Shown here: one piece after another, positions 1 through 45,901 of the stretch | Layout of the letters: each line of letters begins with the position of its first letter | How positions within the stretch are numbered: position 1 is the stretch's first letter | DNA from: an uncultured virus (IMG/VR IMGVR_UViG_3300033753_000202) | Lineage: Duplodnaviria > Heunggongvirae > Uroviricota > Caudoviricetes | Length of the DNA: 45,901 nt | IMG/VR virus record: IMGVR_UViG_3300033753_000202 | Direction: 5' to 3' (one strand) | Notes under the pieces: generated by a model | Seen by the model: the letters and a program-made list of their open reading frames with translations, nothing else | What the model was told of the DNA's origin: nothing | Database searches by the model: none | Position numbers and translations under genes: made by a program

Positions 1-1350
1 ATCGATGAAATCCTCAGCCAAATCGCCAAAGCCCAAATTCCGGGGGTATCGGACTACCGGGAGATCACGGACTTGCGTCGAGTTGGTATCGAGGTGGTTT
101 GTTCCAGCAAGAATGCGGTTTCCACAGTGCTTCCGCAACTTCTGAAGAACACCAACCTGCAAATGACCGTTCCGGCGAATATGATGGTCATTGTTCGCGA
201 CCGTCCGAAGTTGGTGGGTATCAAGGACTACATCCACGAGTGGTTGGAATTCCGCAAGGAAGTCGTGCGTCGGGAGCTTACGGCGGAACTTGAAGCGGTC
301 AATTTTGAGATCCCGCGCTACGAACTGTTGGTGGATTTGCTTGGTACCGATTATAAGCGTGAGCGTTTCATGGCGACGTTGTCCAAGCAGGGTACGAAGG
401 AAGCTCGCATGGTGCTTCGGGAGTTCTACCCGGACGCGGACAACGATATCTTCGACTGGATTCTCGGTATGCGGCTGTCCTCACTTGGTGGGGTAGGCAA
501 CAAGGGCGCTCGTCTGGAGCGACTGTATGCGGCGCGGAAGCAACTGGAATATGACCTTGAGCACATTCCGCAGTATATCGCTAAGCAACTGCGCGAGTAC
601 AATCAGAAATACAGCTTCCCACGCAAAACCACGGTTTCCGACGTCGACTACACCTTTGAACGTGAAGCTCCGGCGAAGGTTGAACTTCCGGCGATGCCTT
701 GTATTGTGCAACTGGATGGGAAGTTCTTCAAACGCTACAACGTAGACGTCATCACGAAGAACTACGAAGGTATCCGTTGCTCGTCGAAGGACGTTATCTC
801 GATGATCGACACGCACGGTCGACTCTTGCGTGTCAAGGTCGAAGACATCGAACCGGTCTCTGGAAATGGGCGTGGCGTTTATCTGCCGTCCTTCTTGGAG
901 ATTCCCGACGATTTTGAAATCGTTGCGTGCGATGTCATCTCGGACAAAAAAGTAGGTTATGTATACTCCGATGGTTTCGTGTCCGTCTTGGATCTGTCCG
1001 AGTGGGCGGATAGCAAGCGCACCACCCGGATGACGCAGAATGGGGTATCTCCTGAAGCCTATAAGATCATCGCTGAGTTCCCGATTCCGAGCGAGTACTT
1101 GTACGTTGTCACGTCGAAGGGACGTTTTGGTTTCTTCACTGCCAATGAGTTCAAGCACAAGCATCGCACGGCTCGAACCAAGCTGATCAATCTTAAGCCG
1201 GGAGAAGATCTCACTTATGCGTTGCCTGTTTCCGGCGTGGATCTGCTGAAGTTGGTCAGCAACGCGGCGCGTTATATCGACAAGCTCGGGGCACTGGCGG
1301 CGGACGACACCTTCAATACGGAGTATCTCAACACACTGAGCGGGGCTTAA
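1..1350 (+). CDS. gyrA: Type IIA topoisomerase subunit A (GyrA/ParC-like), C-terminal part; 5' end lies outside the window
   Basis: The frame is open from base 1 (IDEILSQIAKAQIPGVSDYREITDLRRVGIEV), resembling the GyrA 'gIsdlrDesdr.GmrivI' segment. It also has 'LLKNTNLQMT..NMMVI..RPKLVGIKDYIHEWLEFRKEVV', 'ILGMRLSSL', 'KYSFPRKT' and degenerate beta-pinwheel repeats. GyrA versus ParC cannot be resolved. Confidence 0.8.
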   Translation: MDEILSQIAKAQIPGVSDYREITDLRRVGIEVVCSSKNAVSTVLPQLLKNTNLQMTVPANMMVIVRDRPKLVGIKDYIHEWLEFRKEVVRRELTAELEAVNFEIPRYELLVDLLGTDYKRERFMATLSKQGTKEARMVLREFYPDADNDIFDWILGMRLSSLGGVGNKGARLERLYAARKQLEYDLEHIPQYIAKQLREYNQKYSFPRKTTVSDVDYTFEREAPAKVELPAMPCIVQLDGKFFKRYNVDVITKNYEGIRCSSKDVISMIDTHGRLLRVKVEDIEPVSGNGRGVYLPSFLEIPDDFEIVACDVISDKKVGYVYSDGFVSVLDLSEWADSKRTTRMTQNGVSPEAYKIIAEFPIPSEYLYVVTSKGRFGFFTANEFKHKHRTARTKLINLKPGEDLTYALPVSGVDLLKLVSNAARYIDKLGALAADDTFNTEYLNTLSGA

Positions 1351-1363
1351 TGCCCCGCTTTTT
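1339..1363 (+). terminator. Intrinsic terminator overlapping the gyrA-like stop
   Basis: AGCGGGGC-ttaat-GCCCCGCT followed by TTTT. Confidence 0.65.
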
Positions 1364-1376
1364 GGGAGGTTCCGGT

Positions 1377-2180
1377 ATGAAAATCAGTTTGAGGTATGGG
1401 ACACCGCCAAGGGATTTCGAGGCATCGGTCGACTCTATTGTACCCAAGCCGATTGAGTTGGCGGTGGAGAACGTTGGGGATTTTCCGTCGCAAGCTCGGT
1501 CGTTGCAGTTTTATGTCCAGTCCCTGAAGTACCTCTTTCAAGGGGTAACCAACATGGTGACAGGGAATTTGCTCCGTCTTTCGGTCGAGAAGAGTTGGTT
1601 CGGTAAGATCGAACGTGACGGCTTCTCAATCAAGTGGGAACCCCGGATCGACAAGTTTTTCGTGGTGGTTTATTCGCTTGGTGACGCTAAGTTGGATGAG
1701 GACATGTACGTTGCCGATGTGGTGTATTCCACGAAAAGTGGTCGTATTGATACACAACCTGTATGGCTCAACTCGCTCTTGAACCAGAAGAGCAAAGCCG
1801 CCGCGATGGAGAAGGAGCATCTGACGGGCGCTATCGCCGCTGTCACTAAGCACATTGGCTCTTGCTCTTTGGTGTACACGAACGACAAGTTGACGGTCAT
1901 TGACCGTCGTCGGAAGAAGCAGATTCAAGTGGAAGACATTCCTTCGGATGAAGTGTACGTCTTGGTGCGTCTTATCTATCGGATTTTGAGTAAAGGACTG
2001 CATCAGGGGGTCTTCTTTGTTAACGGTCGTTATTACTCTGACAACGTTATCAATGCCTTGGTGGACTTGTCGCGTTTTATCTACGGAGACTGCTTCATCT
2101 TCCTGTACAACTTGTCGGCGGACAGCCGTGTGGATCGTGCAAAATTCGTACTACCGAATCTGGAGTTGAGTTCCTCTTAA
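1377..2180 (+). CDS. Hypothetical protein (~267 aa)
   Basis: ORF 1350..2180; GGGAGG precedes the ATG at 1377 (MKISLRYG), which is the likelier start. No recognisable motif. Confidence 0.7.
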   Translation: MKISLRYGTPPRDFEASVDSIVPKPIELAVENVGDFPSQARSLQFYVQSLKYLFQGVTNMVTGNLLRLSVEKSWFGKIERDGFSIKWEPRIDKFFVVVYSLGDAKLDEDMYVADVVYSTKSGRIDTQPVWLNSLLNQKSKAAAMEKEHLTGAIAAVTKHIGSCSLVYTNDKLTVIDRRRKKQIQVEDIPSDEVYVLVRLIYRILSKGLHQGVFFVNGRYYSDNVINALVDLSRFIYGDCFIFLYNLSADSRVDRAKFVLPNLELSSS

Positions 2181-2206
2181 GCCCCGGAATCCTTCGGGGC
2201 TTTTTT
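2179..2206 (+). terminator. Intrinsic terminator
   Basis: AAGCCCCGGA-atcc-TTCGGGGCTT then a T-run. Confidence 0.75.
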
Positions 2207-2216
2207 CTTTCCTCTT

Positions 2217-2245
2217 TTGACTGTTGATCGGACGTTTGGCATACT
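2217..2245 (+). promoter_or_regulatory. sigmaA-type promoter for the helicase gene
   Basis: TTGACT-17 nt-CATACT with extended -10 TG. Confidence 0.6.
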
Positions 2246-2279
2246 GGTAGCTTTCACTTCTATTGTTGGGGGTAGCTGA

Positions 2280-4394
2280 ATGTCTGATCAAGCATCTTTC
2301 TTTATCGATGGTTCCTCTCACGGGATTCCTCATATGACACCTTCTTCATCGCAAGGTGTACCTAATCCACTTCAGCCCGCGCAAGGCGCTTCTCCGGTCG
2401 CTCCGGCTCCGGGAGTGGTTCAAGGCGATCCTGCGGTTTCTGCGCCCGTTCAGGCGGCGCAAATGCCCGGACAGCCCCTTCAGTCGGCTCCTTCCGGTTT
2501 CGCTCCGGCTCCGGGCGTTCCCGGCGCTCCTGCCGCGCCCGCTTCGGGAACGCCGTCTTTTGCGGCTTATTCGCTTACGGACAATCTGTCCAATGAGCAG
2601 ATCATTTTTGCTGGGGTTTACTGCGACGATCATGAACTGTTCCGTTCCCGTCGTGCTAAATTCAACACCATGTTTCCTAACACGCGGGATATGTTCACGA
2701 ACGAGTGGGCGGTTTTTGCGATTCTGCTGAAGGAGTATCCGAAAATCATTCCAACGGAGCGCTTTTTGGAGTTGTTCATGCGTACCAATCAAGCCAAACT
2801 TCGGAATCATAAGCAGATTGATTACTCTGCCTATCGAATGGGGGACAGTGATCCCTATGCGGAGTTTACGGCGGTCGTGATCAATACCCTTCGCGAGCTT
2901 AAAGGTCTTCGCATCTCCGAGTCGGACTTTGAAATGGCGCTCGAGATGTATAAAATGGAGTACCTCTCTCGCGAGAGTATTCAAGTCCTCGAAGAAGCCG
3001 TCACGATTATTTCTGAAGGGGTAAGTCGGGGACGCAGAGTTTCGGCGGGGTATGAAGACATGCGTCGTATGCTGAATCAGCGATTTTCGTATCTTGACAA
3101 TATCAATGCTAAGAGTACGCGTCGCGGTATCATTACTTACGGAGCTAATGATGAGAGTGAGGACAATTCCGGGAAAGTCAAGCTCGTCTCGACTTTTGGT
3201 ATCCAACTTCTCGATCAGTATGTTGGGGGTATTTACGAAGGCGATATGGTGTCGATTTTGGCTCCGGCGAAAGGATGTAAAACTCGTTTTGTTACGAGTA
3301 TCATTCATCACGCTATTGTTAATGGCGTTGACGTAGCCGTATGGCCAGTTGAAAACGGACCGAAAAACTTCGAAGCGTTACTTCGTGCAAGGCACTTCAA
3401 CTGGTTGTATAACCGAAACGTGGAAACTGCCCATAAGAAGATTTATCTCGACTCCGACATGATTCGTAAAGGTGATCTTTCTGGGGAGCTGGAGAAGAAG
3501 GAACTCGCTTCGTGGAACGATCTCAAAACTAATAAGAACTATGGTCGTTTCGTGGTCATTGATGAAAACTTCTTGTTGGAGAGTTTTCTCGACACTATTC
3601 AACTGGCGATTGAAACTGTCGGTGCAAAGCTCATCGCGGTGGACTATTTGCAGTTGATTCAGTCGTCCACCAACATTCAAAAGAATGAGCGCATCGCGGC
3701 GGCGTACATTCAAATGCTTCAGTTTTTGAAGCAAAAGAGTATCGCTGGTATTTTCCCCGGTCAGCTTAAGCAAACGGTGGTTTCAAACTTGGGCGGAAAA
3801 TCGGTGGATGAGTTGGCGGAAATGGAAATGCGTGACTCCGCTGGTGAGTCTTACGAGGTCATCAAAACGCCGGACGTTAACCTTGCTTTGTACGGTACGG
3901 TTTCCGATATTCGTCGGGGTAGTATGAAACTGCTCTCCATTCCTTCTCGGAACATCGCTCCGTTCCATCCGATTGACTTGCATGTCGAGGCGGGAACTTG
4001 CACGTTCCGTAGCATTCAGAAGGATGACGCTCTGCTTACGCTTGATGGGCTTCTGCCGAAGCAAGTGGAACCCGCCCAACCTGCGGCTCCTGCGGTAGTC
4101 AGTGCGGTTCCTGCTTCGCTTGGAGGTGTAGCACCTTCGGTAGCGGTCAATCCGCTTGCGTCGATCCCCGCAACGGCACCTGTTGGGGTAAATGCTCCGG
4201 GCGTTCCCGCCCCGGTAGCGGCACCAATCTCTCCGAATGATGGGGTACCTGTTTCTGAGTTGGGTGGGGAAGCGACTGAAAGTGATCTTGGCGGTGACTT
4301 CCCAGAGGACGATTACGATCCCGAAATGTATGGGGACGATGGGGAATACGAGGTTTTCGAAGACGGGGATGACAACTATGACGAAGACGAGTAA
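2280..4394 (+). CDS. dnaB: DnaB-like (SF4) replicative helicase with Pro/Ala-rich termini and an acidic tail
   Basis: 'LDQYVGGIYEGDMVSILAPAKGCKT' (Walker A region), 'IAVDYLQLI' (Walker B), 'PGQLKQ' and 'MRDSAGESYEVIKTPD' match SF4 helicase motifs H1-H4. Confidence 0.8.
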   Translation: MSDQASFFIDGSSHGIPHMTPSSSQGVPNPLQPAQGASPVAPAPGVVQGDPAVSAPVQAAQMPGQPLQSAPSGFAPAPGVPGAPAAPASGTPSFAAYSLTDNLSNEQIIFAGVYCDDHELFRSRRAKFNTMFPNTRDMFTNEWAVFAILLKEYPKIIPTERFLELFMRTNQAKLRNHKQIDYSAYRMGDSDPYAEFTAVVINTLRELKGLRISESDFEMALEMYKMEYLSRESIQVLEEAVTIISEGVSRGRRVSAGYEDMRRMLNQRFSYLDNINAKSTRRGIITYGANDESEDNSGKVKLVSTFGIQLLDQYVGGIYEGDMVSILAPAKGCKTRFVTSIIHHAIVNGVDVAVWPVENGPKNFEALLRARHFNWLYNRNVETAHKKIYLDSDMIRKGDLSGELEKKELASWNDLKTNKNYGRFVVIDENFLLESFLDTIQLAIETVGAKLIAVDYLQLIQSSTNIQKNERIAAAYIQMLQFLKQKSIAGIFPGQLKQTVVSNLGGKSVDELAEMEMRDSAGESYEVIKTPDVNLALYGTVSDIRRGSMKLLSIPSRNIAPFHPIDLHVEAGTCTFRSIQKDDALLTLDGLLPKQVEPAQPAAPAVVSAVPASLGGVAPSVAVNPLASIPATAPVGVNAPGVPAPVAAPISPNDGVPVSELGGEATESDLGGDFPEDDYDPEMYGDDGEYEVFEDGDDNYDEDE

Positions 4395-4423
4395 GAAATA
4401 CACTTAGCGTTTTTCTTTTGGGA

Positions 4424-4453
4424 GGACAACTCATTTTTGAGTTGTCTTTTCTT
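4424..4453 (+). terminator. Intrinsic terminator
   Basis: GGACAACTCA-tttt-TGAGTTGTCT then a T-rich tract. Confidence 0.7.
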
Positions 4454-4566
4454 TGCGAAATCTGTCCGCTCTTGGTCAATTTAGGCGGGAAAATAGGATT
4501 ACTTTATGTCCTGTTCGGAGTGTGGAATACGTTGGTTCAGTTGATTTATTTTCGGAGGTGTTATAC

Positions 4567-5712
4567 TTGAAGTTCTCGTTAAAGGACAGTAGAATTCTCA
4601 TTTCACTAGGGGTACTCCTACTGATCTTGGTCTTTGTAGGAGTGTATATCTTGGTACCGGACTTTCGTTCTGGTATTTCGGCAACGATGTCTCAACTTTT
4701 CGGGAATACGTCATCTGCCGTTTCGGATATCGCTACGAAGCCGAGTCAGTCTAATTTTGATCCTTCGACTGGGCAGTATCAGTCAATTATCACGGAGGAA
4801 GGTGACTTGGACTTCTTTAATAATCCTGAGCAACAGCCCGTTGAAGAGGAGCATGACCCTTATGCCGATTATCCGGTGACAGCTAGAATCATTTCGCTTA
4901 ATACGGAAGGTGCGTCTTACCTGATTCAAGACGGAATTTATTGGGTGTTGGTTGACACCTCCACAGGTCGGGATACGGACAAAATTCTCTCGGTGTTGAA
5001 AGAGAATCAGGTCAAATCACTTCGTTACCTCATCATTACTAATTACAATACGTTTGCTCTTGGTGGGGCGGAAAAGATTCTGGATAGTATCCCTGTAGAT
5101 TTTATTGTGGTGGCGGAAAGTGTGGTCACCGAAGAGGAAGGTAAGCCGCTCTTACGGTACTTTGACCAGAAGCGACTGTTGTATACGGTCGGCTCCAAGC
5201 ATGGGCGCTACCCCTTGGATCAGGGGGTACTCGAAGTCCATCAAACACATGAGAAAGGATCGCTCATGTTGACGTATTATCATGGTGCGTCTAAAATTGT
5301 CTTCACGGGCGATCTTATGAGGATCGATGAGGATCGACTTGATCTTCTGCCGACTTACATCGATGCTTTGTATCTCAGCTATCGTCGTCCTGAGTACGAA
5401 ATTCCTTCTGGGTTGATCGATCACACCAAGCCGAAAGCACTTTACGCTACAGGTACGGGAAGTCTTACTGCAACGAAGAAGTTGCTCAGCACTTTGACCA
5501 CGGCGGAGTATGCAAACCATTTCTACAATCTTGATAGTACGTTGGAATTTGTACTTAACGGCTACACGATTAAGGCTCCTAAGCCCAATGTGGTAGTTCC
5601 TCAAGAAACGCCTTCCACAGAAGAAGGTCAATCCTCGAACGCGGACGCAGGGGTAAATTCGGATGCTGAGTCTGATTCCGTGTCCAGTGACAATAGCGAC
5701 TCACAGGGGTAA
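4567..5712 (+). CDS. Membrane-anchored ComEC/Rec2-type metallo-beta-lactamase-fold protein with degenerate metal sites
   Basis: GGAGGTG RBS before the TTG at 4567 and an N-terminal TM helix. 'VLVDTSTG', 'LIITNYNTFALGG', 'SLMLTYYHGASKIVFTGDL' and 'IDALYLSYRR' align in order with the ComEC MBL motifs. Confidence 0.65.
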   Translation: MKFSLKDSRILISLGVLLLILVFVGVYILVPDFRSGISATMSQLFGNTSSAVSDIATKPSQSNFDPSTGQYQSIITEEGDLDFFNNPEQQPVEEEHDPYADYPVTARIISLNTEGASYLIQDGIYWVLVDTSTGRDTDKILSVLKENQVKSLRYLIITNYNTFALGGAEKILDSIPVDFIVVAESVVTEEEGKPLLRYFDQKRLLYTVGSKHGRYPLDQGVLEVHQTHEKGSLMLTYYHGASKIVFTGDLMRIDEDRLDLLPTYIDALYLSYRRPEYEIPSGLIDHTKPKALYATGTGSLTATKKLLSTLTTAEYANHFYNLDSTLEFVLNGYTIKAPKPNVVVPQETPSTEEGQSSNADAGVNSDAESDSVSSDNSDSQG

Positions 5713-5799
5713 TTTTTCCTTTTGTAATATCAATGTCACGCTTCTTTCTGAGGAGTGGCATTTATATTAAGCAAATCCAATCAGGAGAGGTGCAGTACA

Positions 5800-6525
5800 A
5801 TGTCCAAGGATAAAGAACGCGAGCAACGCGAAATGCGGGAAAAGCAACTTGAGAGAATCGTTTCCAGTCGGGAAGACAAGCTGTCGGAAGGTGCGAAGTT
5901 GGCGATCATGCTCTGTTCGTCAGCGTTCCATTATGGCGGCGCATGGGGGTTCCTTCGTAGCACGAAGGAGAATTTCCGCGAGTGCATTGAGGAGTTTCGC
6001 AAGGAGCATCAAAACGTTCGGTTGTTCAAGGTGTCGAATGGCGCTTTGATTCACGCCAACGAGAACTTCCTCGCCAACGCGGTCAATGCGCTTCTTCCGG
6101 GAGCCATTACGCAGGATTTCGCTCAAAAGGCGATCAAGCGTCGTCAGGCGGAAACGGAGCGCTTCATCAAGTTCATTCAAAACGTGCTGGACGGCAAGGA
6201 GCAAGTGACCAAGAAGAACGGCATATACGAACTTCAGCTTGGGGTATACTCGATCAACGAGACCAACTCCATCCGTCTCAATGGGGTAGAGTATCCGGCT
6301 TACAAGTTGACGTTGTTTGAAGCTCTCGACATCATCGATAAGCTCAGTAAGCAACAAAACCTTGTTTCCGAGGTTTATGCCGTCACGGAAGACAATCAGC
6401 GTGTTTTCGCTCCGGTTTTTGCCGCTATGACCAATAGCAAAGGTGTGCAAGCGGTCTATCGCGGGCTTTCGATTTCGGAGACGGACACCGGGGTATTCGT
6501 CACGGTGCATCTGCGTCGTAAGTAA
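5800..6525 (+). CDS. Hypothetical protein (~241 aa)
   Basis: ORF 5755..6525; RBS GGAGAGGTG before the ATG at 5800. Confidence 0.75.
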   Translation: MSKDKEREQREMREKQLERIVSSREDKLSEGAKLAIMLCSSAFHYGGAWGFLRSTKENFRECIEEFRKEHQNVRLFKVSNGALIHANENFLANAVNALLPGAITQDFAQKAIKRRQAETERFIKFIQNVLDGKEQVTKKNGIYELQLGVYSINETNSIRLNGVEYPAYKLTLFEALDIIDKLSKQQNLVSEVYAVTEDNQRVFAPVFAAMTNSKGVQAVYRGLSISETDTGVFVTVHLRRK

Positions 6526-6583
6526 TCCTTTGGTTTTGCACCATTTACGTCCGGTTCTTTCTCCTTCGCTGTTCATATATTTT

Positions 6584-6618
6584 TAGGACACATTTTTCGG
6601 AATGTGTCCTACTTTTTT
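6584..6618 (+). terminator. Intrinsic terminator
   Basis: TAGGACACATT-tttcgg-AATGTGTCCTA then CTTTTTT. Confidence 0.75.
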
Positions 6619-6645
6619 GACTTAAAAATGGATTCCCTTTATAAT
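6617..6645 (+). promoter_or_regulatory. Near-consensus sigmaA promoter
   Basis: TTGACT-17 nt-TATAAT upstream of ORF 6692. Confidence 0.8.
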
Positions 6646-6691
6646 AACTAGGTTCTTTCGGATTGACTAGTTATTTTGAGGAGGGATTAAA

Positions 6692-7075
6692 GTGGCGAAG
6701 ACAGTGACTAGAGAAGAGTCCGATCTCAACATGTTGTTGACCTTGGATTACAGTCATATGACCGAACGTCAGTTGCAGGGGGTAATTTTCCGTCTCACGA
6801 CAGAACTTCAACGGGCTGAACAGCAGTTGAAGGAGGCACGTACTCAATACGTTCGAACGTTTGAGGAGTTCGACTCCAATGTGGATTTGCTCTGCGCTCA
6901 TCTGAATCATTATGACGCGCTTACTGAGTCGTATCGGGCGGAAGTGATGCGCATTCATACACGCTTAGAAGAACTCAAAGAGCGTCGCCGTCAGCTTGTG
7001 GCGGAATACCGTCAGCGCAAATTTGTCCAGCGCTTCTTGCGGCATTTTCAGCGGCAGGACGTCTCGATGTTGTAA
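6692..7075 (+). CDS. Small coiled-coil hypothetical protein
   Basis: GAGGAGG RBS, GTG start, heptad-like L/E/R/Q-rich sequence and its own promoter. Confidence 0.75.
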   Translation: MAKTVTREESDLNMLLTLDYSHMTERQLQGVIFRLTTELQRAEQQLKEARTQYVRTFEEFDSNVDLLCAHLNHYDALTESYRAEVMRIHTRLEELKERRRQLVAEYRQRKFVQRFLRHFQRQDVSML

Positions 7076-7189
7076 GTTGTCCGCTTTTTAAGCGCTCTCA
7101 TTCTTCGGTTTCTTGTCCTTTCTCTTTAAGGCGTGTTCTGCAACTTTGACTTTGCTTCTTCGCCATGAACTCGTCTTCTCCTATATAAG

Positions 7190-7212
7190 AAGCCCTTTTC
7201 CGGGGCTTTTTT
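7190..7212 (+). terminator. Intrinsic terminator
   Basis: AAGCCC...GGGCTT hairpin followed by a T-run. Confidence 0.55.
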
Positions 7213-7245
7213 GTTTCCTCCCTTCTTTCTTTTTCAATCCTTTAT

Positions 7246-7358
7246 TTGTCCGCACATTTATTCTCTTGTCGCTTCTTGTCCTTTTTCGGACATCCCCCTC
7301 TTTTATTTGGACACGATCTTCTTTGTTTGGACATGAGCTACTAAATTTTTACTCGTCC
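7246..7358. repeat. Phased TTGTCC / GGACA repeats; candidate parC centromere
   Basis: TTGTC(C/G) at 7246, 7266 and 7276; inverted GGACA at 7288, 7309 and 7329; TCGTCC at 7353; further TTGTCC at 7077, 7113 and 7426. Located directly upstream of parM. Confidence 0.55.
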
Positions 7359-7497
7359 TTAATACCTGCCCAAGCATATTTGGTTATTACCCATCGTAAT
7401 ATCTAGTACGTTTGAACTTAACACGTTGTCCGGGAGGAGGTGTGAAGCTTCCCTAGAAGCTTTAGCCTTTATCTTATAACTTCTTGGAGGTGACAAC

Positions 7498-8352
7498 ATG
7501 ACTATCAAAATTGGGTTGGACGTTGGGCGTAGTAATGTCAAGGTTTTTGATGGTCGCAAGTATTTGACTTTTCCTTCTATCGTCGGAGAGGCTCGGGAAC
7601 TGAAGCTGGATTATCATCAGGACGACCAAGGTTTTCGAGTGACTTTTCATGATCATGCTGAACCGGAGCATTGTTTCATCGGCACTTTGGCTCGGGATGA
7701 AAGTGAGTTTGCCCGCCAAATGCTCTTGCGGGAAAAAGCTACCCCGGATACGTATCGCTTGGCGATGACTGCACTTTCGCAGTACATCCCGGAGGAACAG
7801 ACGGAGGGGTATTTCGATGTCATCACGGGAGTTCCGGTGCGGGATCATGATCCAGTCACGAAACAGCGGCTGATTGATCTGCTTCAGCGGTCTTGTACAC
7901 TCACGGTTGACGGGGTACTTAAGCGAGTGCATGTTACTCGCGTTCGGGTTACGGTCGAGGGTGGTGGCGCATTTTGGGTATCCCCTAAAGACGGAACCTA
8001 TCGCCTTATCGATGCGGGCAGTCGTACCATCAACTACATCACCATGCGGGATCGCCGTTATGTTGATAAGGAATCGGGCACGCTCGACTTTGGTTTCGAC
8101 ACCAATAAATCGACGAATTTGCGTGAGTTGACGGCGGCGATTGTGGGTGAGGTCGGTAAGCGTTGGTACTCCCACGATCAAATAGGGGTGCTTGGGGGTA
8201 ATGCTGTCGCTCTTACGGCGGAGTTGAAAAGGTATTTCCCGAATGCTCACCTGTTTGATGCAGGAAAACGTGTTTCGACTACTGGTCAAATCATCGATCC
8301 TAACCTCTTTGCCAATGCGATTGGGTACTATACGATGGGAAGGAGCGTGTAG
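7498..8352 (+). CDS. parM: Actin-like plasmid segregation ATPase, ParM/StbA family
   Basis: Phosphate-1 'IGLDVGRSNVK', 'VITGVP', connect 'EGGGA', phosphate-2 'LIDAGSRTIN' and adenosine 'VLGGNA'. Confidence 0.9.
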   Translation: MTIKIGLDVGRSNVKVFDGRKYLTFPSIVGEARELKLDYHQDDQGFRVTFHDHAEPEHCFIGTLARDESEFARQMLLREKATPDTYRLAMTALSQYIPEEQTEGYFDVITGVPVRDHDPVTKQRLIDLLQRSCTLTVDGVLKRVHVTRVRVTVEGGGAFWVSPKDGTYRLIDAGSRTINYITMRDRRYVDKESGTLDFGFDTNKSTNLRELTAAIVGEVGKRWYSHDQIGVLGGNAVALTAELKRYFPNAHLFDAGKRVSTTGQIIDPNLFANAIGYYTMGRSV

Positions 8353-8354
8353 CG

Positions 8355-8669
8355 GTGGGTGAAAGTCAGTATAAAAGGTGCGGTGTGGTCTTCAACATGA
8401 AGAATCCCGCGCATGCGGAGTTGTATCATTGGTGCTGTTCGCAGACGTCAAACTTTAGCGATTTTGCTCGTTCGATTCTGTTTCATTATATGCGGCATGG
8501 CGCGTCATCCATCGCGGCAGTTGGGTCGTCTGCGTTTGTATCACGGTCGGAGGGCGGTTCGATGAACCTCCCCTTCGAATCCGCCACTCCGGTAGTGGAA
8601 GAGGTGGAATCCGATAGCACCCCGCATCGGGGGTATTCTGATGCTGAATCAATGGCGAGTATGTTTTAG
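8355..8669 (+). CDS. ParR-like ribbon-helix-helix adaptor
   Basis: Small gene directly after parM. N-terminal beta-helix-helix pattern (KRCGVVFNMKNPAHAELYHWC..NFSDFARSILFHYM) and a disordered acidic tail. Confidence 0.6.
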   Translation: MGESQYKRCGVVFNMKNPAHAELYHWCCSQTSNFSDFARSILFHYMRHGASSIAAVGSSAFVSRSEGGSMNLPFESATPVVEEVESDSTPHRGYSDAESMASMF

Positions 8670-8823
8670 CTTCGGAATGTTATATTTATCCTAGCACTTG
8701 GTTCATACAGTATCCGATAATACCGCCTATAACCATCCAGATAAAATTCATGTGGGATCACCCCTTTCTCTTTGTAGGATGTCCGAAAGCCTATTTAATA
8801 ATCAGCAAGGGAGTTGAGAAATT

Positions 8824-9705
8824 ATGGTAGCGGTAGTTGGTTATGCCACGCCCCGAGTTTATTTAGGGGTACGCTCCAATCCTTCTTTTCGGAAGGAGCT
8901 TATTTTTCCGGACTTTGAAATTTCAAAGAACACTTCCTGTTCTATGTCGTCGGAAAAACTCCAGTTTTCTAAGTCTGATCGCCCGACTCAGAAGGATTTG
9001 GCGGTTTTGCGGGATCTGAATCTGCTCGATGACCTGCAAGCGAACCCAGCTTCGGAAGGAAAGAACCGTTGGTTTTTCTCCTATCGGGTGAAGACGGACG
9101 CTCCAACGGTCAAACAGCCGGATGTCAAGGTGTACTCGCTCGCAGAAGATGGGGTGCAAGAAGGGCTTACGCCGGAACGCCGAGAGGCACTTAAGAAGGC
9201 GGGCTTCTTGGTTTTGCGAATCGCAACGGTTGCTTGCGTGGCGTACTTTATCGCACCGGGGATATCGTTGTTGTGTAATCTCTTTACCGACTTCTTCCAA
9301 CATGTCTTTTCGAGCGTTTCGTCTTCCTTTGCTCCGGCTTCGATTCCTTCTGATATGGTGACGACACCGTTGATGTCTGATCCGCTGTCGGTAAGTACGA
9401 TGGTTCCGGTCGATCCACTCTCGGGGGTAGCGGCTTCTTCGGCTACGATTCCGGGGAGTGCGGCGGCAGTTCCGGTGATGGCGCAAGCTCCGGCGGTGAT
9501 TGGTTCGTCTCCGGGCTGGCAAATGGTTATTCGTCAGGTACTTTCGCTCGTTGACGTCCTTATCAAGGGTATCATTATCTTCGCGGGGGTATCGTGGATG
9601 TTCGGCAACCGGACTCGCGCCCTTGAGACGTTGCTGAGTGGGGGTATTGGTTACATCATTGTGCGGCATCATGATGATATCGCTCGGTTCTTTGCGTCGC
9701 TGTGA
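8824..9705 (+). CDS. Membrane protein with a C-terminal TrbC/VirB2-like pilin-type hairpin
   Basis: The C-terminal 'LVDVLIKGIIIFAGVSWMFGNRTRALETLLSGGIGYIIVRH' has the two-helix VirB2-like pattern. It is preceded by a TM segment and a Ser/Pro/Ala linker. Confidence 0.55.
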   Translation: MVAVVGYATPRVYLGVRSNPSFRKELIFPDFEISKNTSCSMSSEKLQFSKSDRPTQKDLAVLRDLNLLDDLQANPASEGKNRWFFSYRVKTDAPTVKQPDVKVYSLAEDGVQEGLTPERREALKKAGFLVLRIATVACVAYFIAPGISLLCNLFTDFFQHVFSSVSSSFAPASIPSDMVTTPLMSDPLSVSTMVPVDPLSGVAASSATIPGSAAAVPVMAQAPAVIGSSPGWQMVIRQVLSLVDVLIKGIIIFAGVSWMFGNRTRALETLLSGGIGYIIVRHHDDIARFFASL

Positions 9706-9730
9706 TACGATTTTGTGGGGAGGTTTTGCG

Positions 9731-10189
9731 ATGGCGATTAAGCGTACTGGGGACTTTGGTAAGTCTTCTAACGTCAATTTGGACTTTGAAAATCTGGGGA
9801 TCTCGAATGACTTCTCATCTTCTTGGGGCGACGATGCTTGGGGCGGCTCGAATGATTGGGGAGCGCCCAAACGTCGTCGCAACAAGTCCTTCACTTTCGG
9901 GAAGCAGGAGGAGTCTTTTGAATCGGCTCCGTATGATGACTGGGAGTCAGATGAATCGTTTGTCAATTCGTTCGCCAACGGTTCTTGGGGTGCGCCGCGT
10001 TCTAGGTATGGAAAAGTGCGTACCCGGTCTGTACAGCCGCGACGCCCTTCGAGTTATGGCGGTTATGGGGGTTACGCTCGTCGCCCACATGGCGGTCGCG
10101 GGGGTACACTTGGGGACATCCTGCGGCGGGAGGGGCAAGAAATTCAGCGTATCTTTATGGATGTGTTAAACACCTTTAGAATTTGGTAG
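9731..10189 (+). CDS. Low-complexity G/S/R/W-rich, probably disordered protein
   Basis: GGGAGG RBS before the ATG at 9731; WG repeats, YGG and RGG tracts, and a C-terminal amphipathic helix. Confidence 0.65.
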   Translation: MAIKRTGDFGKSSNVNLDFENLGISNDFSSSWGDDAWGGSNDWGAPKRRRNKSFTFGKQEESFESAPYDDWESDESFVNSFANGSWGAPRSRYGKVRTRSVQPRRPSSYGGYGGYARRPHGGRGGTLGDILRREGQEIQRIFMDVLNTFRIW

Positions 10190-10201
10190 GAGGTGGGGTA
10201 A

Positions 10202-10528
10202 ATGATTCTCCGTATTAACGGGCAGGTTGCCGCCTATCTGGAGCCTGTAGTGGAGGTGGCAAAGGAAGGCGGAGGTGGGATAGCAGGTTTTGTTCAAGAT
10301 AAGTTCATGGACTACATTGTCATCCCGGTGGCAAATTGGTGTGTTAAAGTTCTACATTCCATTTGGGACTTTATTGTCGCCAATTCGGTCGACTTTATCG
10401 AGATTGGGATCATAGTCTGTGCTATCGGGATTATGGTATCGCCCTTAATTGGGAAATCTCCGGGGGTCTGGGCGGGGAGAGCTATGCTGATCGCGTTCGT
10501 GGGCGCTGTCCTGCGGATTCTGACATGA
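10202..10528 (+). CDS. Small membrane protein (2-3 TM)
   Basis: GGAGGTG RBS and hydrophobic helices; the stop overlaps the next ATG (ATGA). Confidence 0.75.
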   Translation: MILRINGQVAAYLEPVVEVAKEGGGGIAGFVQDKFMDYIVIPVANWCVKVLHSIWDFIVANSVDFIEIGIIVCAIGIMVSPLIGKSPGVWAGRAMLIAFVGAVLRILT

Positions 10529-13320
10529 ATGCGAAGCGTTTATTTACCTTCAAGCGAAGGGAACTCCCGTCCGAGGATGAGTTGCAACCGTCGTTTTTAG
10601 ACCAGCTCCCCGCCCCTTTGCGGTCTTTAATCGACCGGGTCTTGGTAAATGAGGAGTACGATTTTGCGATATATCAGATTATTCCTCATTCCTCGACTCT
10701 CAATTCATCCTCTCGGCGTTTTCAGTCTTCTCTGTATGAGTTGCTGAATTATAAAGTTGGTTTGTTCCCTTGGGAACGGGGTACTAAATTCTTTTCATCG
10801 TTCAAAGCGGATAATCTGTATTTGAATATTTCGCAGAATCCGTCTTTCTGGTGGATGATGGTGCTTGAAGGATTAGAGGGTCAGGAAGGGCAGTATAATC
10901 ATCGTATTGGCTTCTATGTAGCCCTTCCTGTTGACTTTGCGGATGCTTTTGAGATCAAGTTTTCCAACCATTTGCAGTGGTCTAAGTGTACCTTGAAAAA
11001 CCTGCAGGATGCGGAGGTTCGCGCTCAGGGGTACTCTTATCAGCATCCCCCTCTTGAAAATACTGACATGTTCCTGCTGAAGTATAAGCGAAACAGCATG
11101 TTCTCGCTTGAGTTTGACTATAAAGATCAGCATCTTCCTATCCGAGAAATGATGGGTTTGGTTAGGGAGCTTGCTCCCGGCGAGCAAATTCAGTTTATCG
11201 TAAAGACGGAGGCTGTTCCTCGTCGAAGATGGCAAAACATTACGGATTACACTTGGAAGGTATGGGATCGTGGTGATGTTCCTCCGAAGGAAGGGTTCGA
11301 TGCTCAGGCGTTGAAAGACCAGCTTATCAAATTCGGTAGTTATAGCTACACCTACACCATCAACATGGTCGAGGATATTTTGCGGGGTTTTCGCGGAGCA
11401 TTATTTTTCGGGGGTAGTGAAGATCAGCCGATGTATCGAGAGTACTCTTATGTCTCTGCAGAACGTCAAGCTCTGTTGGTCAATGGAGATCTTTCTCGTC
11501 GGACTAAGACAAAGCGTTTCTTACCAACTTTCAAAACGCATATCATCATTACGGTTACTTCTCCAGATAAGGTTAAGCGTTCCATGCTTGGTAGGTCGTT
11601 TGCTAACACTTTGTCGGAACTTAATGGGGATAACGCACTTGTCTTAAAGCAGGTTAAGAATAATTTGCGTGAGGAGCTTATCAAACTTCGGAAGTTTAAG
11701 ACTGAGTTCCTCAATCCAAATGTTATGAGTGTTGAGGAGGTTGGGAAGTTGGAACAACTGCCTACTGCGGAGTTACAAAGGGAGTTTGAGGATTGTTTGG
11801 AGTCTAATCGTAGGGTTGAAATTGATATTTCTGATGAACTGGCAGAAGATCACGGTTTGTTGGCGGGTACGGTTACTAATCGTGGTGAGGTCTTGGATGT
11901 GCATATTCAGCGTAAAAATTTGGATTTGGCATCAACTGCGCGTATTGTTGTTGGTTCACCGCGTATGGGGAAAGATCAGCACGTTATCAACCTTGTGGTT
12001 GAAGGGCGCATGAATCATCGTATGGGTGCGGTGGTCTTGGACGTCATTAACGAGCAGAATGGGCATCGGGGTATGGCGGATGCGATTCGGGATCATTTAC
12101 CACCGGAATACGTTATTGATCTTAATCTTATGGATTACAAGAACCCAATTTATCTTGGACTTGAACCGATTATCAAGCTCATTGACGATTCTCGCATCGC
12201 CGCTGACCGGGTGGCGGAGGAAATTTGCTCGTTCTTGCTTACGGACTCTGATGCGGATCGTTTGCAGACTTCCGAGTTTCTCCGCGAGGCTTCTAAGCTG
12301 GCGAATGCTGATATGTTAGCGATTCGACACATCTTTACTTCGAAGGGGTATCGGGATGAGCTTCGCATGAAAGCTCCGTCGACGTTGGATACGGATATTT
12401 GGGATGACTATGACGCGCTTTCGGAAAAGCAACAAGTTATGATTTATACGCCAATCATGCGTCGTTTGGGGCAAATTGTTAATAGCGAGTATTTGAAACC
12501 GATTTTTTGTCAGCTTCCGAATCCGGAACTTGATTTGTATAAATTCATTGACGAAGGGAAGGTCATTATCTTCCGCATGAAGACTGGGGTAATGCCCCGT
12601 CGGGTTATCGAAATTCTGTGTTATTGGATCGTTCTTGTAACTTTCCTTATTAAATTAGCGCAGGACGGTAAGTCTCGTAACAATGAAGGGACGTTCCTCA
12701 TTTTGAACGAACCTCATCAGTATATGACTAAGGAATTGGCACATTTTATTCAACGTATTTTTGCAGAAGGACCGAAATACCGGTTCATTCCGACGCTCAT
12801 TTTCCACAATTTTAAGCAGTTCCGCGACGTACCGGGATTTGTGGATATTATGAAATCGGCTTCGGTTAACTGGCATTTGTTCCGTAATACGAATGAGGAA
12901 GTTTATAAGGAATTGTTTCCTTACTTGTCACGCACTTTTACTTCTCCACAAGAAGCCTTTGAAGCCACGAAGAAGTTTCAGTATATCGGTATTTGGCTCA
13001 ATCAGGATGGTGAGTATTACGATCCGTTCGTTGCAGATTCCCTTCCGTTGGTTTCGGAACGATATCCGACGCGGGACAATTCGCATCTGACTCTTGAGCA
13101 CTCGAAGCGTTTTGGTCGACCTATTGAAGAGGTTATGGAAAGCATTCGTGAGCGAAATCGTTATGCAAAATCTCTCGCTGGGGAGTCTTCGGAGCCGGAT
13201 GAGGAAGGGGTATCGCCATCTGGTAGTAAGTCTTCTGCATCGAACTCTGGTAAGAATTCCAGAGTTACGAACTCAAAGACCGTTCGTAGTTCTCTTGCTA
13301 AGTCAAGAGTTGACGAATAA
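10525..13320 (+). CDS. VirD4/TraD/HerA-FtsK-superfamily P-loop ATPase (~931 aa)
   Basis: Start at ATG 10525, coupled to the upstream gene. Walker A-like 'IVVGSPRMGKD', 'AVVLDV', 'IDEGKVIIF', Walker B-like 'FLILNEPHQY' and 'EGPKYRFIPTLIFHNFKQF' (cf. e.RKyg....la.Q...Ql). Confidence 0.7.
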   Translation: MNAKRLFTFKRRELPSEDELQPSFLDQLPAPLRSLIDRVLVNEEYDFAIYQIIPHSSTLNSSSRRFQSSLYELLNYKVGLFPWERGTKFFSSFKADNLYLNISQNPSFWWMMVLEGLEGQEGQYNHRIGFYVALPVDFADAFEIKFSNHLQWSKCTLKNLQDAEVRAQGYSYQHPPLENTDMFLLKYKRNSMFSLEFDYKDQHLPIREMMGLVRELAPGEQIQFIVKTEAVPRRRWQNITDYTWKVWDRGDVPPKEGFDAQALKDQLIKFGSYSYTYTINMVEDILRGFRGALFFGGSEDQPMYREYSYVSAERQALLVNGDLSRRTKTKRFLPTFKTHIIITVTSPDKVKRSMLGRSFANTLSELNGDNALVLKQVKNNLREELIKLRKFKTEFLNPNVMSVEEVGKLEQLPTAELQREFEDCLESNRRVEIDISDELAEDHGLLAGTVTNRGEVLDVHIQRKNLDLASTARIVVGSPRMGKDQHVINLVVEGRMNHRMGAVVLDVINEQNGHRGMADAIRDHLPPEYVIDLNLMDYKNPIYLGLEPIIKLIDDSRIAADRVAEEICSFLLTDSDADRLQTSEFLREASKLANADMLAIRHIFTSKGYRDELRMKAPSTLDTDIWDDYDALSEKQQVMIYTPIMRRLGQIVNSEYLKPIFCQLPNPELDLYKFIDEGKVIIFRMKTGVMPRRVIEILCYWIVLVTFLIKLAQDGKSRNNEGTFLILNEPHQYMTKELAHFIQRIFAEGPKYRFIPTLIFHNFKQFRDVPGFVDIMKSASVNWHLFRNTNEEVYKELFPYLSRTFTSPQEAFEATKKFQYIGIWLNQDGEYYDPFVADSLPLVSERYPTRDNSHLTLEHSKRFGRPIEEVMESIRERNRYAKSLAGESSEPDEEGVSPSGSKSSASNSGKNSRVTNSKTVRSSLAKSRVDE

Positions 13321-13344
13321 ATTACTTTTTAGGGAGGAATCTAA

Positions 13345-13515
13345 ATGAGCTTCTCTGTGAAAGATCTGTTGGTCTATTCGGAAGTTGTGGTGATTCGTTC
13401 TAAAGCCGCTTCTGAGTATCTTACCCCGGAAGGGTTGGCATTGATTCCGATTTTGGAGGCGCAAGTTTTGCAACGTTCCGTAAGGGAGCAAGCTCCGGTA
13501 GCGCAAGCAAACTAA
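13345..13515 (+). CDS. 56-aa hypothetical protein (below the ORF-track cutoff)
   Basis: GGGAGG RBS, MSFSVKDLLVYSEVVVIRSKAASEYLTPEGLALIPILEAQVLQRSVREQAPVAQAN*, followed by a terminator. Confidence 0.65.
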   Translation: MSFSVKDLLVYSEVVVIRSKAASEYLTPEGLALIPILEAQVLQRSVREQAPVAQAN

Positions 13516-13536
13516 TACTTTGTCACTCTACTTCCG

Positions 13537-13575
13537 AAAGGTTCGATCTATTACTGGTCGAACCTTTTCTTTTTG
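13537..13575 (+). terminator. Intrinsic terminator
   Basis: AAAGGTTCGATC-loop-GGTCGAACCTTT then a T-rich tract. Confidence 0.75.
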
Positions 13576-13644
13576 TCTTTATAAGGTAGTATCCCCTGTG
13601 CAGACATGAGGGTATATTGAGTAAATACGCAAAGGAGTCTTCGT

Positions 13645-13860
13645 ATGAATTTGTTGCATAGGAAAAGAAGTCTTCGTGCTTTGGTGCGGACGTTTATGGT
13701 CGTGTTAGCGTACCTGTTGACGCATCGTTATTTACCCCTAGAAGGGTGGCAGGGGGTATTGATCTCGGTCTTGATCGTTTTTGCACTGGATTTATTGGCA
13801 GTGCGAGTAATGAAGCTCTCGGGGGTACGAGGTTACTTTTACGAGAAACCAGATGAGTAG
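13645..13860 (+). CDS. Small two-TM membrane protein
   Basis: AAGGAG RBS and two hydrophobic helices. Confidence 0.65.
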   Translation: MNLLHRKRSLRALVRTFMVVLAYLLTHRYLPLEGWQGVLISVLIVFALDLLAVRVMKLSGVRGYFYEKPDE

Positions 13861-13868
13861 AAAGGGGA

Positions 13869-14069
13869 TTGATGAACATGGCGGCATTGTGGGAGTTTCT
13901 TACTTCTCCACTTTCTCGAATTTTCACCAGCTTGTATGCGTCTTTTTATAACGATTTGGTCGAGATCTTTCCTCCTGAGTTGCTTCCGTCGCCGGATTCG
14001 ACGGTATCAGTTCTTGGAATATCAATTCCAACTTTCTTGGTTTATTTTTGGTTTGCAGGTGACGATTGA
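13869..14069 (+). CDS. Small hydrophobic hypothetical protein
   Basis: AAAGGGG RBS; fills the gap between neighbouring genes; C-terminal hydrophobic segment. Confidence 0.5.
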   Translation: MMNMAALWEFLTSPLSRIFTSLYASFYNDLVEIFPPELLPSPDSTVSVLGISIPTFLVYFWFAGDD

Positions 14070-14084
14070 TGTTGGAGGTTGCTT

Positions 14085-14876
14085 ATGGAGCATATTTCAC
14101 TTCATCAGGACTTGGACTTGTTGTCCAGAATAAAGCAGGGTTTGGATAGGAACGAATTTTTCAATTTGTACCAACCCATTTATAACAATGACTCAACCCT
14201 TTCTTTAGCCGGGGTGGAGTGTTTGACACGTTGGAACTCTAAGGACTCGCTTCTTTCTGCGGCTGATTATATCCCGGTTATTGAGAACTCCATTCTTAAT
14301 TCTTACTTTTTCTTCTATACGCTGAATTTGGCGTTGAGTCAGTTGAAGGAGTATCTTTCTCCCTCTTTTAAGTTGTCGGTGAATGTTCCTTTCAGTTTGG
14401 TCTTTTTGCCGGAGTTTAGTTATAAGGTATTACATACGCTTCAGACGCAGGGAGTAGATCCTTGCTTCTTGATGTTGGAGGTTACGGAGACGCACATCCT
14501 CCCGAGGGGGTACATTCATCAACATCCTGAGATTTTGGTAGTTGCTGAAGGAGTAACGCTTATTATTGATGATTTTGGTTCAGGTTCGACCTCCCTCATG
14601 TATTTACACGATAGTAACTTTTCAGAGTTAAAGTTGGATCAAGCTTTCTTAAGCCCGTTTTATTTTGGTTCAACGCGCAACTTTGCTATTCTTCATAGTA
14701 TTGTGAAGCTTTGTAAGAAGTTGAATATTCTTACTACCCTTGAGGGTGTGGAGTCTGCGGAGCATCTCGAATTGGCACGGCGACTTGGGGTAGATAAACT
14801 GCAGGGGTACTATTTGTCGAAGCCTTTAACTTTAGATAATTTGACTGCTTTATTGATTAAGGAGGGTTCGAAGTGA
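14085..14876 (+). CDS. Stand-alone EAL-domain c-di-GMP phosphodiesterase
   Basis: YQPI, 'GVECLTRW' (ExL), 'LSVNVP', 'LEVTET', 'IDDFGSGSTSL', 'LKLDQAF', 'EGVE' and 'QGYYLSKP'. Confidence 0.9.
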   Translation: MEHISLHQDLDLLSRIKQGLDRNEFFNLYQPIYNNDSTLSLAGVECLTRWNSKDSLLSAADYIPVIENSILNSYFFFYTLNLALSQLKEYLSPSFKLSVNVPFSLVFLPEFSYKVLHTLQTQGVDPCFLMLEVTETHILPRGYIHQHPEILVVAEGVTLIIDDFGSGSTSLMYLHDSNFSELKLDQAFLSPFYFGSTRNFAILHSIVKLCKKLNILTTLEGVESAEHLELARRLGVDKLQGYYLSKPLTLDNLTALLIKEGSK

Positions 14877-15280
14877 GTAATCAAAGTGTGAAAAAGAACG
14901 CGAAAACTCATGCTCCCAGGGTGAATATTCGTGGTAAGTCCACCACGGACTCGTCGAGTTACTACATCCTTAGTCGGAATGTGAAAATTGATCAGACGAA
15001 TGGTCTGCTCATGGTAACCAAAGTTTTTGCGGAACGGCATCTTTCTCCTTCAGCGCGTAAATATGCTTGCAAGGTAGATGACGATTTTTACTACTGGAAC
15101 TGGGGTAGGGAGTCCTCGGTTGTAGTTTTTGAGGTTCCGCGCATTTTCAATCTGCAGTTCACGGAACTTATGCGATACCTCTACACCTACTGCATCGATT
15201 ATTTGAAGGAAAATGATCTTCGCGAATCGGTGTTGTACTATCGTTATATGGATAACTTTAATAAAGATTTGAGGTTGTGA
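14873..15280 (+). CDS. Hypothetical protein
   Basis: AAGGAGGG RBS; the GTG start overlaps the EAL gene end. Confidence 0.65.
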   Translation: MSNQSVKKNAKTHAPRVNIRGKSTTDSSSYYILSRNVKIDQTNGLLMVTKVFAERHLSPSARKYACKVDDDFYYWNWGRESSVVVFEVPRIFNLQFTELMRYLYTYCIDYLKENDLRESVLYYRYMDNFNKDLRL

Positions 15281-15284
15281 CGGT

Positions 15285-15869
15285 ATGCCGCCTATTAAAC
15301 GCAAACGTTCGGTCAATGAACTTCGGGTTCTCAAGGGCGTTGATCGCGTCCGCTATTATAACGAACAAATTGTGCCGCTGGCTCCGCTTGCCAAGCGGCA
15401 GTTTCAACCTATGTCACCTTCTCGCAACTCAGGGCTTTGTCCATTCCATCATGACACCGACCCTTCTTTCCGTAACTGGGAAGAGGGCGGTGTTTTCCAC
15501 TGTTTCGGTTGCGGGTATTCTGGGGATGTCATTAGGACGCATCAAATGATCCTTCAGCAGTATCATGGTATTAAGAAAACTGTGAAGGAAGTTGTGCATA
15601 TCCTTGCTCAGCTTTATAACATTCAGCTTGATGAGGAATCTGGGGACGACACGGACTCTCCTTTCCAGCGGGCACGGGGTATTCTTTTGGATAAGGACGC
15701 ACTCTCCCTTCCGAAGACTCAACCTTCTTTGTTGGATTTCACCAAAAGTAATGACCGGATTATTAAATCCAATCTTTCGCTGGAGGATAGAATCAGCAAC
15801 TTCGCCAACTTGGATTTGGTCATTTCGGCGTATTTGAGTGAATCTCGTCCGTCTGACGGAATGTTATAA
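15285..15869 (+). CDS. Stand-alone CHC2 zinc-finger protein (DnaG primase zinc-binding domain)
   Basis: 'GLCPFHHDTDPSF...FHCFGCGYSGDVI'; no Toprim domain follows. Confidence 0.85.
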   Translation: MPPIKRKRSVNELRVLKGVDRVRYYNEQIVPLAPLAKRQFQPMSPSRNSGLCPFHHDTDPSFRNWEEGGVFHCFGCGYSGDVIRTHQMILQQYHGIKKTVKEVVHILAQLYNIQLDEESGDDTDSPFQRARGILLDKDALSLPKTQPSLLDFTKSNDRIIKSNLSLEDRISNFANLDLVISAYLSESRPSDGML

Positions 15870-15886
15870 GGAAAGGAGGGGTATAT

Positions 15887-16936
15887 GTGTCAATACCACG
15901 GGCGCGATTTTTCAAACCTGTTGTTTCAACAGATATTTCCCATCTCTTACAGATCCCGGATCTTGGTGGCGCGAAAGCAGACACACCAACAGATTTCCTT
16001 CTTTCTATTCGTGCGGTAACGTTTAAGGACGTAATCGCTCATTTGGGAGATTTCCTTAGCCTTGACATTTCTGTTAACAGCACGGGCTGGGTGCGTTATG
16101 TCCAAGGTGAGCTTGCTTTTGGAACACGTAAACTTGAAGCCTTGGACGACTTGGGACGTCGACAGGAATTTCGTGAGTTTTTGAAAGAGATCACGCGGGG
16201 GTATTCCTTCGATCATGTGCTGGTGGAGGATGTAATTGGAGGGGTAAACTTCCGTACCAATAAAATCCTCTATCAACTCAATGTTATTCCTGACGATCTT
16301 ATCGCGGACGGGGTAATTCAGGCAAAAGCCCTTCTTCGGGAGGGCAACTCTGAATGGAAATCCGGACTTAAGAAAGTCTCCGGGTATTCTCCTTCGGTTA
16401 AAGGTTCGAGAGACGATAAAAAAGACACGATTGAAGCGTTACGCTTAATCGGGTTCAGCGACACGGAACCTAAGCCGCGTGAGGACGTGTGTGATGCGAT
16501 GGGGTTGGCGGTTGGAACGGCGTTTAACCGCTTCATTAAACCGAAGCCTAAGAAGAACACCAAGCTCCGCACGGATATTACCAAGGTCTATCGAATTGAG
16601 CAGTTCTTCAATGAGACGGACGCCGCCCTTCGCGCTCATGATCTTGGGGGTTATGTGCATACTTTGGATTTCACGGATCGACCTCGGGATTTGAAGTACA
16701 ATTTCCGTAAGTATATCGAAGAGCAGGAAGATGACTCCGGTATTTATCACATCATTGTTCCCACTACGCGAATCGGCTCCGTCGCCCTGCAACGGGGTTT
16801 TGACTTGTCGGATGAAATTACGCACCTTGTGGTGTATTTACCACGCAGTGTGAAGAAAAGCGTAAGGAGGGGTAGTCATGCAGGGGTTTCCGAATCAACC
16901 ACCGCATCCGGGTGTTCCACCGATGGAATCTCCTAA
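15887..16936 (+). CDS. ruvC: RuvC-like (RNase H fold) Holliday junction resolvase with extensions
   Basis: Catalytic pattern 'LSLDISVNSTGW', 'VLVED', 'SEWK' and 'EDVCDAMGLA'. Confidence 0.7.
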   Translation: MSIPRARFFKPVVSTDISHLLQIPDLGGAKADTPTDFLLSIRAVTFKDVIAHLGDFLSLDISVNSTGWVRYVQGELAFGTRKLEALDDLGRRQEFREFLKEITRGYSFDHVLVEDVIGGVNFRTNKILYQLNVIPDDLIADGVIQAKALLREGNSEWKSGLKKVSGYSPSVKGSRDDKKDTIEALRLIGFSDTEPKPREDVCDAMGLAVGTAFNRFIKPKPKKNTKLRTDITKVYRIEQFFNETDAALRAHDLGGYVHTLDFTDRPRDLKYNFRKYIEEQEDDSGIYHIIVPTTRIGSVALQRGFDLSDEITHLVVYLPRSVKKSVRRGSHAGVSESTTASGCSTDGIS

Positions 16937-17174
16937 GCCACCTCGTCGGACGAAGGCGAATTTAGAGGTATTTCTCAATCAGCTTATTCGTGCGCCACGT
17001 CCGGTAGCGTTTAGGCAGTTCAAGGAACCACCGGAGATTTTTCGCCACGCCTGTGTCCCCACGGGGGTAACCATTCTTCAGTCGCATCAGGCGACTTTTC
17101 CTGATGGGACTCCGTTGGTTTATGCTTGGTGCAACAAATGCGGAACCGGATATTATTACGCACCCTCTGAGTGA
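16878..17174 (+). CDS. Small Pro-rich protein with a putative Zn-binding motif (HxC...CxxC)
   Basis: AAGGAGG RBS, 'HACVP...WCNKCGTGYY', followed by a hairpin and T-run. Confidence 0.65.
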   Translation: MQGFPNQPPHPGVPPMESPKPPRRTKANLEVFLNQLIRAPRPVAFRQFKEPPEIFRHACVPTGVTILQSHQATFPDGTPLVYAWCNKCGTGYYYAPSE

Positions 17175-17250
17175 GGGGCTTTCTTTTTGCCAACTTACAA
17201 GTTACAATTTTTATAAAAGTCAAATCCTTTTGCGGTAAGGAGGTTTTTCA

Positions 17251-18510
17251 GTGTCCTCTTTGAATGATAGGTTGCAGTGGATATTCACGCGCTTCAACTT
17301 TATTGAGGCGCAGGAGCAACGAGCGGAGCTTATCGACCGTTTGGAATCTGCGATCCTCGAATTGAATGAAGCCGCGCAACGTGGTGAAGAACTGGTGTCT
17401 GATGGGGTATATGACACGTTGAAGGATTATCTTCAGCAACTTCACCCGGACTCCCCGGTTCTCAAGACCGTTTGGTCGGCTGACGACCCGCAGGGGGTAT
17501 TCGATGCCGACCTTGATCGTTTCCTGAAGGTTTATCCGATGCTGTCCATCCAGACGGTCAAGTCTCTTTCGGACAAATGTGTGCAAACGTTCAAGGATGC
17601 ACTCCCGCCCGGTTTGCATACGTTTCATTTTGGCATTAAGCTCAACGGTCACGGCATCCGTGTCGTTTGGAAGGACGGGCATCTTGTTAAGGCAACTTCT
17701 CGCGGTCGTTCGACGGTCGGGAAAGATCTCACGCCGCAAATGCGGCTCATTTTGGGCGAGTACCATCCGACCTTAGCCCCTTACGGGTTGGTGGAAGCCC
17801 GCGCTGAGGCGGTTCTGCCGTTCTCCAATTTGGCGAAGGCGCGTTCGTTTAACCCGCAAATCAAGTCGGCATTTACGGCGGTCGCGTCCATGATTCGGGC
17901 TTCGGCTACGCCGGAGGAGACGCGTCTGTTGGACGTGGTGTTCTATGATATTCTTGCGGACGGGTTGCGCTTCGCCACGCTCACGGAGAAGTTCAATTTT
18001 CTCGCGTCTTTGGGGTTCAAGACCCCTTACTTCTTCACCATGCAGTCCTCGGTGCGTGATCTGGACATGACCATCAACACCGCTCTCCAGAAAGCGGCGC
18101 AAGAGACGCAAGGTTATCCCTATTACACTGACGGTTTGGTTCTTACGGTCGACGACCTTTCTGTCTTTGCCGCGATGGGGCAGGAGGAATCGTTCCGTTA
18201 CGGAAACCTTGCCTTGAAGCTCGGGAAGTGGAAGCAGGAAAATTACAGCGGTACCATCTCCCGTATTAAGTGGGAGAAAGGTAAGTCCAAACTCACTCCG
18301 GTCGCTGTTCTTGAAGGTGATGGGGTACTCACCGCTACGGGCAACAAAGTGGTGAACGTACCGCTCTATGCTCCGGTTTATATTCTGCTTTTGGAGGCGT
18401 ATCCGGGCAACACGATTCATTTCAAGTACGGTGGAGAGGCAGGGGTAATCCCTCTCACCCCGGAAGGACATCTCGTCACCGAGTTGGAGCTTGCCGACAC
18501 GTATCTTTGA
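17251..18510 (+). CDS. ligA: NAD-dependent DNA ligase-like protein (Ia, adenylation and OB domains only)
   Basis: 'VSDGVYDTL', 'YPMLSI', motif I 'IKLNG', 'ATSRGRSTVGKDLT', 'EARAEAV', motif IV 'TDGLVL', 'LALK' and 'LTPVAVL'. No Zn-finger, HhH or BRCT domains. Confidence 0.8.
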   Translation: MSSLNDRLQWIFTRFNFIEAQEQRAELIDRLESAILELNEAAQRGEELVSDGVYDTLKDYLQQLHPDSPVLKTVWSADDPQGVFDADLDRFLKVYPMLSIQTVKSLSDKCVQTFKDALPPGLHTFHFGIKLNGHGIRVVWKDGHLVKATSRGRSTVGKDLTPQMRLILGEYHPTLAPYGLVEARAEAVLPFSNLAKARSFNPQIKSAFTAVASMIRASATPEETRLLDVVFYDILADGLRFATLTEKFNFLASLGFKTPYFFTMQSSVRDLDMTINTALQKAAQETQGYPYYTDGLVLTVDDLSVFAAMGQEESFRYGNLALKLGKWKQENYSGTISRIKWEKGKSKLTPVAVLEGDGVLTATGNKVVNVPLYAPVYILLLEAYPGNTIHFKYGGEAGVIPLTPEGHLVTELELADTYL

Positions 18511-18541
18511 TATCTGTATCGCTGAAAGGAGGGTGTAACCG

Positions 18542-19336
18542 ATGGCGAATTTCTCCACTCTGCTTGATGCGGAAGGGCATTTTGCCGATCTCTCGGTCTA
18601 CACCCTCCGCGAGCAAATCAACTTCCTTCGGGACTTTCGAGGTACCAGCGATCATACTTTAACTGCCTACCGTTCATTGGATGAGGTTCCTTTTGGTACG
18701 GTTCCGGTCGGTTCCATTGACTTTGTGGAGGCGGTTCTGAAGCGTGACCACGGCATTGAGCGAGTTCCTCCGCTTCAACTTCCGTACCCGTTAACAGTAC
18801 CGAAAATGGCGATTCGCCGGGTGTTCACAATCACGGGGGTATCGGAAATCCCTAAAGGGGATTGGTTCGTGAAGCCGCTTGAGCGATATAAAGGCAACCC
18901 ACCTTTCCGTTCTAAGGGGGAAATTACCCTTTCGGGGAAATATTTCATCTCTGAGTACGTGGACTTTGAAGCGGAGTGGCGAGTTTTCGTTTTTCGCGAT
19001 GAAATCCTTGGGGTACGTCAATATTTGGGGGACTACGACAGGCACTTCAATTCAGATCGCTTGAAAACCTTTGTTCGTGTTCTCGAAGAGTACCGTCGTG
19101 CTTCTTACGCCGCTGTTCGCATCCCGATAGCTTACACGCTCGACATTGGTTTGATGCGGTATAAAGGTCGAACATTCACCGTTCCGGTGGAGATGCATCA
19201 CTTTTATAGTTGCGGTTTGTATGGTTTTGGGCATACCTCGCTCCCGTCGATGTATTCGGCTACCTATTATGAGTTGGTTCGTACTTTTTCAACCAGCGAT
19301 AAATCGCGGGATTTCCTTTCCCGGACAATCGTCTAA
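18542..19336 (+). CDS. ATP-grasp domain protein (DUF4343/R2K-like)
   Basis: 'PVGSIDFV', 'WFVKP', 'ISEYVDFEAEWRVFV', 'AYTLDIG' and 'VEMHHFYSCGLYG'. Confidence 0.8.
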   Translation: MANFSTLLDAEGHFADLSVYTLREQINFLRDFRGTSDHTLTAYRSLDEVPFGTVPVGSIDFVEAVLKRDHGIERVPPLQLPYPLTVPKMAIRRVFTITGVSEIPKGDWFVKPLERYKGNPPFRSKGEITLSGKYFISEYVDFEAEWRVFVFRDEILGVRQYLGDYDRHFNSDRLKTFVRVLEEYRRASYAAVRIPIAYTLDIGLMRYKGRTFTVPVEMHHFYSCGLYGFGHTSLPSMYSATYYELVRTFSTSDKSRDFLSRTIV

Positions 19337-19473
19337 TGAAGGCGATTGTCCTTTTCTTTCCTGTTGGAAGCATCTTATTCCCTGTTACCGGAAATTTTTC
19401 GGCTCTTTCAGACTTTATTTCCGTACTGTTGAGTGAGGAGTATTTTATACACTACGGGCACAGGGGTGTTCTT

Positions 19474-20061
19474 ATGGATCTTTCGTTGTTGCAACCACTT
19501 TTGCAAGATCTTCCTGCACCTGTGCAGGAAGAGATTTACTATCGCGTTAAACGTGAAGTCTCTGCCCTGAGTTATGTTTGCGCACCCCTTCAACAATTGA
19601 ATCTTTTTCTGATCTTCAAAAATACCGGAGGGTTCGGATTCTTCAAAACTTTGAATGGAAGCATAATTCAGGACATGTTGGATGACTCTTACGTTTCCAG
19701 TCGCGAGTTGTTGGGTTTGAATGCGTGGAATCTGCGGAGCGCTTTTAAGCTCTCGTTCCCCAATAACATTCTTCGGATTCAGCCGTTGTCTTTCAAGGAA
19801 CTTAATCGAACCTTGATGCAGGTCGAGAATCCGGTCAAACTCAAATATCTTGTGCGCACGGAGGATTTGAATTATCCGGTCGTACTTACCTTTGACCGCG
19901 ATATTCTGTCCGGCTTGTCGTATCGGGAGTATTTGGGTTGTTTGACCGAGGCTTACAAAAGTAAGCGGGCGGAACCTGTCGATCCTGACACCAAGTTAGT
20001 TTTCACAGTGGTGGGGTATTCGAATCGGGATGAAGCTGAACTCGACCATGAAGCAGGTTAG
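19474..20061 (+). CDS. Hypothetical protein
   Basis: ORF 19336..20061; the AGGGGTG RBS favours the ATG at 19474, but the start is uncertain. Confidence 0.6.
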   Translation: MDLSLLQPLLQDLPAPVQEEIYYRVKREVSALSYVCAPLQQLNLFLIFKNTGGFGFFKTLNGSIIQDMLDDSYVSSRELLGLNAWNLRSAFKLSFPNNILRIQPLSFKELNRTLMQVENPVKLKYLVRTEDLNYPVVLTFDRDILSGLSYREYLGCLTEAYKSKRAEPVDPDTKLVFTVVGYSNRDEAELDHEAG

Positions 20062-20064
20062 GGG

Positions 20065-20322
20065 GTGGTATGTGTGGTTAAGACTCGAATTACCCTGACG
20101 GATCGGCTGAACGAGTTATTGGAGGAAGCGGATAAGCATTCCGAGCAGGAAGGGGGTACTTACCGCCCCCAGAAAGAAGTTTCCACGGAGTTCTCGGACA
20201 GTATGTCGTCGCTTCTAGAAGCTCAATTAACGCCTAAAGTTCCGTCGCGAAAACCTTGGTTTTCGCGTTTCTTTAGACGTAAGAAAGGAGGAATTTCGGA
20301 TGAGTCCACAGTACAGCCTTAA
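20065..20322 (+). CDS. Small hypothetical protein with a basic/aromatic C-terminal helix
   Basis: Fills the gap before the giant gene; 'KPWFSRFFRRKK' near the C-terminus. Confidence 0.55.
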   Translation: MVCVVKTRITLTDRLNELLEEADKHSEQEGGTYRPQKEVSTEFSDSMSSLLEAQLTPKVPSRKPWFSRFFRRKKGGISDESTVQP

Positions 20323-23300
20323 GACCCGTATCTTCGCATACTTGATGGTGTTTGTCATGTTCTTCTCGTCCTTCTTTCAAATGGCGGACATCGCTCATGC
20401 GGACGTTACGACGGGTAGTACGGGAAGTATTTCTTCAACCGGTGCTACCACCGGGTTGAGTGGTGGTATTAAGCACATCGACTACCTGACATTCCGGGTC
20501 GGTGTTGTGCGGGACGAGGGTCTTCGCAACCCGCAGGATGGGGTATATGTGGAAATGCGTAAGACTTTTTCGCATCGCTTCCCGAAGAATAAAAATGGGA
20601 TTTTCATGGTTGCCGATGCCGTGAAAGGGTTGTATAGCAACGGTAATTATGAGATCGCGTGGTATAACTCTGGGCAGAAGAAGCTGGAGACGGCGAATTC
20701 ACCGGAGGCTAAGGCACGCGTGGTCTTTCTACAAACGTCTACGTGGGGTACGCCTTACAACACCGGACGCGATTCATCCCTTAACGGGTGGTCGTTTACG
20801 GGGAATGCAAATTATGCGGAGTTAGTAAAAAGTGGAGAGTGGAAGAAAAAGGCGGATGAAACCACACGAGAGCATGCTCTTGCGATCTGGTCGTATATCC
20901 TTGCTCCTACTGGTGGGAACTCGGATATGCGGACTTATGATATTAAGAATCGCGCTGATAAGTTCATTTCCCCGAATGCAAGCAAGAAATATACTGATAT
21001 GACTGAGGAGGAGAAAGAGGAAGTTTTTCGCGGTTTCCTCGGTCTACTTTTTGCTGGTCGCGCTCTGACTAATCCGGGAACCCCCGAACGGCAAGAGTGG
21101 GATAGTGCCATCGAGGATGCGATGCGCTACGGTAATTTGGAGGGCGGCGGTCTTCCGGTTTCCATCGTCATTGATACTGCCCTCACGGTAAGTTACACTG
21201 GGGGTAAGATGACGATTATTCCAAGTTTGGATTACTTCATGTTTTATACGTCGATCAACTCTCGTTGGGATTTGTACAACACGACGAAGTTGGATGATTC
21301 GGTTGCCGGAAATACGCATAAGATGCTGGACTACATCGTTGATAAGACGATTGAGGATGAAGGGTCTAACCAGTATCGCATTTCAAACGCTTACGATGAA
21401 AATAACCCCTTCTCTCACGGTTCATCGGCTATCGCGTATCCGGGTATGTATTACAGTACTTCCGCTAAGTCCTCGGGTACTTGGAAGCCAACTAGTTCTA
21501 ATGTTGGCGCGATGGACGCTCTGATTTTTGGTACGAATCCAAATGGTTCCGGGAACATCCTTGGTTTTATCGCGATAAGTGCAAAAGCTCTTGATAAGCC
21601 CAAGGAGGATATTACGTTAAAGCCAGATTGTCCGGAAGATCCTTCTAAGTGTCCACCTCCGAAAGGTGCAAAGGTTCGTTTGACTATTCCTTCTGAGTAT
21701 AAGGCACCTTATCGGGTAGGGCGTTCGGAAACGATTGGGGTACCTACTCCATTGGAGTTGACGCACGATCCAAGTGCGGTTGAAATGATCGCGGCGTGGA
21801 AAGAGCAGTTTGTCAATAATCAGCAAATGGTTATTGTTAAGATTACGGAAGCTCGTCGGTCTAGTACACCGAAACCTGATGGTAAGGCTAACCTTGATCG
21901 AGGTGCAGGTAACGGGTTTGGGTTGGACTCGAATTGGTTCATTGAGTGGCTTGAAGGGAAACATGTCCTTAAAACACAAGATATCGCAACAATCAACGAT
22001 ACCATCGAGCCTAACAAAACTCGTCGTTTTGATTATGTGCTGGCTTTGACTTTCTACTATACGGATCGTACTGGACAAAAGCAAGAGTACACATATTACA
22101 CGAACAGTGACTACGCTGAGTATATCCGCGACCCTGACCCACCAAAGGTTGATCCAATCATTTACACGTCTTCACCTTCTGCTTATGCGGAGTTTAAGGA
22201 TAATCAACCTGACCAAGAACAGTGGGACGCTATGTCTGGTGTACCTTCCAACAAGCGCTTGTATGTAGGTGTTGGGGGTAGTGAGTTTATCGTCGATATT
22301 CAACTTGAATATAAGGAAGATGTCGATTCGGTATGGCGGACGTATCGCTCCTACTTCACGGGTGGGGTACCTGATGAGTTTAAGGAAGGGGATACGGCAA
22401 AACCGTTTACCCTTGGTGGTTATACGGTAGACCCACATAATGGCGGTGTGTACACTAAGACTTGGACTGGTACCATTCCGAATAAAGCGAAGCCGAAGAC
22501 TCAGACTGGCTCTGGTAACCTTACGGTTGTAGTTCCGGCTGAGCCTGATATGACGGAGTATAATCGGGCAAAGCAGGAAGCTCAGGCGTATATCAACGAG
22601 GTTAATGCACATACGCAGACTCATACCTCTGCTAGTGATAAGGTCACTCGTTCAAAGACGGGTTGGAACGCACGGATTACTACAGATAATCCGAATCCAC
22701 CGAAAGATGCGTCTAACTCGGGAAGTTGTTGGAAACCACTACCTAAAGGCGGAAGTGCACCTTGTTCCGTAACGGTTACTACGAATCCTTCCCCTGATGG
22801 GAACTTTACGATTACGGTGACTTTTGAAGTTCCAGCGCACTATTTGTGCGGACCGAACTGTCTGCATATTCTTCCGGGTGTTGAAGACACTTGGAAGCAA
22901 AAAGTAACCTTCGACTATATGAAGATTTTGAAGGTCGAGGTTTATAAGATTCAGGAAGGTCGCATTACCCAAGTGAAGAATCTGCTTGGGGATAACAATG
23001 ACACCTTGAAGGCAACGATTCGTCAAGGTGATCCGACGATCTTCTACAACATCGCAGAGCAGAATGCGAATGGTGATGATGTCGCGGCGCAGTCTAGTAA
23101 GCATGGACGCATCCGGTATTCACTTGACTGGAATCAGCATGACACCGTTGTGTACAATGAAGGACCGAGGTCGAATAAGTCCGATGGTATGGGAGACAAC
23201 GGTAACCCGAACTCACCTACTAAGGGTGGGCATACGAATAAGTGGGCGACTGGTATTCTCTATAACAACACGAAGTACACCACGGAGGAGAACTACCATC

Positions 23301-26300
23301 GCAGTCGAGGCGGGGTAAATACAGGTTACTCCTCATTTGCGGATGACGTCGACGTTAAAACGCCTGAATGGAAGAAATTCGATGCGCGTCGGAGAGCCAA
23401 GAACGTCGCAACCATCATTTCTGACATGTTGATTTTGCAAACGTCCTCCGGCGACCAAGCGGTTATTTACTTTGAGAAGGATTCCACGCCGAAGGAAGCT
23501 CAACAGCAGTTCGATCCTGTTAAGGCAACCAAAGAGGAAATGTGGGATAACAACCCGAACTCGGCGGCTAAGTGGGAAGTGAACCAAATTTATGTTGGTT
23601 CCTACAATGGTAAATTCATGCTGACGGGTACTGGTGCGAATAATAACAAGAAGTATTGGGGTCTGGATCAGACTACTGGTACGGTTTTGAATAACGCACC
23701 AACGGGTGAACGTCCTATCGCCACTAAGTTTGACAGTAATGGAGCCGGGGTAAATGCTTCGCGCACTCGTCCAGCGCGTCCGAGCAAGCTCTATATTTGG
23801 AACAGTGCTGATATTATTCCGACTACCCAAAACGGTTTGTATACGACAGGTGACGCCGATGTCTTTTATAAGCGAATTTTGAGCTGGGAGTCGAAGAATA
23901 CGGAGCAGGAACTCAAAATTTCGACTTATAGAGCAAAAGCGCAACCGGACTACGGTAATCAACTTGGGGTAGTTGTGAAAGCTCCATATTCGGACATGCA
24001 CTCGAAGGTCAATGATGTGGTCATTCATACGCCTGTCGCGGTCGAAAATGCGATGATTATCTCGCTCCCGGATTTGCGTGACCAGCGTGTTGAACTTCCT
24101 CCGGGTAGCGCGGCGAATCTTATCGCAGAACGTGCGGCGTTGGAAGTCTGTCCTCTTGACCCAGAGCTTTGTGAGTTCCGGGTGTTGAACTGTCGTTATC
24201 ATTTGGACGAAGAGTTGGCACGTTTCGATTTCACCAATACTAATGGTACTCAACTCATGAACTTGACGAAAGGTGCATATATCAACACCTTCCGCACCGG
24301 AACGGTAAGTATCGTTTCAGGTTCGAATGGTCTGGGTTCTGGTAATGCGATGCGAATCACTGGGCAACGTCTCTCCTTCAACCTTGCGGATTTGGGGGTA
24401 ACGAACCTCAATAAAGACGTTGTTTCGGTTGAGATGGACATTAAGATTCCTTCGGTAAGTAGTAAGGGTCGTATGTTGGTTTCCTTTGACGGTTACACCT
24501 TGTGGATTCCGGCGAATCAGAAGTATCTCTCACTCTCCACAGGTAAGGGTGCGGATATTACCTTTGGGGATGTACCGCATGATAATACCGTCTTCAAACT
24601 TCGCGTTGATATGAGTTTAGGTAGCGCGAAGGATACGCGAGTTTGGGTAAATGGTTCTGAGCGCACGGCGACGTTGAAGGCTGAACCGAACCCTCTGACG
24701 AACCGGATTGGGTCGCGTCTCCATATCGGTACTTGGGGCGCAAACGAAAACTATGAAGCGAACTTCACGTTCGATAACCTCAAGATCGTGAAGAAGGGCG
24801 GCACCGATCATCATACCGAGGCTTGCTATATCTATACGCAGGCTCATGATCAGCAGTACACACATACTCACACCACTGAATGTTGGGGTGTAGTGAACGG
24901 GGTAACGACGCTGATCTGCAACAACTATCCGCTCAATACCCTGTCGCAGAACAACGTTCACGTTCATGACGCAAACTGTATCCATTATGCGTATATCAAT
25001 TCCATCATTCAAAAAGCGGTGGAAGAGCATAATGCGAACTTGACGCGTGAGTGGACGTTCAACTACACGGGTAACAGTCAAGTCTTCACGGCTCCGCGTT
25101 CTGGTACTTATCTCCTTGAGGTTTGGGGCGCTCAGGGTGGTGGTTCGCGTGGCGGTAAGGGTGGTTACTCGAAAGGTAAGATTAATCTGTCTGCAGGTCA
25201 AAAGCTGTACGTCTATGTTGGGGGTACCACTAGCGATAAAAACGGTGGCTGGAACGGCGGTGGTAGCACTGGCGGTGTGGCTTACGGTGGTGGCGGCGGT
25301 ACCGACATGAGGCTCGGTGGAACTGGACTCGAACATCGGATTATCGTTGCTGGCGGCGGCGGTGGCGCTCAAGCGGGCTACGGTGGTTACGGTGGCGGTA
25401 TGTCTGGCGGTGACGGGGAAGACCGTTACGGTGATCCGGGTCGTGGCGGTACGCAAAGCAGTGGTGGTATTGGTGGCGGACAGTGGGGTTCGCTTGGTAA
25501 AGGCGGTAATGGTACAACGGGTTCCGACGGAAACTATGGCGGTGCTGGCGGCGGTGGTTACTACGGTGGAGGCGGTGCAAACTCCGACCATTCGTTGGTT
25601 GACGACTCTGGCGGCGGTGGCGGCTCTGGTTATATTGGTGGGGTAACCGAAGGGCAAACCATCGCAGGCAACCAAACGATGCCCGCTCCGAGTGGTGGAA
25701 CGCAAACGGGGCATTCTGGTCACGGTTTTGCCCGAATCATCTTGGAAGGTGGCTCCAGTGGCGGTACAGAAGTTCCAGCTACCGATCCGGTGAAGAACTT
25801 CAGCTATACGGGCAGTGTCCAAACCTACACGGCTCCGGCAACGGGTAAGTATCAACTGGAGGTTTGGGGCGCTCAAGGTGGCGGCTCGGCGGCTGGTAAG
25901 GGTGGTTATGCGAAGGGTGAAATTTACCTGACGAAGGGACAAACCATCCATATCTATGTTGGCGGTCAAGGTTCTCGCGGTACGGGCACGAATGGTGTCC
26001 TTGCCGGAGGTTGGAACGGTGGCGGTGATGTCGTATCACCGTATGCGGACGGTAACAACTCGTCGGGCGGTGGCGCTACGGATATTCGCGTTGGGGGTAC
26101 GAACCTCTCTAATCGTGTGATCGTTGCGGGCGGCGGTGGCGGTGTTGTAACGCCGATGACAGCTACTCCGCATGGCGGCGGTACTTCAGGTTTGGCGGGT
26201 ACGCATAACTCGACGGTGACAGGCACTGGCGGTACGCAAACGGGCGGCGGCACAGGCAACTATGGAAATGGTGAGCTTGGAAAAGGTGCTAACGGTTCGA

Positions 26301-28891
26301 GAGCGGGTGCTGGTGGTGGTTACTATGGCGGCGGTACTTCATGGGGCAGTTACTACGGTTCTGGAGCCGCTGGTGGCGGTGGTTCTGGCTATATCGGCGG
26401 GGTAACGAATGGTACACTCCTTGCGGGCGACCAAGCGATGCCAAATCCGAGCGGGGGTACCATGACGGGTCGTTCGGGTGATGGTTATGCTCGGATCACA
26501 CCGCTGACGAAGTTTGAAACGTCTGGTCTGGATATCTCGACGACGGGAATGTTCGGTTATACTTGGGCGCAGTTGCTTGGTTCTCAGTGGTCGAGCATTC
26601 TGACGATCACGGACAACAATGGTTTCATTACGGCAACGCTCAATCAGGCAAACCTGAATGCACGGGCGAACACGATTCCGAAGACCATGCCGGATGGTTC
26701 GTCGAACCCATTCCTAATCTGCATGCTTTCGATTGGCGGTTATACATCGCTTGGTGCGATGGAAGGTGCGTCGCTCCGTCAAGGTGCGAGCATTGTGGAT
26801 CAAACTTATCCAGGAACTAACTTGAAGTTTAAGACTATCAAGTTGGCGAGCGGATCGGATGTTCCTACCGCAACGTCTAAAACGCTGAATTTGAAGCCTA
26901 ATGCAGAGTACATTGTGGAGTTCAGTTACTGGACGTCGGGCGGCACCACGAAGTTCAACGTTGACCTTTACCCGGATATGTTGCCAGAGCATCACTTGAC
27001 AGCGTCGTCTACAGTGAAGAAGGCGCAACTTTCCTTCAAGTCCGGTAATGCGAATATGGCAAATGCGGCTTTGCGGTTCTTCAACGACCTGCAACGTCCG
27101 AATCCGACCGATGTGTATATCACGGGTATTCGGATTTATCCGAAGCCGATCTACAATGCGCACGAGCACAACGAATCTTGTAGGCTCATCAAGACGTTGG
27201 ACTGCACAGAGCCGCATCATATCGGTCAGCACTATGATAAGGGTAATACCATCTGTTGGGACGCTTGCGGTATCGATGAAAACCATAAGAAAGACCACGA
27301 GCATGTTCAACTTCCGGGCGGCGGTTCGGTAACACGGAGTAACTTCATTAACCTTGACTACACGTTCACTCTGTACTTCCCGAACCGGGGTAACTTCGCA
27401 GAGCAACCGAATATGCGCGGTATCTCAACCACTATGTATACGCGGGGGTATGGTTATACGAACAACATGGACACCACGCAGTATACCGCCGCGAAGCGGG
27501 TGCGATTCGATTTCCATGTCATCTATAACAATAAGTTGTATCGTTCGGGTACGTGGATTGATCTCCCTGTAAATCAGGAGTATTTCGAGTTCTACCTGCC
27601 GTTGGCGAATAAGGAATCTGTCTCGGCGCAAGTGCAGTTTGAGGCGGTTCCGATTAACGGTCGTCCGATTGGTTCTCCTTTCAATGAGAACTATATCGAC
27701 ACCGCTAACCGCGCACGTTATGCGGGAATCCGCGCTCTGCATGGGGCGTATAAGCAGTCCTATATCGACGTTGTCGGACGTGTTGGTAACTTCGCAGTCA
27801 TGGATACGGAAGACTTCCGCTTCAGCAACTTGTTCAAGGAAGCCAAGAATGATGGTACGTGGCAAGTCGAAGGGTTGGTTCCGACGGTTGACCCAACGAA
27901 GCAAAATCGTTACTATGGTGACTTGATTGACATTCGTGGGGTGGCCTATAACAAAACTAACACTTATCTTGACACTTACGGTAACCAATCGTGGAAGAAT
28001 AAGCCGCCGTTGGCACTTCCGGTCAATGCTCTTGATAACACCATCCCGGCGTTGCAAGGGCAGTATCTCAAGATCGGTTACGATATCTTGGCGGATTTGA
28101 CGACTATCGGGGACTATCAGAATGGTTTGGTACGTGTTCTGCCGTACTACTATAAGCTCGATCTTGATAAAGGTACGATCACTCCGCTTGACGTTTATAC
28201 GAAGGTGGGTGACGAGTATAAGCCGATTAACAAGTATCGGGCGGCGGATAACGGTACTTTGCCGACTGATTTGGCTCCGTACAATGTCAGCATGTCGTGG
28301 GCGGATGAGCGTGAACGTCGCAACTACTCTTTGAGTGAAGCGACGATTACTGAACGGATCACGAACTTCTACGAAGAGATTATCACCGATAGCTCGGGTG
28401 AGAAAGTCATCGGTCGGAAACAGTTACCAGCCCCGGCGGGTAGCTATACCAGCATGGGTAACGCGCAACGGTTGGTGTTGGATAAGAAGATGCGAACGTT
28501 CATCGGTTCCTCTACGACTAACGGAGTCAACCGGAATCCGGGCAACGTTCTCCCGATAACGGACTACGATTTCCAAGCGCAACGTTGGCACCTCAAATTC
28601 GGGGTACCGTCGTCGGCAGTCTTTGTACCGCATGGTATGCAACCGACCTTGGAGAACATCGAATCGGTGAAGGCGGGTAACAGCTTGATCCTGTTGGCGG
28701 CTGATATCGTGGTGTTGGGTGACGTGTACACGCTCCGTTATCAGCAACCGGGTGTTAACTCGTTCACGGCTTCGAAGAATGGGGTAACCCGGACATTCAG
28801 CTTGGTTAACAGCGGTCTTCCACCTGTGATCGCGCTCTATGATACGGACACCAGTTCGATCATCGACATCGCGACTAAGGGAAGTCACTAA
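20300..28891 (+). CDS. Giant secreted protein (2863 aa) with two glycine-rich (ALK/LTK-type Gly_rich) domains, LamG/CBM-like beta-sandwich segments and His/Cys motifs; probable adhesin
   Basis: AAAGGAGG RBS and a signal peptide ending in 'AHA-D'. Two repeats 'F.YTG..Q..TAP..G.Y.LEVWGAQGGG...GG.GGY.KG.I.L..GQ' through 'G.G.ARI'. 'LHIGTW...FTFDNLKI' is LamG-like. Confidence 0.85.
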   Translation: MSPQYSLKTRIFAYLMVFVMFFSSFFQMADIAHADVTTGSTGSISSTGATTGLSGGIKHIDYLTFRVGVVRDEGLRNPQDGVYVEMRKTFSHRFPKNKNGIFMVADAVKGLYSNGNYEIAWYNSGQKKLETANSPEAKARVVFLQTSTWGTPYNTGRDSSLNGWSFTGNANYAELVKSGEWKKKADETTREHALAIWSYILAPTGGNSDMRTYDIKNRADKFISPNASKKYTDMTEEEKEEVFRGFLGLLFAGRALTNPGTPERQEWDSAIEDAMRYGNLEGGGLPVSIVIDTALTVSYTGGKMTIIPSLDYFMFYTSINSRWDLYNTTKLDDSVAGNTHKMLDYIVDKTIEDEGSNQYRISNAYDENNPFSHGSSAIAYPGMYYSTSAKSSGTWKPTSSNVGAMDALIFGTNPNGSGNILGFIAISAKALDKPKEDITLKPDCPEDPSKCPPPKGAKVRLTIPSEYKAPYRVGRSETIGVPTPLELTHDPSAVEMIAAWKEQFVNNQQMVIVKITEARRSSTPKPDGKANLDRGAGNGFGLDSNWFIEWLEGKHVLKTQDIATINDTIEPNKTRRFDYVLALTFYYTDRTGQKQEYTYYTNSDYAEYIRDPDPPKVDPIIYTSSPSAYAEFKDNQPDQEQWDAMSGVPSNKRLYVGVGGSEFIVDIQLEYKEDVDSVWRTYRSYFTGGVPDEFKEGDTAKPFTLGGYTVDPHNGGVYTKTWTGTIPNKAKPKTQTGSGNLTVVVPAEPDMTEYNRAKQEAQAYINEVNAHTQTHTSASDKVTRSKTGWNARITTDNPNPPKDASNSGSCWKPLPKGGSAPCSVTVTTNPSPDGNFTITVTFEVPAHYLCGPNCLHILPGVEDTWKQKVTFDYMKILKVEVYKIQEGRITQVKNLLGDNNDTLKATIRQGDPTIFYNIAEQNANGDDVAAQSSKHGRIRYSLDWNQHDTVVYNEGPRSNKSDGMGDNGNPNSPTKGGHTNKWATGILYNNTKYTTEENYHRSRGGVNTGYSSFADDVDVKTPEWKKFDARRRAKNVATIISDMLILQTSSGDQAVIYFEKDSTPKEAQQQFDPVKATKEEMWDNNPNSAAKWEVNQIYVGSYNGKFMLTGTGANNNKKYWGLDQTTGTVLNNAPTGERPIATKFDSNGAGVNASRTRPARPSKLYIWNSADIIPTTQNGLYTTGDADVFYKRILSWESKNTEQELKISTYRAKAQPDYGNQLGVVVKAPYSDMHSKVNDVVIHTPVAVENAMIISLPDLRDQRVELPPGSAANLIAERAALEVCPLDPELCEFRVLNCRYHLDEELARFDFTNTNGTQLMNLTKGAYINTFRTGTVSIVSGSNGLGSGNAMRITGQRLSFNLADLGVTNLNKDVVSVEMDIKIPSVSSKGRMLVSFDGYTLWIPANQKYLSLSTGKGADITFGDVPHDNTVFKLRVDMSLGSAKDTRVWVNGSERTATLKAEPNPLTNRIGSRLHIGTWGANENYEANFTFDNLKIVKKGGTDHHTEACYIYTQAHDQQYTHTHTTECWGVVNGVTTLICNNYPLNTLSQNNVHVHDANCIHYAYINSIIQKAVEEHNANLTREWTFNYTGNSQVFTAPRSGTYLLEVWGAQGGGSRGGKGGYSKGKINLSAGQKLYVYVGGTTSDKNGGWNGGGSTGGVAYGGGGGTDMRLGGTGLEHRIIVAGGGGGAQAGYGGYGGGMSGGDGEDRYGDPGRGGTQSSGGIGGGQWGSLGKGGNGTTGSDGNYGGAGGGGYYGGGGANSDHSLVDDSGGGGGSGYIGGVTEGQTIAGNQTMPAPSGGTQTGHSGHGFARIILEGGSSGGTEVPATDPVKNFSYTGSVQTYTAPATGKYQLEVWGAQGGGSAAGKGGYAKGEIYLTKGQTIHIYVGGQGSRGTGTNGVLAGGWNGGGDVVSPYADGNNSSGGGATDIRVGGTNLSNRVIVAGGGGGVVTPMTATPHGGGTSGLAGTHNSTVTGTGGTQTGGGTGNYGNGELGKGANGSRAGAGGGYYGGGTSWGSYYGSGAAGGGGSGYIGGVTNGTLLAGDQAMPNPSGGTMTGRSGDGYARITPLTKFETSGLDISTTGMFGYTWAQLLGSQWSSILTITDNNGFITATLNQANLNARANTIPKTMPDGSSNPFLICMLSIGGYTSLGAMEGASLRQGASIVDQTYPGTNLKFKTIKLASGSDVPTATSKTLNLKPNAEYIVEFSYWTSGGTTKFNVDLYPDMLPEHHLTASSTVKKAQLSFKSGNANMANAALRFFNDLQRPNPTDVYITGIRIYPKPIYNAHEHNESCRLIKTLDCTEPHHIGQHYDKGNTICWDACGIDENHKKDHEHVQLPGGGSVTRSNFINLDYTFTLYFPNRGNFAEQPNMRGISTTMYTRGYGYTNNMDTTQYTAAKRVRFDFHVIYNNKLYRSGTWIDLPVNQEYFEFYLPLANKESVSAQVQFEAVPINGRPIGSPFNENYIDTANRARYAGIRALHGAYKQSYIDVVGRVGNFAVMDTEDFRFSNLFKEAKNDGTWQVEGLVPTVDPTKQNRYYGDLIDIRGVAYNKTNTYLDTYGNQSWKNKPPLALPVNALDNTIPALQGQYLKIGYDILADLTTIGDYQNGLVRVLPYYYKLDLDKGTITPLDVYTKVGDEYKPINKYRAADNGTLPTDLAPYNVSMSWADERERRNYSLSEATITERITNFYEEIITDSSGEKVIGRKQLPAPAGSYTSMGNAQRLVLDKKMRTFIGSSTTNGVNRNPGNVLPITDYDFQAQRWHLKFGVPSSAVFVPHGMQPTLENIESVKAGNSLILLAADIVVLGDVYTLRYQQPGVNSFTASKNGVTRTFSLVNSGLPPVIALYDTDTSSIIDIATKGSH
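25043..26500 (+). repeat. Two tandem glycine-rich domain repeats inside the giant ORF (~25043-25745 and ~25790-26500)
   Basis: Diverged protein-level duplication; both units share LEVWGAQGGG, GGWNGGG, GGG.TD.R.GGT.L..R.IVAGGGGG, GGGYYGG, GGGGSGYIGGVT and MP.PSGGT.TG.SG.G.ARI. Confidence 0.9.
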
Positions 28892-28907
28892 TCAATTCTG
28901 TGACTAT

Positions 28908-28939
28908 AGCCCTCTAACTTTGGTTAGAGGGCTTCTTTT
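28908..28939 (+). terminator. Intrinsic terminator
   Basis: AGCCCTCTAAC-tttg-GTTAGAGGGCT then TCTTTT. Confidence 0.8.
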
Positions 28940-29003
28940 CCGTCAATTTTAGACTTCCCTTGATTTTTCGTTATATTGAGCACAGCGAAAGGAGGTTGGG
29001 GGT

Positions 29004-30389
29004 ATGCGAACTTCGAGGAAGGCAAGACAGCGCTTGCAGAAAAAGCGTAAAAAGCAGAACAAAAAGATGGCGTTGACCATTGTCACTTCGCTTTTGGTAA
29101 CTTCGCAGTTAAATTTTCCGGCGTATGCTTACACTGTGGATGATCTTCGGGAACTGCAGGGTAAGGATCGTTTAGATACGAAATATTCGGAGGAAGAGAA
29201 GTCTGAAATCTGGTTGAACTGGTATCGAACTGAGTACAGAAATAATGTGGCAAAAATGATGCAAAATGTTTCTTTGGAGGACTTGGTCGAAGCTCCTAAA
29301 CGGAAACGCGACGCCTTGGGGCGAGAATTACAGGCTCTCCAGAAGGATTTTGCTAATCGCTTTACTTCTGGCGCTTCGGTGCGAGAGGTCTTAGCGGGGT
29401 ATTCTGCGATTCAAACTAAGCGTCATGAGTTGACGCAAGTTAAGGAGGTTGGGGAAGTTCTGCGGCTTGATGTCGTGCCTAATGAGTGGGAGTCTTTGGT
29501 GGAAGACATTCAAGCTATTGAGGAAGAGGTGCAAACCTACCAATCTCTTGGAGATGTCGGTTCGTCTTTGAAGTCTCCGGCGTTCGGTAATTTTCATCTT
29601 ACGTCTATTTATGGGCTTCGCGCTGATCCGTTCAATGGGACTCTTGCCATGCATCGTGGTATCGATCTTGGCGCTCCTGTTGGAACTCCAGTTCTTGCGG
29701 CTTGGAACGGGACGGTAGCGGACACCTATCGTTCTGAGCGAGGGGGTAATGTGATCGTTATTGATCATGGAAATGGGCTTGTAACTAAGTATATGCACTT
29801 GGATGAAATTGAAGTCGAGCCGGGACAAGCTGTAAAGCAGTATGATCGTATTGGTACGGTCGGAGATACGGGTCGGGTTACCGGTGCGCATCTGCACTTT
29901 GAGGTTCATTTGGATGGTGAGAGTGTAGATCCGATCTATTTCTTTGGGAAAATGGGAGCAAATGCGTTGAAGGATTACCTTAGCCGTAATCTTGAGGAGC
30001 GCAACGAGCAGACGGAAGCTTTGGTTTCCGCTATTATGGACAAGCCACTCCATACTACAGATACTGGTGGTTCTTCTGGTTCTTCTGAGCAAATCTATAT
30101 TCGTGATGGCGAAGTGCCGGATGGGGCTGTTGATCTGGAGCTGGAGGAGGGGTATGAAGTTCCTGCACCTAAGATTTCGAAGCGAGACTGGGATTCATTG
30201 TTGGATTCGATGCGCTCGGATCAGCCTACGATTCGGTACGAGGGGGAAAGCACCGCGAATTCCTCGGGGTCTTCTGCACCTATGTCTACTCCAAATTCGA
30301 TGCATTCCAACAATTCTGAATCCTCGGATAGTTCGCTTCCTTCGGCAAGCAGTATGCGTGAGTTTTTGAAAATTGATGGGGGTGAGTAA
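29004..30389 (+). CDS. Secreted M23-family metalloendopeptidase (peptidoglycan hydrolase)
   Basis: Signal peptide (AYA), coiled coil, 'HRGIDLGAP.GTPV.AA' (HxxxD), 'YMHL' and 'GAHLHFEV' (HxH). Confidence 0.92.
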   Translation: MRTSRKARQRLQKKRKKQNKKMALTIVTSLLVTSQLNFPAYAYTVDDLRELQGKDRLDTKYSEEEKSEIWLNWYRTEYRNNVAKMMQNVSLEDLVEAPKRKRDALGRELQALQKDFANRFTSGASVREVLAGYSAIQTKRHELTQVKEVGEVLRLDVVPNEWESLVEDIQAIEEEVQTYQSLGDVGSSLKSPAFGNFHLTSIYGLRADPFNGTLAMHRGIDLGAPVGTPVLAAWNGTVADTYRSERGGNVIVIDHGNGLVTKYMHLDEIEVEPGQAVKQYDRIGTVGDTGRVTGAHLHFEVHLDGESVDPIYFFGKMGANALKDYLSRNLEERNEQTEALVSAIMDKPLHTTDTGGSSGSSEQIYIRDGEVPDGAVDLELEEGYEVPAPKISKRDWDSLLDSMRSDQPTIRYEGESTANSSGSSAPMSTPNSMHSNNSESSDSSLPSASSMREFLKIDGGE

Positions 30390-30390
30390 G

Positions 30391-30966
30391 ATGTCGGAAA
30401 CAGGGGACGTGAAAACCCCACGTCGAGCTTCGTGGTGGTTTTGGACGATGGTACTCGCCCCCCTGCTTTTTCTTACTTTGGGGGTAATGCTGTACTGTCT
30501 TAATGGGAATGCAGAGGAGGGTGAAGTTGTTCTCGATTACGAGGTAGCTCTCCGGTACACCAATGAAGAGGGGGTATACGAGCTTCGCGCTTATCCCGGA
30601 TATGGTACAGCGCTCTATAAGGATGGGGTGGAACAGAAGTTTCTGACTTCGGTGGTTCGTAAATCCAATCCCCTCTTAGTTCTTCCTGAGACGGAGGAGT
30701 CTTTTGATATTACGACCTTGGAAACAGATACACCCTATTCGTGGGAAGCGGATTTGTTGACAAGTGCCAAGTATCTAAACTTTCTTCGAGATCAAGGATA
30801 CACGGTAGTTTCTGAAGCAGTCACATCTCAATTTATTGAATTTTATTTAAGTAAGGATAGAAATCTCGTTCGGGTGCTGGTCTTCAGTACCGTTATTTTT
30901 GCGGGGGAAGTGAAGGAAGGTGTGGTTTTGCCCACCTTGCAGGACTACTTAGAGGAAGTATTTTAA
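30391..30966 (+). CDS. Membrane-anchored hypothetical protein
   Basis: ATG at 30391 right after the M23 stop; single N-terminal TM. Confidence 0.7.
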   Translation: MSETGDVKTPRRASWWFWTMVLAPLLFLTLGVMLYCLNGNAEEGEVVLDYEVALRYTNEEGVYELRAYPGYGTALYKDGVEQKFLTSVVRKSNPLLVLPETEESFDITTLETDTPYSWEADLLTSAKYLNFLRDQGYTVVSEAVTSQFIEFYLSKDRNLVRVLVFSTVIFAGEVKEGVVLPTLQDYLEEVF

Positions 30967-30989
30967 TTCGGGTTTGGAGGGAAAAGTAC

Positions 30990-31907
30990 ATGGCGTTTCT
31001 AAAGAGTGTGAAAGGGATTTTGACGCTATCTTTGGTTCTCAGTTGGTTGGTTATTGGAGGGGCGGGGTATTTTTATTGGGACAAAACCACCAAGACTATT
31101 GAACAAAAGGACTCTGAGATCGCAAGGTTGCAGTCGGATTTGGACAGTATCGGTCAGCTTATTCCGGTGTATGCTTTGTCTTCTGATGTGAAGATGGGGA
31201 AACAGGTTCAGGAAACGGACTTCCATGAAGTTTTGGTTCCGGTTGGTGCGGCGGCGAATATGCTTACTTCTTTCGAGGAGCTGGTGGGTAAATATTATAA
31301 AGTTGACCTTGCCGCTGGTACGATCATTTCTCCGGATATGGTGTATGACGAGCCGCTGACGGATGATCTTCGTTTGGTTGACGTGGTGTTGAATAACATT
31401 CCAGTAGGGTTGAAGCCGGGTTCATATGTAGACGTTCGGATTACCCTTCCAATGGGTGAAGACTTTATAGCCCTTTCTCGCAAACGAGTTCACTCTATCA
31501 ATGCGGGGGTATTGAAGCTTGTTCTCAGCTCGAAGGACATCCACACTTACAACTCTATGCTGATTGACTCTCTTGTTTATCCGGGTACTTCGCTATATGC
31601 AGTTGAGTATTTGGAAGGTGGCGCTCAACGTGCGGCGGACGTATATTACCCTGTTGCTACTAACATTTTGGCTATCGCTCAAGCCGATCCGAACTTGCTT
31701 GAAGCGATTAAAGCAGATATGCTTCAACGTCGTTCGGATATCGACCAATCCCTTAGTGGTATGTCGACGTTCAAAAGTCAGCAAGAGCTGGAGCAAACTC
31801 TCGTTCGTGGAAGACAGCAGTTCGCATCGCTTATTTCGGCGGCGGATCGTGCATTCCAAGCTGAGGAAACCAAGCGGGAGATGGAAGAAGCTCGCGCTAA
31901 TCGTTAA
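30990..31907 (+). CDS. cpaB: SAF-domain CpaB/RcpC-like pilus assembly protein
   Basis: TM plus coiled coil; SAF-like 'VYALSSDVKMGKQVQETDF..LVGKYYKVDLAAGTII'; RcpC-like 'LKPGSYVDVRI'. Confidence 0.7.
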   Translation: MAFLKSVKGILTLSLVLSWLVIGGAGYFYWDKTTKTIEQKDSEIARLQSDLDSIGQLIPVYALSSDVKMGKQVQETDFHEVLVPVGAAANMLTSFEELVGKYYKVDLAAGTIISPDMVYDEPLTDDLRLVDVVLNNIPVGLKPGSYVDVRITLPMGEDFIALSRKRVHSINAGVLKLVLSSKDIHTYNSMLIDSLVYPGTSLYAVEYLEGGAQRAADVYYPVATNILAIAQADPNLLEAIKADMLQRRSDIDQSLSGMSTFKSQQELEQTLVRGRQQFASLISAADRAFQAEETKREMEEARANR

Positions 31908-31925
31908 TAAGTAGGGGGTTTAGGC

Positions 31926-32510
31926 ATGAAGACATTAGCGGTAATTGGTGGGGTAGACAAGCGTCCGGTTGTCTACCCGCTTCTTCAATGTTTGAAATTC
32001 CTTGGGAAGACGCTGGTTGTGACGGACGAACCAGCGTTCCGCCGTTTCGACGATGACTTTTCGTTGGAGTTTGAGAATGACAATATCACCATTCGCGTCG
32101 TTCCGCTTGTAACTCAAGAGGTGGTTACGGAGACGGTTCAATCGCTCAATGAACCCTTCGAGTACCTTGTGGTGGTGTCCAATGATTTTATACCGCAGGG
32201 TTATGAGCGTGTAGTAGCCCTATCAGGGGTAAATCGGGGTTTTGATTTTGTGGATACCACGGTGGGGAATTTCCCGAATAATGAGGAGTTCATGCGGGTC
32301 TTCATTTCTCTGACAAAGGCAAAGAATTTGGAGTATCCGAAAATTACTCCGACTCCGTCGCTTTTGGCGTATATTTACAATTGTGAGGATTATCGAAAGT
32401 TCCTTCCGTTAGAGGATCAGGCAACTGTGGCAGTCGTCACTACACTTTTTGGGAAAGTGTTGGGGTTGGAGTCGAAAACTATAGTCAAGCTTTTGGCTAG
32501 AAAGGAGTAA
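31926..32510 (+). CDS. Hypothetical protein in the Tad-like operon (possible degenerate P-loop fold)
   Basis: Operon position; N-terminal 'LAVIGGVDKRPVVYPLL'. Confidence 0.65.
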   Translation: MKTLAVIGGVDKRPVVYPLLQCLKFLGKTLVVTDEPAFRRFDDDFSLEFENDNITIRVVPLVTQEVVTETVQSLNEPFEYLVVVSNDFIPQGYERVVALSGVNRGFDFVDTTVGNFPNNEEFMRVFISLTKAKNLEYPKITPTPSLLAYIYNCEDYRKFLPLEDQATVAVVTTLFGKVLGLESKTIVKLLARKE

Positions 32511-32513
32511 CGT

Positions 32514-33308
32514 ATGCCAGTCACAATTTCGGTTCTTGCGCCACATACTCGTCGTAATGGAGCGACGGTTACAGCGATGATGTTGTCGATGGCTTTGGCT
32601 GAGACTAAGCGTCGTGTCTTTTTGACGCATACGTCATCGCTTTCAGATTCGTTTCAAACCTATATGGGTTTGAAGCTTCTCGATGATAAGACCAATACTT
32701 CAACTCAGTTGGTCAAGCTTCTTCGGGAGGGTGCTTTGAAGCCAGAGGATGTGGCGGATTATTGTACGAAGTTCGGTGACTACACGGACGTGTTCACCAA
32801 TTTCGATAATCTGTTCACGCCGTATGATATGGGTACGCTCTTGGCGTATATGGCAGATGCGGAGTCGCCTTATGAGTATAAGGTTATTGATGTGGACACT
32901 CCACTTTCGGAGGATAATGCCAGCGCCATTATAGCTAAATCCCATATTGTCGTGCTGAATATTACGCCGGATTTCTTGGAGCTTAAGTTGTTTAAGCAGT
33001 GGTTGAAGGATAATGAACGTACCCTTCGGGGTAAGAGACTTTTGCTCTGTTGTAATCGTTACGACCCTGTTGTGATGAAGAAGCCTAAAATTATCACCAA
33101 CTTCTTGGAGGTAAAAACTCCGCTTCATCTCATTCGTGAGAATTCGTGGGTACGTTGGGGTTGTAACAATGGAAAGCTCCCGTTGGTGTTTATCAACGGC
33201 AAAAACAAAAATGCACTCTCTATTGACGTGTATAAGGGGTATATGGCTCTCTCGAACTCCGTGGTTAAACTTCGAAATCGTATCTTGAAGTCACGCGGGG
33301 GTGTTTAA
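32514..33308 (+). CDS. MinD/ParA-family TadZ/CpaE-like protein with degenerate Walker A
   Basis: 'ISVLAPHTRRNGATVTAMML', 'YEYKVIDVD', 'SHIVVLNITPD' and 'CCNRYD'; lies directly before tadA. Confidence 0.65.
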   Translation: MPVTISVLAPHTRRNGATVTAMMLSMALAETKRRVFLTHTSSLSDSFQTYMGLKLLDDKTNTSTQLVKLLREGALKPEDVADYCTKFGDYTDVFTNFDNLFTPYDMGTLLAYMADAESPYEYKVIDVDTPLSEDNASAIIAKSHIVVLNITPDFLELKLFKQWLKDNERTLRGKRLLLCCNRYDPVVMKKPKIITNFLEVKTPLHLIRENSWVRWGCNNGKLPLVFINGKNKNALSIDVYKGYMALSNSVVKLRNRILKSRGGV

Positions 33309-33311
33309 CCG

Positions 33312-35474
33312 ATGTTGAACACCGTCTTAACGATAGCGAGTATTGTTGGTTTTGTCATCGCTCTCATTGTGGTGTATTACATCTCTAAATCCCGGACGGA
33401 GTTTATCCCGGAGGAAGAGTACAACACAATGGAAGAGCTTCTGGAAGCGGTTAAGCATGAAATGGTAGAACTCGTTAAAGAGGATTACTCTCTTGGTCTT
33501 TCGGAAGCGGAGTTCAATATGTTGTATCGGCGTAAAGCTCGGATTAATGATGCTTTGAAGAACTGCGTTTATGGTATTGACTCTGCGAAGATTATTGTCA
33601 TTGAGTTGATCCGTTCTTTTATCGCTAATAATGTACCGCATCATCGGGTCACGGACTTGCTTGGTCTGTCGGATGGTTTGGTTCCGTCCGACCATGTCAT
33701 TTTCGAGATCCTGTTGTATAAGTATAAGCGCATGCTGGATGAGAACAATCAGCAACTTGGGAAGAAAGCTCTTGAAGCCATTATTACTAAGTACAATCTC
33801 GACCGCGAGCGCTATGATGAGAACGGGAATCTGCAGAACTATTATTTTTCTCGCGAGGAACTGATCTCCATTTATACGCAAGAGGACTTCAAGCTTACGA
33901 TAGATGAGCAAATCGACCTCTTGGCGATCTTGGTGTATCAGCAGTATGCGGGCTTTGGTATCCTTGACACCTTACGTGAGATGGACATCAACGGCTTCAA
34001 TATTGGTACTTCCGGTAGTATTATGACGAACTTGAATGCTTATAATGCTGGGACGTTCAAAGCGACGGATTCGGTCTGGGTGTATTACAAAGGGAAGTAC
34101 ATCCATTTCCGCTTCATGTCCTTTGGTAGTGAAGACGAAGTTCGTCGGGTCGTACAGCTTATCGCTCGTTATAACAATCCGGGTGCGCTCACAGCGAAGC
34201 GGGGGTATTTGGTCAATACTATGTATGACAAATCCCGCGTCTTGGCACTTCGACCTCCGGCTTCTGAGTACTGGGCGGTCTTTGTTCGGAAGTTCACCAT
34301 TTCTGATCCGACACCTGAGAAGCTTATTATCAAGGATTATACCGTTAACGGCGATTTGGTTATTAACTTGATCAAGTTCTTGATCAAGGGCAAGATGACG
34401 TGCGGGGTAACTGGGCGTCAAGGTTCCGGTAAGACCACGCTGATGTCCTCGATCATTCGTTATATTGATCCGCGTTTGACCATCCGGGTCTTGGAAATGG
34501 CTCCTGAGTTGTACTTGCGGGAAATTTATCCGAATCGTAACATCCTTTCTGTTCAGGAGACGACGCACGTTACTGCTACGGAGCTTCAGGACGCTCTGAA
34601 GAAATCTGACGCCGCTGTTTCGTTGGTCGGTGAGGTCGCAACTGACGAGGTTGCGGCGCGGATGATTCAAATGGGTATGACCGCATCGATGTTTACCATC
34701 TTCTCTCACCACGCGAACACCGCTGAGAAGTTGGTATATACTCTGCGGAACTCGCTGGTTAACGCGGGTGGCTTTACGATGGATACGGCAACGGCGCAGA
34801 TCCTCGAAGTTGTCAACTTCGATATCCATTTGGATTACAACGCCGAAGGTCAGCGTTATATTGAGCGGATTACGGAAATTATCCCGCTCTTGGAGGTTCA
34901 GCCGCTTCCTGAGATTGATCCGAATAATGTGGCGTATTCGCAAGCCGTTATGCAACGCGAGTATTACACTCGACGCACAGCGGCGGTCACCTTCATTACG
35001 CAGGATATCTTGCGATATGATACGAAAACGAAGACTTATTACGCGGTGGAACGTATTTCTCCTCGATTGGAGAAAATTATCCGTGATAATTTGGGGCATG
35101 AAGTCGAGGAGTTCGATAAGTTCATGTTGGCTAACTGGGGACGCCGCAAACCATTGGCGGATGGGCAGGTTGTGGAAGATCCAGTGGCGCTTTCGGTTCT
35201 CGATCATTATCGCTTGAAAGCGGCAAAAGAGCAGAATACCGACTCTCCGATTTTGCAAGGCTTGTCGGCTACTGCCCAACAAGCGGATATGGAGGAAATG
35301 CTTACTGATGACATGATCGAGTATCTGCGTCAGGAAATTATGGCTGACGAAGAGCATAAGAAACGTTTGGTTTCTAATGACACCAGCGATGAGTTGACTC
35401 CGGGTCTTCCGAACGACATTGACGAAGACCATGTAGTTATGCTCGACTTCTTCACTGGAGGTGTCGAGACGTAA
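33312..35474 (+). CDS. tadA: TadA/CpaF (VirB11-superfamily) pilus assembly ATPase with an N-terminal TM
   Basis: Walker A 'GRQGSGKTT', Asp box 'LEMAPEL', Walker B 'SLVGEVA', His box 'FSHHANT' and 'RYIERITEI'. Confidence 0.88.
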   Translation: MLNTVLTIASIVGFVIALIVVYYISKSRTEFIPEEEYNTMEELLEAVKHEMVELVKEDYSLGLSEAEFNMLYRRKARINDALKNCVYGIDSAKIIVIELIRSFIANNVPHHRVTDLLGLSDGLVPSDHVIFEILLYKYKRMLDENNQQLGKKALEAIITKYNLDRERYDENGNLQNYYFSREELISIYTQEDFKLTIDEQIDLLAILVYQQYAGFGILDTLREMDINGFNIGTSGSIMTNLNAYNAGTFKATDSVWVYYKGKYIHFRFMSFGSEDEVRRVVQLIARYNNPGALTAKRGYLVNTMYDKSRVLALRPPASEYWAVFVRKFTISDPTPEKLIIKDYTVNGDLVINLIKFLIKGKMTCGVTGRQGSGKTTLMSSIIRYIDPRLTIRVLEMAPELYLREIYPNRNILSVQETTHVTATELQDALKKSDAAVSLVGEVATDEVAARMIQMGMTASMFTIFSHHANTAEKLVYTLRNSLVNAGGFTMDTATAQILEVVNFDIHLDYNAEGQRYIERITEIIPLLEVQPLPEIDPNNVAYSQAVMQREYYTRRTAAVTFITQDILRYDTKTKTYYAVERISPRLEKIIRDNLGHEVEEFDKFMLANWGRRKPLADGQVVEDPVALSVLDHYRLKAAKEQNTDSPILQGLSATAQQADMEEMLTDDMIEYLRQEIMADEEHKKRLVSNDTSDELTPGLPNDIDEDHVVMLDFFTGGVET

Positions 35475-37435
35475 TGGAAGCTTTGTTGATCATCTACGCC
35501 TTATTCATCCCCATTGGGGGTATCTTCTTCTGGTACTCCCGAAAACCCAAGGCGGAAAAACTCCGCATCATGAATAAGTTTTATTCGCGGATGCACAAGT
35601 TTCTGTCTCGGTTTTTCTTGACTTATCGCTATTATCTGCGTATTCAGCAAAAGCTGGCGAACCTGTCGATTTATCGGAAGGATGAACTTCGATGTGAGTC
35701 GGTGAAATACTTCCTGTGGTCGTGGGGTAGCAGTATTGTTTTGGCGGTAGTCATGATCCTTTTGTTTAACAACATCCTGATCATCCTGATTGGGGTAGGT
35801 TTCACTATCTTCTTGAGCAACATCGTTATTGATAAACGCCTTGATGGGATATATCTCAGGGTTTTGGTGGCAACCGCGCATGCTCTTGATGCGGTGCGGC
35901 AGGAATATTCCCGTACCAACAGTGTTGTAGATGCGCTGAATGAAGCCGAGTACCCTGACATTATTAAGCGTCCGATGGAAACCATTTCAAATATCTTGAC
36001 GGGAACGAACGGAGAGATTCGTTTGCAGGAGTTTATTGAGTCTACTCCGTTTCGTCCACTTCAAACGTTCGCGTCGATCTGTTTTAGCATTAATAATGAT
36101 GGCGATGAGACGGACGAGTTGGGGCGCTCCAACTTTTCGCAAGCCATTACGCTCTTGATTGGAGATGTTAACTCGGAAATCCAGCGGATTACCTTCCGCA
36201 AACTCAAGTTTGGATATATCGAGTACATGCCGTTGGCAGTTATTCCAGCGGTACCGCTTTGTACCATGTTCTTGACCTCCACGATGCCGGGGGTAGCCCT
36301 CGTTTATAATGGGATTATTGGTCAAGTTATTCAAACGGCGGTTGTTTTTGCTTCGATTCTTTGCTATACGGTCGTTTCTCGAATCAACTGTAATATTCCA
36401 ATGAAAGAGGATGACCGTTCTCCTTTTGTTGCACGTTTGTTGGAGAATCGTCGCTTCTATCGTTTTGTTTACACGCTCACGCCGAAGAACAAAAAGCGGG
36501 TGTTGTTGGAACGGAAGTTGAAATCCGCACTTTCCAAAATGACCGTCGAACACTTTTACGCGAAGAAGATCTTACTCGCGGGTTTTTCGATCCTTCTATC
36601 GATTATGACGATCATTTTGGCGGTTAGCATCAGCAAGGACTTCTTGCGGCATAGTACGCAACAGCTTTCGCTTATCGCATCCGATAATACTCCGGCTTTT
36701 GACCGCGAAAAAATGAAAGAGATGGACGCCATTTATCTGCAAAACCCGAAAGCCTATAATGACGACCAAATCGCGCAACTTGTTCGGAGCCATCTCCCGC
36801 TTCTGACGGATTTGCAGGTGTATGAGCAGGTTTCTCGGATGAAGTCAAAGGCAAAGAACCTTGAGAACGCGTATTTCCATTGGTACTATCTCTTGATCGC
36901 TTATGCGACGGGGGTAGTCGGTTGGTTTGCACCGAATCGTTCACTCAAAATGCGTCGGGATATCGCGGCAACTGAGGCTCAGGAAGATTTCTTGCAACTG
37001 CAGACGCTTACGTCCATTCTTATGAACACCAATACGGATACCCTTGGGCTTCTGCATCAGTTTGCCCGTAATAGTCGTATTCATAAAGACATGTTTGTCT
37101 ACGCGGCGCTTTGTTATCCATCTAATCCGGAGTTGGAGATCAGTCGTTTGCAGTCGAAAACGCCAATTTATGAGTTTAAGCGTTTCCTTGGAAAGCTTAA
37201 ACTTACGATCAATGAGTTGTCCATTCGAGAGGCGTTTGAGTCTTTGCTTTTGGAGCGCGAACACGTGGTCAAGATGCGGGAAATGACGACACAAGCCGCG
37301 ATCATGAAGAAGCGGAGAATGGCTGGTAAGTTAACGTTGATTCCGCTGGGCATGATGATAGTAGGGGTATTCCTGTTCCCTATCGGTTATCTGGGGGCAT
37401 TGGAGCTTATGGGTGCGTTCAAGACGCTGGGGTAA
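35474..37435 (+). CDS. Fused TadB/TadC-like membrane platform protein
   Basis: Coupled to tadA (TAATG). Two GspF-like modules, each a TM pair, a cytoplasmic helical domain and further TMs. Confidence 0.65.
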   Translation: MEALLIIYALFIPIGGIFFWYSRKPKAEKLRIMNKFYSRMHKFLSRFFLTYRYYLRIQQKLANLSIYRKDELRCESVKYFLWSWGSSIVLAVVMILLFNNILIILIGVGFTIFLSNIVIDKRLDGIYLRVLVATAHALDAVRQEYSRTNSVVDALNEAEYPDIIKRPMETISNILTGTNGEIRLQEFIESTPFRPLQTFASICFSINNDGDETDELGRSNFSQAITLLIGDVNSEIQRITFRKLKFGYIEYMPLAVIPAVPLCTMFLTSTMPGVALVYNGIIGQVIQTAVVFASILCYTVVSRINCNIPMKEDDRSPFVARLLENRRFYRFVYTLTPKNKKRVLLERKLKSALSKMTVEHFYAKKILLAGFSILLSIMTIILAVSISKDFLRHSTQQLSLIASDNTPAFDREKMKEMDAIYLQNPKAYNDDQIAQLVRSHLPLLTDLQVYEQVSRMKSKAKNLENAYFHWYYLLIAYATGVVGWFAPNRSLKMRRDIAATEAQEDFLQLQTLTSILMNTNTDTLGLLHQFARNSRIHKDMFVYAALCYPSNPELEISRLQSKTPIYEFKRFLGKLKLTINELSIREAFESLLLEREHVVKMREMTTQAAIMKKRRMAGKLTLIPLGMMIVGVFLFPIGYLGALELMGAFKTLG

Positions 37436-37546
37436 AGCTCTATCGCTTTGCCCTTTATTTATGCCTGTTGTACTGCTTCGAGATAGGAAATTGTGTCTTA
37501 TTTGTGTACGCAAACTTCTTCTTTTAGAAAAATAGAGCTTTTTCAG

Positions 37547-37577
37547 AAAACAACTCGACCTACGCCGAGTTGTTTTT
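37547..37577 (+). terminator. Intrinsic terminator ending the Tad assembly operon
   Basis: AAAACAACTCG-acctacgc-CGAGTTGTTTT. Confidence 0.7.
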
Positions 37578-37661
37578 GTATTTAAGCGATTGGTTCGGTT
37601 TTCTATCGTGAGTAAGTATGTCCATCATTGAAGGCTTCGCTTTCTACGATAGAGATCTTAC

Positions 37662-37778
37662 GAACCGATGGTGACACGCATCATGGTAAGGGCGACAAGG
37701 GTTAGCTTCCTTGGAAGGGGGTATTTCTGCAGAACAATTTTTGATTGGTCTGACTGTCGCATAATCTGGGCATCGTTC
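37662..37778 (+). ncRNA. Candidate structured 5' leader upstream of the putative major pilin
   Basis: Nested complementarities: GAAcCGATG/CATCGTTC, GCGACA/TGTCGC, GTTAG/CTGAC and an inner CTTCCT/AGGGGG hairpin. No family recognised. Confidence 0.35.
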
Positions 37779-37813
37779 AAAATCCAAAATAAAATGACGG
37801 AGGGATAAGAACA

Positions 37814-38491
37814 ATGGATGATGGAGTAGCAAAAGGCAGTAATATCGCGGTCGTGCTGGTTATCGTTGCGGCACTGATCGCACTGGCTTTTGGTATTTTC
37901 GTTGTTACGAAGAACCAAGCCAATGAGGGTTCGGCGGACTTGGCGTCCTCGCTGAACACCGTTTCGACGCAGGTGTTCCAAGATTTCGACCAGAAGGTCG
38001 TTACTGGGAACCAAGTTCTGTCGGCTCTGAAGTCGTTTGAAGGTAAACCTTATGCGATCTTGATTTCGACGAAGGCGTTTGCCAATGACTTCCCGATCGC
38101 TCAGTCGAATGACCATCCGGTGGCGTTCATTGTTGAAGCTGGTGGGCAAAACTATATCAACTACAACGCGATTCTCTCGGCTGATGGCACGGACATTACC
38201 ACCGCTCCGACGAATGCGGCTGGCTGGCCTGCAACTTCGGTTACGGCGATCTCTGGAGGTCAACGTGGTGGAGCTATCAACCCGGTCATCACGATGACGA
38301 GCGAAAATGGGGTATTCCTGCATACCACGGGCTTCCAGACGGTTCAAGGGAACATTTTCTATGACAACTCGATTGGCGGGGTTAACCGTTCCGGTAACTC
38401 GGAGTACATCCCGGCAACGACGAAGTTCCAAGCGAACCTCATCAAAGACGCTTCCGGCGCGTATGTCGGTATCGTTCTGCGTCAACTGTAA
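37814..38491 (+). CDS. Putative major pilin-like protein
   Basis: GGAGGG RBS, short leader plus hydrophobic helix, and the motif 'FQDFDQKVVTGNQVLSALK'. Flanked by its own leader and a strong terminator. Confidence 0.6.
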   Translation: MDDGVAKGSNIAVVLVIVAALIALAFGIFVVTKNQANEGSADLASSLNTVSTQVFQDFDQKVVTGNQVLSALKSFEGKPYAILISTKAFANDFPIAQSNDHPVAFIVEAGGQNYINYNAILSADGTDITTAPTNAAGWPATSVTAISGGQRGGAINPVITMTSENGVFLHTTGFQTVQGNIFYDNSIGGVNRSGNSEYIPATTKFQANLIKDASGAYVGIVLRQL

Positions 38492-38523
38492 TGAAAAGCC
38501 TGTAACACAGGGCTTCCTTCGAG

Positions 38524-38563
38524 AAAGGCTTGCACATTTCGCGATGTGCAAGCCTTTTTCTTT
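38524..38563 (+). terminator. Strong intrinsic terminator, preceded by a second hairpin at ~38496-38515
   Basis: 14-bp stem AAAGGCTTGCACAT-ttcgcg-ATGTGCAAGCCTTT. Confidence 0.85.
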
Positions 38564-38605
38564 ACGGAAGTTTATACTCAGCGTCTAAGTCTGGTCGGTT
38601 AAGGA

Positions 38606-39145
38606 GTGAGAGCTTTGCATGACGAGATTAAAGGTACCGCCTACATCGCGGTTAGCTTGTCGTTATTGGCGGGGTTATTAGTGTTTATCTCATTTGCGCT
38701 GATGGAGCGTTCAAATATCGCCAATATCCGCAACAATGAGATCTTTGCTAAACGTGCCGTGCAGGATATGTATGAGTTTAACCTCTATCATACGGAAACA
38801 CTTTATGGGGAAGACGTTGTTGTGGCGATTCGTCAGTATTATGACACTAATGTACGGATCGCGGTAAATGATCCATCCCTTTCGGTGAGTGCGGCGTGTA
38901 CGGTTCCTCCCAACTATGTGTCGAATGGGTACTATGAGATTGATGTTACCCGCGCCCGGAATTGTCCTGACCTTGTGAAGACCGAGAAACTGCGACAGTG
39001 GTTCCCAACCACGAAGCGTTATAAAGCGGTACTGGTATATGGTGGGGTATCCTTGCGGGATGTCACTCCGTCGTGGCGGCAGGACGGGGTGTACTCCAAT
39101 GTTTCTGGTATTGTCTTCTTTTATGACGGGACAAGGACTAACTAA
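38606..39145 (+). CDS. Minor pilin-like protein
   Basis: N-terminal hydrophobic helix; 'FNLYHTETLYGEDVVVAIR' resembles the 37814 motif. Confidence 0.6.
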   Translation: MRALHDEIKGTAYIAVSLSLLAGLLVFISFALMERSNIANIRNNEIFAKRAVQDMYEFNLYHTETLYGEDVVVAIRQYYDTNVRIAVNDPSLSVSAACTVPPNYVSNGYYEIDVTRARNCPDLVKTEKLRQWFPTTKRYKAVLVYGGVSLRDVTPSWRQDGVYSNVSGIVFFYDGTRTN

Positions 39146-39235
39146 AATTTAAGACTTTGAAAGTTTCTTATCCTGTTTCCGTTCGTGTTTATAACGGTTA
39201 CGTTGCTTTTTGTGTAAATTCATAACAGCAGGGAG

Positions 39236-39667
39236 GTGGGGGTAGTGGAATCGGAAATCGGGTGGTTTTCGAGGATGCTTGTTTCCCTTGGACTTACAGC
39301 TTCTCTTTTAGCTTTGGGAGGAGTTTTGGGGTATGCAGGACGGGGCGTGCTTGTTGACATTGATAATAAACGGGTGACGACACAAGTCATTCAGCAACAA
39401 CGTGAGATTCTTAGTTACGAGAATATCTATGTTACAGCGGACGATGTCTATTTGGCGGTTATTCGGTACAATCGGGTACTTCCTCTTAGTATTCAGTATT
39501 ATAGCGGAAGTTCAAAAGTGTATTTGAATTTAACCCCGGACTCGAATGCTACGATGTGGACGAAAGATTATTTGCGCCCCTATCTCACGGATACCTTGTA
39601 TCGCGCTCGCTTGAGTCGGGGTATGGCAAATGAGGTTACGGGGATTGTTTTTGATTTGGTTAACTAA
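39236..39667 (+). CDS. Minor pilin-like protein
   Basis: N-terminal hydrophobic helix; 'LSYENIYVTADDVYLAVIR'; the C-terminal 'VTGIVF' is shared with 37814 and 38606. Confidence 0.6.
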   Translation: MGVVESEIGWFSRMLVSLGLTASLLALGGVLGYAGRGVLVDIDNKRVTTQVIQQQREILSYENIYVTADDVYLAVIRYNRVLPLSIQYYSGSSKVYLNLTPDSNATMWTKDYLRPYLTDTLYRARLSRGMANEVTGIVFDLVN

Positions 39668-39672
39668 GGGAG

Positions 39673-40158
39673 GTGACCTTCATGGATGAAGGTTTGAATA
39701 AATCGCTTTGGTTGGCGATATCGGTGGTTGCGGCGGCGGCTTTGATCAGTATTATTATCTTCACGGTAAGTATCGGGAATCAGGTGAAGTATGAATCGAT
39801 GTCGCTGTTTGGTTCGATTCATAACGCTATCGCTGATGGGTACATCAAGGACATCGCCCTTGGTGAACTGGACATGGAAATGCCCGCCGCGACTGCGTAT
39901 TCGATTTTGACGACCTACTCTGGTACCATTACTACTTCTGTCAATGCGAGGACTGGTCGTATTGTTGATCTTCAGGTATCTCCTACTGATTTGATGGACG
40001 ATCTTGGGGGTAGAGTGCAGTTGGAGTTTGGTAAGGTGATCAACGGCAACTTCTACGTGATCATTCACGATGAAGATTGTATGTGGGAAACAGGTTTCTG
40101 TACTTGTGCTTTTGCCGCCACTGCCAATAATTTTAAGAACACGTATGGAGTTGAGTGA
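39673..40158 (+). CDS. Minor pilin-like protein with a Cys-rich C-terminus
   Basis: 'MDEGLNKSLWLAISVVAAAALISII' parallels the 37814 N-terminus; 'DCMWETGFCTC'. Confidence 0.6.
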   Translation: MTFMDEGLNKSLWLAISVVAAAALISIIIFTVSIGNQVKYESMSLFGSIHNAIADGYIKDIALGELDMEMPAATAYSILTTYSGTITTSVNARTGRIVDLQVSPTDLMDDLGGRVQLEFGKVINGNFYVIIHDEDCMWETGFCTCAFAATANNFKNTYGVE

Positions 40159-40592
40159 CGATGAACTTCATAGATGATATTACTGATTTTCTAGTCTTTG
40201 TTGTGTTATTCGCGGCGTTTTCTACTATCGGGTTAGAGTTGGTACTTCCTGAGTATTATGATAGTGTTCGTATTTCTCAGGAATCCATTACCGATAAAAC
40301 TGCCCCAACAGCTTTGGGGTATGTGGAGGAGACTAATTATCGCGGGGAGTTGAGCTTTGCGGAAGTTCTTATTATGACGCAAATTCAAGACATCTCGATT
40401 CCAGCTCCGAAGCGTTATGCGGTTGGGAATACGGTAGTGGAGATTGGTAGTGAATATCGGGCGGAGTTGGATTTGGTATGGCGCGAGGTTATGCCGCGTC
40501 TTGCTACGACTCCAGCGCAAGCCAATCAAAAATTCTATGTGCATTATAATCCGACACAAGATCGGTATGACATCAATACGGTTGCTCCGTAA
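40155..40592 (+). CDS. Minor pilin-like membrane protein
   Basis: Single N-terminal TM, overlapping start, 'YRGELSFAEVL'. Confidence 0.55.
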   Translation: MTMNFIDDITDFLVFVVLFAAFSTIGLELVLPEYYDSVRISQESITDKTAPTALGYVEETNYRGELSFAEVLIMTQIQDISIPAPKRYAVGNTVVEIGSEYRAELDLVWREVMPRLATTPAQANQKFYVHYNPTQDRYDINTVAP

Positions 40593-40609
40593 TAGGAGGG
40601 GGTGTTCCC

Positions 40610-41059
40610 TTGTTTGACTATGTGAATCGCGTTGTTATGGTAATTCTTATTTTCGTCATGTTGGTTGTACCGCCAGTTCTCTTTTCATATGTTCGGGCGG
40701 AGATGAAAGCTGAGCGAATCGCGCTCAATGAGGTCGAGCTTTTTCTTGATAAGGTAACGGACAAAGGCACCATTACGGATCAGGACTTGAATGACCTTTA
40801 TCTCGGTATCGCGGCTACTGGGGGTATCTACGATGTAAAGGTTTCTCGCTTGATCCGTATTTCTACTTTGACTGAAGACGGTCGTATTCGGACGATTTAT
40901 CTCGATGAAAATTACGAGAATACTCGTATGAATATGGGCGACCTTGTCAAGGTTACGGTGACAGAGATAGGGGTATCCCCGGCGAAGCGTTTGCTCTGGC
41001 ATGTTTTGCGAATTGATGAGGGGAAATTTGAGTTCAGCTTGGTTGCGGCTGTTCGTTAA
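40610..41059 (+). CDS. TadE/F-like minor pilin protein
   Basis: N-terminal TM; 'FLDKVTDKGTIT' and 'MNMGDLVKVTVT' resemble Bacillota TadE-like proteins. Confidence 0.55.
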   Translation: MFDYVNRVVMVILIFVMLVVPPVLFSYVRAEMKAERIALNEVELFLDKVTDKGTITDQDLNDLYLGIAATGGIYDVKVSRLIRISTLTEDGRIRTIYLDENYENTRMNMGDLVKVTVTEIGVSPAKRLLWHVLRIDEGKFEFSLVAAVR

Positions 41060-41074
41060 AGGTGGTGACATAGC

Positions 41075-42088
41075 TTGAAAAACTGGACAGTCATCGCTTC
41101 TTTTATGGGTTTTCTAATGTTCCTTTTTATGTGCGGGACTTTCTTTCATGAAATTCGCACAAATGAGCGTCAGTTTAATGAACTGCATTTCAAGAAAGTT
41201 GTGGACTACGCAACCGAAGCGTCCTTTCTTTCCACCCTTGAAGGGGGTAACTTGGGGATTAGTTATCTCGATTTGCAGAACGTTAAAATTGACCCGACGA
41301 ACGCCTTGGATGTCTTCCGTTCAGTCATCGCTCTTTCTTATGATATGGCGCTTAGTGAACAAACTTTTACTGCGCTAGATAACTACATCACCACAGCGGT
41401 GTTAGTGGCGGCGGATGGGTATTATATCGCCACTTTGGAGGATCACGTCGAGCATACAGCGCAGGGGGATGTTACTTATAAGCGGTTGAAGTGGGGGTTA
41501 AAGCGACCTTTCACGATCAAGTATGGGAATTACGACACCGTTGCGTATAACTTAAGTAATGAATCTTGGGTTTTGGTGCGTCAGAATCCTTCTAATCCTT
41601 CGCAAGCTACGGTTTATCGCGGTGAATCTTTTAACGCCTTGCGTATTGATCATGGGATTGTTGCTACTCGTGACGCTATCAATAAGGCGGTCAATGAACG
41701 GATTACACGAGATGCCAATGCGGTAGCTCAATTTCGTAATAAGGACTTGAACCGTTACACCTTAAAGGACTTCATTTACCTTCCTTCCGAAGTAACCAGC
41801 TCGGGGGTAAACCCGGTCTTTAAGCCCTCCTTGATTTATGCTCTTTCTGACGTTGACTTTGCGGGAAGCCAAAAGCTCAATATTCGCAGTGTTGGTGGTT
41901 TTACGCTTACTAAGAAGGTTCGCGTAATTGGTTTTCAGGAGAATGGGGTAGACTACTATGCTTTTGAGGGGCAACTTCCTCAGCATATTGTGGATAGTGC
42001 GCGTTTCTTCTATAACTCTACGGAGGAAGCGGCGCTTGCCGGGTTTAAGCCGCATTTGGAGTATCTGAAGAACCCAATAAACTACTAG
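41075..42088 (+). CDS. TadG-like larger pilin-associated protein
   Basis: N-terminal TM followed by 'KKVVDYATEAS' (TadG-like 'a.D.Aa.aa'); last gene of the pilin cluster. Confidence 0.5.
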   Translation: MKNWTVIASFMGFLMFLFMCGTFFHEIRTNERQFNELHFKKVVDYATEASFLSTLEGGNLGISYLDLQNVKIDPTNALDVFRSVIALSYDMALSEQTFTALDNYITTAVLVAADGYYIATLEDHVEHTAQGDVTYKRLKWGLKRPFTIKYGNYDTVAYNLSNESWVLVRQNPSNPSQATVYRGESFNALRIDHGIVATRDAINKAVNERITRDANAVAQFRNKDLNRYTLKDFIYLPSEVTSSGVNPVFKPSLIYALSDVDFAGSQKLNIRSVGGFTLTKKVRVIGFQENGVDYYAFEGQLPQHIVDSARFFYNSTEEAALAGFKPHLEYLKNPINY

Positions 42089-42119
42089 GAATACCAGTCT
42101 TTCCTGCTTAACAAAATGC

Positions 42120-42148
42120 TTGATTTTCCTATCTTTTTGTGTTAAACT
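42120..42148 (+). promoter_or_regulatory. sigmaA-type promoter
   Basis: TTGATT-17 nt-TAAACT with extended -10 TG. Confidence 0.6.
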
Positions 42149-42195
42149 AGGGGTTAAGGAAGTACCCTTCCTACCCTTATTGGAGTTACCATAGA

Positions 42196-42252
42196 CCGAA
42201 CAGAGAGAAAGTACGTCGTTTCTTACGATGTACTTTCTCTTTGTGTTTTCGG
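42196..42252 (+). terminator. Long hairpin (terminator or attenuator) ~50 nt downstream of the promoter
   Basis: CAGAGAGAAAGTACGTCGT-ttctt-ACGATGTACTTTCTCTTTG, extended by CCGAA/TTCGG. Confidence 0.65.
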
Positions 42253-42298
42253 AGCTAATCTTATATTGAAGCAAATTTGTTGAAAAGGAGAGATTGGG

Positions 42299-42745
42299 AT
42301 GGCGGTCGCGCATCCACCATTGGGTTTTTTCTACGCACAAGGGACTGTGCCGGATCGACGTGGTTTCGCTTACCTGACTTTGAAGCGGGATTTGGAGCGT
42401 GGAGTACATCGTCTCCCGGATTACGCCTACATGCGGCATTGGGGTTCGTCTCGGGCTTCGTTGCATTTTGCCTTGCATTTGCGAAATATCCTTGGACATC
42501 TGTTCCAAGGAAAGCAAGCTACTATGACGTATCGGAATGGAGATTACCGACTCTCGGTAGTCACGGTCGGCAACTTGGAGATCGTCTACACGGGAGTAGG
42601 GTCGGGGTACTTTGGGGAAGGTTCCCGCACGGCTTATGATATCCTCAAGCTTATGGGTTTCCCGGAGAAAAAGCTTGAAAAGATTTGGACGCAGGAGAAT
42701 TTCCGCATTACAGTAGGAGGTGGTCGTCGTGGCAAAGCGGGTTAA
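42299..42745 (+). CDS. Hypothetical protein
   Basis: AAAGGAG RBS, ATG start. Confidence 0.6.
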   Translation: MAVAHPPLGFFYAQGTVPDRRGFAYLTLKRDLERGVHRLPDYAYMRHWGSSRASLHFALHLRNILGHLFQGKQATMTYRNGDYRLSVVTVGNLEIVYTGVGSGYFGEGSRTAYDILKLMGFPEKKLEKIWTQENFRITVGGGRRGKAG

Positions 42746-42983
42746 TGGGTTTGATATGTATTATCAGTTCTCGGATTGGTTGAACGGGGCGACAGAAGCG
42801 GAGAAACGGCAGTTTGTCAATGCCGCTCTGGGGGATCATCGTGAGTTGCAGAATGATCTGTTCTACCTGTTTCTCGGTTGTGTTCAGGGTTGGGCGCGAG
42901 CAGGAAGGGTAGGTAATTTCGACGCACGGAATGCGCATGCGGTGCAAGCGAGTACGGTGATCGCACAAACACTGAAATTGTAG
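42729..42983 (+). CDS. Small hypothetical protein
   Basis: AGGAGG RBS favours the GTG at 42729. Confidence 0.6.
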   Translation: MAKRVNGFDMYYQFSDWLNGATEAEKRQFVNAALGDHRELQNDLFYLFLGCVQGWARAGRVGNFDARNAHAVQASTVIAQTLKL

Positions 42984-43065
42984 GACTTACCCCTAATATA
43001 CTTTATGATGGGTCTTGTGACACAGCTCACATAAGGTATATTTTATCTAGCTGGAGGGGTAGTTC

Positions 43066-43620
43066 ATGAAAAAGTCTCGCCAAAAGCTCTTGGCGCTTGG
43101 GGTAGTTGCACTTAGCTTGGTGATCGCTGTAGGTATCGCAGTTGCAGGGTCGTGGTGGGGTAAGGATGAGGAACAGGTTGCTGAGGGGAGCTATGAAGCC
43201 TTCGATCCGAATAGCAAACCGTCAACTGATAGTGAATCGGTTCCATTCGATCTTGCGGAGCTTCGCAAGCAAGGGAAGCCGATCCTCATTGATTTTACTG
43301 CCACTTGGTGTATCCCTTGTAAAACGTTCAATCCGATCTTGAATGAGGTCAAAGAAGAGTACGCGGATAAGGTTATTATCGAGCTGGTGGACGTCGACAA
43401 GTATCGCAGTTTTGCTACCTATTACCCCCTGAGGGGTATTCCGTCGCAACTCTTGTATAATAGCGACGGGGAACCGTTTATTCCGCAAAATGCGGAGGTT
43501 AGCGGTTTGTTTGGTTTTCGGACTTTCCGTTCGGGGGAAGAGATTGTGACTCTGCATGAAGGAACTCTTTCGAAGGAAAGTTTGTTGGTACTTCTTGAGC
43601 GAATGGGGTTAGAGTTATGA
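43066..43620 (+). CDS. Membrane-anchored extracytoplasmic thioredoxin-family protein
   Basis: N-terminal TM, 'LIDFTATWCIPCK' (CxxC) and cis-Pro 'GIPS'. Confidence 0.9.
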   Translation: MKKSRQKLLALGVVALSLVIAVGIAVAGSWWGKDEEQVAEGSYEAFDPNSKPSTDSESVPFDLAELRKQGKPILIDFTATWCIPCKTFNPILNEVKEEYADKVIIELVDVDKYRSFATYYPLRGIPSQLLYNSDGEPFIPQNAEVSGLFGFRTFRSGEEIVTLHEGTLSKESLLVLLERMGLEL

Positions 43621-44330
43621 TTACGTCTTGGTTGGAGCAACTTTCCCTGTTCTTCTATCAATCTTCCCCATTCGCTTTTGTTATCGCTGTGGTAGCGGGG
43701 GTGCTTACGGCGTTCACGCCTTGTTCGCTTTCTACGGTTCCGCTCGTTCTCGCCTATTTTGGTGGGACTTCGGAGCGTTCCACGCGGTCTACGTTATCCA
43801 TCGTCGCTTTTTTGACGATGGGTTTCGTGCTTTTTAGCACCGTTTTGGGTGTGGTGATCGCGCTTACGGGTCGAATGTTAACAATTCAATGGAACATGCC
43901 CTACGTTTACCTTGTCTTGGGGATACTGCTTGTGCTTATGGCGGTTCAGACGTGGGGTATTTGGGAAATTATCCCTTCGACTTACCTGCAGTCGAAGGTC
44001 AAACGTAAGGATCGCGTCGGTGCTTTTTTGGTTGGTGGATTAAGCGCTGTCTTTTCGTCACCCTGTACGACCCCGGTAACGGTAGCCTTGTTAGCGGGGG
44101 TATCGTTGCAAGGGGATTGGTTAGCGGGGGCGGGGTACTTAGCTTTATACGCACTTGGACATGCGGTGGTTTATCCTACTGTGGCGTTTGCCGCGAAGGG
44201 GGTTAAACGACTTCAGCGCAGTCCGGTGATGCAAAAGTATGTGTTCTCTTTGAATCTCGTTCTTGGTCTTCTATTTTTCGCTTTTGGTACTTATTTAGTC
44301 TCTTTGTTTTTCACGACACGTTTGTTATAA
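43617..44330 (+). CDS. ccdA: CcdA/DsbD-type transmembrane thiol-disulfide reductase
   Basis: About six TMs with the two conserved 'PC' motifs, 'AFTPCSL..VP' and 'SSPCTTPV'. Confidence 0.88.
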   Translation: MITSWLEQLSLFFYQSSPFAFVIAVVAGVLTAFTPCSLSTVPLVLAYFGGTSERSTRSTLSIVAFLTMGFVLFSTVLGVVIALTGRMLTIQWNMPYVYLVLGILLVLMAVQTWGIWEIIPSTYLQSKVKRKDRVGAFLVGGLSAVFSSPCTTPVTVALLAGVSLQGDWLAGAGYLALYALGHAVVYPTVAFAAKGVKRLQRSPVMQKYVFSLNLVLGLLFFAFGTYLVSLFFTTRLL

Positions 44331-44490
44331 TATTAGCGACTGGAAGAATCGAGATTCAATATATTGAGAAATGATGTGACTAATGATGTAACTTTTTAGT
44401 AGGTACATGGTTCGTTTGGAGGGGAGTAATATGTTTAATAAAAGTCAGCGATGGTTCAAGAAGGAAATGTAACGAATTGAAAAAGAACAA

Positions 44491-45273
44491 ATGAATCGAC
44501 AGGAGGTTCGTAGTTACATGGAAGATAAACATTTCAAGGGGCATTATTCGGGCGACAAATTAAGTCTAAGTCCGTTTGCGAAGTTTCTAAGAGTTGTAAT
44601 GTTCATAATTATTGGTGTTTACTGCTTTCTTGGCTTTTTAGGTGCTACTATTGATGAGCATAAAGTATCTGCTTTCGTCTTGATTCTGGTGGGCTTAAAT
44701 ATGATTCTTTTATTATTTGGTTTGATAATTCCTGGTCTGGTTATCAGAGGTTATAATAGAACGAGGAGGAAAGTTCTTGCTGTTTACGGTTCATCTTTTA
44801 TCTTACTTATTATTATGTTTATCGTAACCGCCCCTTCAAATATAGCACCTACCATTGACATTAACCAAAAAGCCGTTCCGGTTACGACTACCCAGAACGC
44901 GTCGGAGAGTATGGAGGAATATAAAAGTTCTGCCAAACATATTCAATACATCGAATTGGCAAGAAACCCAGATAACTACAAGACCAAGCGAGTTGTTTAT
45001 ACAGGTAAAGTTATTCAAACGCTTGAGTTAGGAATAGGAAACAATGTTGTTTTGTTGGTCAACGTTACTAAAGGTGAATACGGGCTGTGGGATGATACGG
45101 TTTATGTAAATTATCGTAGGTCAGATGGGGAAAGTCGAATTCTTGAAAATGATATTATTACGTTATGGGGTACTGTTAAAGGGCTAAAAACCTACAAGTC
45201 TGTATTGGGAGCCAAAATTACCATACCCGAAATTGATGCGAAGTACATTACAATTGATGGCCACGAAGAGTAA
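44491..45273 (+). CDS. AT-rich membrane protein with 3 TMs and a C-terminal extracytoplasmic OB-fold-like (TcdC-like) domain
   Basis: 'YIELARNPDNYK..RVVYTGKVIQ...ILENDIITLWGTVKG..TY.SVLG..ITIP'. An alternative start at ATG 44518 has an AGGAGG RBS. Confidence 0.7.
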   Translation: MNRQEVRSYMEDKHFKGHYSGDKLSLSPFAKFLRVVMFIIIGVYCFLGFLGATIDEHKVSAFVLILVGLNMILLLFGLIIPGLVIRGYNRTRRKVLAVYGSSFILLIIMFIVTAPSNIAPTIDINQKAVPVTTTQNASESMEEYKSSAKHIQYIELARNPDNYKTKRVVYTGKVIQTLELGIGNNVVLLVNVTKGEYGLWDDTVYVNYRRSDGESRILENDIITLWGTVKGLKTYKSVLGAKITIPEIDAKYITIDGHEE

Positions 45274-45434
45274 AATTCCCTATGGAAAAAGAATCCATAG
45301 TTGCGGAAGGAATTTGCGGCTTTATGGCGAATGTTGAAAAAGTTGCGGAGGACGATGGCATTAGGTTCTCAAAAATTAAGAAAGGACTTCTTTCACGGTT
45401 ACTATATAATCAATAAGCTAAGGAGCGATTCATC

Positions 45435-45901
45435 ATGAGTAAAGTTGTCAAACGTCTGTTCTGCACCATCCTTCTGTTGACGCTGGTCATCAGCCCCGTT
45501 TCGGCTTTCGCCGCCGACACCAAATCGTCGGGCGAATCCTCCAACTCAACGCATCAAATCATCGACGGCTACAGCTACTCCAACGAGGCGGTTTACATCC
45601 TCGACGAGATCAACCGCTATCGTCGTGACATGGGTCTGCCTGAGGTGAAACTCGATCCGGTCATTACGGAAGCCGCTCAAAATCATGCTGATTATCTTGA
45701 AAAGAATGATACGACAGGGCATGCTGAATTGAAAGGAAAGCCCGGTTTTACTGGGGCGAGTCATACGGAACGTATAAAGGCTGTGGGTGGAAATAAATAT
45801 TTGTTGGACAATCAGTATTTTCTTCCTCAAGAAGTTATTTCTTATAACTCTTTAGATAGAGTTGTCGAGTCTTTGATTTATTTGCCATATCATCGTGCGC
45901 C
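45435..45901 (+). CDS. Secreted CAP/SCP-domain protein, truncated by the window end (absent from the ORF track)
   Basis: AAGGAG RBS; MSKVVKRLFCTILLLTLVISPVSAFA signal; 'LDEINRYRRDMGLPEVKLDPVITEAAQNHADYL...GHAE...GFTG...ERI' and a terminal 'PYHRA'. Confidence 0.85.
   Translation, partial: MSKVVKRLFCTILLLTLVISPVSAFAADTKSSGESSNSTHQIIDGYSYSNEAVYILDEINRYRRDMGLPEVKLDPVITEAAQNHADYLEKNDTTGHAELKGKPGFTGASHTERIKAVGGNKYLLDNQYFLPQEVISYNSLDRVVESLIYLPYHRA

Follow-up and report, generated by a model that had tools for sequence, protein, structure and literature searches.

Which reader could lead a mobile element to repeat one short word all along one of its strands? The question is raised by a 45,901-nt stretch of DNA (the window, by which we mean the whole stretch analysed) that is part of a large plasmid-like element, with a parent contig of 229 kb. 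The lineage of this element, giant and plasmid-like, is known from compost and bioreactor bacteria. The hexamer GGGGTA recurs on the + strand of the window, and the original prediction proposed it as a candidate priming site or, alternatively, as a Chi-like signal, a KOPS-like signal or a nucleoid-protein site. We find that GGGGTA is a positively selected signal of the element lineage, read on the + strand.

Enrichment, strictness and spacing of GGGGTA

The window holds 126 copies of the word, distributed very unequally between the strands (95% polar):

43..45172, + strand: GGGGTA array, 120 dispersed sites with one in about 382 bases, in all three frames and in intergenic DNA
5209..43428, - strand: six reverse copies, at 5209, 7740, 13422, 13733, 42988 and 43423

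The predicted array is borne out, its tally of about 118 + sites falling 2 short of the true number, and the six positions claimed for TACCCC are all exact. Base composition predicts 15.7 copies on the + strand and 6.2 on the - strand; the excess on + is 7.6-fold. In 100 dinucleotide-preserving shuffles the two strands together carry 18.09 ± 4.11 copies (maximum 30), and none of the 100 reaches 126. It had been argued that the word is not one codon pair, and a codon-preserving shuffle had been proposed as a check. Indeed, the enrichment persists under this control: synonymous-codon shuffling within genes (n=300) leaves 20.7 ± 4.1 copies (maximum 33) versus the 110 observed in genes, which fall in three reading frames (60/29/21), with 10 more sites outside or at the edge of gene calls. 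Gly-Val dipeptides, 60 of 115 of which are written GGGGTA, outnumber Val-Gly dipeptides (63) in the window proteins, the expectation being 77.4 each. The shuffle result and the spelling of Gly-Val mean that selection targets the DNA word itself, not codon use; whichever its reader, it has shaped about half of the element's Gly-Val codon pairs. On the - strand the same shuffle predicts 5.0 ± 2.3 copies in genes and 3 are observed. The minus-strand copies are at the neutral level, neither enriched nor depleted, and this combination fits a reader that profits from sites on one strand, while those on the other make no difference to it.

The word is strict. All 18 one-mismatch neighbours of GGGGTA have z values from -3.5 to +2.2, none being enriched, and GGGGTC, GGGGTG and GGGGTT are each under expectation. 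The 7- and 8-mers that contain GGGGTA occur as often as the hexamer frequency predicts, and the flanking positions carry at most 0.11 bit. The unit is therefore exactly the GGGGTA hexamer.

The sites are also evenly spread, with 11-15 + sites in each of nine 5-kb bins. The coefficient of variation (CV) of their spacing is 0.70, compared to 0.99 ± 0.09 under random placement (0 of 5000 trials as low); the widest gap measures 1156, against 2030 at random (p 0.0004). The same holds when the choice is restricted to the 237 positions where GGGGTA is synonymously possible, of which 110 are occupied: random choice among them gives a CV of 1.05 ± 0.10 against 0.72 observed (0/5000), and the possible positions left unused lie closer to the nearest used site (median 96 versus 202 nt, p 9e-07). 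Coverage by sites is under selection. Discontinuous synthesis needs regular start sites, which this even spacing matches. The word has no preferred location within genes and no flanking or wider context. None of the 36 complete genes tested is devoid of sites, whereas spacing-preserving shifts leave 3.3 ± 1.4 genes empty and only 1.5% of 6543 shifts leave none. This could reflect a requirement per gene, possibly at the RNA level, but the result is fragile, the test having omitted three small ORFs at 13.3-14.1 kb, two of which are without a + strand site. Between two strains about 2.4% apart, 4 of 336 site columns are substituted versus 505 of 21244 columns elsewhere, a deficit that is not significant (Fisher p 0.20), and 4 sites are lost where 7.5 losses are expected.

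Genes of the window and inheritance of the word

All the genes of the window lie on the + strand and none on the - strand, so that the polarity of GGGGTA coincides with gene direction throughout. Every one of the 22 bins has a positive GC skew, and T exceeds A on the + strand. The prediction that the + strand is the lagging-strand template is compatible with the positive skew and with the gene orientation; the skew and the excess of T would also be expected from transcription alone, which weakens them as arguments for priming. Pieces of the window region are present in an RNA library. The genes that bear on the identity of a reader are the following:

2280..4394, + strand: DnaB-family replicative helicase of 704 aa with N- and C-terminal extensions (DnaB_C at residues 307-500)
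15285..15869, + strand: stand-alone DnaG-type CHC2 zinc-binding-domain protein of 194 aa (PF01807, E 1.3e-13), its C-terminal part being helical and of unknown fold
15887..16936, + strand: RuvC-type Holliday-junction resolvase, extended by an additional C-terminal domain, adjoining the CHC2 gene, identified by its residues and fold match
30990..37435, + strand: Tad-like pilus/transfer module (SAF-domain protein, two small ORFs, TadA-like ATPase, 653-aa ORF)
33312-35474, + strand: the ATPase of this module, of the TadA/VirB11 secretion family by domain matches

The CHC2 protein matches PDB 1d0q (E 8.7e-08; fold match with TM 0.67 on the target). Its homologues comprise 25 matches, 10 of them full-length (184-195 aa; P0078-P0087), some on contigs of 195-341 kb. 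Judging from an alignment of the window protein with nine of these ten, the stand-alone zinc-binding domain is conserved across the element family, and the protein is a candidate sequence reader of GGGGTA. In the helicase, residues ~100-320 correspond to the N-terminal ~220 residues in the majority of 57 homologues, a good number of them ~480-500 aa long; residues 1-307 and 501-704 match no Pfam family at E <= 5, and the protein has no fused primase domain. In the RuvC-type protein, D60 and D203 are invariant and E114, D115 and D200 nearly invariant among 17 sequences. Its model (pLDDT 79) has 1hjr, 4ld0 and 4ktw as top fold matches (E 2e-07 to 5e-07, TM 0.66-0.71 on the target), which rules out a TOPRIM primase identity for this neighbour of CHC2. 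The proposal that the element uses its own helicase/CHC2 system is therefore sustained in part: both proteins are encoded, but CHC2 is a zinc-binding domain only, and a TOPRIM or AEP catalytic domain is found in none of the 38 proteins of the window, which covers 46 kb of the parent contig.

The Tad-like module, whose gene order is also found on Cohnella and Thermobacillus plasmids, served as the marker by which relatives were located. L007, a distant relative of 32% GC, carries the core GGGTA 73:0 where 14.6 are expected. In 11 orthologue pairs, only 4 of 26 window GGGTA sites are at a conserved aligned position, and in the tree the enriched elements lie outside a 12-member clade (99% support) that is mostly without the word. 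From these comparisons of related sequences, the trait tracks the element lineage, not GC content, elements of 48% and 32% GC having the GGGTA core in common. The original prediction had asked whether the host chromosome lacks the enrichment, and the host proxies examined point in this direction. None of 401 Clostridia genomes is enriched; by approximate values read by eye from a table, the densest has ~0.9 copies per kb (both strands) versus 2.7 per kb in the window, and the top ratio of GGGGTA to the reversed control word is ~1.9. The bin of one relative, G001, has 362 copies versus 421 for the control word; there, GGGTA stands at 0.3-1.1 times expectation on five chromosome-like contigs and at 2.0-2.4 times on two element-like contigs. 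G002 is likewise without GGGGTA enrichment.

Possible readers of GGGGTA

We tentatively favour the view that GGGGTA is a priming site on the single-stranded + strand, read via the conserved stand-alone DnaG-type zinc finger. In the mechanism that we consider most likely, RNA primers would begin at GGGGTA while the + strand is single-stranded, whether it serves as lagging-strand template in the wake of the element's DnaB-type helicase or is the transferred strand. Read 3' to 5' by a primase, the site would have A as the untranscribed "cryptic" base and yield the primer pppACCCC. The stand-alone finger would recognise the sequence in trans for a catalytic primase domain that may be the host's or encoded elsewhere on the element. 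Since chance alone gives a six-base site only about every 3-4 kb on the + strand, the element has accumulated sites, mostly by synonymous changes, evenly and to about one every 380 bases. That this amounts to a hard-wired priming code, in which the finger retargets the primase to a strict hexamer, the starts of Okazaki fragments or of the transferred strand are legible in the sequence and related lineages use GGGTA, is doubtful.

Some features of known primases are in keeping with a priming role. The zinc-binding domain of DnaG sets template specificity and can work in trans on the polymerase domain of another subunit, as the excerpt of PMC2978363 has it, and the CHC2 protein may act in this way. 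The comparison with T7 in the original prediction is correct: there, 5'-GGGTC templates pppACCC, and the cryptic 3' base is recognised by the zinc finger (PMC11109968, in excerpt). The sites of the T7 gp4 primase share a 5'-GTC core (GGGTC, TGGTC and GTGTC for pppACCC, pppACCA and pppACAC), and GGGGTA would resemble them as a G-rich template in which T is followed by a single untranscribed 3' base. Moreover, T7 is also a replicon with all genes co-directional, and the site density of the element (1 per 382 nt) is near that of T7 (161 on +, 1 per 248 nt). The 3' TA recalls the CTA/TTA sites of Firmicute DnaG (PMC5204125, in excerpt).

Other features do not fit. As a precedent T7 fails, its sites being present 161 times on + and 159 times on -, with ~110 per strand expected in sum (+:-, GGGTC 39:55, TGGTC 79:62, GTGTC 43:42). 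These are degenerate pentamers near chance and equal on both strands, whereas the element has a strict, enriched and polar hexamer, so that its pattern was not predicted by T7; 120:6 departs from the behaviour of known primase sites, which are frequent and show little strand bias. The cryptic base would be A in the element and is C in T7, and the missing catalytic domain counts against priming too. The strand logic of the prediction is sound and the word is real. We know of no primase that needs so strict a specificity (12 bits), and a literature search found no primase system with a comparable site array. In the excerpt of PMC5204125, characterised bacterial DnaG sites start with two pyrimidines, the C. 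difficile enzyme favouring CCC, which would make GTA atypical for a DnaG-type zinc finger. The site in every complete gene tested and the non-significant substitution deficit also argue against priming.

Chi sites are 5-8 nt long, and their polarity in E. coli is about 75%; to our knowledge no Chi equals GGGGTA in density, polarity and evenness of spacing. Like Chi, GGGGTA is a short, over-represented, asymmetric word on a G-rich leading strand (PMC3384302, in excerpt). A helicase-nuclease, host AddAB/RecBCD or the element's own, might enter a one-ended break (a collapsed fork or a rolling-circle tail) and read the word on the 3'-ending strand, the switch from degradation to recombination protecting the element. 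The word has the orientation of the G-rich strand, even coverage would reduce the stretch lost before rescue, and recombination genes are nearby: besides the resolvase, a relative of the SPP1 gene 32 ATPase, an NAD-dependent ligase and a metallo-beta-lactamase-fold protein. We nevertheless consider such a role unlikely, because a Chi read by the host belongs to the host chromosome and should mark it, while no sampled genome has the excess; because a core common to elements of such different GC points to a reader carried along by the element; because the window shows no gene for a helicase-nuclease; and because the enrichment and polarity are above those of Chi in E. coli. Guides for FtsK- or SpoIIIE-type translocases (KOPS, SRS and other architecture-imparting sequences) are likewise G-rich, highly skewed and dispersed. 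At 120/126 = 0.95, the skew of GGGGTA is above the roughly 0.8 towards the leading strand that is expected of such guides, and it lies in or above their genome-wide range of 0.79-0.91 (PMC3384302 Table 1, in excerpt), and the element has transfer-type genes, so that a translocase might be loaded or oriented by the word for segregation or transfer. This is very unlikely: the hexamer occurs once per 0.38 kb, not as an octamer per roughly 10-40 kb, and is some 30 times denser than the octamers at 1 per 10-22 kb in that table; reverse sites are no rarer than expected (6 vs 6.2), although they would send a motor the wrong way; and no FtsK/SpoIIIE family member is found among the window proteins, the ATPase of the Tad-like module being of a secretion family.

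The coincidence of polarity with gene direction also raises the prospect of a signal in RNA. GGGGTA resembles a Shine-Dalgarno sequence, and GGGGUA in every mRNA might be used once or more per gene by an RNA-binding factor, by an antitermination or pause factor acting on the non-template strand, or by the ribosome. The absence of empty genes, four sites that reach into the ribosome-binding region, 5-11 nt ahead of a start codon, and the RNA-library pieces are in favour of this. We judge it quite unlikely, given the fragility of the per-gene result and the lack of preferred place or context; canonical Shine-Dalgarno-type words are absent from the top words of the shuffle screen, and ribosome pairing does not explain the strict final TA. 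A further, unlikely alternative is another strand-specific reader: a nucleoid or single-strand-binding protein of the element, a strand-specific modification or nicking enzyme, or a self-recognition mark by which the element escapes its own nuclease or that of a partner. Strict six-base specificity suits a dedicated DNA-binding protein, even spacing suits an array, and Pfam assigns no family at E <= 0.001 to 18 of the 38 window proteins. On the other side, no methyltransferase or nicking-enzyme family is found in the window, nothing supports such a reader positively, and a protein binding double-stranded DNA would not require a single orientation.

An element-borne word among dispersed words

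Dispersed polar words that give order to an entire replicon are known mainly from signals such as Chi and KOPS, which are host-wide, sparse and only moderately enriched. The word described here is a mobile element's own. It stands at ~30 times the density of KOPS, with strong polarity and measurable selection on spacing, and it has survived a shift in GC content of the lineage between 48% and 32%. Were it read by a primase, the element would be the first replicon with lagging-strand start sites encoded and visible in the sequence, and a route to study the co-evolution of primase specificity and genome sequence; were it read by a nuclease or a motor, the word would be an element-private Chi or KOPS. 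Under either reading, GGGGTA can be used as a marker that assigns metagenome contigs to the element lineage.

DNA uptake sequences (DUS/USS) are frequent dispersed words too, but occur in both orientations; the one-strandedness of GGGGTA rejects this identity. The Type III enzyme EcoP15I (CAGCAG/CTGCTG) needs inversely oriented sites, and CTGCTG occurs 36:0 in the T7 genome, which thus resembles the element in having a hexamer with strand polarity, complete in T7, in a co-directional genome. The T7 pattern is explained by one orientation missing, whereas in the element the - strand is neutral and the + strand enriched and evenly spaced.

Count, unit and spacing of the hexamer

The 45,901-base window contains 126 copies of the hexamer GGGGTA, 120 on the + strand (the strand given) and 6 on the − strand; the array is a real feature of this DNA. 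Base composition predicts 15.7 copies on + and 6.2 on −, while 18.1±4.1 are expected on both strands together in dinucleotide-preserving shuffles, of which 0/100 reached 126. The six reverse copies located by the original prediction were all recovered, each exactly in its place. The + sites run through the whole window, at 11–15 in each of nine 5-kb bins. GGGGTA is itself the unit, since longer words containing it are as frequent as the hexamer count predicts, information does not exceed 0.11 bit at the twelve flanking positions on either side, and all 18 one-mismatch neighbours lie at or below the codon-shuffle expectation (z −3.5 to +2.2). No trend in composition was found around the sites, out to ±150 nt.

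All plausible genes of the window lie on +, and 110 of the 120 + strand sites fall inside genes, with 60, 29 and 21 in frames 0, 1 and 2, respectively. That the word is not an artefact of coding, as originally proposed, was borne out: within-gene shuffling of synonymous codons leaves 20.7±4.1 copies in genes (33 at most in 300 shuffles) and shuffling of codon order 13.9±3.7. The minus-strand word is at expectation within genes (3 observed, 5.0±2.3 expected). When all hexamers are compared with the codon-shuffle null, GGGGTA stands at z ≈ 19–20 and the runner-up at z ≈ 6.4–6.6. The word also shapes protein sequence: Gly-Val occurs 115 times in the window proteins and Val-Gly 63 times, each being expected 77 times, and 60 of the 115 Gly-Val pairs are spelt GGGGTA, even though Gly is encoded by GGG in 28% of cases and Val by GTA in 18%. 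A mutational origin, for instance from GGGGCA, is unlikely, since GGGGCA shows no deficit (10 observed, 9.2 expected); no neighbour is enriched. A second tier of polar G-rich words is seen window-wide (TGGCGG 54:5, GGCGGT 52:7 and GGCGG, the last at z 6.6 after codon shuffling); these are far weaker than GGGGTA and may reflect Gly-Gly or Trp-Arg codon-pair effects.

The follow-up brought a new finding, namely that the spacing of GGGGTA is selected. The coefficient of variation of the gaps is 0.70, compared with 0.99±0.09 for random placement (0/5000 as low); the largest gap is 1156 nt, where 2030 would be expected at random (p 0.0004), and 6 gaps are shorter than 50 nt, compared with 14.4 expected. 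Nowhere in the window do two consecutive gaps lie within a 30-nt range. The proteins synonymously allow GGGGTA at 237 positions, of which 110 are used, and those left unused are nearer to an occupied site (median 96 vs 202 nt; Mann-Whitney p 9e-07). Drawing 110 positions at random from the 237 gives a coefficient of 1.05±0.10, compared with 0.72 observed (0/5000 as low). The element therefore maintains a site every few hundred bases or so, with little advantage from placing two close together.

There is also a weak hint of a per-gene component: at least one site is present in 36 of 36 complete genes tested, while spacing-preserving shifts leave 3.3±1.4 genes empty and reach zero in 1.5% of 6543 shifts. 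This result is fragile, because three small ORFs at 13.3–14.1 kb were excluded, two of which carry no + strand site when sequence and positions are compared by eye.

The element, its relatives and the inheritance of the word

The window is an identical stretch within a 228,941-base metagenome contig, and a variant of it, with about 2.4% substitutions, lies on another contig, 273,468 bases long. The stretch is present in 20 of 24 runs listed, from 17 studies labelled as metagenomes of compost, bioreactor, phyllosphere or mixed culture; none of the listed runs that carry it comes from an isolate. Variants of window 13000-32999 diverged by about 1.7%, on contigs of up to 139 kb, occur in four runs (X7, X8, X10 and X19) of compost and bioreactor samples from different years; their differences are mostly transitions (C>T accounts for 73 and T>C for 80 of the 350 in X8). 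The genes recognised are the following.

Genes of the window, with coordinates for those located individually
window, +, GyrA/ParC-like topoisomerase subunit, C-terminal part
window, +, DnaB-family helicase
window, +, metallo-β-lactamase-fold protein
window, +, ParM-like actin
10363-13320, +, relative of the SPP1 gene 32 ATPase, 985 aa (phrog_5156, E 1.7e-137)
window, +, EAL phosphodiesterase
15285-15869, +, CHC2 zinc-finger protein, 194 aa
15887-16936, +, RuvC-type resolvase, 349 aa (fold search)
window, +, NAD-dependent ligase
window, +, R2K ATP-grasp protein
20300-28891, +, single ORF of 2863 aa with two ALK/LTK glycine-rich domain matches (PF12810, E 3.4e-58)
window, +, M23 peptidase
window, +, Tad-like module: SAF-domain protein and TadA-like ATPase
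window, +, thioredoxin and DsbD

The 985-aa protein is 36% identical to a protein of Alicyclobacillus phage MMB025 and is called 'ATPase domain protein' in some records. In the 2863-aa ORF, the best PF12810 stretch (residues 1848-2068) is also hit by several PHROG families whose function is unknown. Neither a capsid nor a terminase family was recognised among the window proteins, tRNA and Rfam scans of the window found nothing, and no near-identical DNA was found among plasmids. An origin in the 'gap' at 13.3-14.1 kb was rejected by eye: in that region lie a terminator-like hairpin and small + strand ORFs, and no iterons. The hairpin, at 13537-13567 (+), consists of a perfect inverted repeat of 10 nt with a T-run after it; since it lies between small + strand ORFs and resembles an intrinsic terminator, the co-directional genes do not form one single transcript.

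Large Paenibacillaceae plasmids share the gene order of the Tad-like module, and one of them also has a conjugative coupling protein and relaxase-type genes, which suggests that the module may serve conjugation. The order SAF, two small ORFs, TadA, an ORF of about 690 aa and small ORFs is kept on plasmids of Cohnella herbarum and Thermobacillus composti, and on pTHECO01 the module adjoins a type IV coupling protein and replication-relaxation proteins. The window DNA probably belongs to a large plasmid-like element, likely transferable, of an uncultured Bacillota host.

Relatives were found through TadA; none turned up in the phage collection with the helicase as query, or in viral contigs with the helicase, the SPP1 gene 32-like protein and TadA. 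In each relative, no more than one ORF lies off the common strand, and the GC skew is 0.06–0.37. In L007, with 63% TadA identity and 32% GC, the core GGGTA is found 73:0 (+:−) in 11.7 kb, where 14.6 are expected, GGGGTA 34:0 and GGGTAT 46:0. Each of the two positions before GGGTA in L007 (1-11753) holds C in 0/73 cases (about 7.5 expected at 10% C), and T follows in 46/73, so that the word recognised there may be longer than five bases. Gene order is kept between the window and L007 across 11 orthologue pairs (28–63% identity), with just 4 of 26 window GGGTA sites at the same aligned position; from these alignments, single sites turn over but the density is kept up. Between the window and its closer strain, L006, 52 sites are common, 5 are found in the window alone and 2 in L006 alone, the latter arising at GGGGCA and GGGGTG. 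Substitutions affect 4/336 site columns and 505/21,244 others, about half the rate, a difference that is not significant (Fisher p 0.20). Of the 517 differences between the window and the contigs of four runs, 40 were listed, and one of these 40, when compared by eye with the site positions, falls in a site (16201 G>A, one run); this listing does not serve as a measure of conservation.

Three further metagenome relatives, L001, L008 and L009, have a roughly two-fold GGGTA excess by composition, with polarities of 6:0, 34:3 and 25:1. After codon shuffling, the excess is not among the top words of L008 and L009, and for L008 it is not significant. In a quick TadA tree these three, L007 and the window pair all lie outside one 12-row clade with 99% support, whose members stand at 0.4–1.4x the GGGTA expectation, the short L013 (2.0×) and L020 (1.9×) excepted. 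The Paenibacillaceae plasmids are without such a word (4:1 and 6:2). Polar words proper to other relatives, GTTTA-type and purine-rich, were dismissed, as they reach only z 4-6, no more than the window itself shows through ordinary codon-pair noise. In L008 (JGI24712J26585_10000907, 1-15025), GGTGGT 80:3 and TGGTGG 63:4 in 15 kb probably come from a repetitive Gly-rich gene rather than a dispersed signal.

Host enrichment was looked for in proxy genomes. Among 401 Clostridia species genomes, GGGGTA reaches at most about 0.9 per kb, counting both strands, compared with 2.7 per kb in the window, and in none does it exceed the reversed control word by more than about 1.9 times (table read by eye). 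G001, the bin to which L001 belongs, contains 362 GGGGTA vs 421 control words and 824 GGGTAT vs 893; two element-like contigs in it stand at 2.0–2.4x the GGGTA expectation, and five chromosome-like contigs (92 kb) at 0.3–1.1x on the G-rich strand. In this small sample of genomes, where membership of a bin is no proof of host, the evidence favours a word that belongs to the element rather than to the host.

Candidate readers and rival explanations

The CHC2 protein consists of a DnaG-type zinc-binding domain followed by helices without a recognised fold. A search gave 25 hits, among them 10 full-length members of 184–195 aa (P0078–P0087), some on contigs of 195–341 kb; nine of them were aligned with the window protein, and the stand-alone CHC2 proteins form a conserved family. 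Their C-terminal ~70 residues are helical and matched no solved fold. The adjacent 349-aa protein is not a primase but a RuvC-type resolvase: sequence profiles gave no family and an Atlas look-up a weak RuvC hint, and it was identified by fold search alone. It has a disordered N-terminus of about 50 residues and an extra alpha/beta C-terminal domain (residues ~230-330). Most of 57 DnaB-family homologues, many being ~480–500 aa long, align through their N-terminal ~220 residues with helicase residues ~100–320, and the helicase is therefore without a fused primase. A primase domain hidden in the helicase N-terminus or in the 349-aa protein was thus rejected, and no TOPRIM or AEP domain was found among the window proteins. 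A predicted complex of the CHC2 protein and two helicase N-terminal domains scored 0.22 and 0.11, below the threshold of 0.32, and weighs neither for nor against an interaction.

Three known kinds of polar word share the G-rich-strand orientation and are therefore not told apart by orientation alone. A DnaB-type ring travels on the lagging-strand template. The + strand would be that template, run along by the element's DnaB-type helicase, and GGGGTA might be a priming site, a reading that we rank first and hold tentatively. It is ranked so because regularly distributed sites are what discontinuous synthesis would be expected to require, because the density is close to that of effective T7 primase sites (1 per 248 nt in T7), and because the word has the form of the preferred T7 template, which passages of PMC11109968 give as 5'-GGGTC, yielding pppACCC, with a cryptic 3' base read by the zinc finger. 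The TA at the 3' end of GGGGTA is reminiscent of the Firmicute primase sites CTA and TTA. Further grounds are that the DnaG zinc-binding domain sets template specificity and is able to act in trans, as stated in part of PMC2978363; the longer site of AtTwinkle, a plant relative of the T7 primase, also counts in favour (5'-(G/C)GGA with two cryptic bases, in passages of PMC5737085). Against this ranking, T7's own sites are unpolarised (161:159), no primase catalytic domain was found in the window, and characterised DnaG sites begin with two pyrimidines, according to the passages of PMC5204125 that also give the Firmicute sites.

A Chi-like signal would suit the polarity and the neighbourhood of recombination genes, but no host-wide enrichment was found in the proxy genomes; we consider it unlikely, and give other strand-specific readers the same modest weight. 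A signal acting at the transcript level, in keeping with every window gene lying on + and hinted at by the per-gene result, is somewhat less probable still. Least probable is a KOPS-like guide, which would suit the skew; its density is a misfit, as KOPS/SRS are listed at 1 per 10–22 kb in PMC3384302 Table 1, and no such motor gene was seen in the window.

No earlier description of the word or of a comparable array was found in open-access papers and bioRxiv, and the same literature gave nothing fitting on co-directional extrachromosomal elements or over-represented primase sites. The array belongs to a known kind, the over-represented strand-polar oligomer. Unlike every known one, it follows an element lineage and not any sampled host genome, is far denser, is a strict hexamer, has demonstrably selected spacing and has been retained through a large change in GC content. 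The phage T7 control also gave a count of 36 CTGCTG on + and 0 on −, which we take to be the known one-orientation bias of EcoP15I sites.

Follow-up and report, generated by a model that had tools for sequence, protein, structure and literature searches.

A compost metagenome segment probably derived from a pXO16-type giant plasmid-like element

The stretch of DNA analysed here (45,901 nucleotides, referred to as the window) is probably, at a probability that we put at roughly 70%, part of a giant extrachromosomal element, plasmid-like and of the pXO16 type, likely carried by a Bacillota host in a compost-type habitat. pXO16 is a 350-kb conjugative plasmid of Bacillus thuringiensis serovar israelensis; to our knowledge it is the sole studied member of its lineage, and we know of no account that has so far given it relatives beyond its host group. 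The window's backbone of replication and repair genes is collinear with that of a pXO16 copy and of a 158-kb relative, with terminase and capsid undetected in both, which upholds the giant extrachromosomal element proposed in a preliminary description of this DNA; that description made no link between the backbone and a known type of plasmid.

Window and parent contig

A locus on a 228,941-bp metagenome contig (L002) is 100% identical to the first 14,391 bases of the window, and a twin locus on a 273,468-bp contig shows 99.1% identity (the contigs concerned being Ga0310827_100034 and Ga0207866_1000014). The parent contig is thus at least 229 kb long and has a near-identical 273-kb counterpart, in keeping with the large size suggested earlier. 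The contig sequence covered by our analysis amounts to 53.6 kb, comprising the window and 7.7 kb upstream, and the upstream DNA adds a SNF2 helicase gene and a GyrB-like gene to the content of the window. Mechanical ORF picking in the window returned 40 ORFs on the + strand and 7 on the - strand, the latter short or overlapping + ORFs, and GC skew is positive and gene orientation single throughout. The genes named in the preliminary description (GyrA/ParC-like, DnaB-like, CHC2, RuvC-like, LigA-like and ParM) are all present and all on the + strand. Its observation that capsid, terminase, integrase and ribosomal genes are missing from the window also held: Pfam searches of 42 + ORFs and a 297-aa - ORF (itself with no Pfam match) detected no capsid, terminase, portal, integrase or ribosomal family, and a PHROGs scan of the + ORFs detected no capsid, terminase, portal or integrase. 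In a compost DNA run, positions 1-20000 of the window were covered in 30 of 30 bins at 95-100% identity.

Replication and repair backbone

The backbone genes in the window, together with neighbouring genes, are as follows.

1..1350, +, ParC/GyrA-like type IIA topoisomerase A subunit, C-terminal 449 of 719 aa (PF00521)
1350..2180, +, conserved 276-aa protein, no assigned function (homologues at the same position)
2280..4394, +, DnaB_C/KaiC-like (RecA-fold) helicase, 704 aa, with N- and C-terminal extensions (PF03796, E 1.3e-7)
4453..5712, +, metallo-beta-lactamase-fold protein, 419 aa (PF00753, E 1.5e-9)
5755..6525, +, conserved backbone protein W5755, 256 aa, no assigned function (homologues in relatives)
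14873..15280, +, conserved 135-aa protein upstream of the CHC2 gene (homologues in L005, L007, L013 and L016)
15285..15869, +, CHC2 zinc-ribbon protein, 194 aa (PF01807, E 1.3e-13)
15887..16936, +, RuvC-fold nuclease (fold at residues about 45-217), followed by an additional alpha/beta domain at the C-terminus (AF2 model, Foldseek)
17251..18510, +, truncated NAD-ligase-like protein, 419 aa (PF01653 adenylation domain, E 1.3e-14)
18542..19336, +, R2K-clade ATP-grasp protein (PF18299, E 3.5e-15)

The start of the GyrA-like gene lies 810 bases ahead of the window (L002 6912-9071), and the SNF2 helicase and GyrB-like genes precede it; a GyrB was among the genes that the preliminary description proposed to look for. 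Its product retains the catalytic motif HMRYTQ (RY), shares 30% identity with the GyrA of the pXO16 copy, and scores 315.7 bits against NCBIfam PRK05561, where the cut-off is 654. In a GyrA tree of 12 rows, a check that had likewise been proposed, nine element-borne proteins separated from one phage GyrA, one cellular GyrA and one ParC with split support of 100/100. Divergence from housekeeping versions, as claimed earlier, extends across the set, with NCBIfam scores far under the curated cut-offs for gyrA (253 vs 877), gyrB (366 vs 882), DnaB (20 vs 385), LigA (TIGR00575, 91 vs 444), dnaG (54 vs 284) and ParM (21 vs 417).

The DnaB-like helicase is the hallmark gene of the element family. It carries a variant Walker A motif (APAKGCKT), is 31% identical to the helicase of the pXO16 copy, and has 46 metagenome relatives and 121 cluster representatives at E<=1e-30. 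Between it and the GyrA-like gene there is invariably the gene of the 276-aa protein, with same-position homologues in eight metagenome loci (25-36% identity) and no lead in Pfam, NCBIfam or Atlas. The metallo-beta-lactamase-fold protein recurs in L004, L005, L006 and L008, and W5755 has homologues in 11 of the 13 loci searched and, at 26% identity, in the pXO16 copy; its AF2 model, although confident (pLDDT 88.9), matched no solved fold (Foldseek best E 0.027, VIA best Z 4.6).

The 135-aa protein matched no Pfam or NCBIfam family. The CHC2 protein (C-x2-H...C-x2-C at residue 52) is a primase zinc-binding domain without a Toprim domain; its gene occupies the identical position in the pXO16 copy, the 158-kb relative (G001) and other relatives, and Toprim is a separate protein in the first two. 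By sequence alone the RuvC-like protein matched only phrog_159 (E 8e-4), and its AlphaFold model (pLDDT 75.6) matched solved RuvC structures 6lw3 (E 3e-8) and 1hjr and the phage structure 4ktw, with target TM of 0.69-0.74. Residues D60, E114, D115, D200 and D203 are invariant in six sequences, and collinear homologues occur in the pXO16 copy and G001. The NAD-ligase-like protein is without the zinc-finger, HhH and BRCT region, has K-L-N-G as motif I in place of the canonical KxDG (alignment), and is 37% identical to its counterpart in the pXO16 copy and 38% to that in G001.

Kinship with pXO16 and metagenome relatives

As the pXO16 copy we used the ~349-kb plasmid p2 of B. thuringiensis JW-1, equated with pXO16 by hit statistics alone, because these are identical to those of NC_018516. 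When 47 proteins, 40 of them encoded in the window and the other 7 in the upstream DNA, were searched against it by tblastn at E<=1e-3, eight were matched at 24-43% identity, all in the same order: SNF2, GyrB, GyrA, helicase, W5755, CHC2, RuvC-like and ligase. The other 39 of the 47 had no match, so the kinship is one of the backbone alone. Eight of the 47 proteins were also matched, collinearly, in G001, a 158,408-bp IMG/VR record that carries a terminal direct repeat of 55 bp and has 147 of its 151 ORFs on one strand; the pXO16 copy shares 33 of those 151 ORFs, for the most part in matching order around the plasmid. The SNF2-to-ligase order is kept in nine informative metagenome loci (L004-L010, L014 and L015), whose contigs reach 410 kb. 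In relatives a DNA polymerase of family A was seen, and the window is without one.

ParM-ATPase cassette and EAL protein

7498..8352, +, ParM/Alp-like actin-type segregation ATPase, 284 aa (PF17989 ALP_N, E 1.9e-21)
8355..10169, +, three small ORFs (104, 293 and 155 aa) of the ParM-ATPase cassette (between the ParM and ATPase genes)
10363..13320, +, SPP1 gene-32-family ATPase, 985 aa as listed (phrog_5156, E 1.7e-137)
14079..14876, +, stand-alone EAL-domain protein, predicted c-di-GMP phosphodiesterase (PF00563, E 2.3e-43)

The ParM-to-ATPase cassette is collinear with that of Alicyclobacillus phage MMB025, a 105-kb myophage with integrase and partition genes. The ParM-like protein matches the partition protein phrog_691 (E 1.6e-30) and is 31-33% identical to the split partition gene of MMB025; small ORFs 8355-8669 and 8824-9705 have conserved counterparts in both L005 and L006, and the C-terminus of the latter ORF matches MMB025 and phrog_5422. 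The ATPase, whose true start may lie later than listed, has a deviant P-loop (GSPRMGKD) and is 36% identical to its MMB025 counterpart and about 27% to those of Bacillus phages and plasmids. It is possibly related to type IV coupling proteins: an ESM Atlas feature score of 0.98 with TrwB_AAD_bind/DUF87 clusters is a lead only, and hhalign against one plasmid coupling protein was not significant. EAL genes are also present in relatives L005, L006 and L015.

Predicted surface protein, Tad-like operon and accessory genes

20300..28891, +, giant predicted surface protein, 2863 aa (PF12810, E 3.4e-58)
29004..30389, +, M23 peptidoglycan endopeptidase, 461 aa (PF01551, E 3.6e-32)
30373..33308, +, upstream half of a Tad-like operon (SAF PF08666, E 1.9e-5; layout)
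33312..35474, +, TadA/CpaF/VirB11-family secretion ATPase, 720 aa, with an N-terminal TM segment (PF00437, 27.9 bits, cut-off 24.9)
35474..37435, +, polytopic membrane protein, 653 aa, about 7 predicted TM segments (hydropathy scan)
37814..42088, +, seven proteins of 225, 179, 143, 161, 145, 149 and 337 aa (N-termini, TM scan)
43066..44330, +, membrane-anchored thioredoxin and DsbD-type transmembrane protein (PF00085, E 1.5e-16; PF02683, E 1.8e-21)

A surface appendage encoded by the element itself had been suggested, and the window does carry a Tad-like pilus operon, which is in synteny with operons of large Bacillota plasmids and shares its layout with those of pTHECO01 and pBsph. The upstream half holds a 197-aa membrane protein followed by a SAF/CpaB-like protein (30990-31907; TIGR03177 CpaB E 3.8e-5, under the cut-off; 28% identity to the pTHECO01 SAF protein), and its 194-aa and 264-aa proteins stand where pTHECO01 has a hypothetical and a ParA-annotated protein. 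The TadA-like ATPase (TIGR03819 E 1.1e-11; Walker A GRQGSGKT) is 33-40% identical to ATPases of 100-543-kb Bacillota plasmids. The 653-aa membrane protein, without a T2SSF match in Pfam, is a candidate pilus platform protein and is 22% identical over 646 aa to a 690-aa protein downstream of TadA in pTHECO01. Each of the seven proteins that follow has one N-terminal hydrophobic helix and none has a Pfam match; in three of them a short charged leader ends in G, making these three pilin or pseudopilin candidates, and the product of 40610-41059 is 36% identical to a small pTHECO01 protein.

The 2863-aa protein contains two glycine-rich ALK_LTK_GRD domains, and a TM and composition scan indicated a hydrophobic signal or anchor at its N-terminus and a hydrophobic segment at its C-terminus; the LPXTG motif is absent, and in its C-terminal part the protein shares 23% identity with the giant DUF5704 protein of pTHECO01. 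The thioredoxin and DsbD-type pair probably acts as an accessory disulfide-reductant relay. pXO16, in contrast, is without the ParM and SPP1-gp32 ATPase cassette, the 2863-residue surface protein and the Tad-like operon, and its annotated surface and transfer genes differ from the surface block of the window.

Discussion

Several modules of the window have their best relatives in phages. The window could be the replication and early region of a jumbo tailed phage of a Bacillota host, with tail-fibre-like and lysis-like genes and a virion module elsewhere on the contig. Consistent with such a phage are PHROG matches to topoisomerase II, DnaB-like helicase, primase, NAD ligase and partition protein, the collinear MMB025 cassette, the frequency of the 985-aa ATPase family in Bacillus phages (matches in 104 phage records; typical of SPP1-like phages), the matches of the glycine-rich domain to PHROGs and of the M23 protein to endolysin and tape-measure PHROGs, the one-strand gene orientation, contigs of 229-436 kb, and the classing of G001 as viral by IMG/VR (CheckV completeness 79%). 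We nevertheless consider it unlikely. Virion and integration genes were undetected in the 53.6 kb (Pfam, with PHROGs for window + ORFs), and virion genes were undetected within +/-10 kb of the helicase in five loci scanned. G001, a record with a terminal repeat, yielded no capsid, portal or terminase family (122 ORFs by PHROGs at E<=1e-5 and 122 by Pfam at E<=1e-4), its sole tail-labelled match being a lysozyme-type domain, and PF03354 and PF05065 are absent from both G001 and the pXO16 copy. Furthermore, the helicase had no match in 50,697 phage records and no relative in IMG/VR, the Tad-like operon is common to bacterial plasmids, no tRNA was found in the window, and two reviews describe pXO16 as a plasmid, conjugative by experiment, with every CDS in one orientation and without plaques (PMC9673590, PMC6199540).

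Less probable still is a phage-plasmid, that is, a pXO16-type replicon with a functional or integrated prophage as in some Hodor megaplasmids. Of the 38 curated Bacillota megaplasmids in the Hodor preprint, 6 are reported to carry intact prophages (PMC12934698), one review discusses a suspected phage-like nature of pXO16 (PMC6199540), and the window shares modules with MMB025, which combines integrase and partition genes; the same absence of virion and integration genes from the 53.6 kb, and of terminase and capsid from G001 and the pXO16 copy, leads us to favour a megaplasmid. Least probable is a location in the chromosome of an unknown bacterium, as an ordinary region, an island or a large integrated element, for although the 229-273-kb contigs, whose ends lie outside the covered sequence, could be chromosome fragments and the thioredoxin, DsbD and CAP genes near the window end look cellular, no housekeeping genes, tRNAs or Rfam families were found in the 45.9-kb window, the topoisomerase subunits score less than half of orthologue cut-offs, skew and gene orientation are uniform, a free plasmid and a 158-kb record bearing a terminal repeat show the same backbone gene order, and a pattern scan of 185,579 GTDB species genomes returned no relative of the helicase.

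For the favoured plasmid-like element, functions can be suggested from gene content, on the basis of homology, gene order and folds. The one-direction backbone would supply a DnaB-like helicase, a ligase-like enzyme and a SNF2 helicase for replication and repair, with a split primase whose CHC2 zinc ribbon is in the window and whose Toprim part is expected elsewhere. The ParC/GyrA-like and GyrB-like topoisomerase may unlink and relax a very large replicon, the RuvC-fold nuclease, judged from its model, may resolve recombination or replication intermediates, and the ParM-like actin would partition a low-copy element. The 2863-residue surface protein, the M23 wall hydrolase and the Tad-like type IV filament machine would form a surface block that, with the SPP1-gp32-family ATPase, probably serves cell contact and possibly DNA transfer, and the EAL phosphodiesterase may reduce host c-di-GMP. 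Indirect signs, namely best matches, the SLH and sortase genes of relatives and a single MAG contig assigned to a bin, suggest that an uncultivated bacterium of the Bacillota from compost-type habitats is probably the host. Taken together, these results suggest that the compost element is distant kin of pXO16, a plasmid previously held to be without relatives beyond its host group.

Location and gene content

A search with the window helicase recovered 46 relatives, all of them metagenomic and on contigs of up to 436 kb, and a metagenome scan with an alignment of these relatives yielded 18 loci. Window positions 1-14391 were 100% identical to one of them (L002, on the 228,941-bp contig Ga0310827_100034), and a second (L003, on the 273,468-bp contig Ga0207866_1000014) was 99.1% identical to the window. 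L002 extends 7.7 kb further upstream. In that DNA lie the genes for an SNF2 helicase and for a GyrB-like protein of 700 aa, two small ORFs and the beginning of the GyrA-like gene (719 aa); GyrB was among the genes that the preliminary description had proposed to look for.

The window comprises 45,901 bases and has a GC content of 47.8%, with positive GC skew in all 2-kb bins and no tandem repeats. A mechanical ORF pick placed 40 ORFs on the + strand, covering 89.5% of the window, and seven on the - strand that are short or overlap + ORFs, which bears out the earlier statement that the genes lie on one strand. The genes named in that description were recovered with Pfam, PHROGs and NCBIfam as follows:

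1-1350, + strand, ParC/GyrA-like protein, C-terminal part
2280-4394, + strand, DnaB_C-type helicase
7498-8352, + strand, ALP_N/ParM-like protein
15285-15869, + strand, CHC2 zinc-ribbon protein
15887-16936, + strand, RuvC-like protein (weak by sequence, see below)
17251-18510, + strand, NAD-ligase adenylation-domain protein

The GyrA-, DnaB-, ParM-, CHC2-, RuvC- and ligase-like proteins all score far under the NCBIfam orthologue cut-offs, in agreement with the proposed divergence from housekeeping versions. The reported lack of capsid, terminase, integrase and ribosomal genes in the window was confirmed with Pfam and PHROGs, and portal, tRNA and Rfam matches were absent from the window as well.

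Two further regions were noted. The largest gap of the window, 760 bases at 13320-14079 between an ATPase gene and an EAL gene (longest ORF 77 aa), might accommodate a promoter or cis site, or encode a small membrane peptide (71-aa ORF, 13645-13860). The window end (43066-45899) encodes a thioredoxin anchored in the membrane, a membrane protein of the DsbD type, a 3-TM protein whose C-terminus matches the PHROG 'outer membrane protein', and a secreted CAP-domain protein, together a probable extracytoplasmic redox and secretion accessory set.

A collinear backbone shared with pXO16

Among 72,556 plasmids, the helicase matched only 12 Bacillus records, ten of which are B. thuringiensis plasmids of ~349.6 kb (30.8% identity, E 6e-55); there was no match among 50,697 phage records. 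One of the ten, NC_018516, is pXO16 according to the available sections of PMC6199540. Plasmid p2 of B. thuringiensis JW-1 (~349 kb), whose hit statistics are identical to those of NC_018516, was taken as pXO16 (346,330 of 349,211 bases used) and is referred to as the pXO16 copy. In tblastn at E<=1e-3, 8 of 47 query proteins (7 upstream and 40 from the window) matched this copy, all in the same order, and 39 had no match. The eight comprise the following backbone, in which W5755 is a 256-aa window protein.

Identity of backbone proteins to the pXO16 copy
SNF2 helicase: 33%
GyrB-like protein: 36%
GyrA-like protein: 30%
Helicase: 31%
W5755: 26%
CHC2 protein: 43% over 46 aa
RuvC-like protein: 24%
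Ligase-like protein: 37%

The backbone order is also found in nine metagenome loci (L004-L010, L014 and L015) on contigs of up to 410 kb. A GyrA tree, which had been suggested in the preliminary description, was built from 12 rows with three outgroups only (a Bacillus phage GyrA, a Lachnospiraceae GyrA and Salmonella ParC); it set the nine element-borne GyrA sequences apart from the outgroups with support of 100/100 and grouped the window in a seven-sequence metagenome clade (98/98), whose sister is the pXO16 copy together with G001, a 158,408-bp IMG/VR record (90/88). Cluster representatives matched by the helicase profile number 653 at E<=1e-3, 217 at E<=1e-10 and 121 at E<=1e-30. Searches of IMG/VR with the helicase, as a single sequence or as an alignment, returned no relatives, as did those with an exact 42-mer and with the 985-aa ATPase of the window, and the helicase alignment found no relatives among GTDB species genomes. 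Two ~215-kb plasmids of Bacillus velezensis and B. amyloliquefaciens (H86 and H87) encode helicases 22% identical to that of the window (E 5e-5 and 1e-4), and on this similarity both possibly belong, at a greater distance, to the plasmid type of pXO16.

In the sections of PMC9673590 and PMC6199540 available to us, pXO16 is described as a conjugative plasmid that aids its own transfer through aggregation by surface proteins, with all CDS in one orientation, few CDS with database homologues, relaxase and oriT unidentified, and no plaques obtained. The same sections call it a "unique" conjugative system with a natural range apparently confined to one serovar. The element resembles pXO16 in its collinear backbone (24-43% identity), in genes on one strand (the pXO16 copy tables only + genes), in very large size with mostly orphan genes, in the unusual K-x-N-G motif I of the ligase, and in giant surface proteins and cell-wall hydrolase genes. 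The two differ in that pXO16 lacks a T2SSE-family ATPase, and hence a Tad-like operon, and in that the ParM, SPP1-gp32-family ATPase and EAL protein of the element have no tblastn match in pXO16, which has a ParM/StbA gene of its own. Conversely, pXO16 has FtsK/SpoIIIE and AAA ATPases, a family A polymerase, a set of kinases and phosphatases, and adhesins anchored by sortase, none of which was seen in the window or the 7.7 kb upstream, and tblastn likewise found no match to pXO16-type transfer genes in this DNA. In the pXO16 copy and G001 the genes for FtsK/SpoIIIE, the AAA ATPase and a TipB-type hydrolase lie just upstream of SNF2, a position beyond the edge of L002. Host and habitat also differ from those of pXO16, the element being known from metagenomes alone. 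As judged from sequence, the closest known relative of the element is pXO16; the kinship is distant, and the surface and transfer block of the window is of another kind. Within the published literature covered, which stops short of subscription journals, we found no link between pXO16 and metagenomic relatives.

Properties of the backbone proteins

The helicase contains the C-terminal RecA-like ATPase domain (PF03796, 31.7 bits against a cut-off of 27) with a variant Walker A, APAKGCKT, where the family consensus is APAKGGKS. Pfam found no DnaB N-terminal domain in it, and its score against TIGR00665 (19.8 bits, cut-off 385) is below DnaB orthologue level. Within the helicase gene, one contig of compost run X7 skips 340 bases (3406-3747, with loose ends at 3372 and 3779), which suggests that this segment has diverged or been replaced in the population sampled, or else that the contig was misassembled.

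The topoisomerase subunits score under every equivalog cut-off (253 vs 877, 241 vs 629 and 366 vs 882). The GyrA-like protein has the catalytic Tyr motif HMRYTQ at residue 135, and the GyrB-like protein has the Toprim acidic motifs EGNSA, PLRGK and DADIDG; all are intact. The ligase-like protein (419 aa) has the PF01653 adenylation domain with K-L-N-G, not KxDG, at motif I, and its model match ends at ~372 of 652, so that it is without Zn-finger, HhH and BRCT modules. Motif I reads KLNG in G001 (L035 16175-17578) and KENG in the pXO16 copy (L022 5163-6635), and the more distant ligase-like proteins of L010 and L007 are without lysine at this alignment column.

By sequence, the RuvC-like protein was recognized weakly (phrog_159, E 8e-4), and a PDB sequence search returned nothing significant. 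Its AlphaFold model (pLDDT 75.6) has the RuvC fold, matching solved RuvC structures in Foldseek (6lw3, 1hjr and 4ktw; E 3e-8 to 4e-7, target TM ~0.7). Residues D60, E114, D115, D200 and D203 are invariant in an alignment of six sequences and would be catalytic. W5755 (5755-6525) has homologues in the pXO16 copy and at 11 of the 13 loci examined. AlphaFold models the protein with confidence (pLDDT 88.9), and the model had no match among solved structures (best Foldseek E 0.027, best VIA-align Z 4.6), a result that does not imply a new fold. The 276-aa window protein starting at 1350 gave no lead in the ESM Atlas.

A probably circular relative filed as a virus

The family A polymerase, which was not found in the window or the 7.7 kb upstream, is present in the pXO16 copy, in G001 and in a contig of a Lachnospiraceae MAG. 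A search with the pXO16 polymerase found 668 relatives at E<=1e-10, many of which lie on 200-390-kb contigs. The closer ones (71-98% identity) carry the labels Bacillus toyonensis and B. cereus, and many others share ~40% identity with the query, on 200-389-kb contigs. A scan of IMG/VR with an alignment of the polymerase relatives returned one record, G001 (IMGVR_UViG_3300045988_184221).

G001 has a GC content of 46%, 147 of its 151 ORFs on one strand, and a 55-bp terminal direct repeat that would represent the overlap of a circular assembly. The same collinear backbone is present, with 8 of the 47 proteins matching, and 33 of the 151 ORFs have counterparts in the pXO16 copy that for the most part follow one another in the same order; the shared set includes FtsK-like, clamp-loader-like, PolA and UvrD proteins and the kinase/phosphatase set. 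Among the genes of G001 are those for a clamp loader, UvrD, an FtsK/SpoIIIE protein and an FHA/PP2C/kinase set, for a Toprim primase, a RecJ-like protein and a ParM-like actin, and for an SLH protein and a sortase with an antigen I/II adhesin. It differs from the window in grouping with the pXO16 copy in the GyrA tree, and neither G001 nor pXO16 has a T2SSE ATPase over the cut-off.

The 128 ORFs of G001 of at least 110 aa were searched for virion genes, 122 with PHROGs (E<=1e-5) and 122 with Pfam (E<=1e-4), together 127; the GyrB-like gene (the 128th) and 23 shorter ORFs lay outside the scan. No capsid, portal or terminase family was found among the 127 ORFs, the sole tail-labelled match being a lysozyme-type domain. 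Whole-record searches, to which control genomes responded, found neither TerL_ATPase nor an HK97-type capsid in G001 or the pXO16 copy. G001 is entered in IMG/VR as viral, with 79% completeness and direct terminal repeats. We read the record as what looks like a circular plasmid of pXO16 type placed among the viruses.

The pXO16-like polymerase of the Lachnospiraceae MAG lies on a 95-kb binned contig (L046, CANQFR010000001.1, labelled uncultured Lachnospiraceae; match span 4.4 kb), where five genes are collinear with the polymerase neighbourhood of G001. The helicase had no match in this incomplete MAG.

The ParM-ATPase cassette

Window positions 7498-13320 hold a cassette of the ParM-like gene, three small ORFs and a gene for a 985-aa ATPase of phrog_5156, a family that includes SPP1 gene 32. 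The cassette also occurs in the closer relatives L005 and L006. Features of the ATPase in the ESM Atlas point to TrwB/TraD-type coupling proteins (score 0.98), and we treat a relation to coupling proteins (T4CP) as a lead only. In hhalign, the comparison with the T4CP of plasmid pTHECO01 gave E 0.058 and a probability of 0.9, and that with the pXO16 FtsK-like protein gave nothing; sequence and profile searches of the PDB with the ATPase returned nothing significant. A stand-alone EAL protein is encoded next to the cassette (14079-14876) and recurs in three relatives.

A collinear arrangement of ParM-like gene, small ORF, (M23-type peptidase) and 800-985-aa phrog_5156 ATPase is found in MMB025, a 105-kb Alicyclobacillus phage with annotated tail sheath and baseplate, at 36% identity to the window for the ATPase and 31-33% for ParM. 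MMB025 differs from the element in having a full virion module and an integrase and, in the 50 kb examined, in being without the backbone of topoisomerase, helicase, CHC2, RuvC and ligase. In its cassette (L001 7970-13597) the ParM-like gene is annotated as two 'partition protein' pieces, beside a metallopeptidase and an 812-aa ATPase; the label of the latter, 'VFDB virulence factor protein', looks uninformative.

Neither terminase nor portal nor major capsid was found in the window, the upstream DNA, G001 or the pXO16 copy, and we regard it as unlikely that the element is a jumbo phage. That it is a phage-plasmid we consider less likely again.

The surface block and Tad-like operon

A surface and pilus block starts at ~20.3 kb. 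It includes genes for a glycine-rich surface protein of 2863 aa and for an M23 peptidase, and a predicted Tad-like operon at 30373-42088, in line with the surface appendage anticipated in the preliminary description. The operon combines genes for a SAF/CpaB-like protein and a TadA-family ATPase with those for a 7-TM protein and for seven small proteins that each have an N-terminal helix. The ATPase has a Walker A motif and scores 27.9 bits against PF00437 (cut-off 24.9) and 44.5 bits against TIGR03819, under its cut-off of 373; the SAF protein scores 25.5 bits against PF08666 (cut-off 21) and only 23 against the CpaB model TIGR03177 (cut-off 71). The adjoining 653-aa protein, with ~7 TM segments, is a platform candidate, and had no T2SSF match in Pfam at E<=5. 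By eye, three of the seven small proteins have a leader ending in G before the helix; they have no Glu at +5 and no Pfam pilin match. No prepilin peptidase (A24) was found among the window's 42 ORFs, and one could be encoded elsewhere on the contig or in the host. Rescanning the Tad-operon proteins and pieces of the giant protein against Pfam at a relaxed E<=5 added nothing.

The TadA-family ATPase is 33-40% identical to ATPases of 100-543-kb plasmids of Paenibacillaceae, Bacillaceae and Clostridia. Operons laid out as in the window are present in pTHECO01 (Thermobacillus composti) and pBsph (Lysinibacillus sphaericus), the latter described as conjugative in the available part of PMC13239906, and similar ones occur in Paenibacillus, Cohnella and Clostridium plasmids. 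The shared order is a membrane protein, SAF, two small cytoplasmic proteins, a 610-720-aa TadA-family ATPase, a ~650-690-aa polytopic protein, small proteins with N-terminal helices and a ~330-aa protein, with identities of 39% for the ATPase, 28% for the SAF protein and 22% for the platform candidate. Giant surface proteins are encoded near the operon in those plasmids too, and in pTHECO01 T4CP and relaxase-like genes lie beside it. These large Bacillota plasmids differ from the element in having ordinary plasmid replicons and, in the parts examined, in being without a pXO16-type backbone.

At L009 (11467-18489; RCUS01000002.1, 388 kb), a prepilin peptidase gene (A24, PF01478) directly follows the helicase gene, and a different T2SSE ATPase, a T2SSF-like protein and a DUF4320 protein are encoded after the CHC2 and RuvC-like genes, indicating that type IV filament genes recur in this branch in more than one form.

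Habitat and host

Words from window positions 2280-12000 were found in 20 run rows from 17 studies, of phyllosphere (5, possibly the source of the window), mixed culture, compost and bioreactor material. One compost DNA run covers 30 of 30 bins of window 1-20000 at 95-100% identity. Two bioreactor RNA libraries (X19 and X20) gave contigs over 25 and 14 of 30 bins; these libraries may include DNA, and empty bins are no sign of silence. A bioreactor DNA run (X8) contained 0.75 of the sampled words but gave one partial piece only, and was not counted.

The best matches of the Tad ATPase (Thermobacillus composti and Cohnella) and of the cassette (Alicyclobacillus phage), together with SLH and sortase genes in relatives, suggest that the host belongs to the Bacillota. 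A diderm host, considered from the PHROG 'outer membrane protein' match at 44491-45273, was rejected given the absence of a Pfam OmpA domain and the SLH and sortase genes of relatives.

Comparison with Hodors and Inocles

Two other groups are, like this element, giant extrachromosomal elements of Bacillota found through metagenomics. In the available sections of PMC12934698 (bioRxiv 2026), Hodor megaplasmids are described as human gut elements of 211-389 kb, the size range of many of the contigs with pXO16-like polymerases, that came to light within a collection of huge phages and encode ParM as well as secreted surface proteins of giant size. The same sections define them by Rep_3, ParA/ParB, VirB4/VirD4/VirB6, several sortases and a SecYEG cluster, make no mention of pXO16 or gyrase, and refer to DNA polymerase only for a prophage. 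None of these defining genes was found in the window ORFs. Inocles, as presented in the portion of PMC12340149 (Nat Commun 2025) consulted, are elements of oral Streptococcus of up to 395 kb with gyrase and other DNA-repair genes and with DNA polymerase III, not a family A polymerase; pXO16 goes unmentioned in that portion. On these partial descriptions, Hodors and Inocles are set apart as analogous elements defined by other genes.

Interpretation and significance

The data establish gene order and homology, the RuvC fold, membrane topology and, for the topoisomerase, catalytic motifs that are intact. As to how the element most likely works, the backbone would replicate, unlink and repair a very large low-copy replicon and ParM would segregate it, while the surface block would contact other cells and may take part in transfer, and the EAL protein would modulate host c-di-GMP. 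For this mechanism pXO16 provides the functional precedent.

A further, tentative reading has in our estimate a probability of roughly one in five. It holds that pXO16 is not an orphan but the sole cultivated member of a broad, undescribed Bacillota lineage of giant (~160 to >400 kb) single-orientation plasmids with a phage-like replisome of their own, made up of a family A polymerase, DnaB-like helicase, type IIA topoisomerase, K-x-N-G ligase and RuvC-like nuclease. In the compost branch represented by the window, the pXO16-type transfer genes would be joined or succeeded by a Tad-like type IV filament machine and by an ATPase of the SPP1-gp32 family, maybe related to coupling proteins. This would constitute a pilus-based route of DNA transfer new for single-membrane bacteria.

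The replication backbone of pXO16 is common to diverse very large elements in compost, bioreactor and other metagenomes, at least one of which (G001) is filed as a virus in IMG/VR. This carries the warning that plasmids sit in huge-phage catalogues, a point that the Hodor preprint, in its available text, also argues (PMC12934698). The relatives provide comparative material for tracking down the origin, relaxase and transfer machinery of pXO16. Finally, the window yields a candidate, open to testing, for a Tad-like pilus that helps giant plasmids to spread.

What the first reader, a model, noticed from the sequence alone, without database searches (positions are those of the whole stretch)
8824..13515. 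Minimal VirB2-like + small membrane protein + VirD4/HerA-like ATPase module beside ParM, with no relaxase or other T4SS genes
Seen: a five-gene run closed by a terminator at 13537. The ATPase has Walker A ending GKD rather than GK[ST] and Walker B NE rather than DE. The VirB2-like hairpin is fused to a ~230-aa N-terminal extension. No VirB4, VirB6 or relaxase is visible in the window. Inference: not classical conjugation; possibly a membrane-bound DNA translocation or tethering device working with ParM, for example to place the element in a daughter cell or forespore.
Basis: partly seen in the sequence, partly recalled or inferred. Interest (0 to 1): 0.7.

Follow-up and report, generated by a model that had tools for sequence, protein, structure and literature searches.

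The report
Phage VirB4-type cassette beside ParM
This is one more copy of an accessory gene cassette already noted in the model Bacillus phages SPP1 and Tsamsa-like phages: a conjugation-type (VirB4-like) ATPase with a pilin-like and a small membrane protein, next to an actin-like partition pair, whose job is still unknown.

Summary
The five-gene run, its terminator, the GKD/NE motifs and the long N-terminal extension on the pilin-like protein are all real. The ATPase is not VirD4/HerA-like. Both of its domains fold like VirB4: the C-terminal domain gives Z 26.1 to T. pseudethanolicus VirB4, and the N-terminal domain alone gives Z 17.2 to TrwK/VirB4, with the next hit at 9.4.

The unit is larger than reported. 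It runs ParM, a ParR-like adaptor, a VirB2-like protein, a disordered protein, a small 2-TM protein, the VirB4-like ATPase and a 56-aa ORF. It is homologous to SPP1 genes 31/31.1/31.2/32 and to the "plasmid-like" region of Tsamsa-type phages. Both are described in print without a tested function. This scan has met the same cassette three times before on other DNA.

What I add:
- The adaptor family is the one that follows ParM in phages generally.
- ParM linkage is recurrent but facultative (6 of 21 loci).
- In relatives the small membrane protein often carries an M23 wall hydrolase.
- GKD+NE marks a single clade inside a family that is otherwise GK[ST]+DE.

No relaxase, VirB6 or coupling protein was found in the window, and the rest of the ≥273-kb element could not be searched. 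Function is inferred: a minimal T4SS-core-like envelope machine. The forespore idea remains untested.

The parts
7302..7341 (.). Two tandem 20-nt direct repeats (TTTRTTTGGACAYGA core) in the 286-bp non-coding stretch upstream of ParM. This may be a parC-like operator or centromere.
   Evidence: Short tandem repeats also lie just upstream of ParM in L022, L032, L034, L007 and L024. Genome-wide motif counts are not above chance, so this part is weak.
7498..8352 (+). ParM-type actin-like protein (284 aa)
   Evidence: Pfam ALP_N E 1.9e-21, 77.3 bits against a cut-off of 26.3. phrog_691 'partition protein' E 1.6e-30. 55 phage records hold a homologue.
8355..8669 (+). ParR-like adaptor, a homologue of SPP1 gp31 (104 aa). 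It has a ribbon-helix-helix-like sequence pattern and starts 3 nt after the ParM stop.
   Evidence: jackhmmer finds it in 18 of 21 distinct cassette loci, SPP1 gp31 included. A profile of the family hits the ORF right after ParM in Flasso, PVJ1, Lietuvens, Tsamsa, BcoS-136, Basilisk and D6E. The nearest named Atlas cluster is Plasmid_stab_B/ParR at 0.85, which is a lead only. Pfam and PDB sequence searches give no RHH hit.
8824..9705 (+). VirB2/TrbC-like membrane protein (293 aa), a homologue of SPP1 gp31.1. It has a clade-specific N-terminal extension made of a roughly 124-aa soluble part, a hydrophobic segment at 125-155 and an S/P/A-rich linker.
   Evidence: BLASTP to gp31.1: 45% identity over 44 aa, E 8e-12. 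phrog_5422 E 2.8e-9. 13 of 15 family members hit Pfam TrbC/VirB2 (best E 3.9e-7); the window's own member scores E 0.017, 15.8 bits, below the cut-off of 27.9. Hydrophobic segments are and conservation of the extension.
9731..10189 (+). 152-aa G/S/W/D/R-rich, probably disordered protein. It has its own RBS and two in-frame stops before the next gene. It was seen only in this window.
   Evidence: jackhmmer found no relative in 29 loci. No family hit in NCBIfam or PADLOC, nor in Pfam or PHROGs, where it was scanned as the longer ORF 9638-10189.
10202..10528 (+). Small membrane protein (108 aa) with a conserved MILRING N-terminus and a C-terminal hydrophobic hairpin at 54-107. It belongs to the family of SPP1 gp31.2 and occupies the VirB3 position. 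In relatives it carries an inserted M23 peptidase domain.
   Evidence: jackhmmer finds it in 18 of 21 loci. The family HMM hits SPP1 gp31.2 at 3.3e-5 in a small database, although pairwise BLAST is not significant (E 0.34). 6 of 15 members carry Peptidase_M23, best E 2.9e-26. ATGA overlap with the ATPase.
10525..13320 (+). VirB4-like ATPase (931 aa), a homologue of SPP1 gp32. Walker A is GSPRMGKD (477-484) and Walker B is LNEP (727-730). The C-terminal roughly 45 residues are disordered.
   Evidence: phrog_5156 E 1.4e-137. 27% identity to gp32 over 855 columns, E 8e-77. AF2 model pLDDT 83. Foldseek's top hits are full-length TrwK/VirB4. C-terminal domain Z 26.1 to VirB4 4ag5. N-terminal domain Z 17.2 to TrwK 7o42_A, 271 residues aligned at 3.9 Å, next hit 9.4.
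13345..13515 (+). 56-aa ORF of unknown function that closes the run
   Evidence: No relative and no family hit. That it codes for a protein is not shown.
13536..13568 (+). Intrinsic-terminator-like hairpin (13 pairs, 5 of them G-C) followed by a T-run

Best explanation
Window 7498-13568 is one operon-like unit made of two modules.

Module 1 is a ParM actin-like protein with its small DNA-binding adaptor, preceded by short repeats. It has the layout of a plasmid-type ParMRC partition system.

Module 2 is a minimal type-IV-secretion core in the canonical VirB2-VirB3-VirB4 gene order:
- a pilin-like protein;
- a small two-helix membrane protein, translationally coupled to the ATPase;
- a soluble VirB4-like ATPase.
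In many relatives a peptidoglycan-cutting M23 domain is also present.

The unit is the local copy of the accessory cassette known as genes 31, 31.1, 31.2 and 32 in phage SPP1 and as gp11-17 in Tsamsa/Thrax phages.

Inferred mechanism: the ATPase hexamer docks on the membrane through the small membrane protein and uses ATP to extract or assemble the pilin-like protein. Alternatively it pushes a macromolecule through a small conduit across the membrane and wall of the infected or lysogenic cell. It does this without a relaxase, so it is not conjugation in the classical sense.

The ParM pair segregates the element's DNA when it is episomal and is a frequent but dispensable neighbour. The adaptor, which stays with the cassette even where ParM is absent, probably binds DNA next to the operon, either as its regulator or as a DNA handle.

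Shown: homology, folds, gene order and distribution. Inferred: membrane docking, the cargo and the role of the adaptor.
For: Homology to the SPP1 cassette:
- gp32: E 8e-77.
- gp31.1: E 8e-12.
- gp31 and gp31.2: by profile.
- Same gene order and the same 4-nt overlap of 31.2 and 32.

VirB4 identity:
- Foldseek ranks 1-11 are TrwK/VirB4 chains over the full length.
- C-terminal domain: Z 26.1, rmsd 3.9, 343 residues aligned to 4ag5.
- N-terminal domain alone against 48,161 chains: TrwK Z 17.2, with all other hits at 9.4 or lower.

Pilin-like protein: 13 of 15 family members hit Pfam TrbC/VirB2 and 9 of 15 hit T4SS_pilin.

Wall hydrolase:
- An M23 domain sits inside the small membrane protein in 6 of 15 members.
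- A separate M23 gene lies upstream of the ATPase in MMB025, in Tsamsa, in BcoS-136 and in an A. dauci plasmid.

Conservation:
- The pilin-like gene is present in 21 of 21 distinct loci, the adaptor in 18 of 21 and the small TM gene in 18 of 21.
- 204 representative clusters match at E<=1e-30.

The catalytic Glu and the P-loop Lys are invariant.

The adaptor belongs to the family that follows ParM in other phages.

In print: SPP1 gp32 matches TrwB, VirB4 and FtsK by HHpred, gp31.1 and gp31.2 are membrane proteins, and a 'trans-membrane translocon' is proposed (PMC6316719 section 3.4, passages read). For Thrax phages, ParM, an RHH protein and a T4SS protein are described as a plasmid-like region (PMC9703825, passages read).
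Against: - No experiment exists. In SPP1, ORFs 31.2 and 32 are non-essential (PMC6316719).
- The ATPase matches no Pfam, NCBIfam or PADLOC model. A 32-sequence profile finds no PDB chain by sequence.
- The window's pilin-like member is below Pfam's cut-off.
- The small membrane protein has no VirB3 match. Its BLAST to gp31.2 is not significant.
- No fused VirB3-VirB4-like form was seen among 21 ATPase representatives with N-terminal extensions.
- The RHH fold of the adaptor has no Pfam or PDB support.
- Walker A GKD and Walker B NE depart from the catalytic consensus, so ATP turnover is not assured.
- VirB6, VirB8 and a coupling protein, which are needed by all studied T4SSs (recalled knowledge), were not found in the window.
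- The M23 domain in relatives has no signal peptide upstream, so its route to the wall is unexplained.
Confidence: 0.55

Rival explanations
1. An integrated DNA-placement machine. The adaptor marks the element's DNA, ParM filaments push it to a pole or septum, and the membrane-bound VirB4-like motor tethers or pumps it. A copy then ends up in the forespore or the daughter cell.
For: - ParM and the cassette are neighbours wherever I saw both in one record, in two different gene orders. The records are MMB025, D6E, the seven Basilisk-like records seen in both lists, Tsamsa, BcoS-136 and 4 Paenibacillaceae prophages.
- The adaptor stays with the cassette without ParM.
- Named hosts are almost all endospore formers. 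In phages 103 of 104 records are from such hosts by the first word of the organism name (my own reading of the genera); the exception is one Microcystis phage record that I did not inspect. The plasmid hits are Bacillus 20, Clostridium 19, Alicyclobacillus 1 and Laceyella 1. The genomes are Paenibacillus, Cohnella, Neobacillus and Desulfotomaculum.
Against: - 15 of 21 cassette loci lack ParM.
- ParM plus adaptor also occurs alone.
- VirB4 proteins are not known to move DNA themselves (recalled knowledge).
- The host pattern is confounded by phylogeny and by the reach of a single-query tblastn.
- No sporulation-type promoter was tested here.
- SPP1 is a virulent phage.
Confidence: 0.15
2. An envelope-remodelling or exclusion module. 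The membrane proteins, the M23 hydrolase and the ATPase alter the wall or membrane of the infected or lysogenic cell. The effect would be to block superinfecting phages or incoming DNA, or to assist lysis or release, with no macromolecule transported.
For: - In 15 of 18 loci scanned the cassette lies within 3.5 kb downstream of holin and/or endolysin genes. In at least 5 loci it lies next to the integrase at the prophage end, a typical place for lysogenic-conversion genes. SPP1 has the same position after gene 26, its holin.
- M23 domains are frequent.
- The cassette is non-essential in SPP1.
Against: - A 900-aa two-domain VirB4-type motor with an invariant catalytic Glu is costly for simple exclusion.
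- The pilin-like partner and the VirB2-B3-B4 order point to an assembly or translocation machine.
- No PADLOC defence model matches any of the 7 proteins tested.
Confidence: 0.15
3. A decaying remnant of a conjugative plasmid's T4SS, picked up by phages and no longer functional.
For: - Only three T4SS-like genes remain.
- The Walker motifs are non-canonical in the window's clade.
- The Tyrovirus authors suggest an origin from a conjugative plasmid (PMC9703825).
Against: - ORFs are intact in all 21 loci.
- There are 38 invariant columns across 32 ATPases sharing 37-80% identity.
- 204 clusters match at E<=1e-30.
- GKD+NE is fixed in a whole clade rather than scattered.
- The gene order is kept from SPP1 to Paenibacillus prophages.
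Confidence: 0.04
4. A VirD4/HerA-type DNA pump, as labelled by the first reader. It would act on DNA in the cytoplasm, for example with a nuclease as in HerA-based defence systems.
For: - The C-terminal domain also aligns well with TrwB (Z 24.5), the DndH C-domain (25.1) and HerA (24.1).
- One distant family member hits Pfam TrwB_AAD_bind at 1.7e-10.
Against: - The N-terminal 430 residues match the VirB4 N-domain and nothing else comparably.
- There is no N-terminal membrane anchor of the T4CP kind.
- There is no nuclease or Sir2-type partner in the run.
- The partners are membrane proteins.
Confidence: 0.04

Closest known systems
Bacillus phage SPP1 genes 31, 31.1, 31.2 and 32 (Godinho et al. 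2018, PMC6316719; passages read)
   Same: All four proteins are homologous and in the same order, with the same 4-nt overlap of the small membrane gene and the ATPase gene. The GKD/NE motifs are the same, and a non-coding gap separates gene 31 from 31.1.
   Different: - The window adds ParM upstream, a roughly 225-aa extension on the pilin-like protein and an extra disordered protein.
- The ATPase is 95 aa longer.
- The context is replication genes of a ≥273-kb uncultured element, not the post-lysis early region of a 44-kb virulent phage.
Tsamsa/Thrax 'Tyrovirus' region gp11-gp18 (PMC9703825; passages read), and the same layout in vB_BcoS-136 and D6E
   Same: ParM is followed by an RHH adaptor of the same family, then small ORFs, then a large ATPase of the same family. 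The A1 profile gives E about 1e-23 for Tsamsa gp257.
   Different: - Tsamsa-type ATPases keep the canonical GKT and DE.
- They have a separate M23 gene.
- They are followed by a gene annotated 'replication initiation by nicking'. The window has neither of these two genes in the run.
VirB2-VirB3-VirB4 core of type IV secretion systems (R388 TrwL/TrwM/TrwK; PDB 7O42, 7O43, 8RTD)
   Same: The gene order is pilin, small membrane protein, ATPase. The ATPase has the two-domain VirB4 fold, and the family matches the TrbC/VirB2 Pfam model.
   Different: - No VirB6, VirB8, VirB10, VirB11, coupling protein or relaxase is in the run.
- No sequence-model match to VirB4 or VirB3.
- Walker A has Asp where VirB4 has Ser/Thr, and Walker B has Asn where VirB4 has Asp.
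- The setting is a monoderm host and a phage.
ParMRC plasmid partition (plasmid R1 ParM/ParR/parC; recalled knowledge)
   Same: An actin-like ATPase gene is followed directly by a small adaptor gene, with short repeats upstream.
   Different: - The adaptor's fold and its DNA binding are not shown.
- The same adaptor family persists next to the VirB4-like cassette in loci without ParM.

Membership tests
VirB4 (T4SS ATPase) | C-terminal FtsK/HerA-superfamily P-loop domain of the VirB4 type | tested here: met
   VIA-align gives Z 26.1, rmsd 3.9 and 343 residues aligned to VirB4 of T. pseudethanolicus (4ag5_A). TrwB, DndH-C and HerA lie within 2 Z units.
VirB4 (T4SS ATPase) | VirB4-specific N-terminal domain | tested here: met
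   The N-terminal domain was folded alone (pLDDT 67) and aligned to 48,161 chains. TrwK/VirB4 7o42_A gives Z 17.2 with 271 residues aligned at 3.9 Å. The next hit scores 9.4 and the rest 6.4 or lower.
VirB4 (T4SS ATPase) | Canonical Walker A GxxGxGK[ST] and Walker B hhhhDE | tested here: not met
   The window has GSPRMGKD and LNEP. Other branches of the same family keep GK[ST]+DE: 101 of the 150 best representatives.
VirB4 (T4SS ATPase) | Match to curated VirB4 sequence models (Pfam CagE_TrbE_VirB/AAA_10, NCBIfam) | tested here: not met
   No Pfam hit at E<=10 other than a spurious one at 0.66. No NCBIfam hit at E<=1.
VirB4 (T4SS ATPase) | Encoded with the other T4SS core genes (VirB6, VirB8, coupling protein, relaxase) | tested here: not met
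   None was hit among the 41 plus-strand ORFs scanned with Pfam and PHROGs or the 10 scanned with NCBIfam. The rest of the ≥273-kb element is not held and could not be searched.
VirB3-like partner | Small membrane protein encoded directly upstream of VirB4, with sequence similarity to VirB3 | tested here: inconclusive
   Position and ATGA coupling are met. None of the 15 family members hits a VirB3 model in Pfam at E<=10.
VirB2/TrbC pilin | Match to Pfam TrbC (PF04956) or T4SS_pilin | tested here: inconclusive
   The window's member scores E 0.017 and 15.8 bits against a cut-off of 27.9. In the family, 13 of 15 members match TrbC (best 3.9e-7) and 9 of 15 match T4SS_pilin.
VirB2/TrbC pilin | Leader with a hydrophobic segment, followed by two hydrophobic helices | tested here: met
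   The alignment shows a leader ending in A-A or A-x-A and then a conserved hairpin with the motif FAGVxWMFGNRTxA. Cleavage of the leader is not shown.
SPP1 gene 31-32 cassette | Homologues of gp31, gp31.1, gp31.2 and gp32 in that order | tested here: met
   The gp31.2 link rests on profiles only; pairwise E is 0.34.
ParMRC partition system | Actin-like ParM ATPase | tested here: met
   Pfam ALP_N scores 77.3 bits against a cut-off of 26.3.
ParMRC partition system | Ribbon-helix-helix ParR adaptor directly downstream | tested here: inconclusive
   Position is met. The family equals the post-ParM ORFs of 7 other phages. No Pfam or PDB RHH hit. The Atlas's nearest named cluster is ParR/StbB at 0.85, below the trust level.
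ParMRC partition system | Array of centromere repeats (parC) upstream | tested here: inconclusive
   There are only two tandem 20-nt repeats. Similar short repeats occur in 5 other loci, with no chance control.
VirD4 / type IV coupling protein | N-terminal transmembrane anchor followed by the nucleotide-binding and all-alpha domains | tested here: not met
   There is no hydrophobic segment before residue 693. The N-terminal 430 residues fold like the VirB4 N-domain. The C-terminal domain does resemble TrwB (Z 24.5).
HerA | N-terminal HAS-barrel domain | tested here: inconclusive
   HerA chains align only through the C-terminal domain in most rows. No HerA chain is among the 50 rows for the N-terminal domain alone, which does not exclude it.

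The most novel reading that the evidence does not exclude
The gp31-like adaptor is a shared DNA handle that couples the element's double-stranded genome both to ParM filaments and to a relaxase-free VirB4/pilin/wall-hydrolase conduit. Together they would form a phage-borne machine that delivers the whole genome across a septum or cell boundary, into the forespore or a neighbouring cell, without a virion. The GKD/NE clade would then be a natural charge-swapped P-loop (the carboxylate moved from Walker B to Walker A) that still hydrolyses ATP.
Probability: 0.1. Interest if true: 0.85.

Novelty: new member of a known kind. Interest (0 to 1): 0.42.

Why it matters
The cassette sits in textbook phages (SPP1, SPO1, SP-10, CP-51, phage G) and in hundreds of prophage lineages of Bacillales, yet it has no known job.

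If it is a working three- or four-gene T4SS core, it would be the smallest known. It would also give a tractable system, SPP1 in B. subtilis, for asking what VirB4 and a pilin-like protein can do alone in a monoderm.

The paired Walker A T-to-D and Walker B D-to-N change, fixed in one clade, is a ready-made natural experiment on Mg2+ coordination in P-loop motors.

For this window itself the finding is mostly a correct annotation. It is not a new system.

Tried and rejected
Searches that gave nothing or could not run:
- Whole-genome search: no genome is held. The 273,468-bp and 228,941-bp metagenome contigs that carry the identical gene are not searchable.
- Single-protein scan of viral contigs found nothing. 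The alignment-based scan worked.
- Megablast of window 8000-14000 against phages gave no match.
- The A1 profile against PDB sequences gave 0 hits. The same held for the pilin-like profile.
- PADLOC and NCBIfam gave no hit for the cassette proteins.
- The 'genome' look-up of earlier notes returned nothing.
- The TadA-like ATPase and the DnaB-like helicase have almost no phage relatives, so the nature of the element (jumbo phage, phage-plasmid or plasmid) stays open.

Tests without a usable answer:
- Complex prediction of the ATPase N-domain with the small membrane protein returned no verdict (score 0.00, controls not run). It says nothing either way.
- Rosetta-stone test: 21 ATPase representatives with N-terminal extensions of 45 or more residues have no hydrophobic segment there and no match to the small-TM, pilin-like or adaptor profiles.
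- ParM remnants in ParM-less loci: none found. Those loci have an unrelated conserved ~100-aa ORF (7 loci) or a divergent HTH gene (4 loci) instead.
- The repeat motif of 7302-7341 is not enriched elsewhere in the window.

Error and omission:
- One search gave wrong motif columns because of my own --trim indexing error. It was redone correctly.
- I did not scan for sporulation sigma-factor promoters. The consensus sequences would have come from memory and are too short for a fair test.

Literature: searches found no paper that assigns a tested function to the cassette.
Full report
**What is there**

All long ORFs of the 45.9-kb window lie on the plus strand.

The finding's five ORFs are real:
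- 8824-9705 (293 aa)
- 9731-10189 (152 aa)
- 10202-10528 (108 aa)
- 10525-13320 (931 aa)
- 13345-13515 (56 aa)

They are closed by a 13-pair hairpin with a T-run at 13536-13568. The 152-aa ORF has its own RBS and ends with two in-frame stops before the next gene. The small membrane gene overlaps the ATPase gene by ATGA.

Upstream, and belonging to the same unit, are a ParM-type actin-like gene (7498-8352; Pfam ALP_N, E 1.9e-21) and a 104-aa gene that starts 3 nt after it (8355-8669). A terminator-like hairpin at 7187-7211 and a 286-bp non-coding stretch with two tandem 20-nt repeats (7302-7341) precede ParM.

**The motifs**

Walker A reads GSPRMGKD and Walker B reads LNEP. In an alignment of 32 relatives (37-80% identical to the window's protein), G482, K483, D484, N728, E729 and P730 are invariant.

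**What the ATPase is**

It matches phrog_5156 over its full length (E 1.4e-137) but no Pfam, NCBIfam or PADLOC model.

An AlphaFold2 model built on the 32-sequence alignment has mean pLDDT 83. Three structure comparisons followed:
- Foldseek against the PDB puts chains of TrwK/VirB4 of plasmid R388 at ranks 1-11, aligned over the whole length.
- VIA-align gives Z 26.1 for residues 435-849 against VirB4 of Thermoanaerobacter pseudethanolicus. DndH-C (25.1), TrwB (24.5) and HerA (24.1) follow closely, so the C-terminal domain alone does not choose between these families.
- I therefore folded residues 1-432 alone (pLDDT 67) and aligned the model to 48,161 representative chains without a Foldseek pre-filter. 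TrwK/VirB4 scores Z 17.2 (271 residues, 3.9 Å), the next chain 9.4, and all others 6.4 or lower.

Both domains are of the VirB4 type. The protein has no hydrophobic segment before residue 693, so it is not built like a coupling protein. The label 'VirD4/HerA-like' is right only at superfamily level, and the statement that no VirB4 is visible is wrong.

**The cassette is known**

tblastn finds the ATPase in 104 phage records. They include SPP1 gene 32, SPO1 gp27.4, SP-10, CP-51, GBK2, Basilisk, Slash/Stahl, D6E and, closest, Alicyclobacillus phage MMB025 (35.7% identity). BFVD adds phages JL and G.

Comparison with SPP1:
- The ATPase aligns with gp32 at 27% identity over 855 columns (E 8e-77). 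SPP1 also has GAGKD and NEP.
- The last 44 residues of the 293-aa protein are 45% identical to gp31.1 (E 8e-12).
- By iterated profile search over 29 fetched loci plus the window, the 104-aa protein groups with SPP1 gp31. The 293-aa protein finds a homologue in every locus. The 108-aa protein finds one in 18 of 21 distinct loci.
- Its link to gp31.2 rests on a profile hit (3.3e-5 in a small database), because the pairwise BLAST is not significant.

The SPP1 re-annotation paper (PMC6316719, section 3.4 and table passages read) makes these points:
- gp31.1 and gp31.2 have transmembrane segments.
- gp32 matches TrwB, VirB4 and FtsK by HHpred.
- ORFs 31.2 and 32 are non-essential.
[quoted passage not shown] My six literature searches found no tested function. 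This scan's own notes hold three earlier reports of the same cassette on other genomes, with the same closest relative. I had reached the SPP1 link and the VirB4 fold before I read them.

**The partners**

Of 15 members of the pilin-like family, 13 match Pfam TrbC/VirB2 (best E 3.9e-7) and 9 match T4SS_pilin. The window's member scores 15.8 bits, below the cut-off of 27.9.

The family has a leader with a hydrophobic stretch ending in A-A or A-x-A, followed by a conserved hairpin.

The window's version carries a long extension: about 124 soluble residues, a hydrophobic segment at 125-155 and an S/P/A-rich linker. The extension is conserved in P0264 (316 aa, 41% identity over 97% of the query) and P0265 (366 aa). 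P0265 comes from a 178,399-bp contig of the same length as the contig that carries a 60%-identical ATPase. It is therefore a real feature of this clade.

The small membrane protein has a conserved MILRING start and a C-terminal hydrophobic hairpin. In 6 of 15 relatives a complete M23 peptidase domain is inserted between the two (best E 2.9e-26). MMB025, Tsamsa, vB_BcoS-136 and an Alicyclobacillus dauci plasmid have a separate M23 gene upstream of the ATPase.

The order pilin-like, small membrane protein, ATPase mirrors VirB2-VirB3-VirB4. However, no VirB3 model matches, and I found no fused form.

**ParM and the adaptor**

After merging four pairs of (near-)identical loci, 21 distinct loci have an intact ATPase and upstream DNA. 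ParM lies directly upstream of the adaptor in 6 of them: the window, MMB025 (where it is split), L005, L007, L022 and L024.

ParM homologues occur in 55 phage records. Wherever I saw both genes in one record they are close together:
- D6E
- MMB025
- seven Basilisk-like records, in a different order, with ParM about 1.4-1.8 kb beyond the ATPase
- Tsamsa and vB_BcoS-136, whose 929-aa and 953-aa ATPases match the family profile at about 1e-23

The two lists of ATPase hits show at most 90 of the 104 rows, and fewer once overlaps are counted, so this is not a full census.

Flasso, Lietuvens and PVJ1 have ParM plus the small gene but no cassette within 6 kb.

A profile of the 104-aa family hits the ORF that follows ParM in all of these phages, and also SPP1 gp31. 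The cassette's first gene is therefore the ParM-associated adaptor, and it stays with the cassette where ParM is absent.

Its ribbon-helix-helix nature rests on the sequence pattern and on weak Atlas leads to ParR/StbB, TacA, CcdA and RHH_1. Pfam and PDB give nothing.

ParM-less loci show no ParM remnant.

**Context**

In 15 of 18 loci scanned, holin and/or endolysin genes lie within 3.5 kb upstream. An integrase or the prophage end follows in several. SPP1 has the same position.

The window differs. The unit sits among replication-type genes:
- topoisomerase II fragment
- DnaB-like helicase
- NAD-ligase
- primase zinc finger

The element is at least 273 kb long, and its other proteins have almost no phage relatives.

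None of the 41 plasmids with the ATPase is typed conjugative.

**The motif swap**

Among the 150 best representatives of the family (out of 204 at E<=1e-30, 826 at E<=1e-10 and 3099 at E<=1e-3), the states are as follows:

| Walker A + Walker B | Representatives |
|---|---|
| GK[ST] + DE | 101 |
| GKD + NE | 19 |
| GKD + DE | 2 |
| gapped at one motif | 23 |
| odd | 5 |

None has GK[ST] with NE.

In a FastTree of 117 full-length sequences, the GKD+NE sequences form one clade of 17 tips, the window included (support 0.996). The clade is nested among canonical members.

SPP1 and Basilisk share the derived state. D6E, Tsamsa and BcoS-136 have the canonical one.

This is one evolutionary event, so it is not statistical covariation. 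Its fixation, together with the invariant Glu and Lys, argues for a maintained site with an altered chemistry rather than a dead one. That the Asp replaces the Ser/Thr ligand of Mg2+ while the Asn replaces the Walker B Asp is my inference.

**Verdict**

The finding is a correct sighting of a known, functionally untested phage cassette. It needs a better label (VirB4-like) and wider borders (ParM and the adaptor included). It has some clade-specific oddities: the extended pilin-like protein, the extra disordered protein, the lack of an M23 domain, and the very large host element.

The most likely working model is a minimal T4SS-core-like envelope machine beside a ParMR partition pair. The forespore or daughter-cell model is possible and untested.

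Noticed in passing
window 29004-42088: A possible Tad/Flp-like pilus or secretion module. It comprises an M23 peptidase (29004-30389), a SAF/CpaB-like protein (30990-31907) and a 720-aa TadA/VirB11-like T2SSE ATPase (33312-35474; Pfam T2SSE 1.2e-6, and NCBIfam TadA-family 1e-11, far below its cut-off). A 653-aa ORF with no hit follows, then five ORFs of 143-179 aa (38606-41059). Only one phage record has a relative of the ATPase.
   Followed up: partly
window 20300-28891: A single 2863-aa ORF with an ALK/LTK-type glycine-rich domain at residues 1848-2068 (Pfam E 3.4e-58). It also matches several PHROGs of unknown function.
   Followed up: no
window 14079-14876: A stand-alone EAL (c-di-GMP phosphodiesterase) domain protein lies just downstream of the cassette on this mobile element (Pfam E 2.3e-43).
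   Followed up: no
window 43066-45899: Thioredoxin, a DsbD-type membrane protein and a CAP-domain protein lie in a row, which suggests secreted disulfide-bonded products.
   Followed up: no
window 6584-7211: A near-consensus promoter-like site (TTGACT-17-TATAAT, 6617-6645) drives a 127-aa coiled-coil ORF (6692-7075) that is bracketed by two terminator-like hairpins.
   Followed up: no
L032 (phage D6E) 7824-8030 and 8261-8473: Two unannotated ORFs between ParM and the ATPase both match the adaptor profile (7.8e-20 and 7.1e-16), so the adaptor is duplicated there.
   Followed up: partly
L037 (phage Tsamsa) 11664-12434: A gene annotated 'replication initiation by nicking' directly follows the VirB4-like ATPase. 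It is the only relaxase-like neighbour I saw in any cassette locus.
   Followed up: no
L005 13690-14214 and L021 13745-14263: AgrB-like genes lie just downstream of the cassette in two Paenibacillaceae prophages, with a LytTR gene as well in L021. L024 has a CoiA-like nuclease and a sigma-70 region 4 protein at the same place.
   Followed up: no
L004, L006, L008, L009, L017, L019, L027 (ORF just upstream of the adaptor): A conserved ~100-aa protein (start ...KKMAGEVS...) with a basic low-complexity tail takes ParM's place in seven ParM-less loci. It has no Pfam hit.
   Followed up: partly
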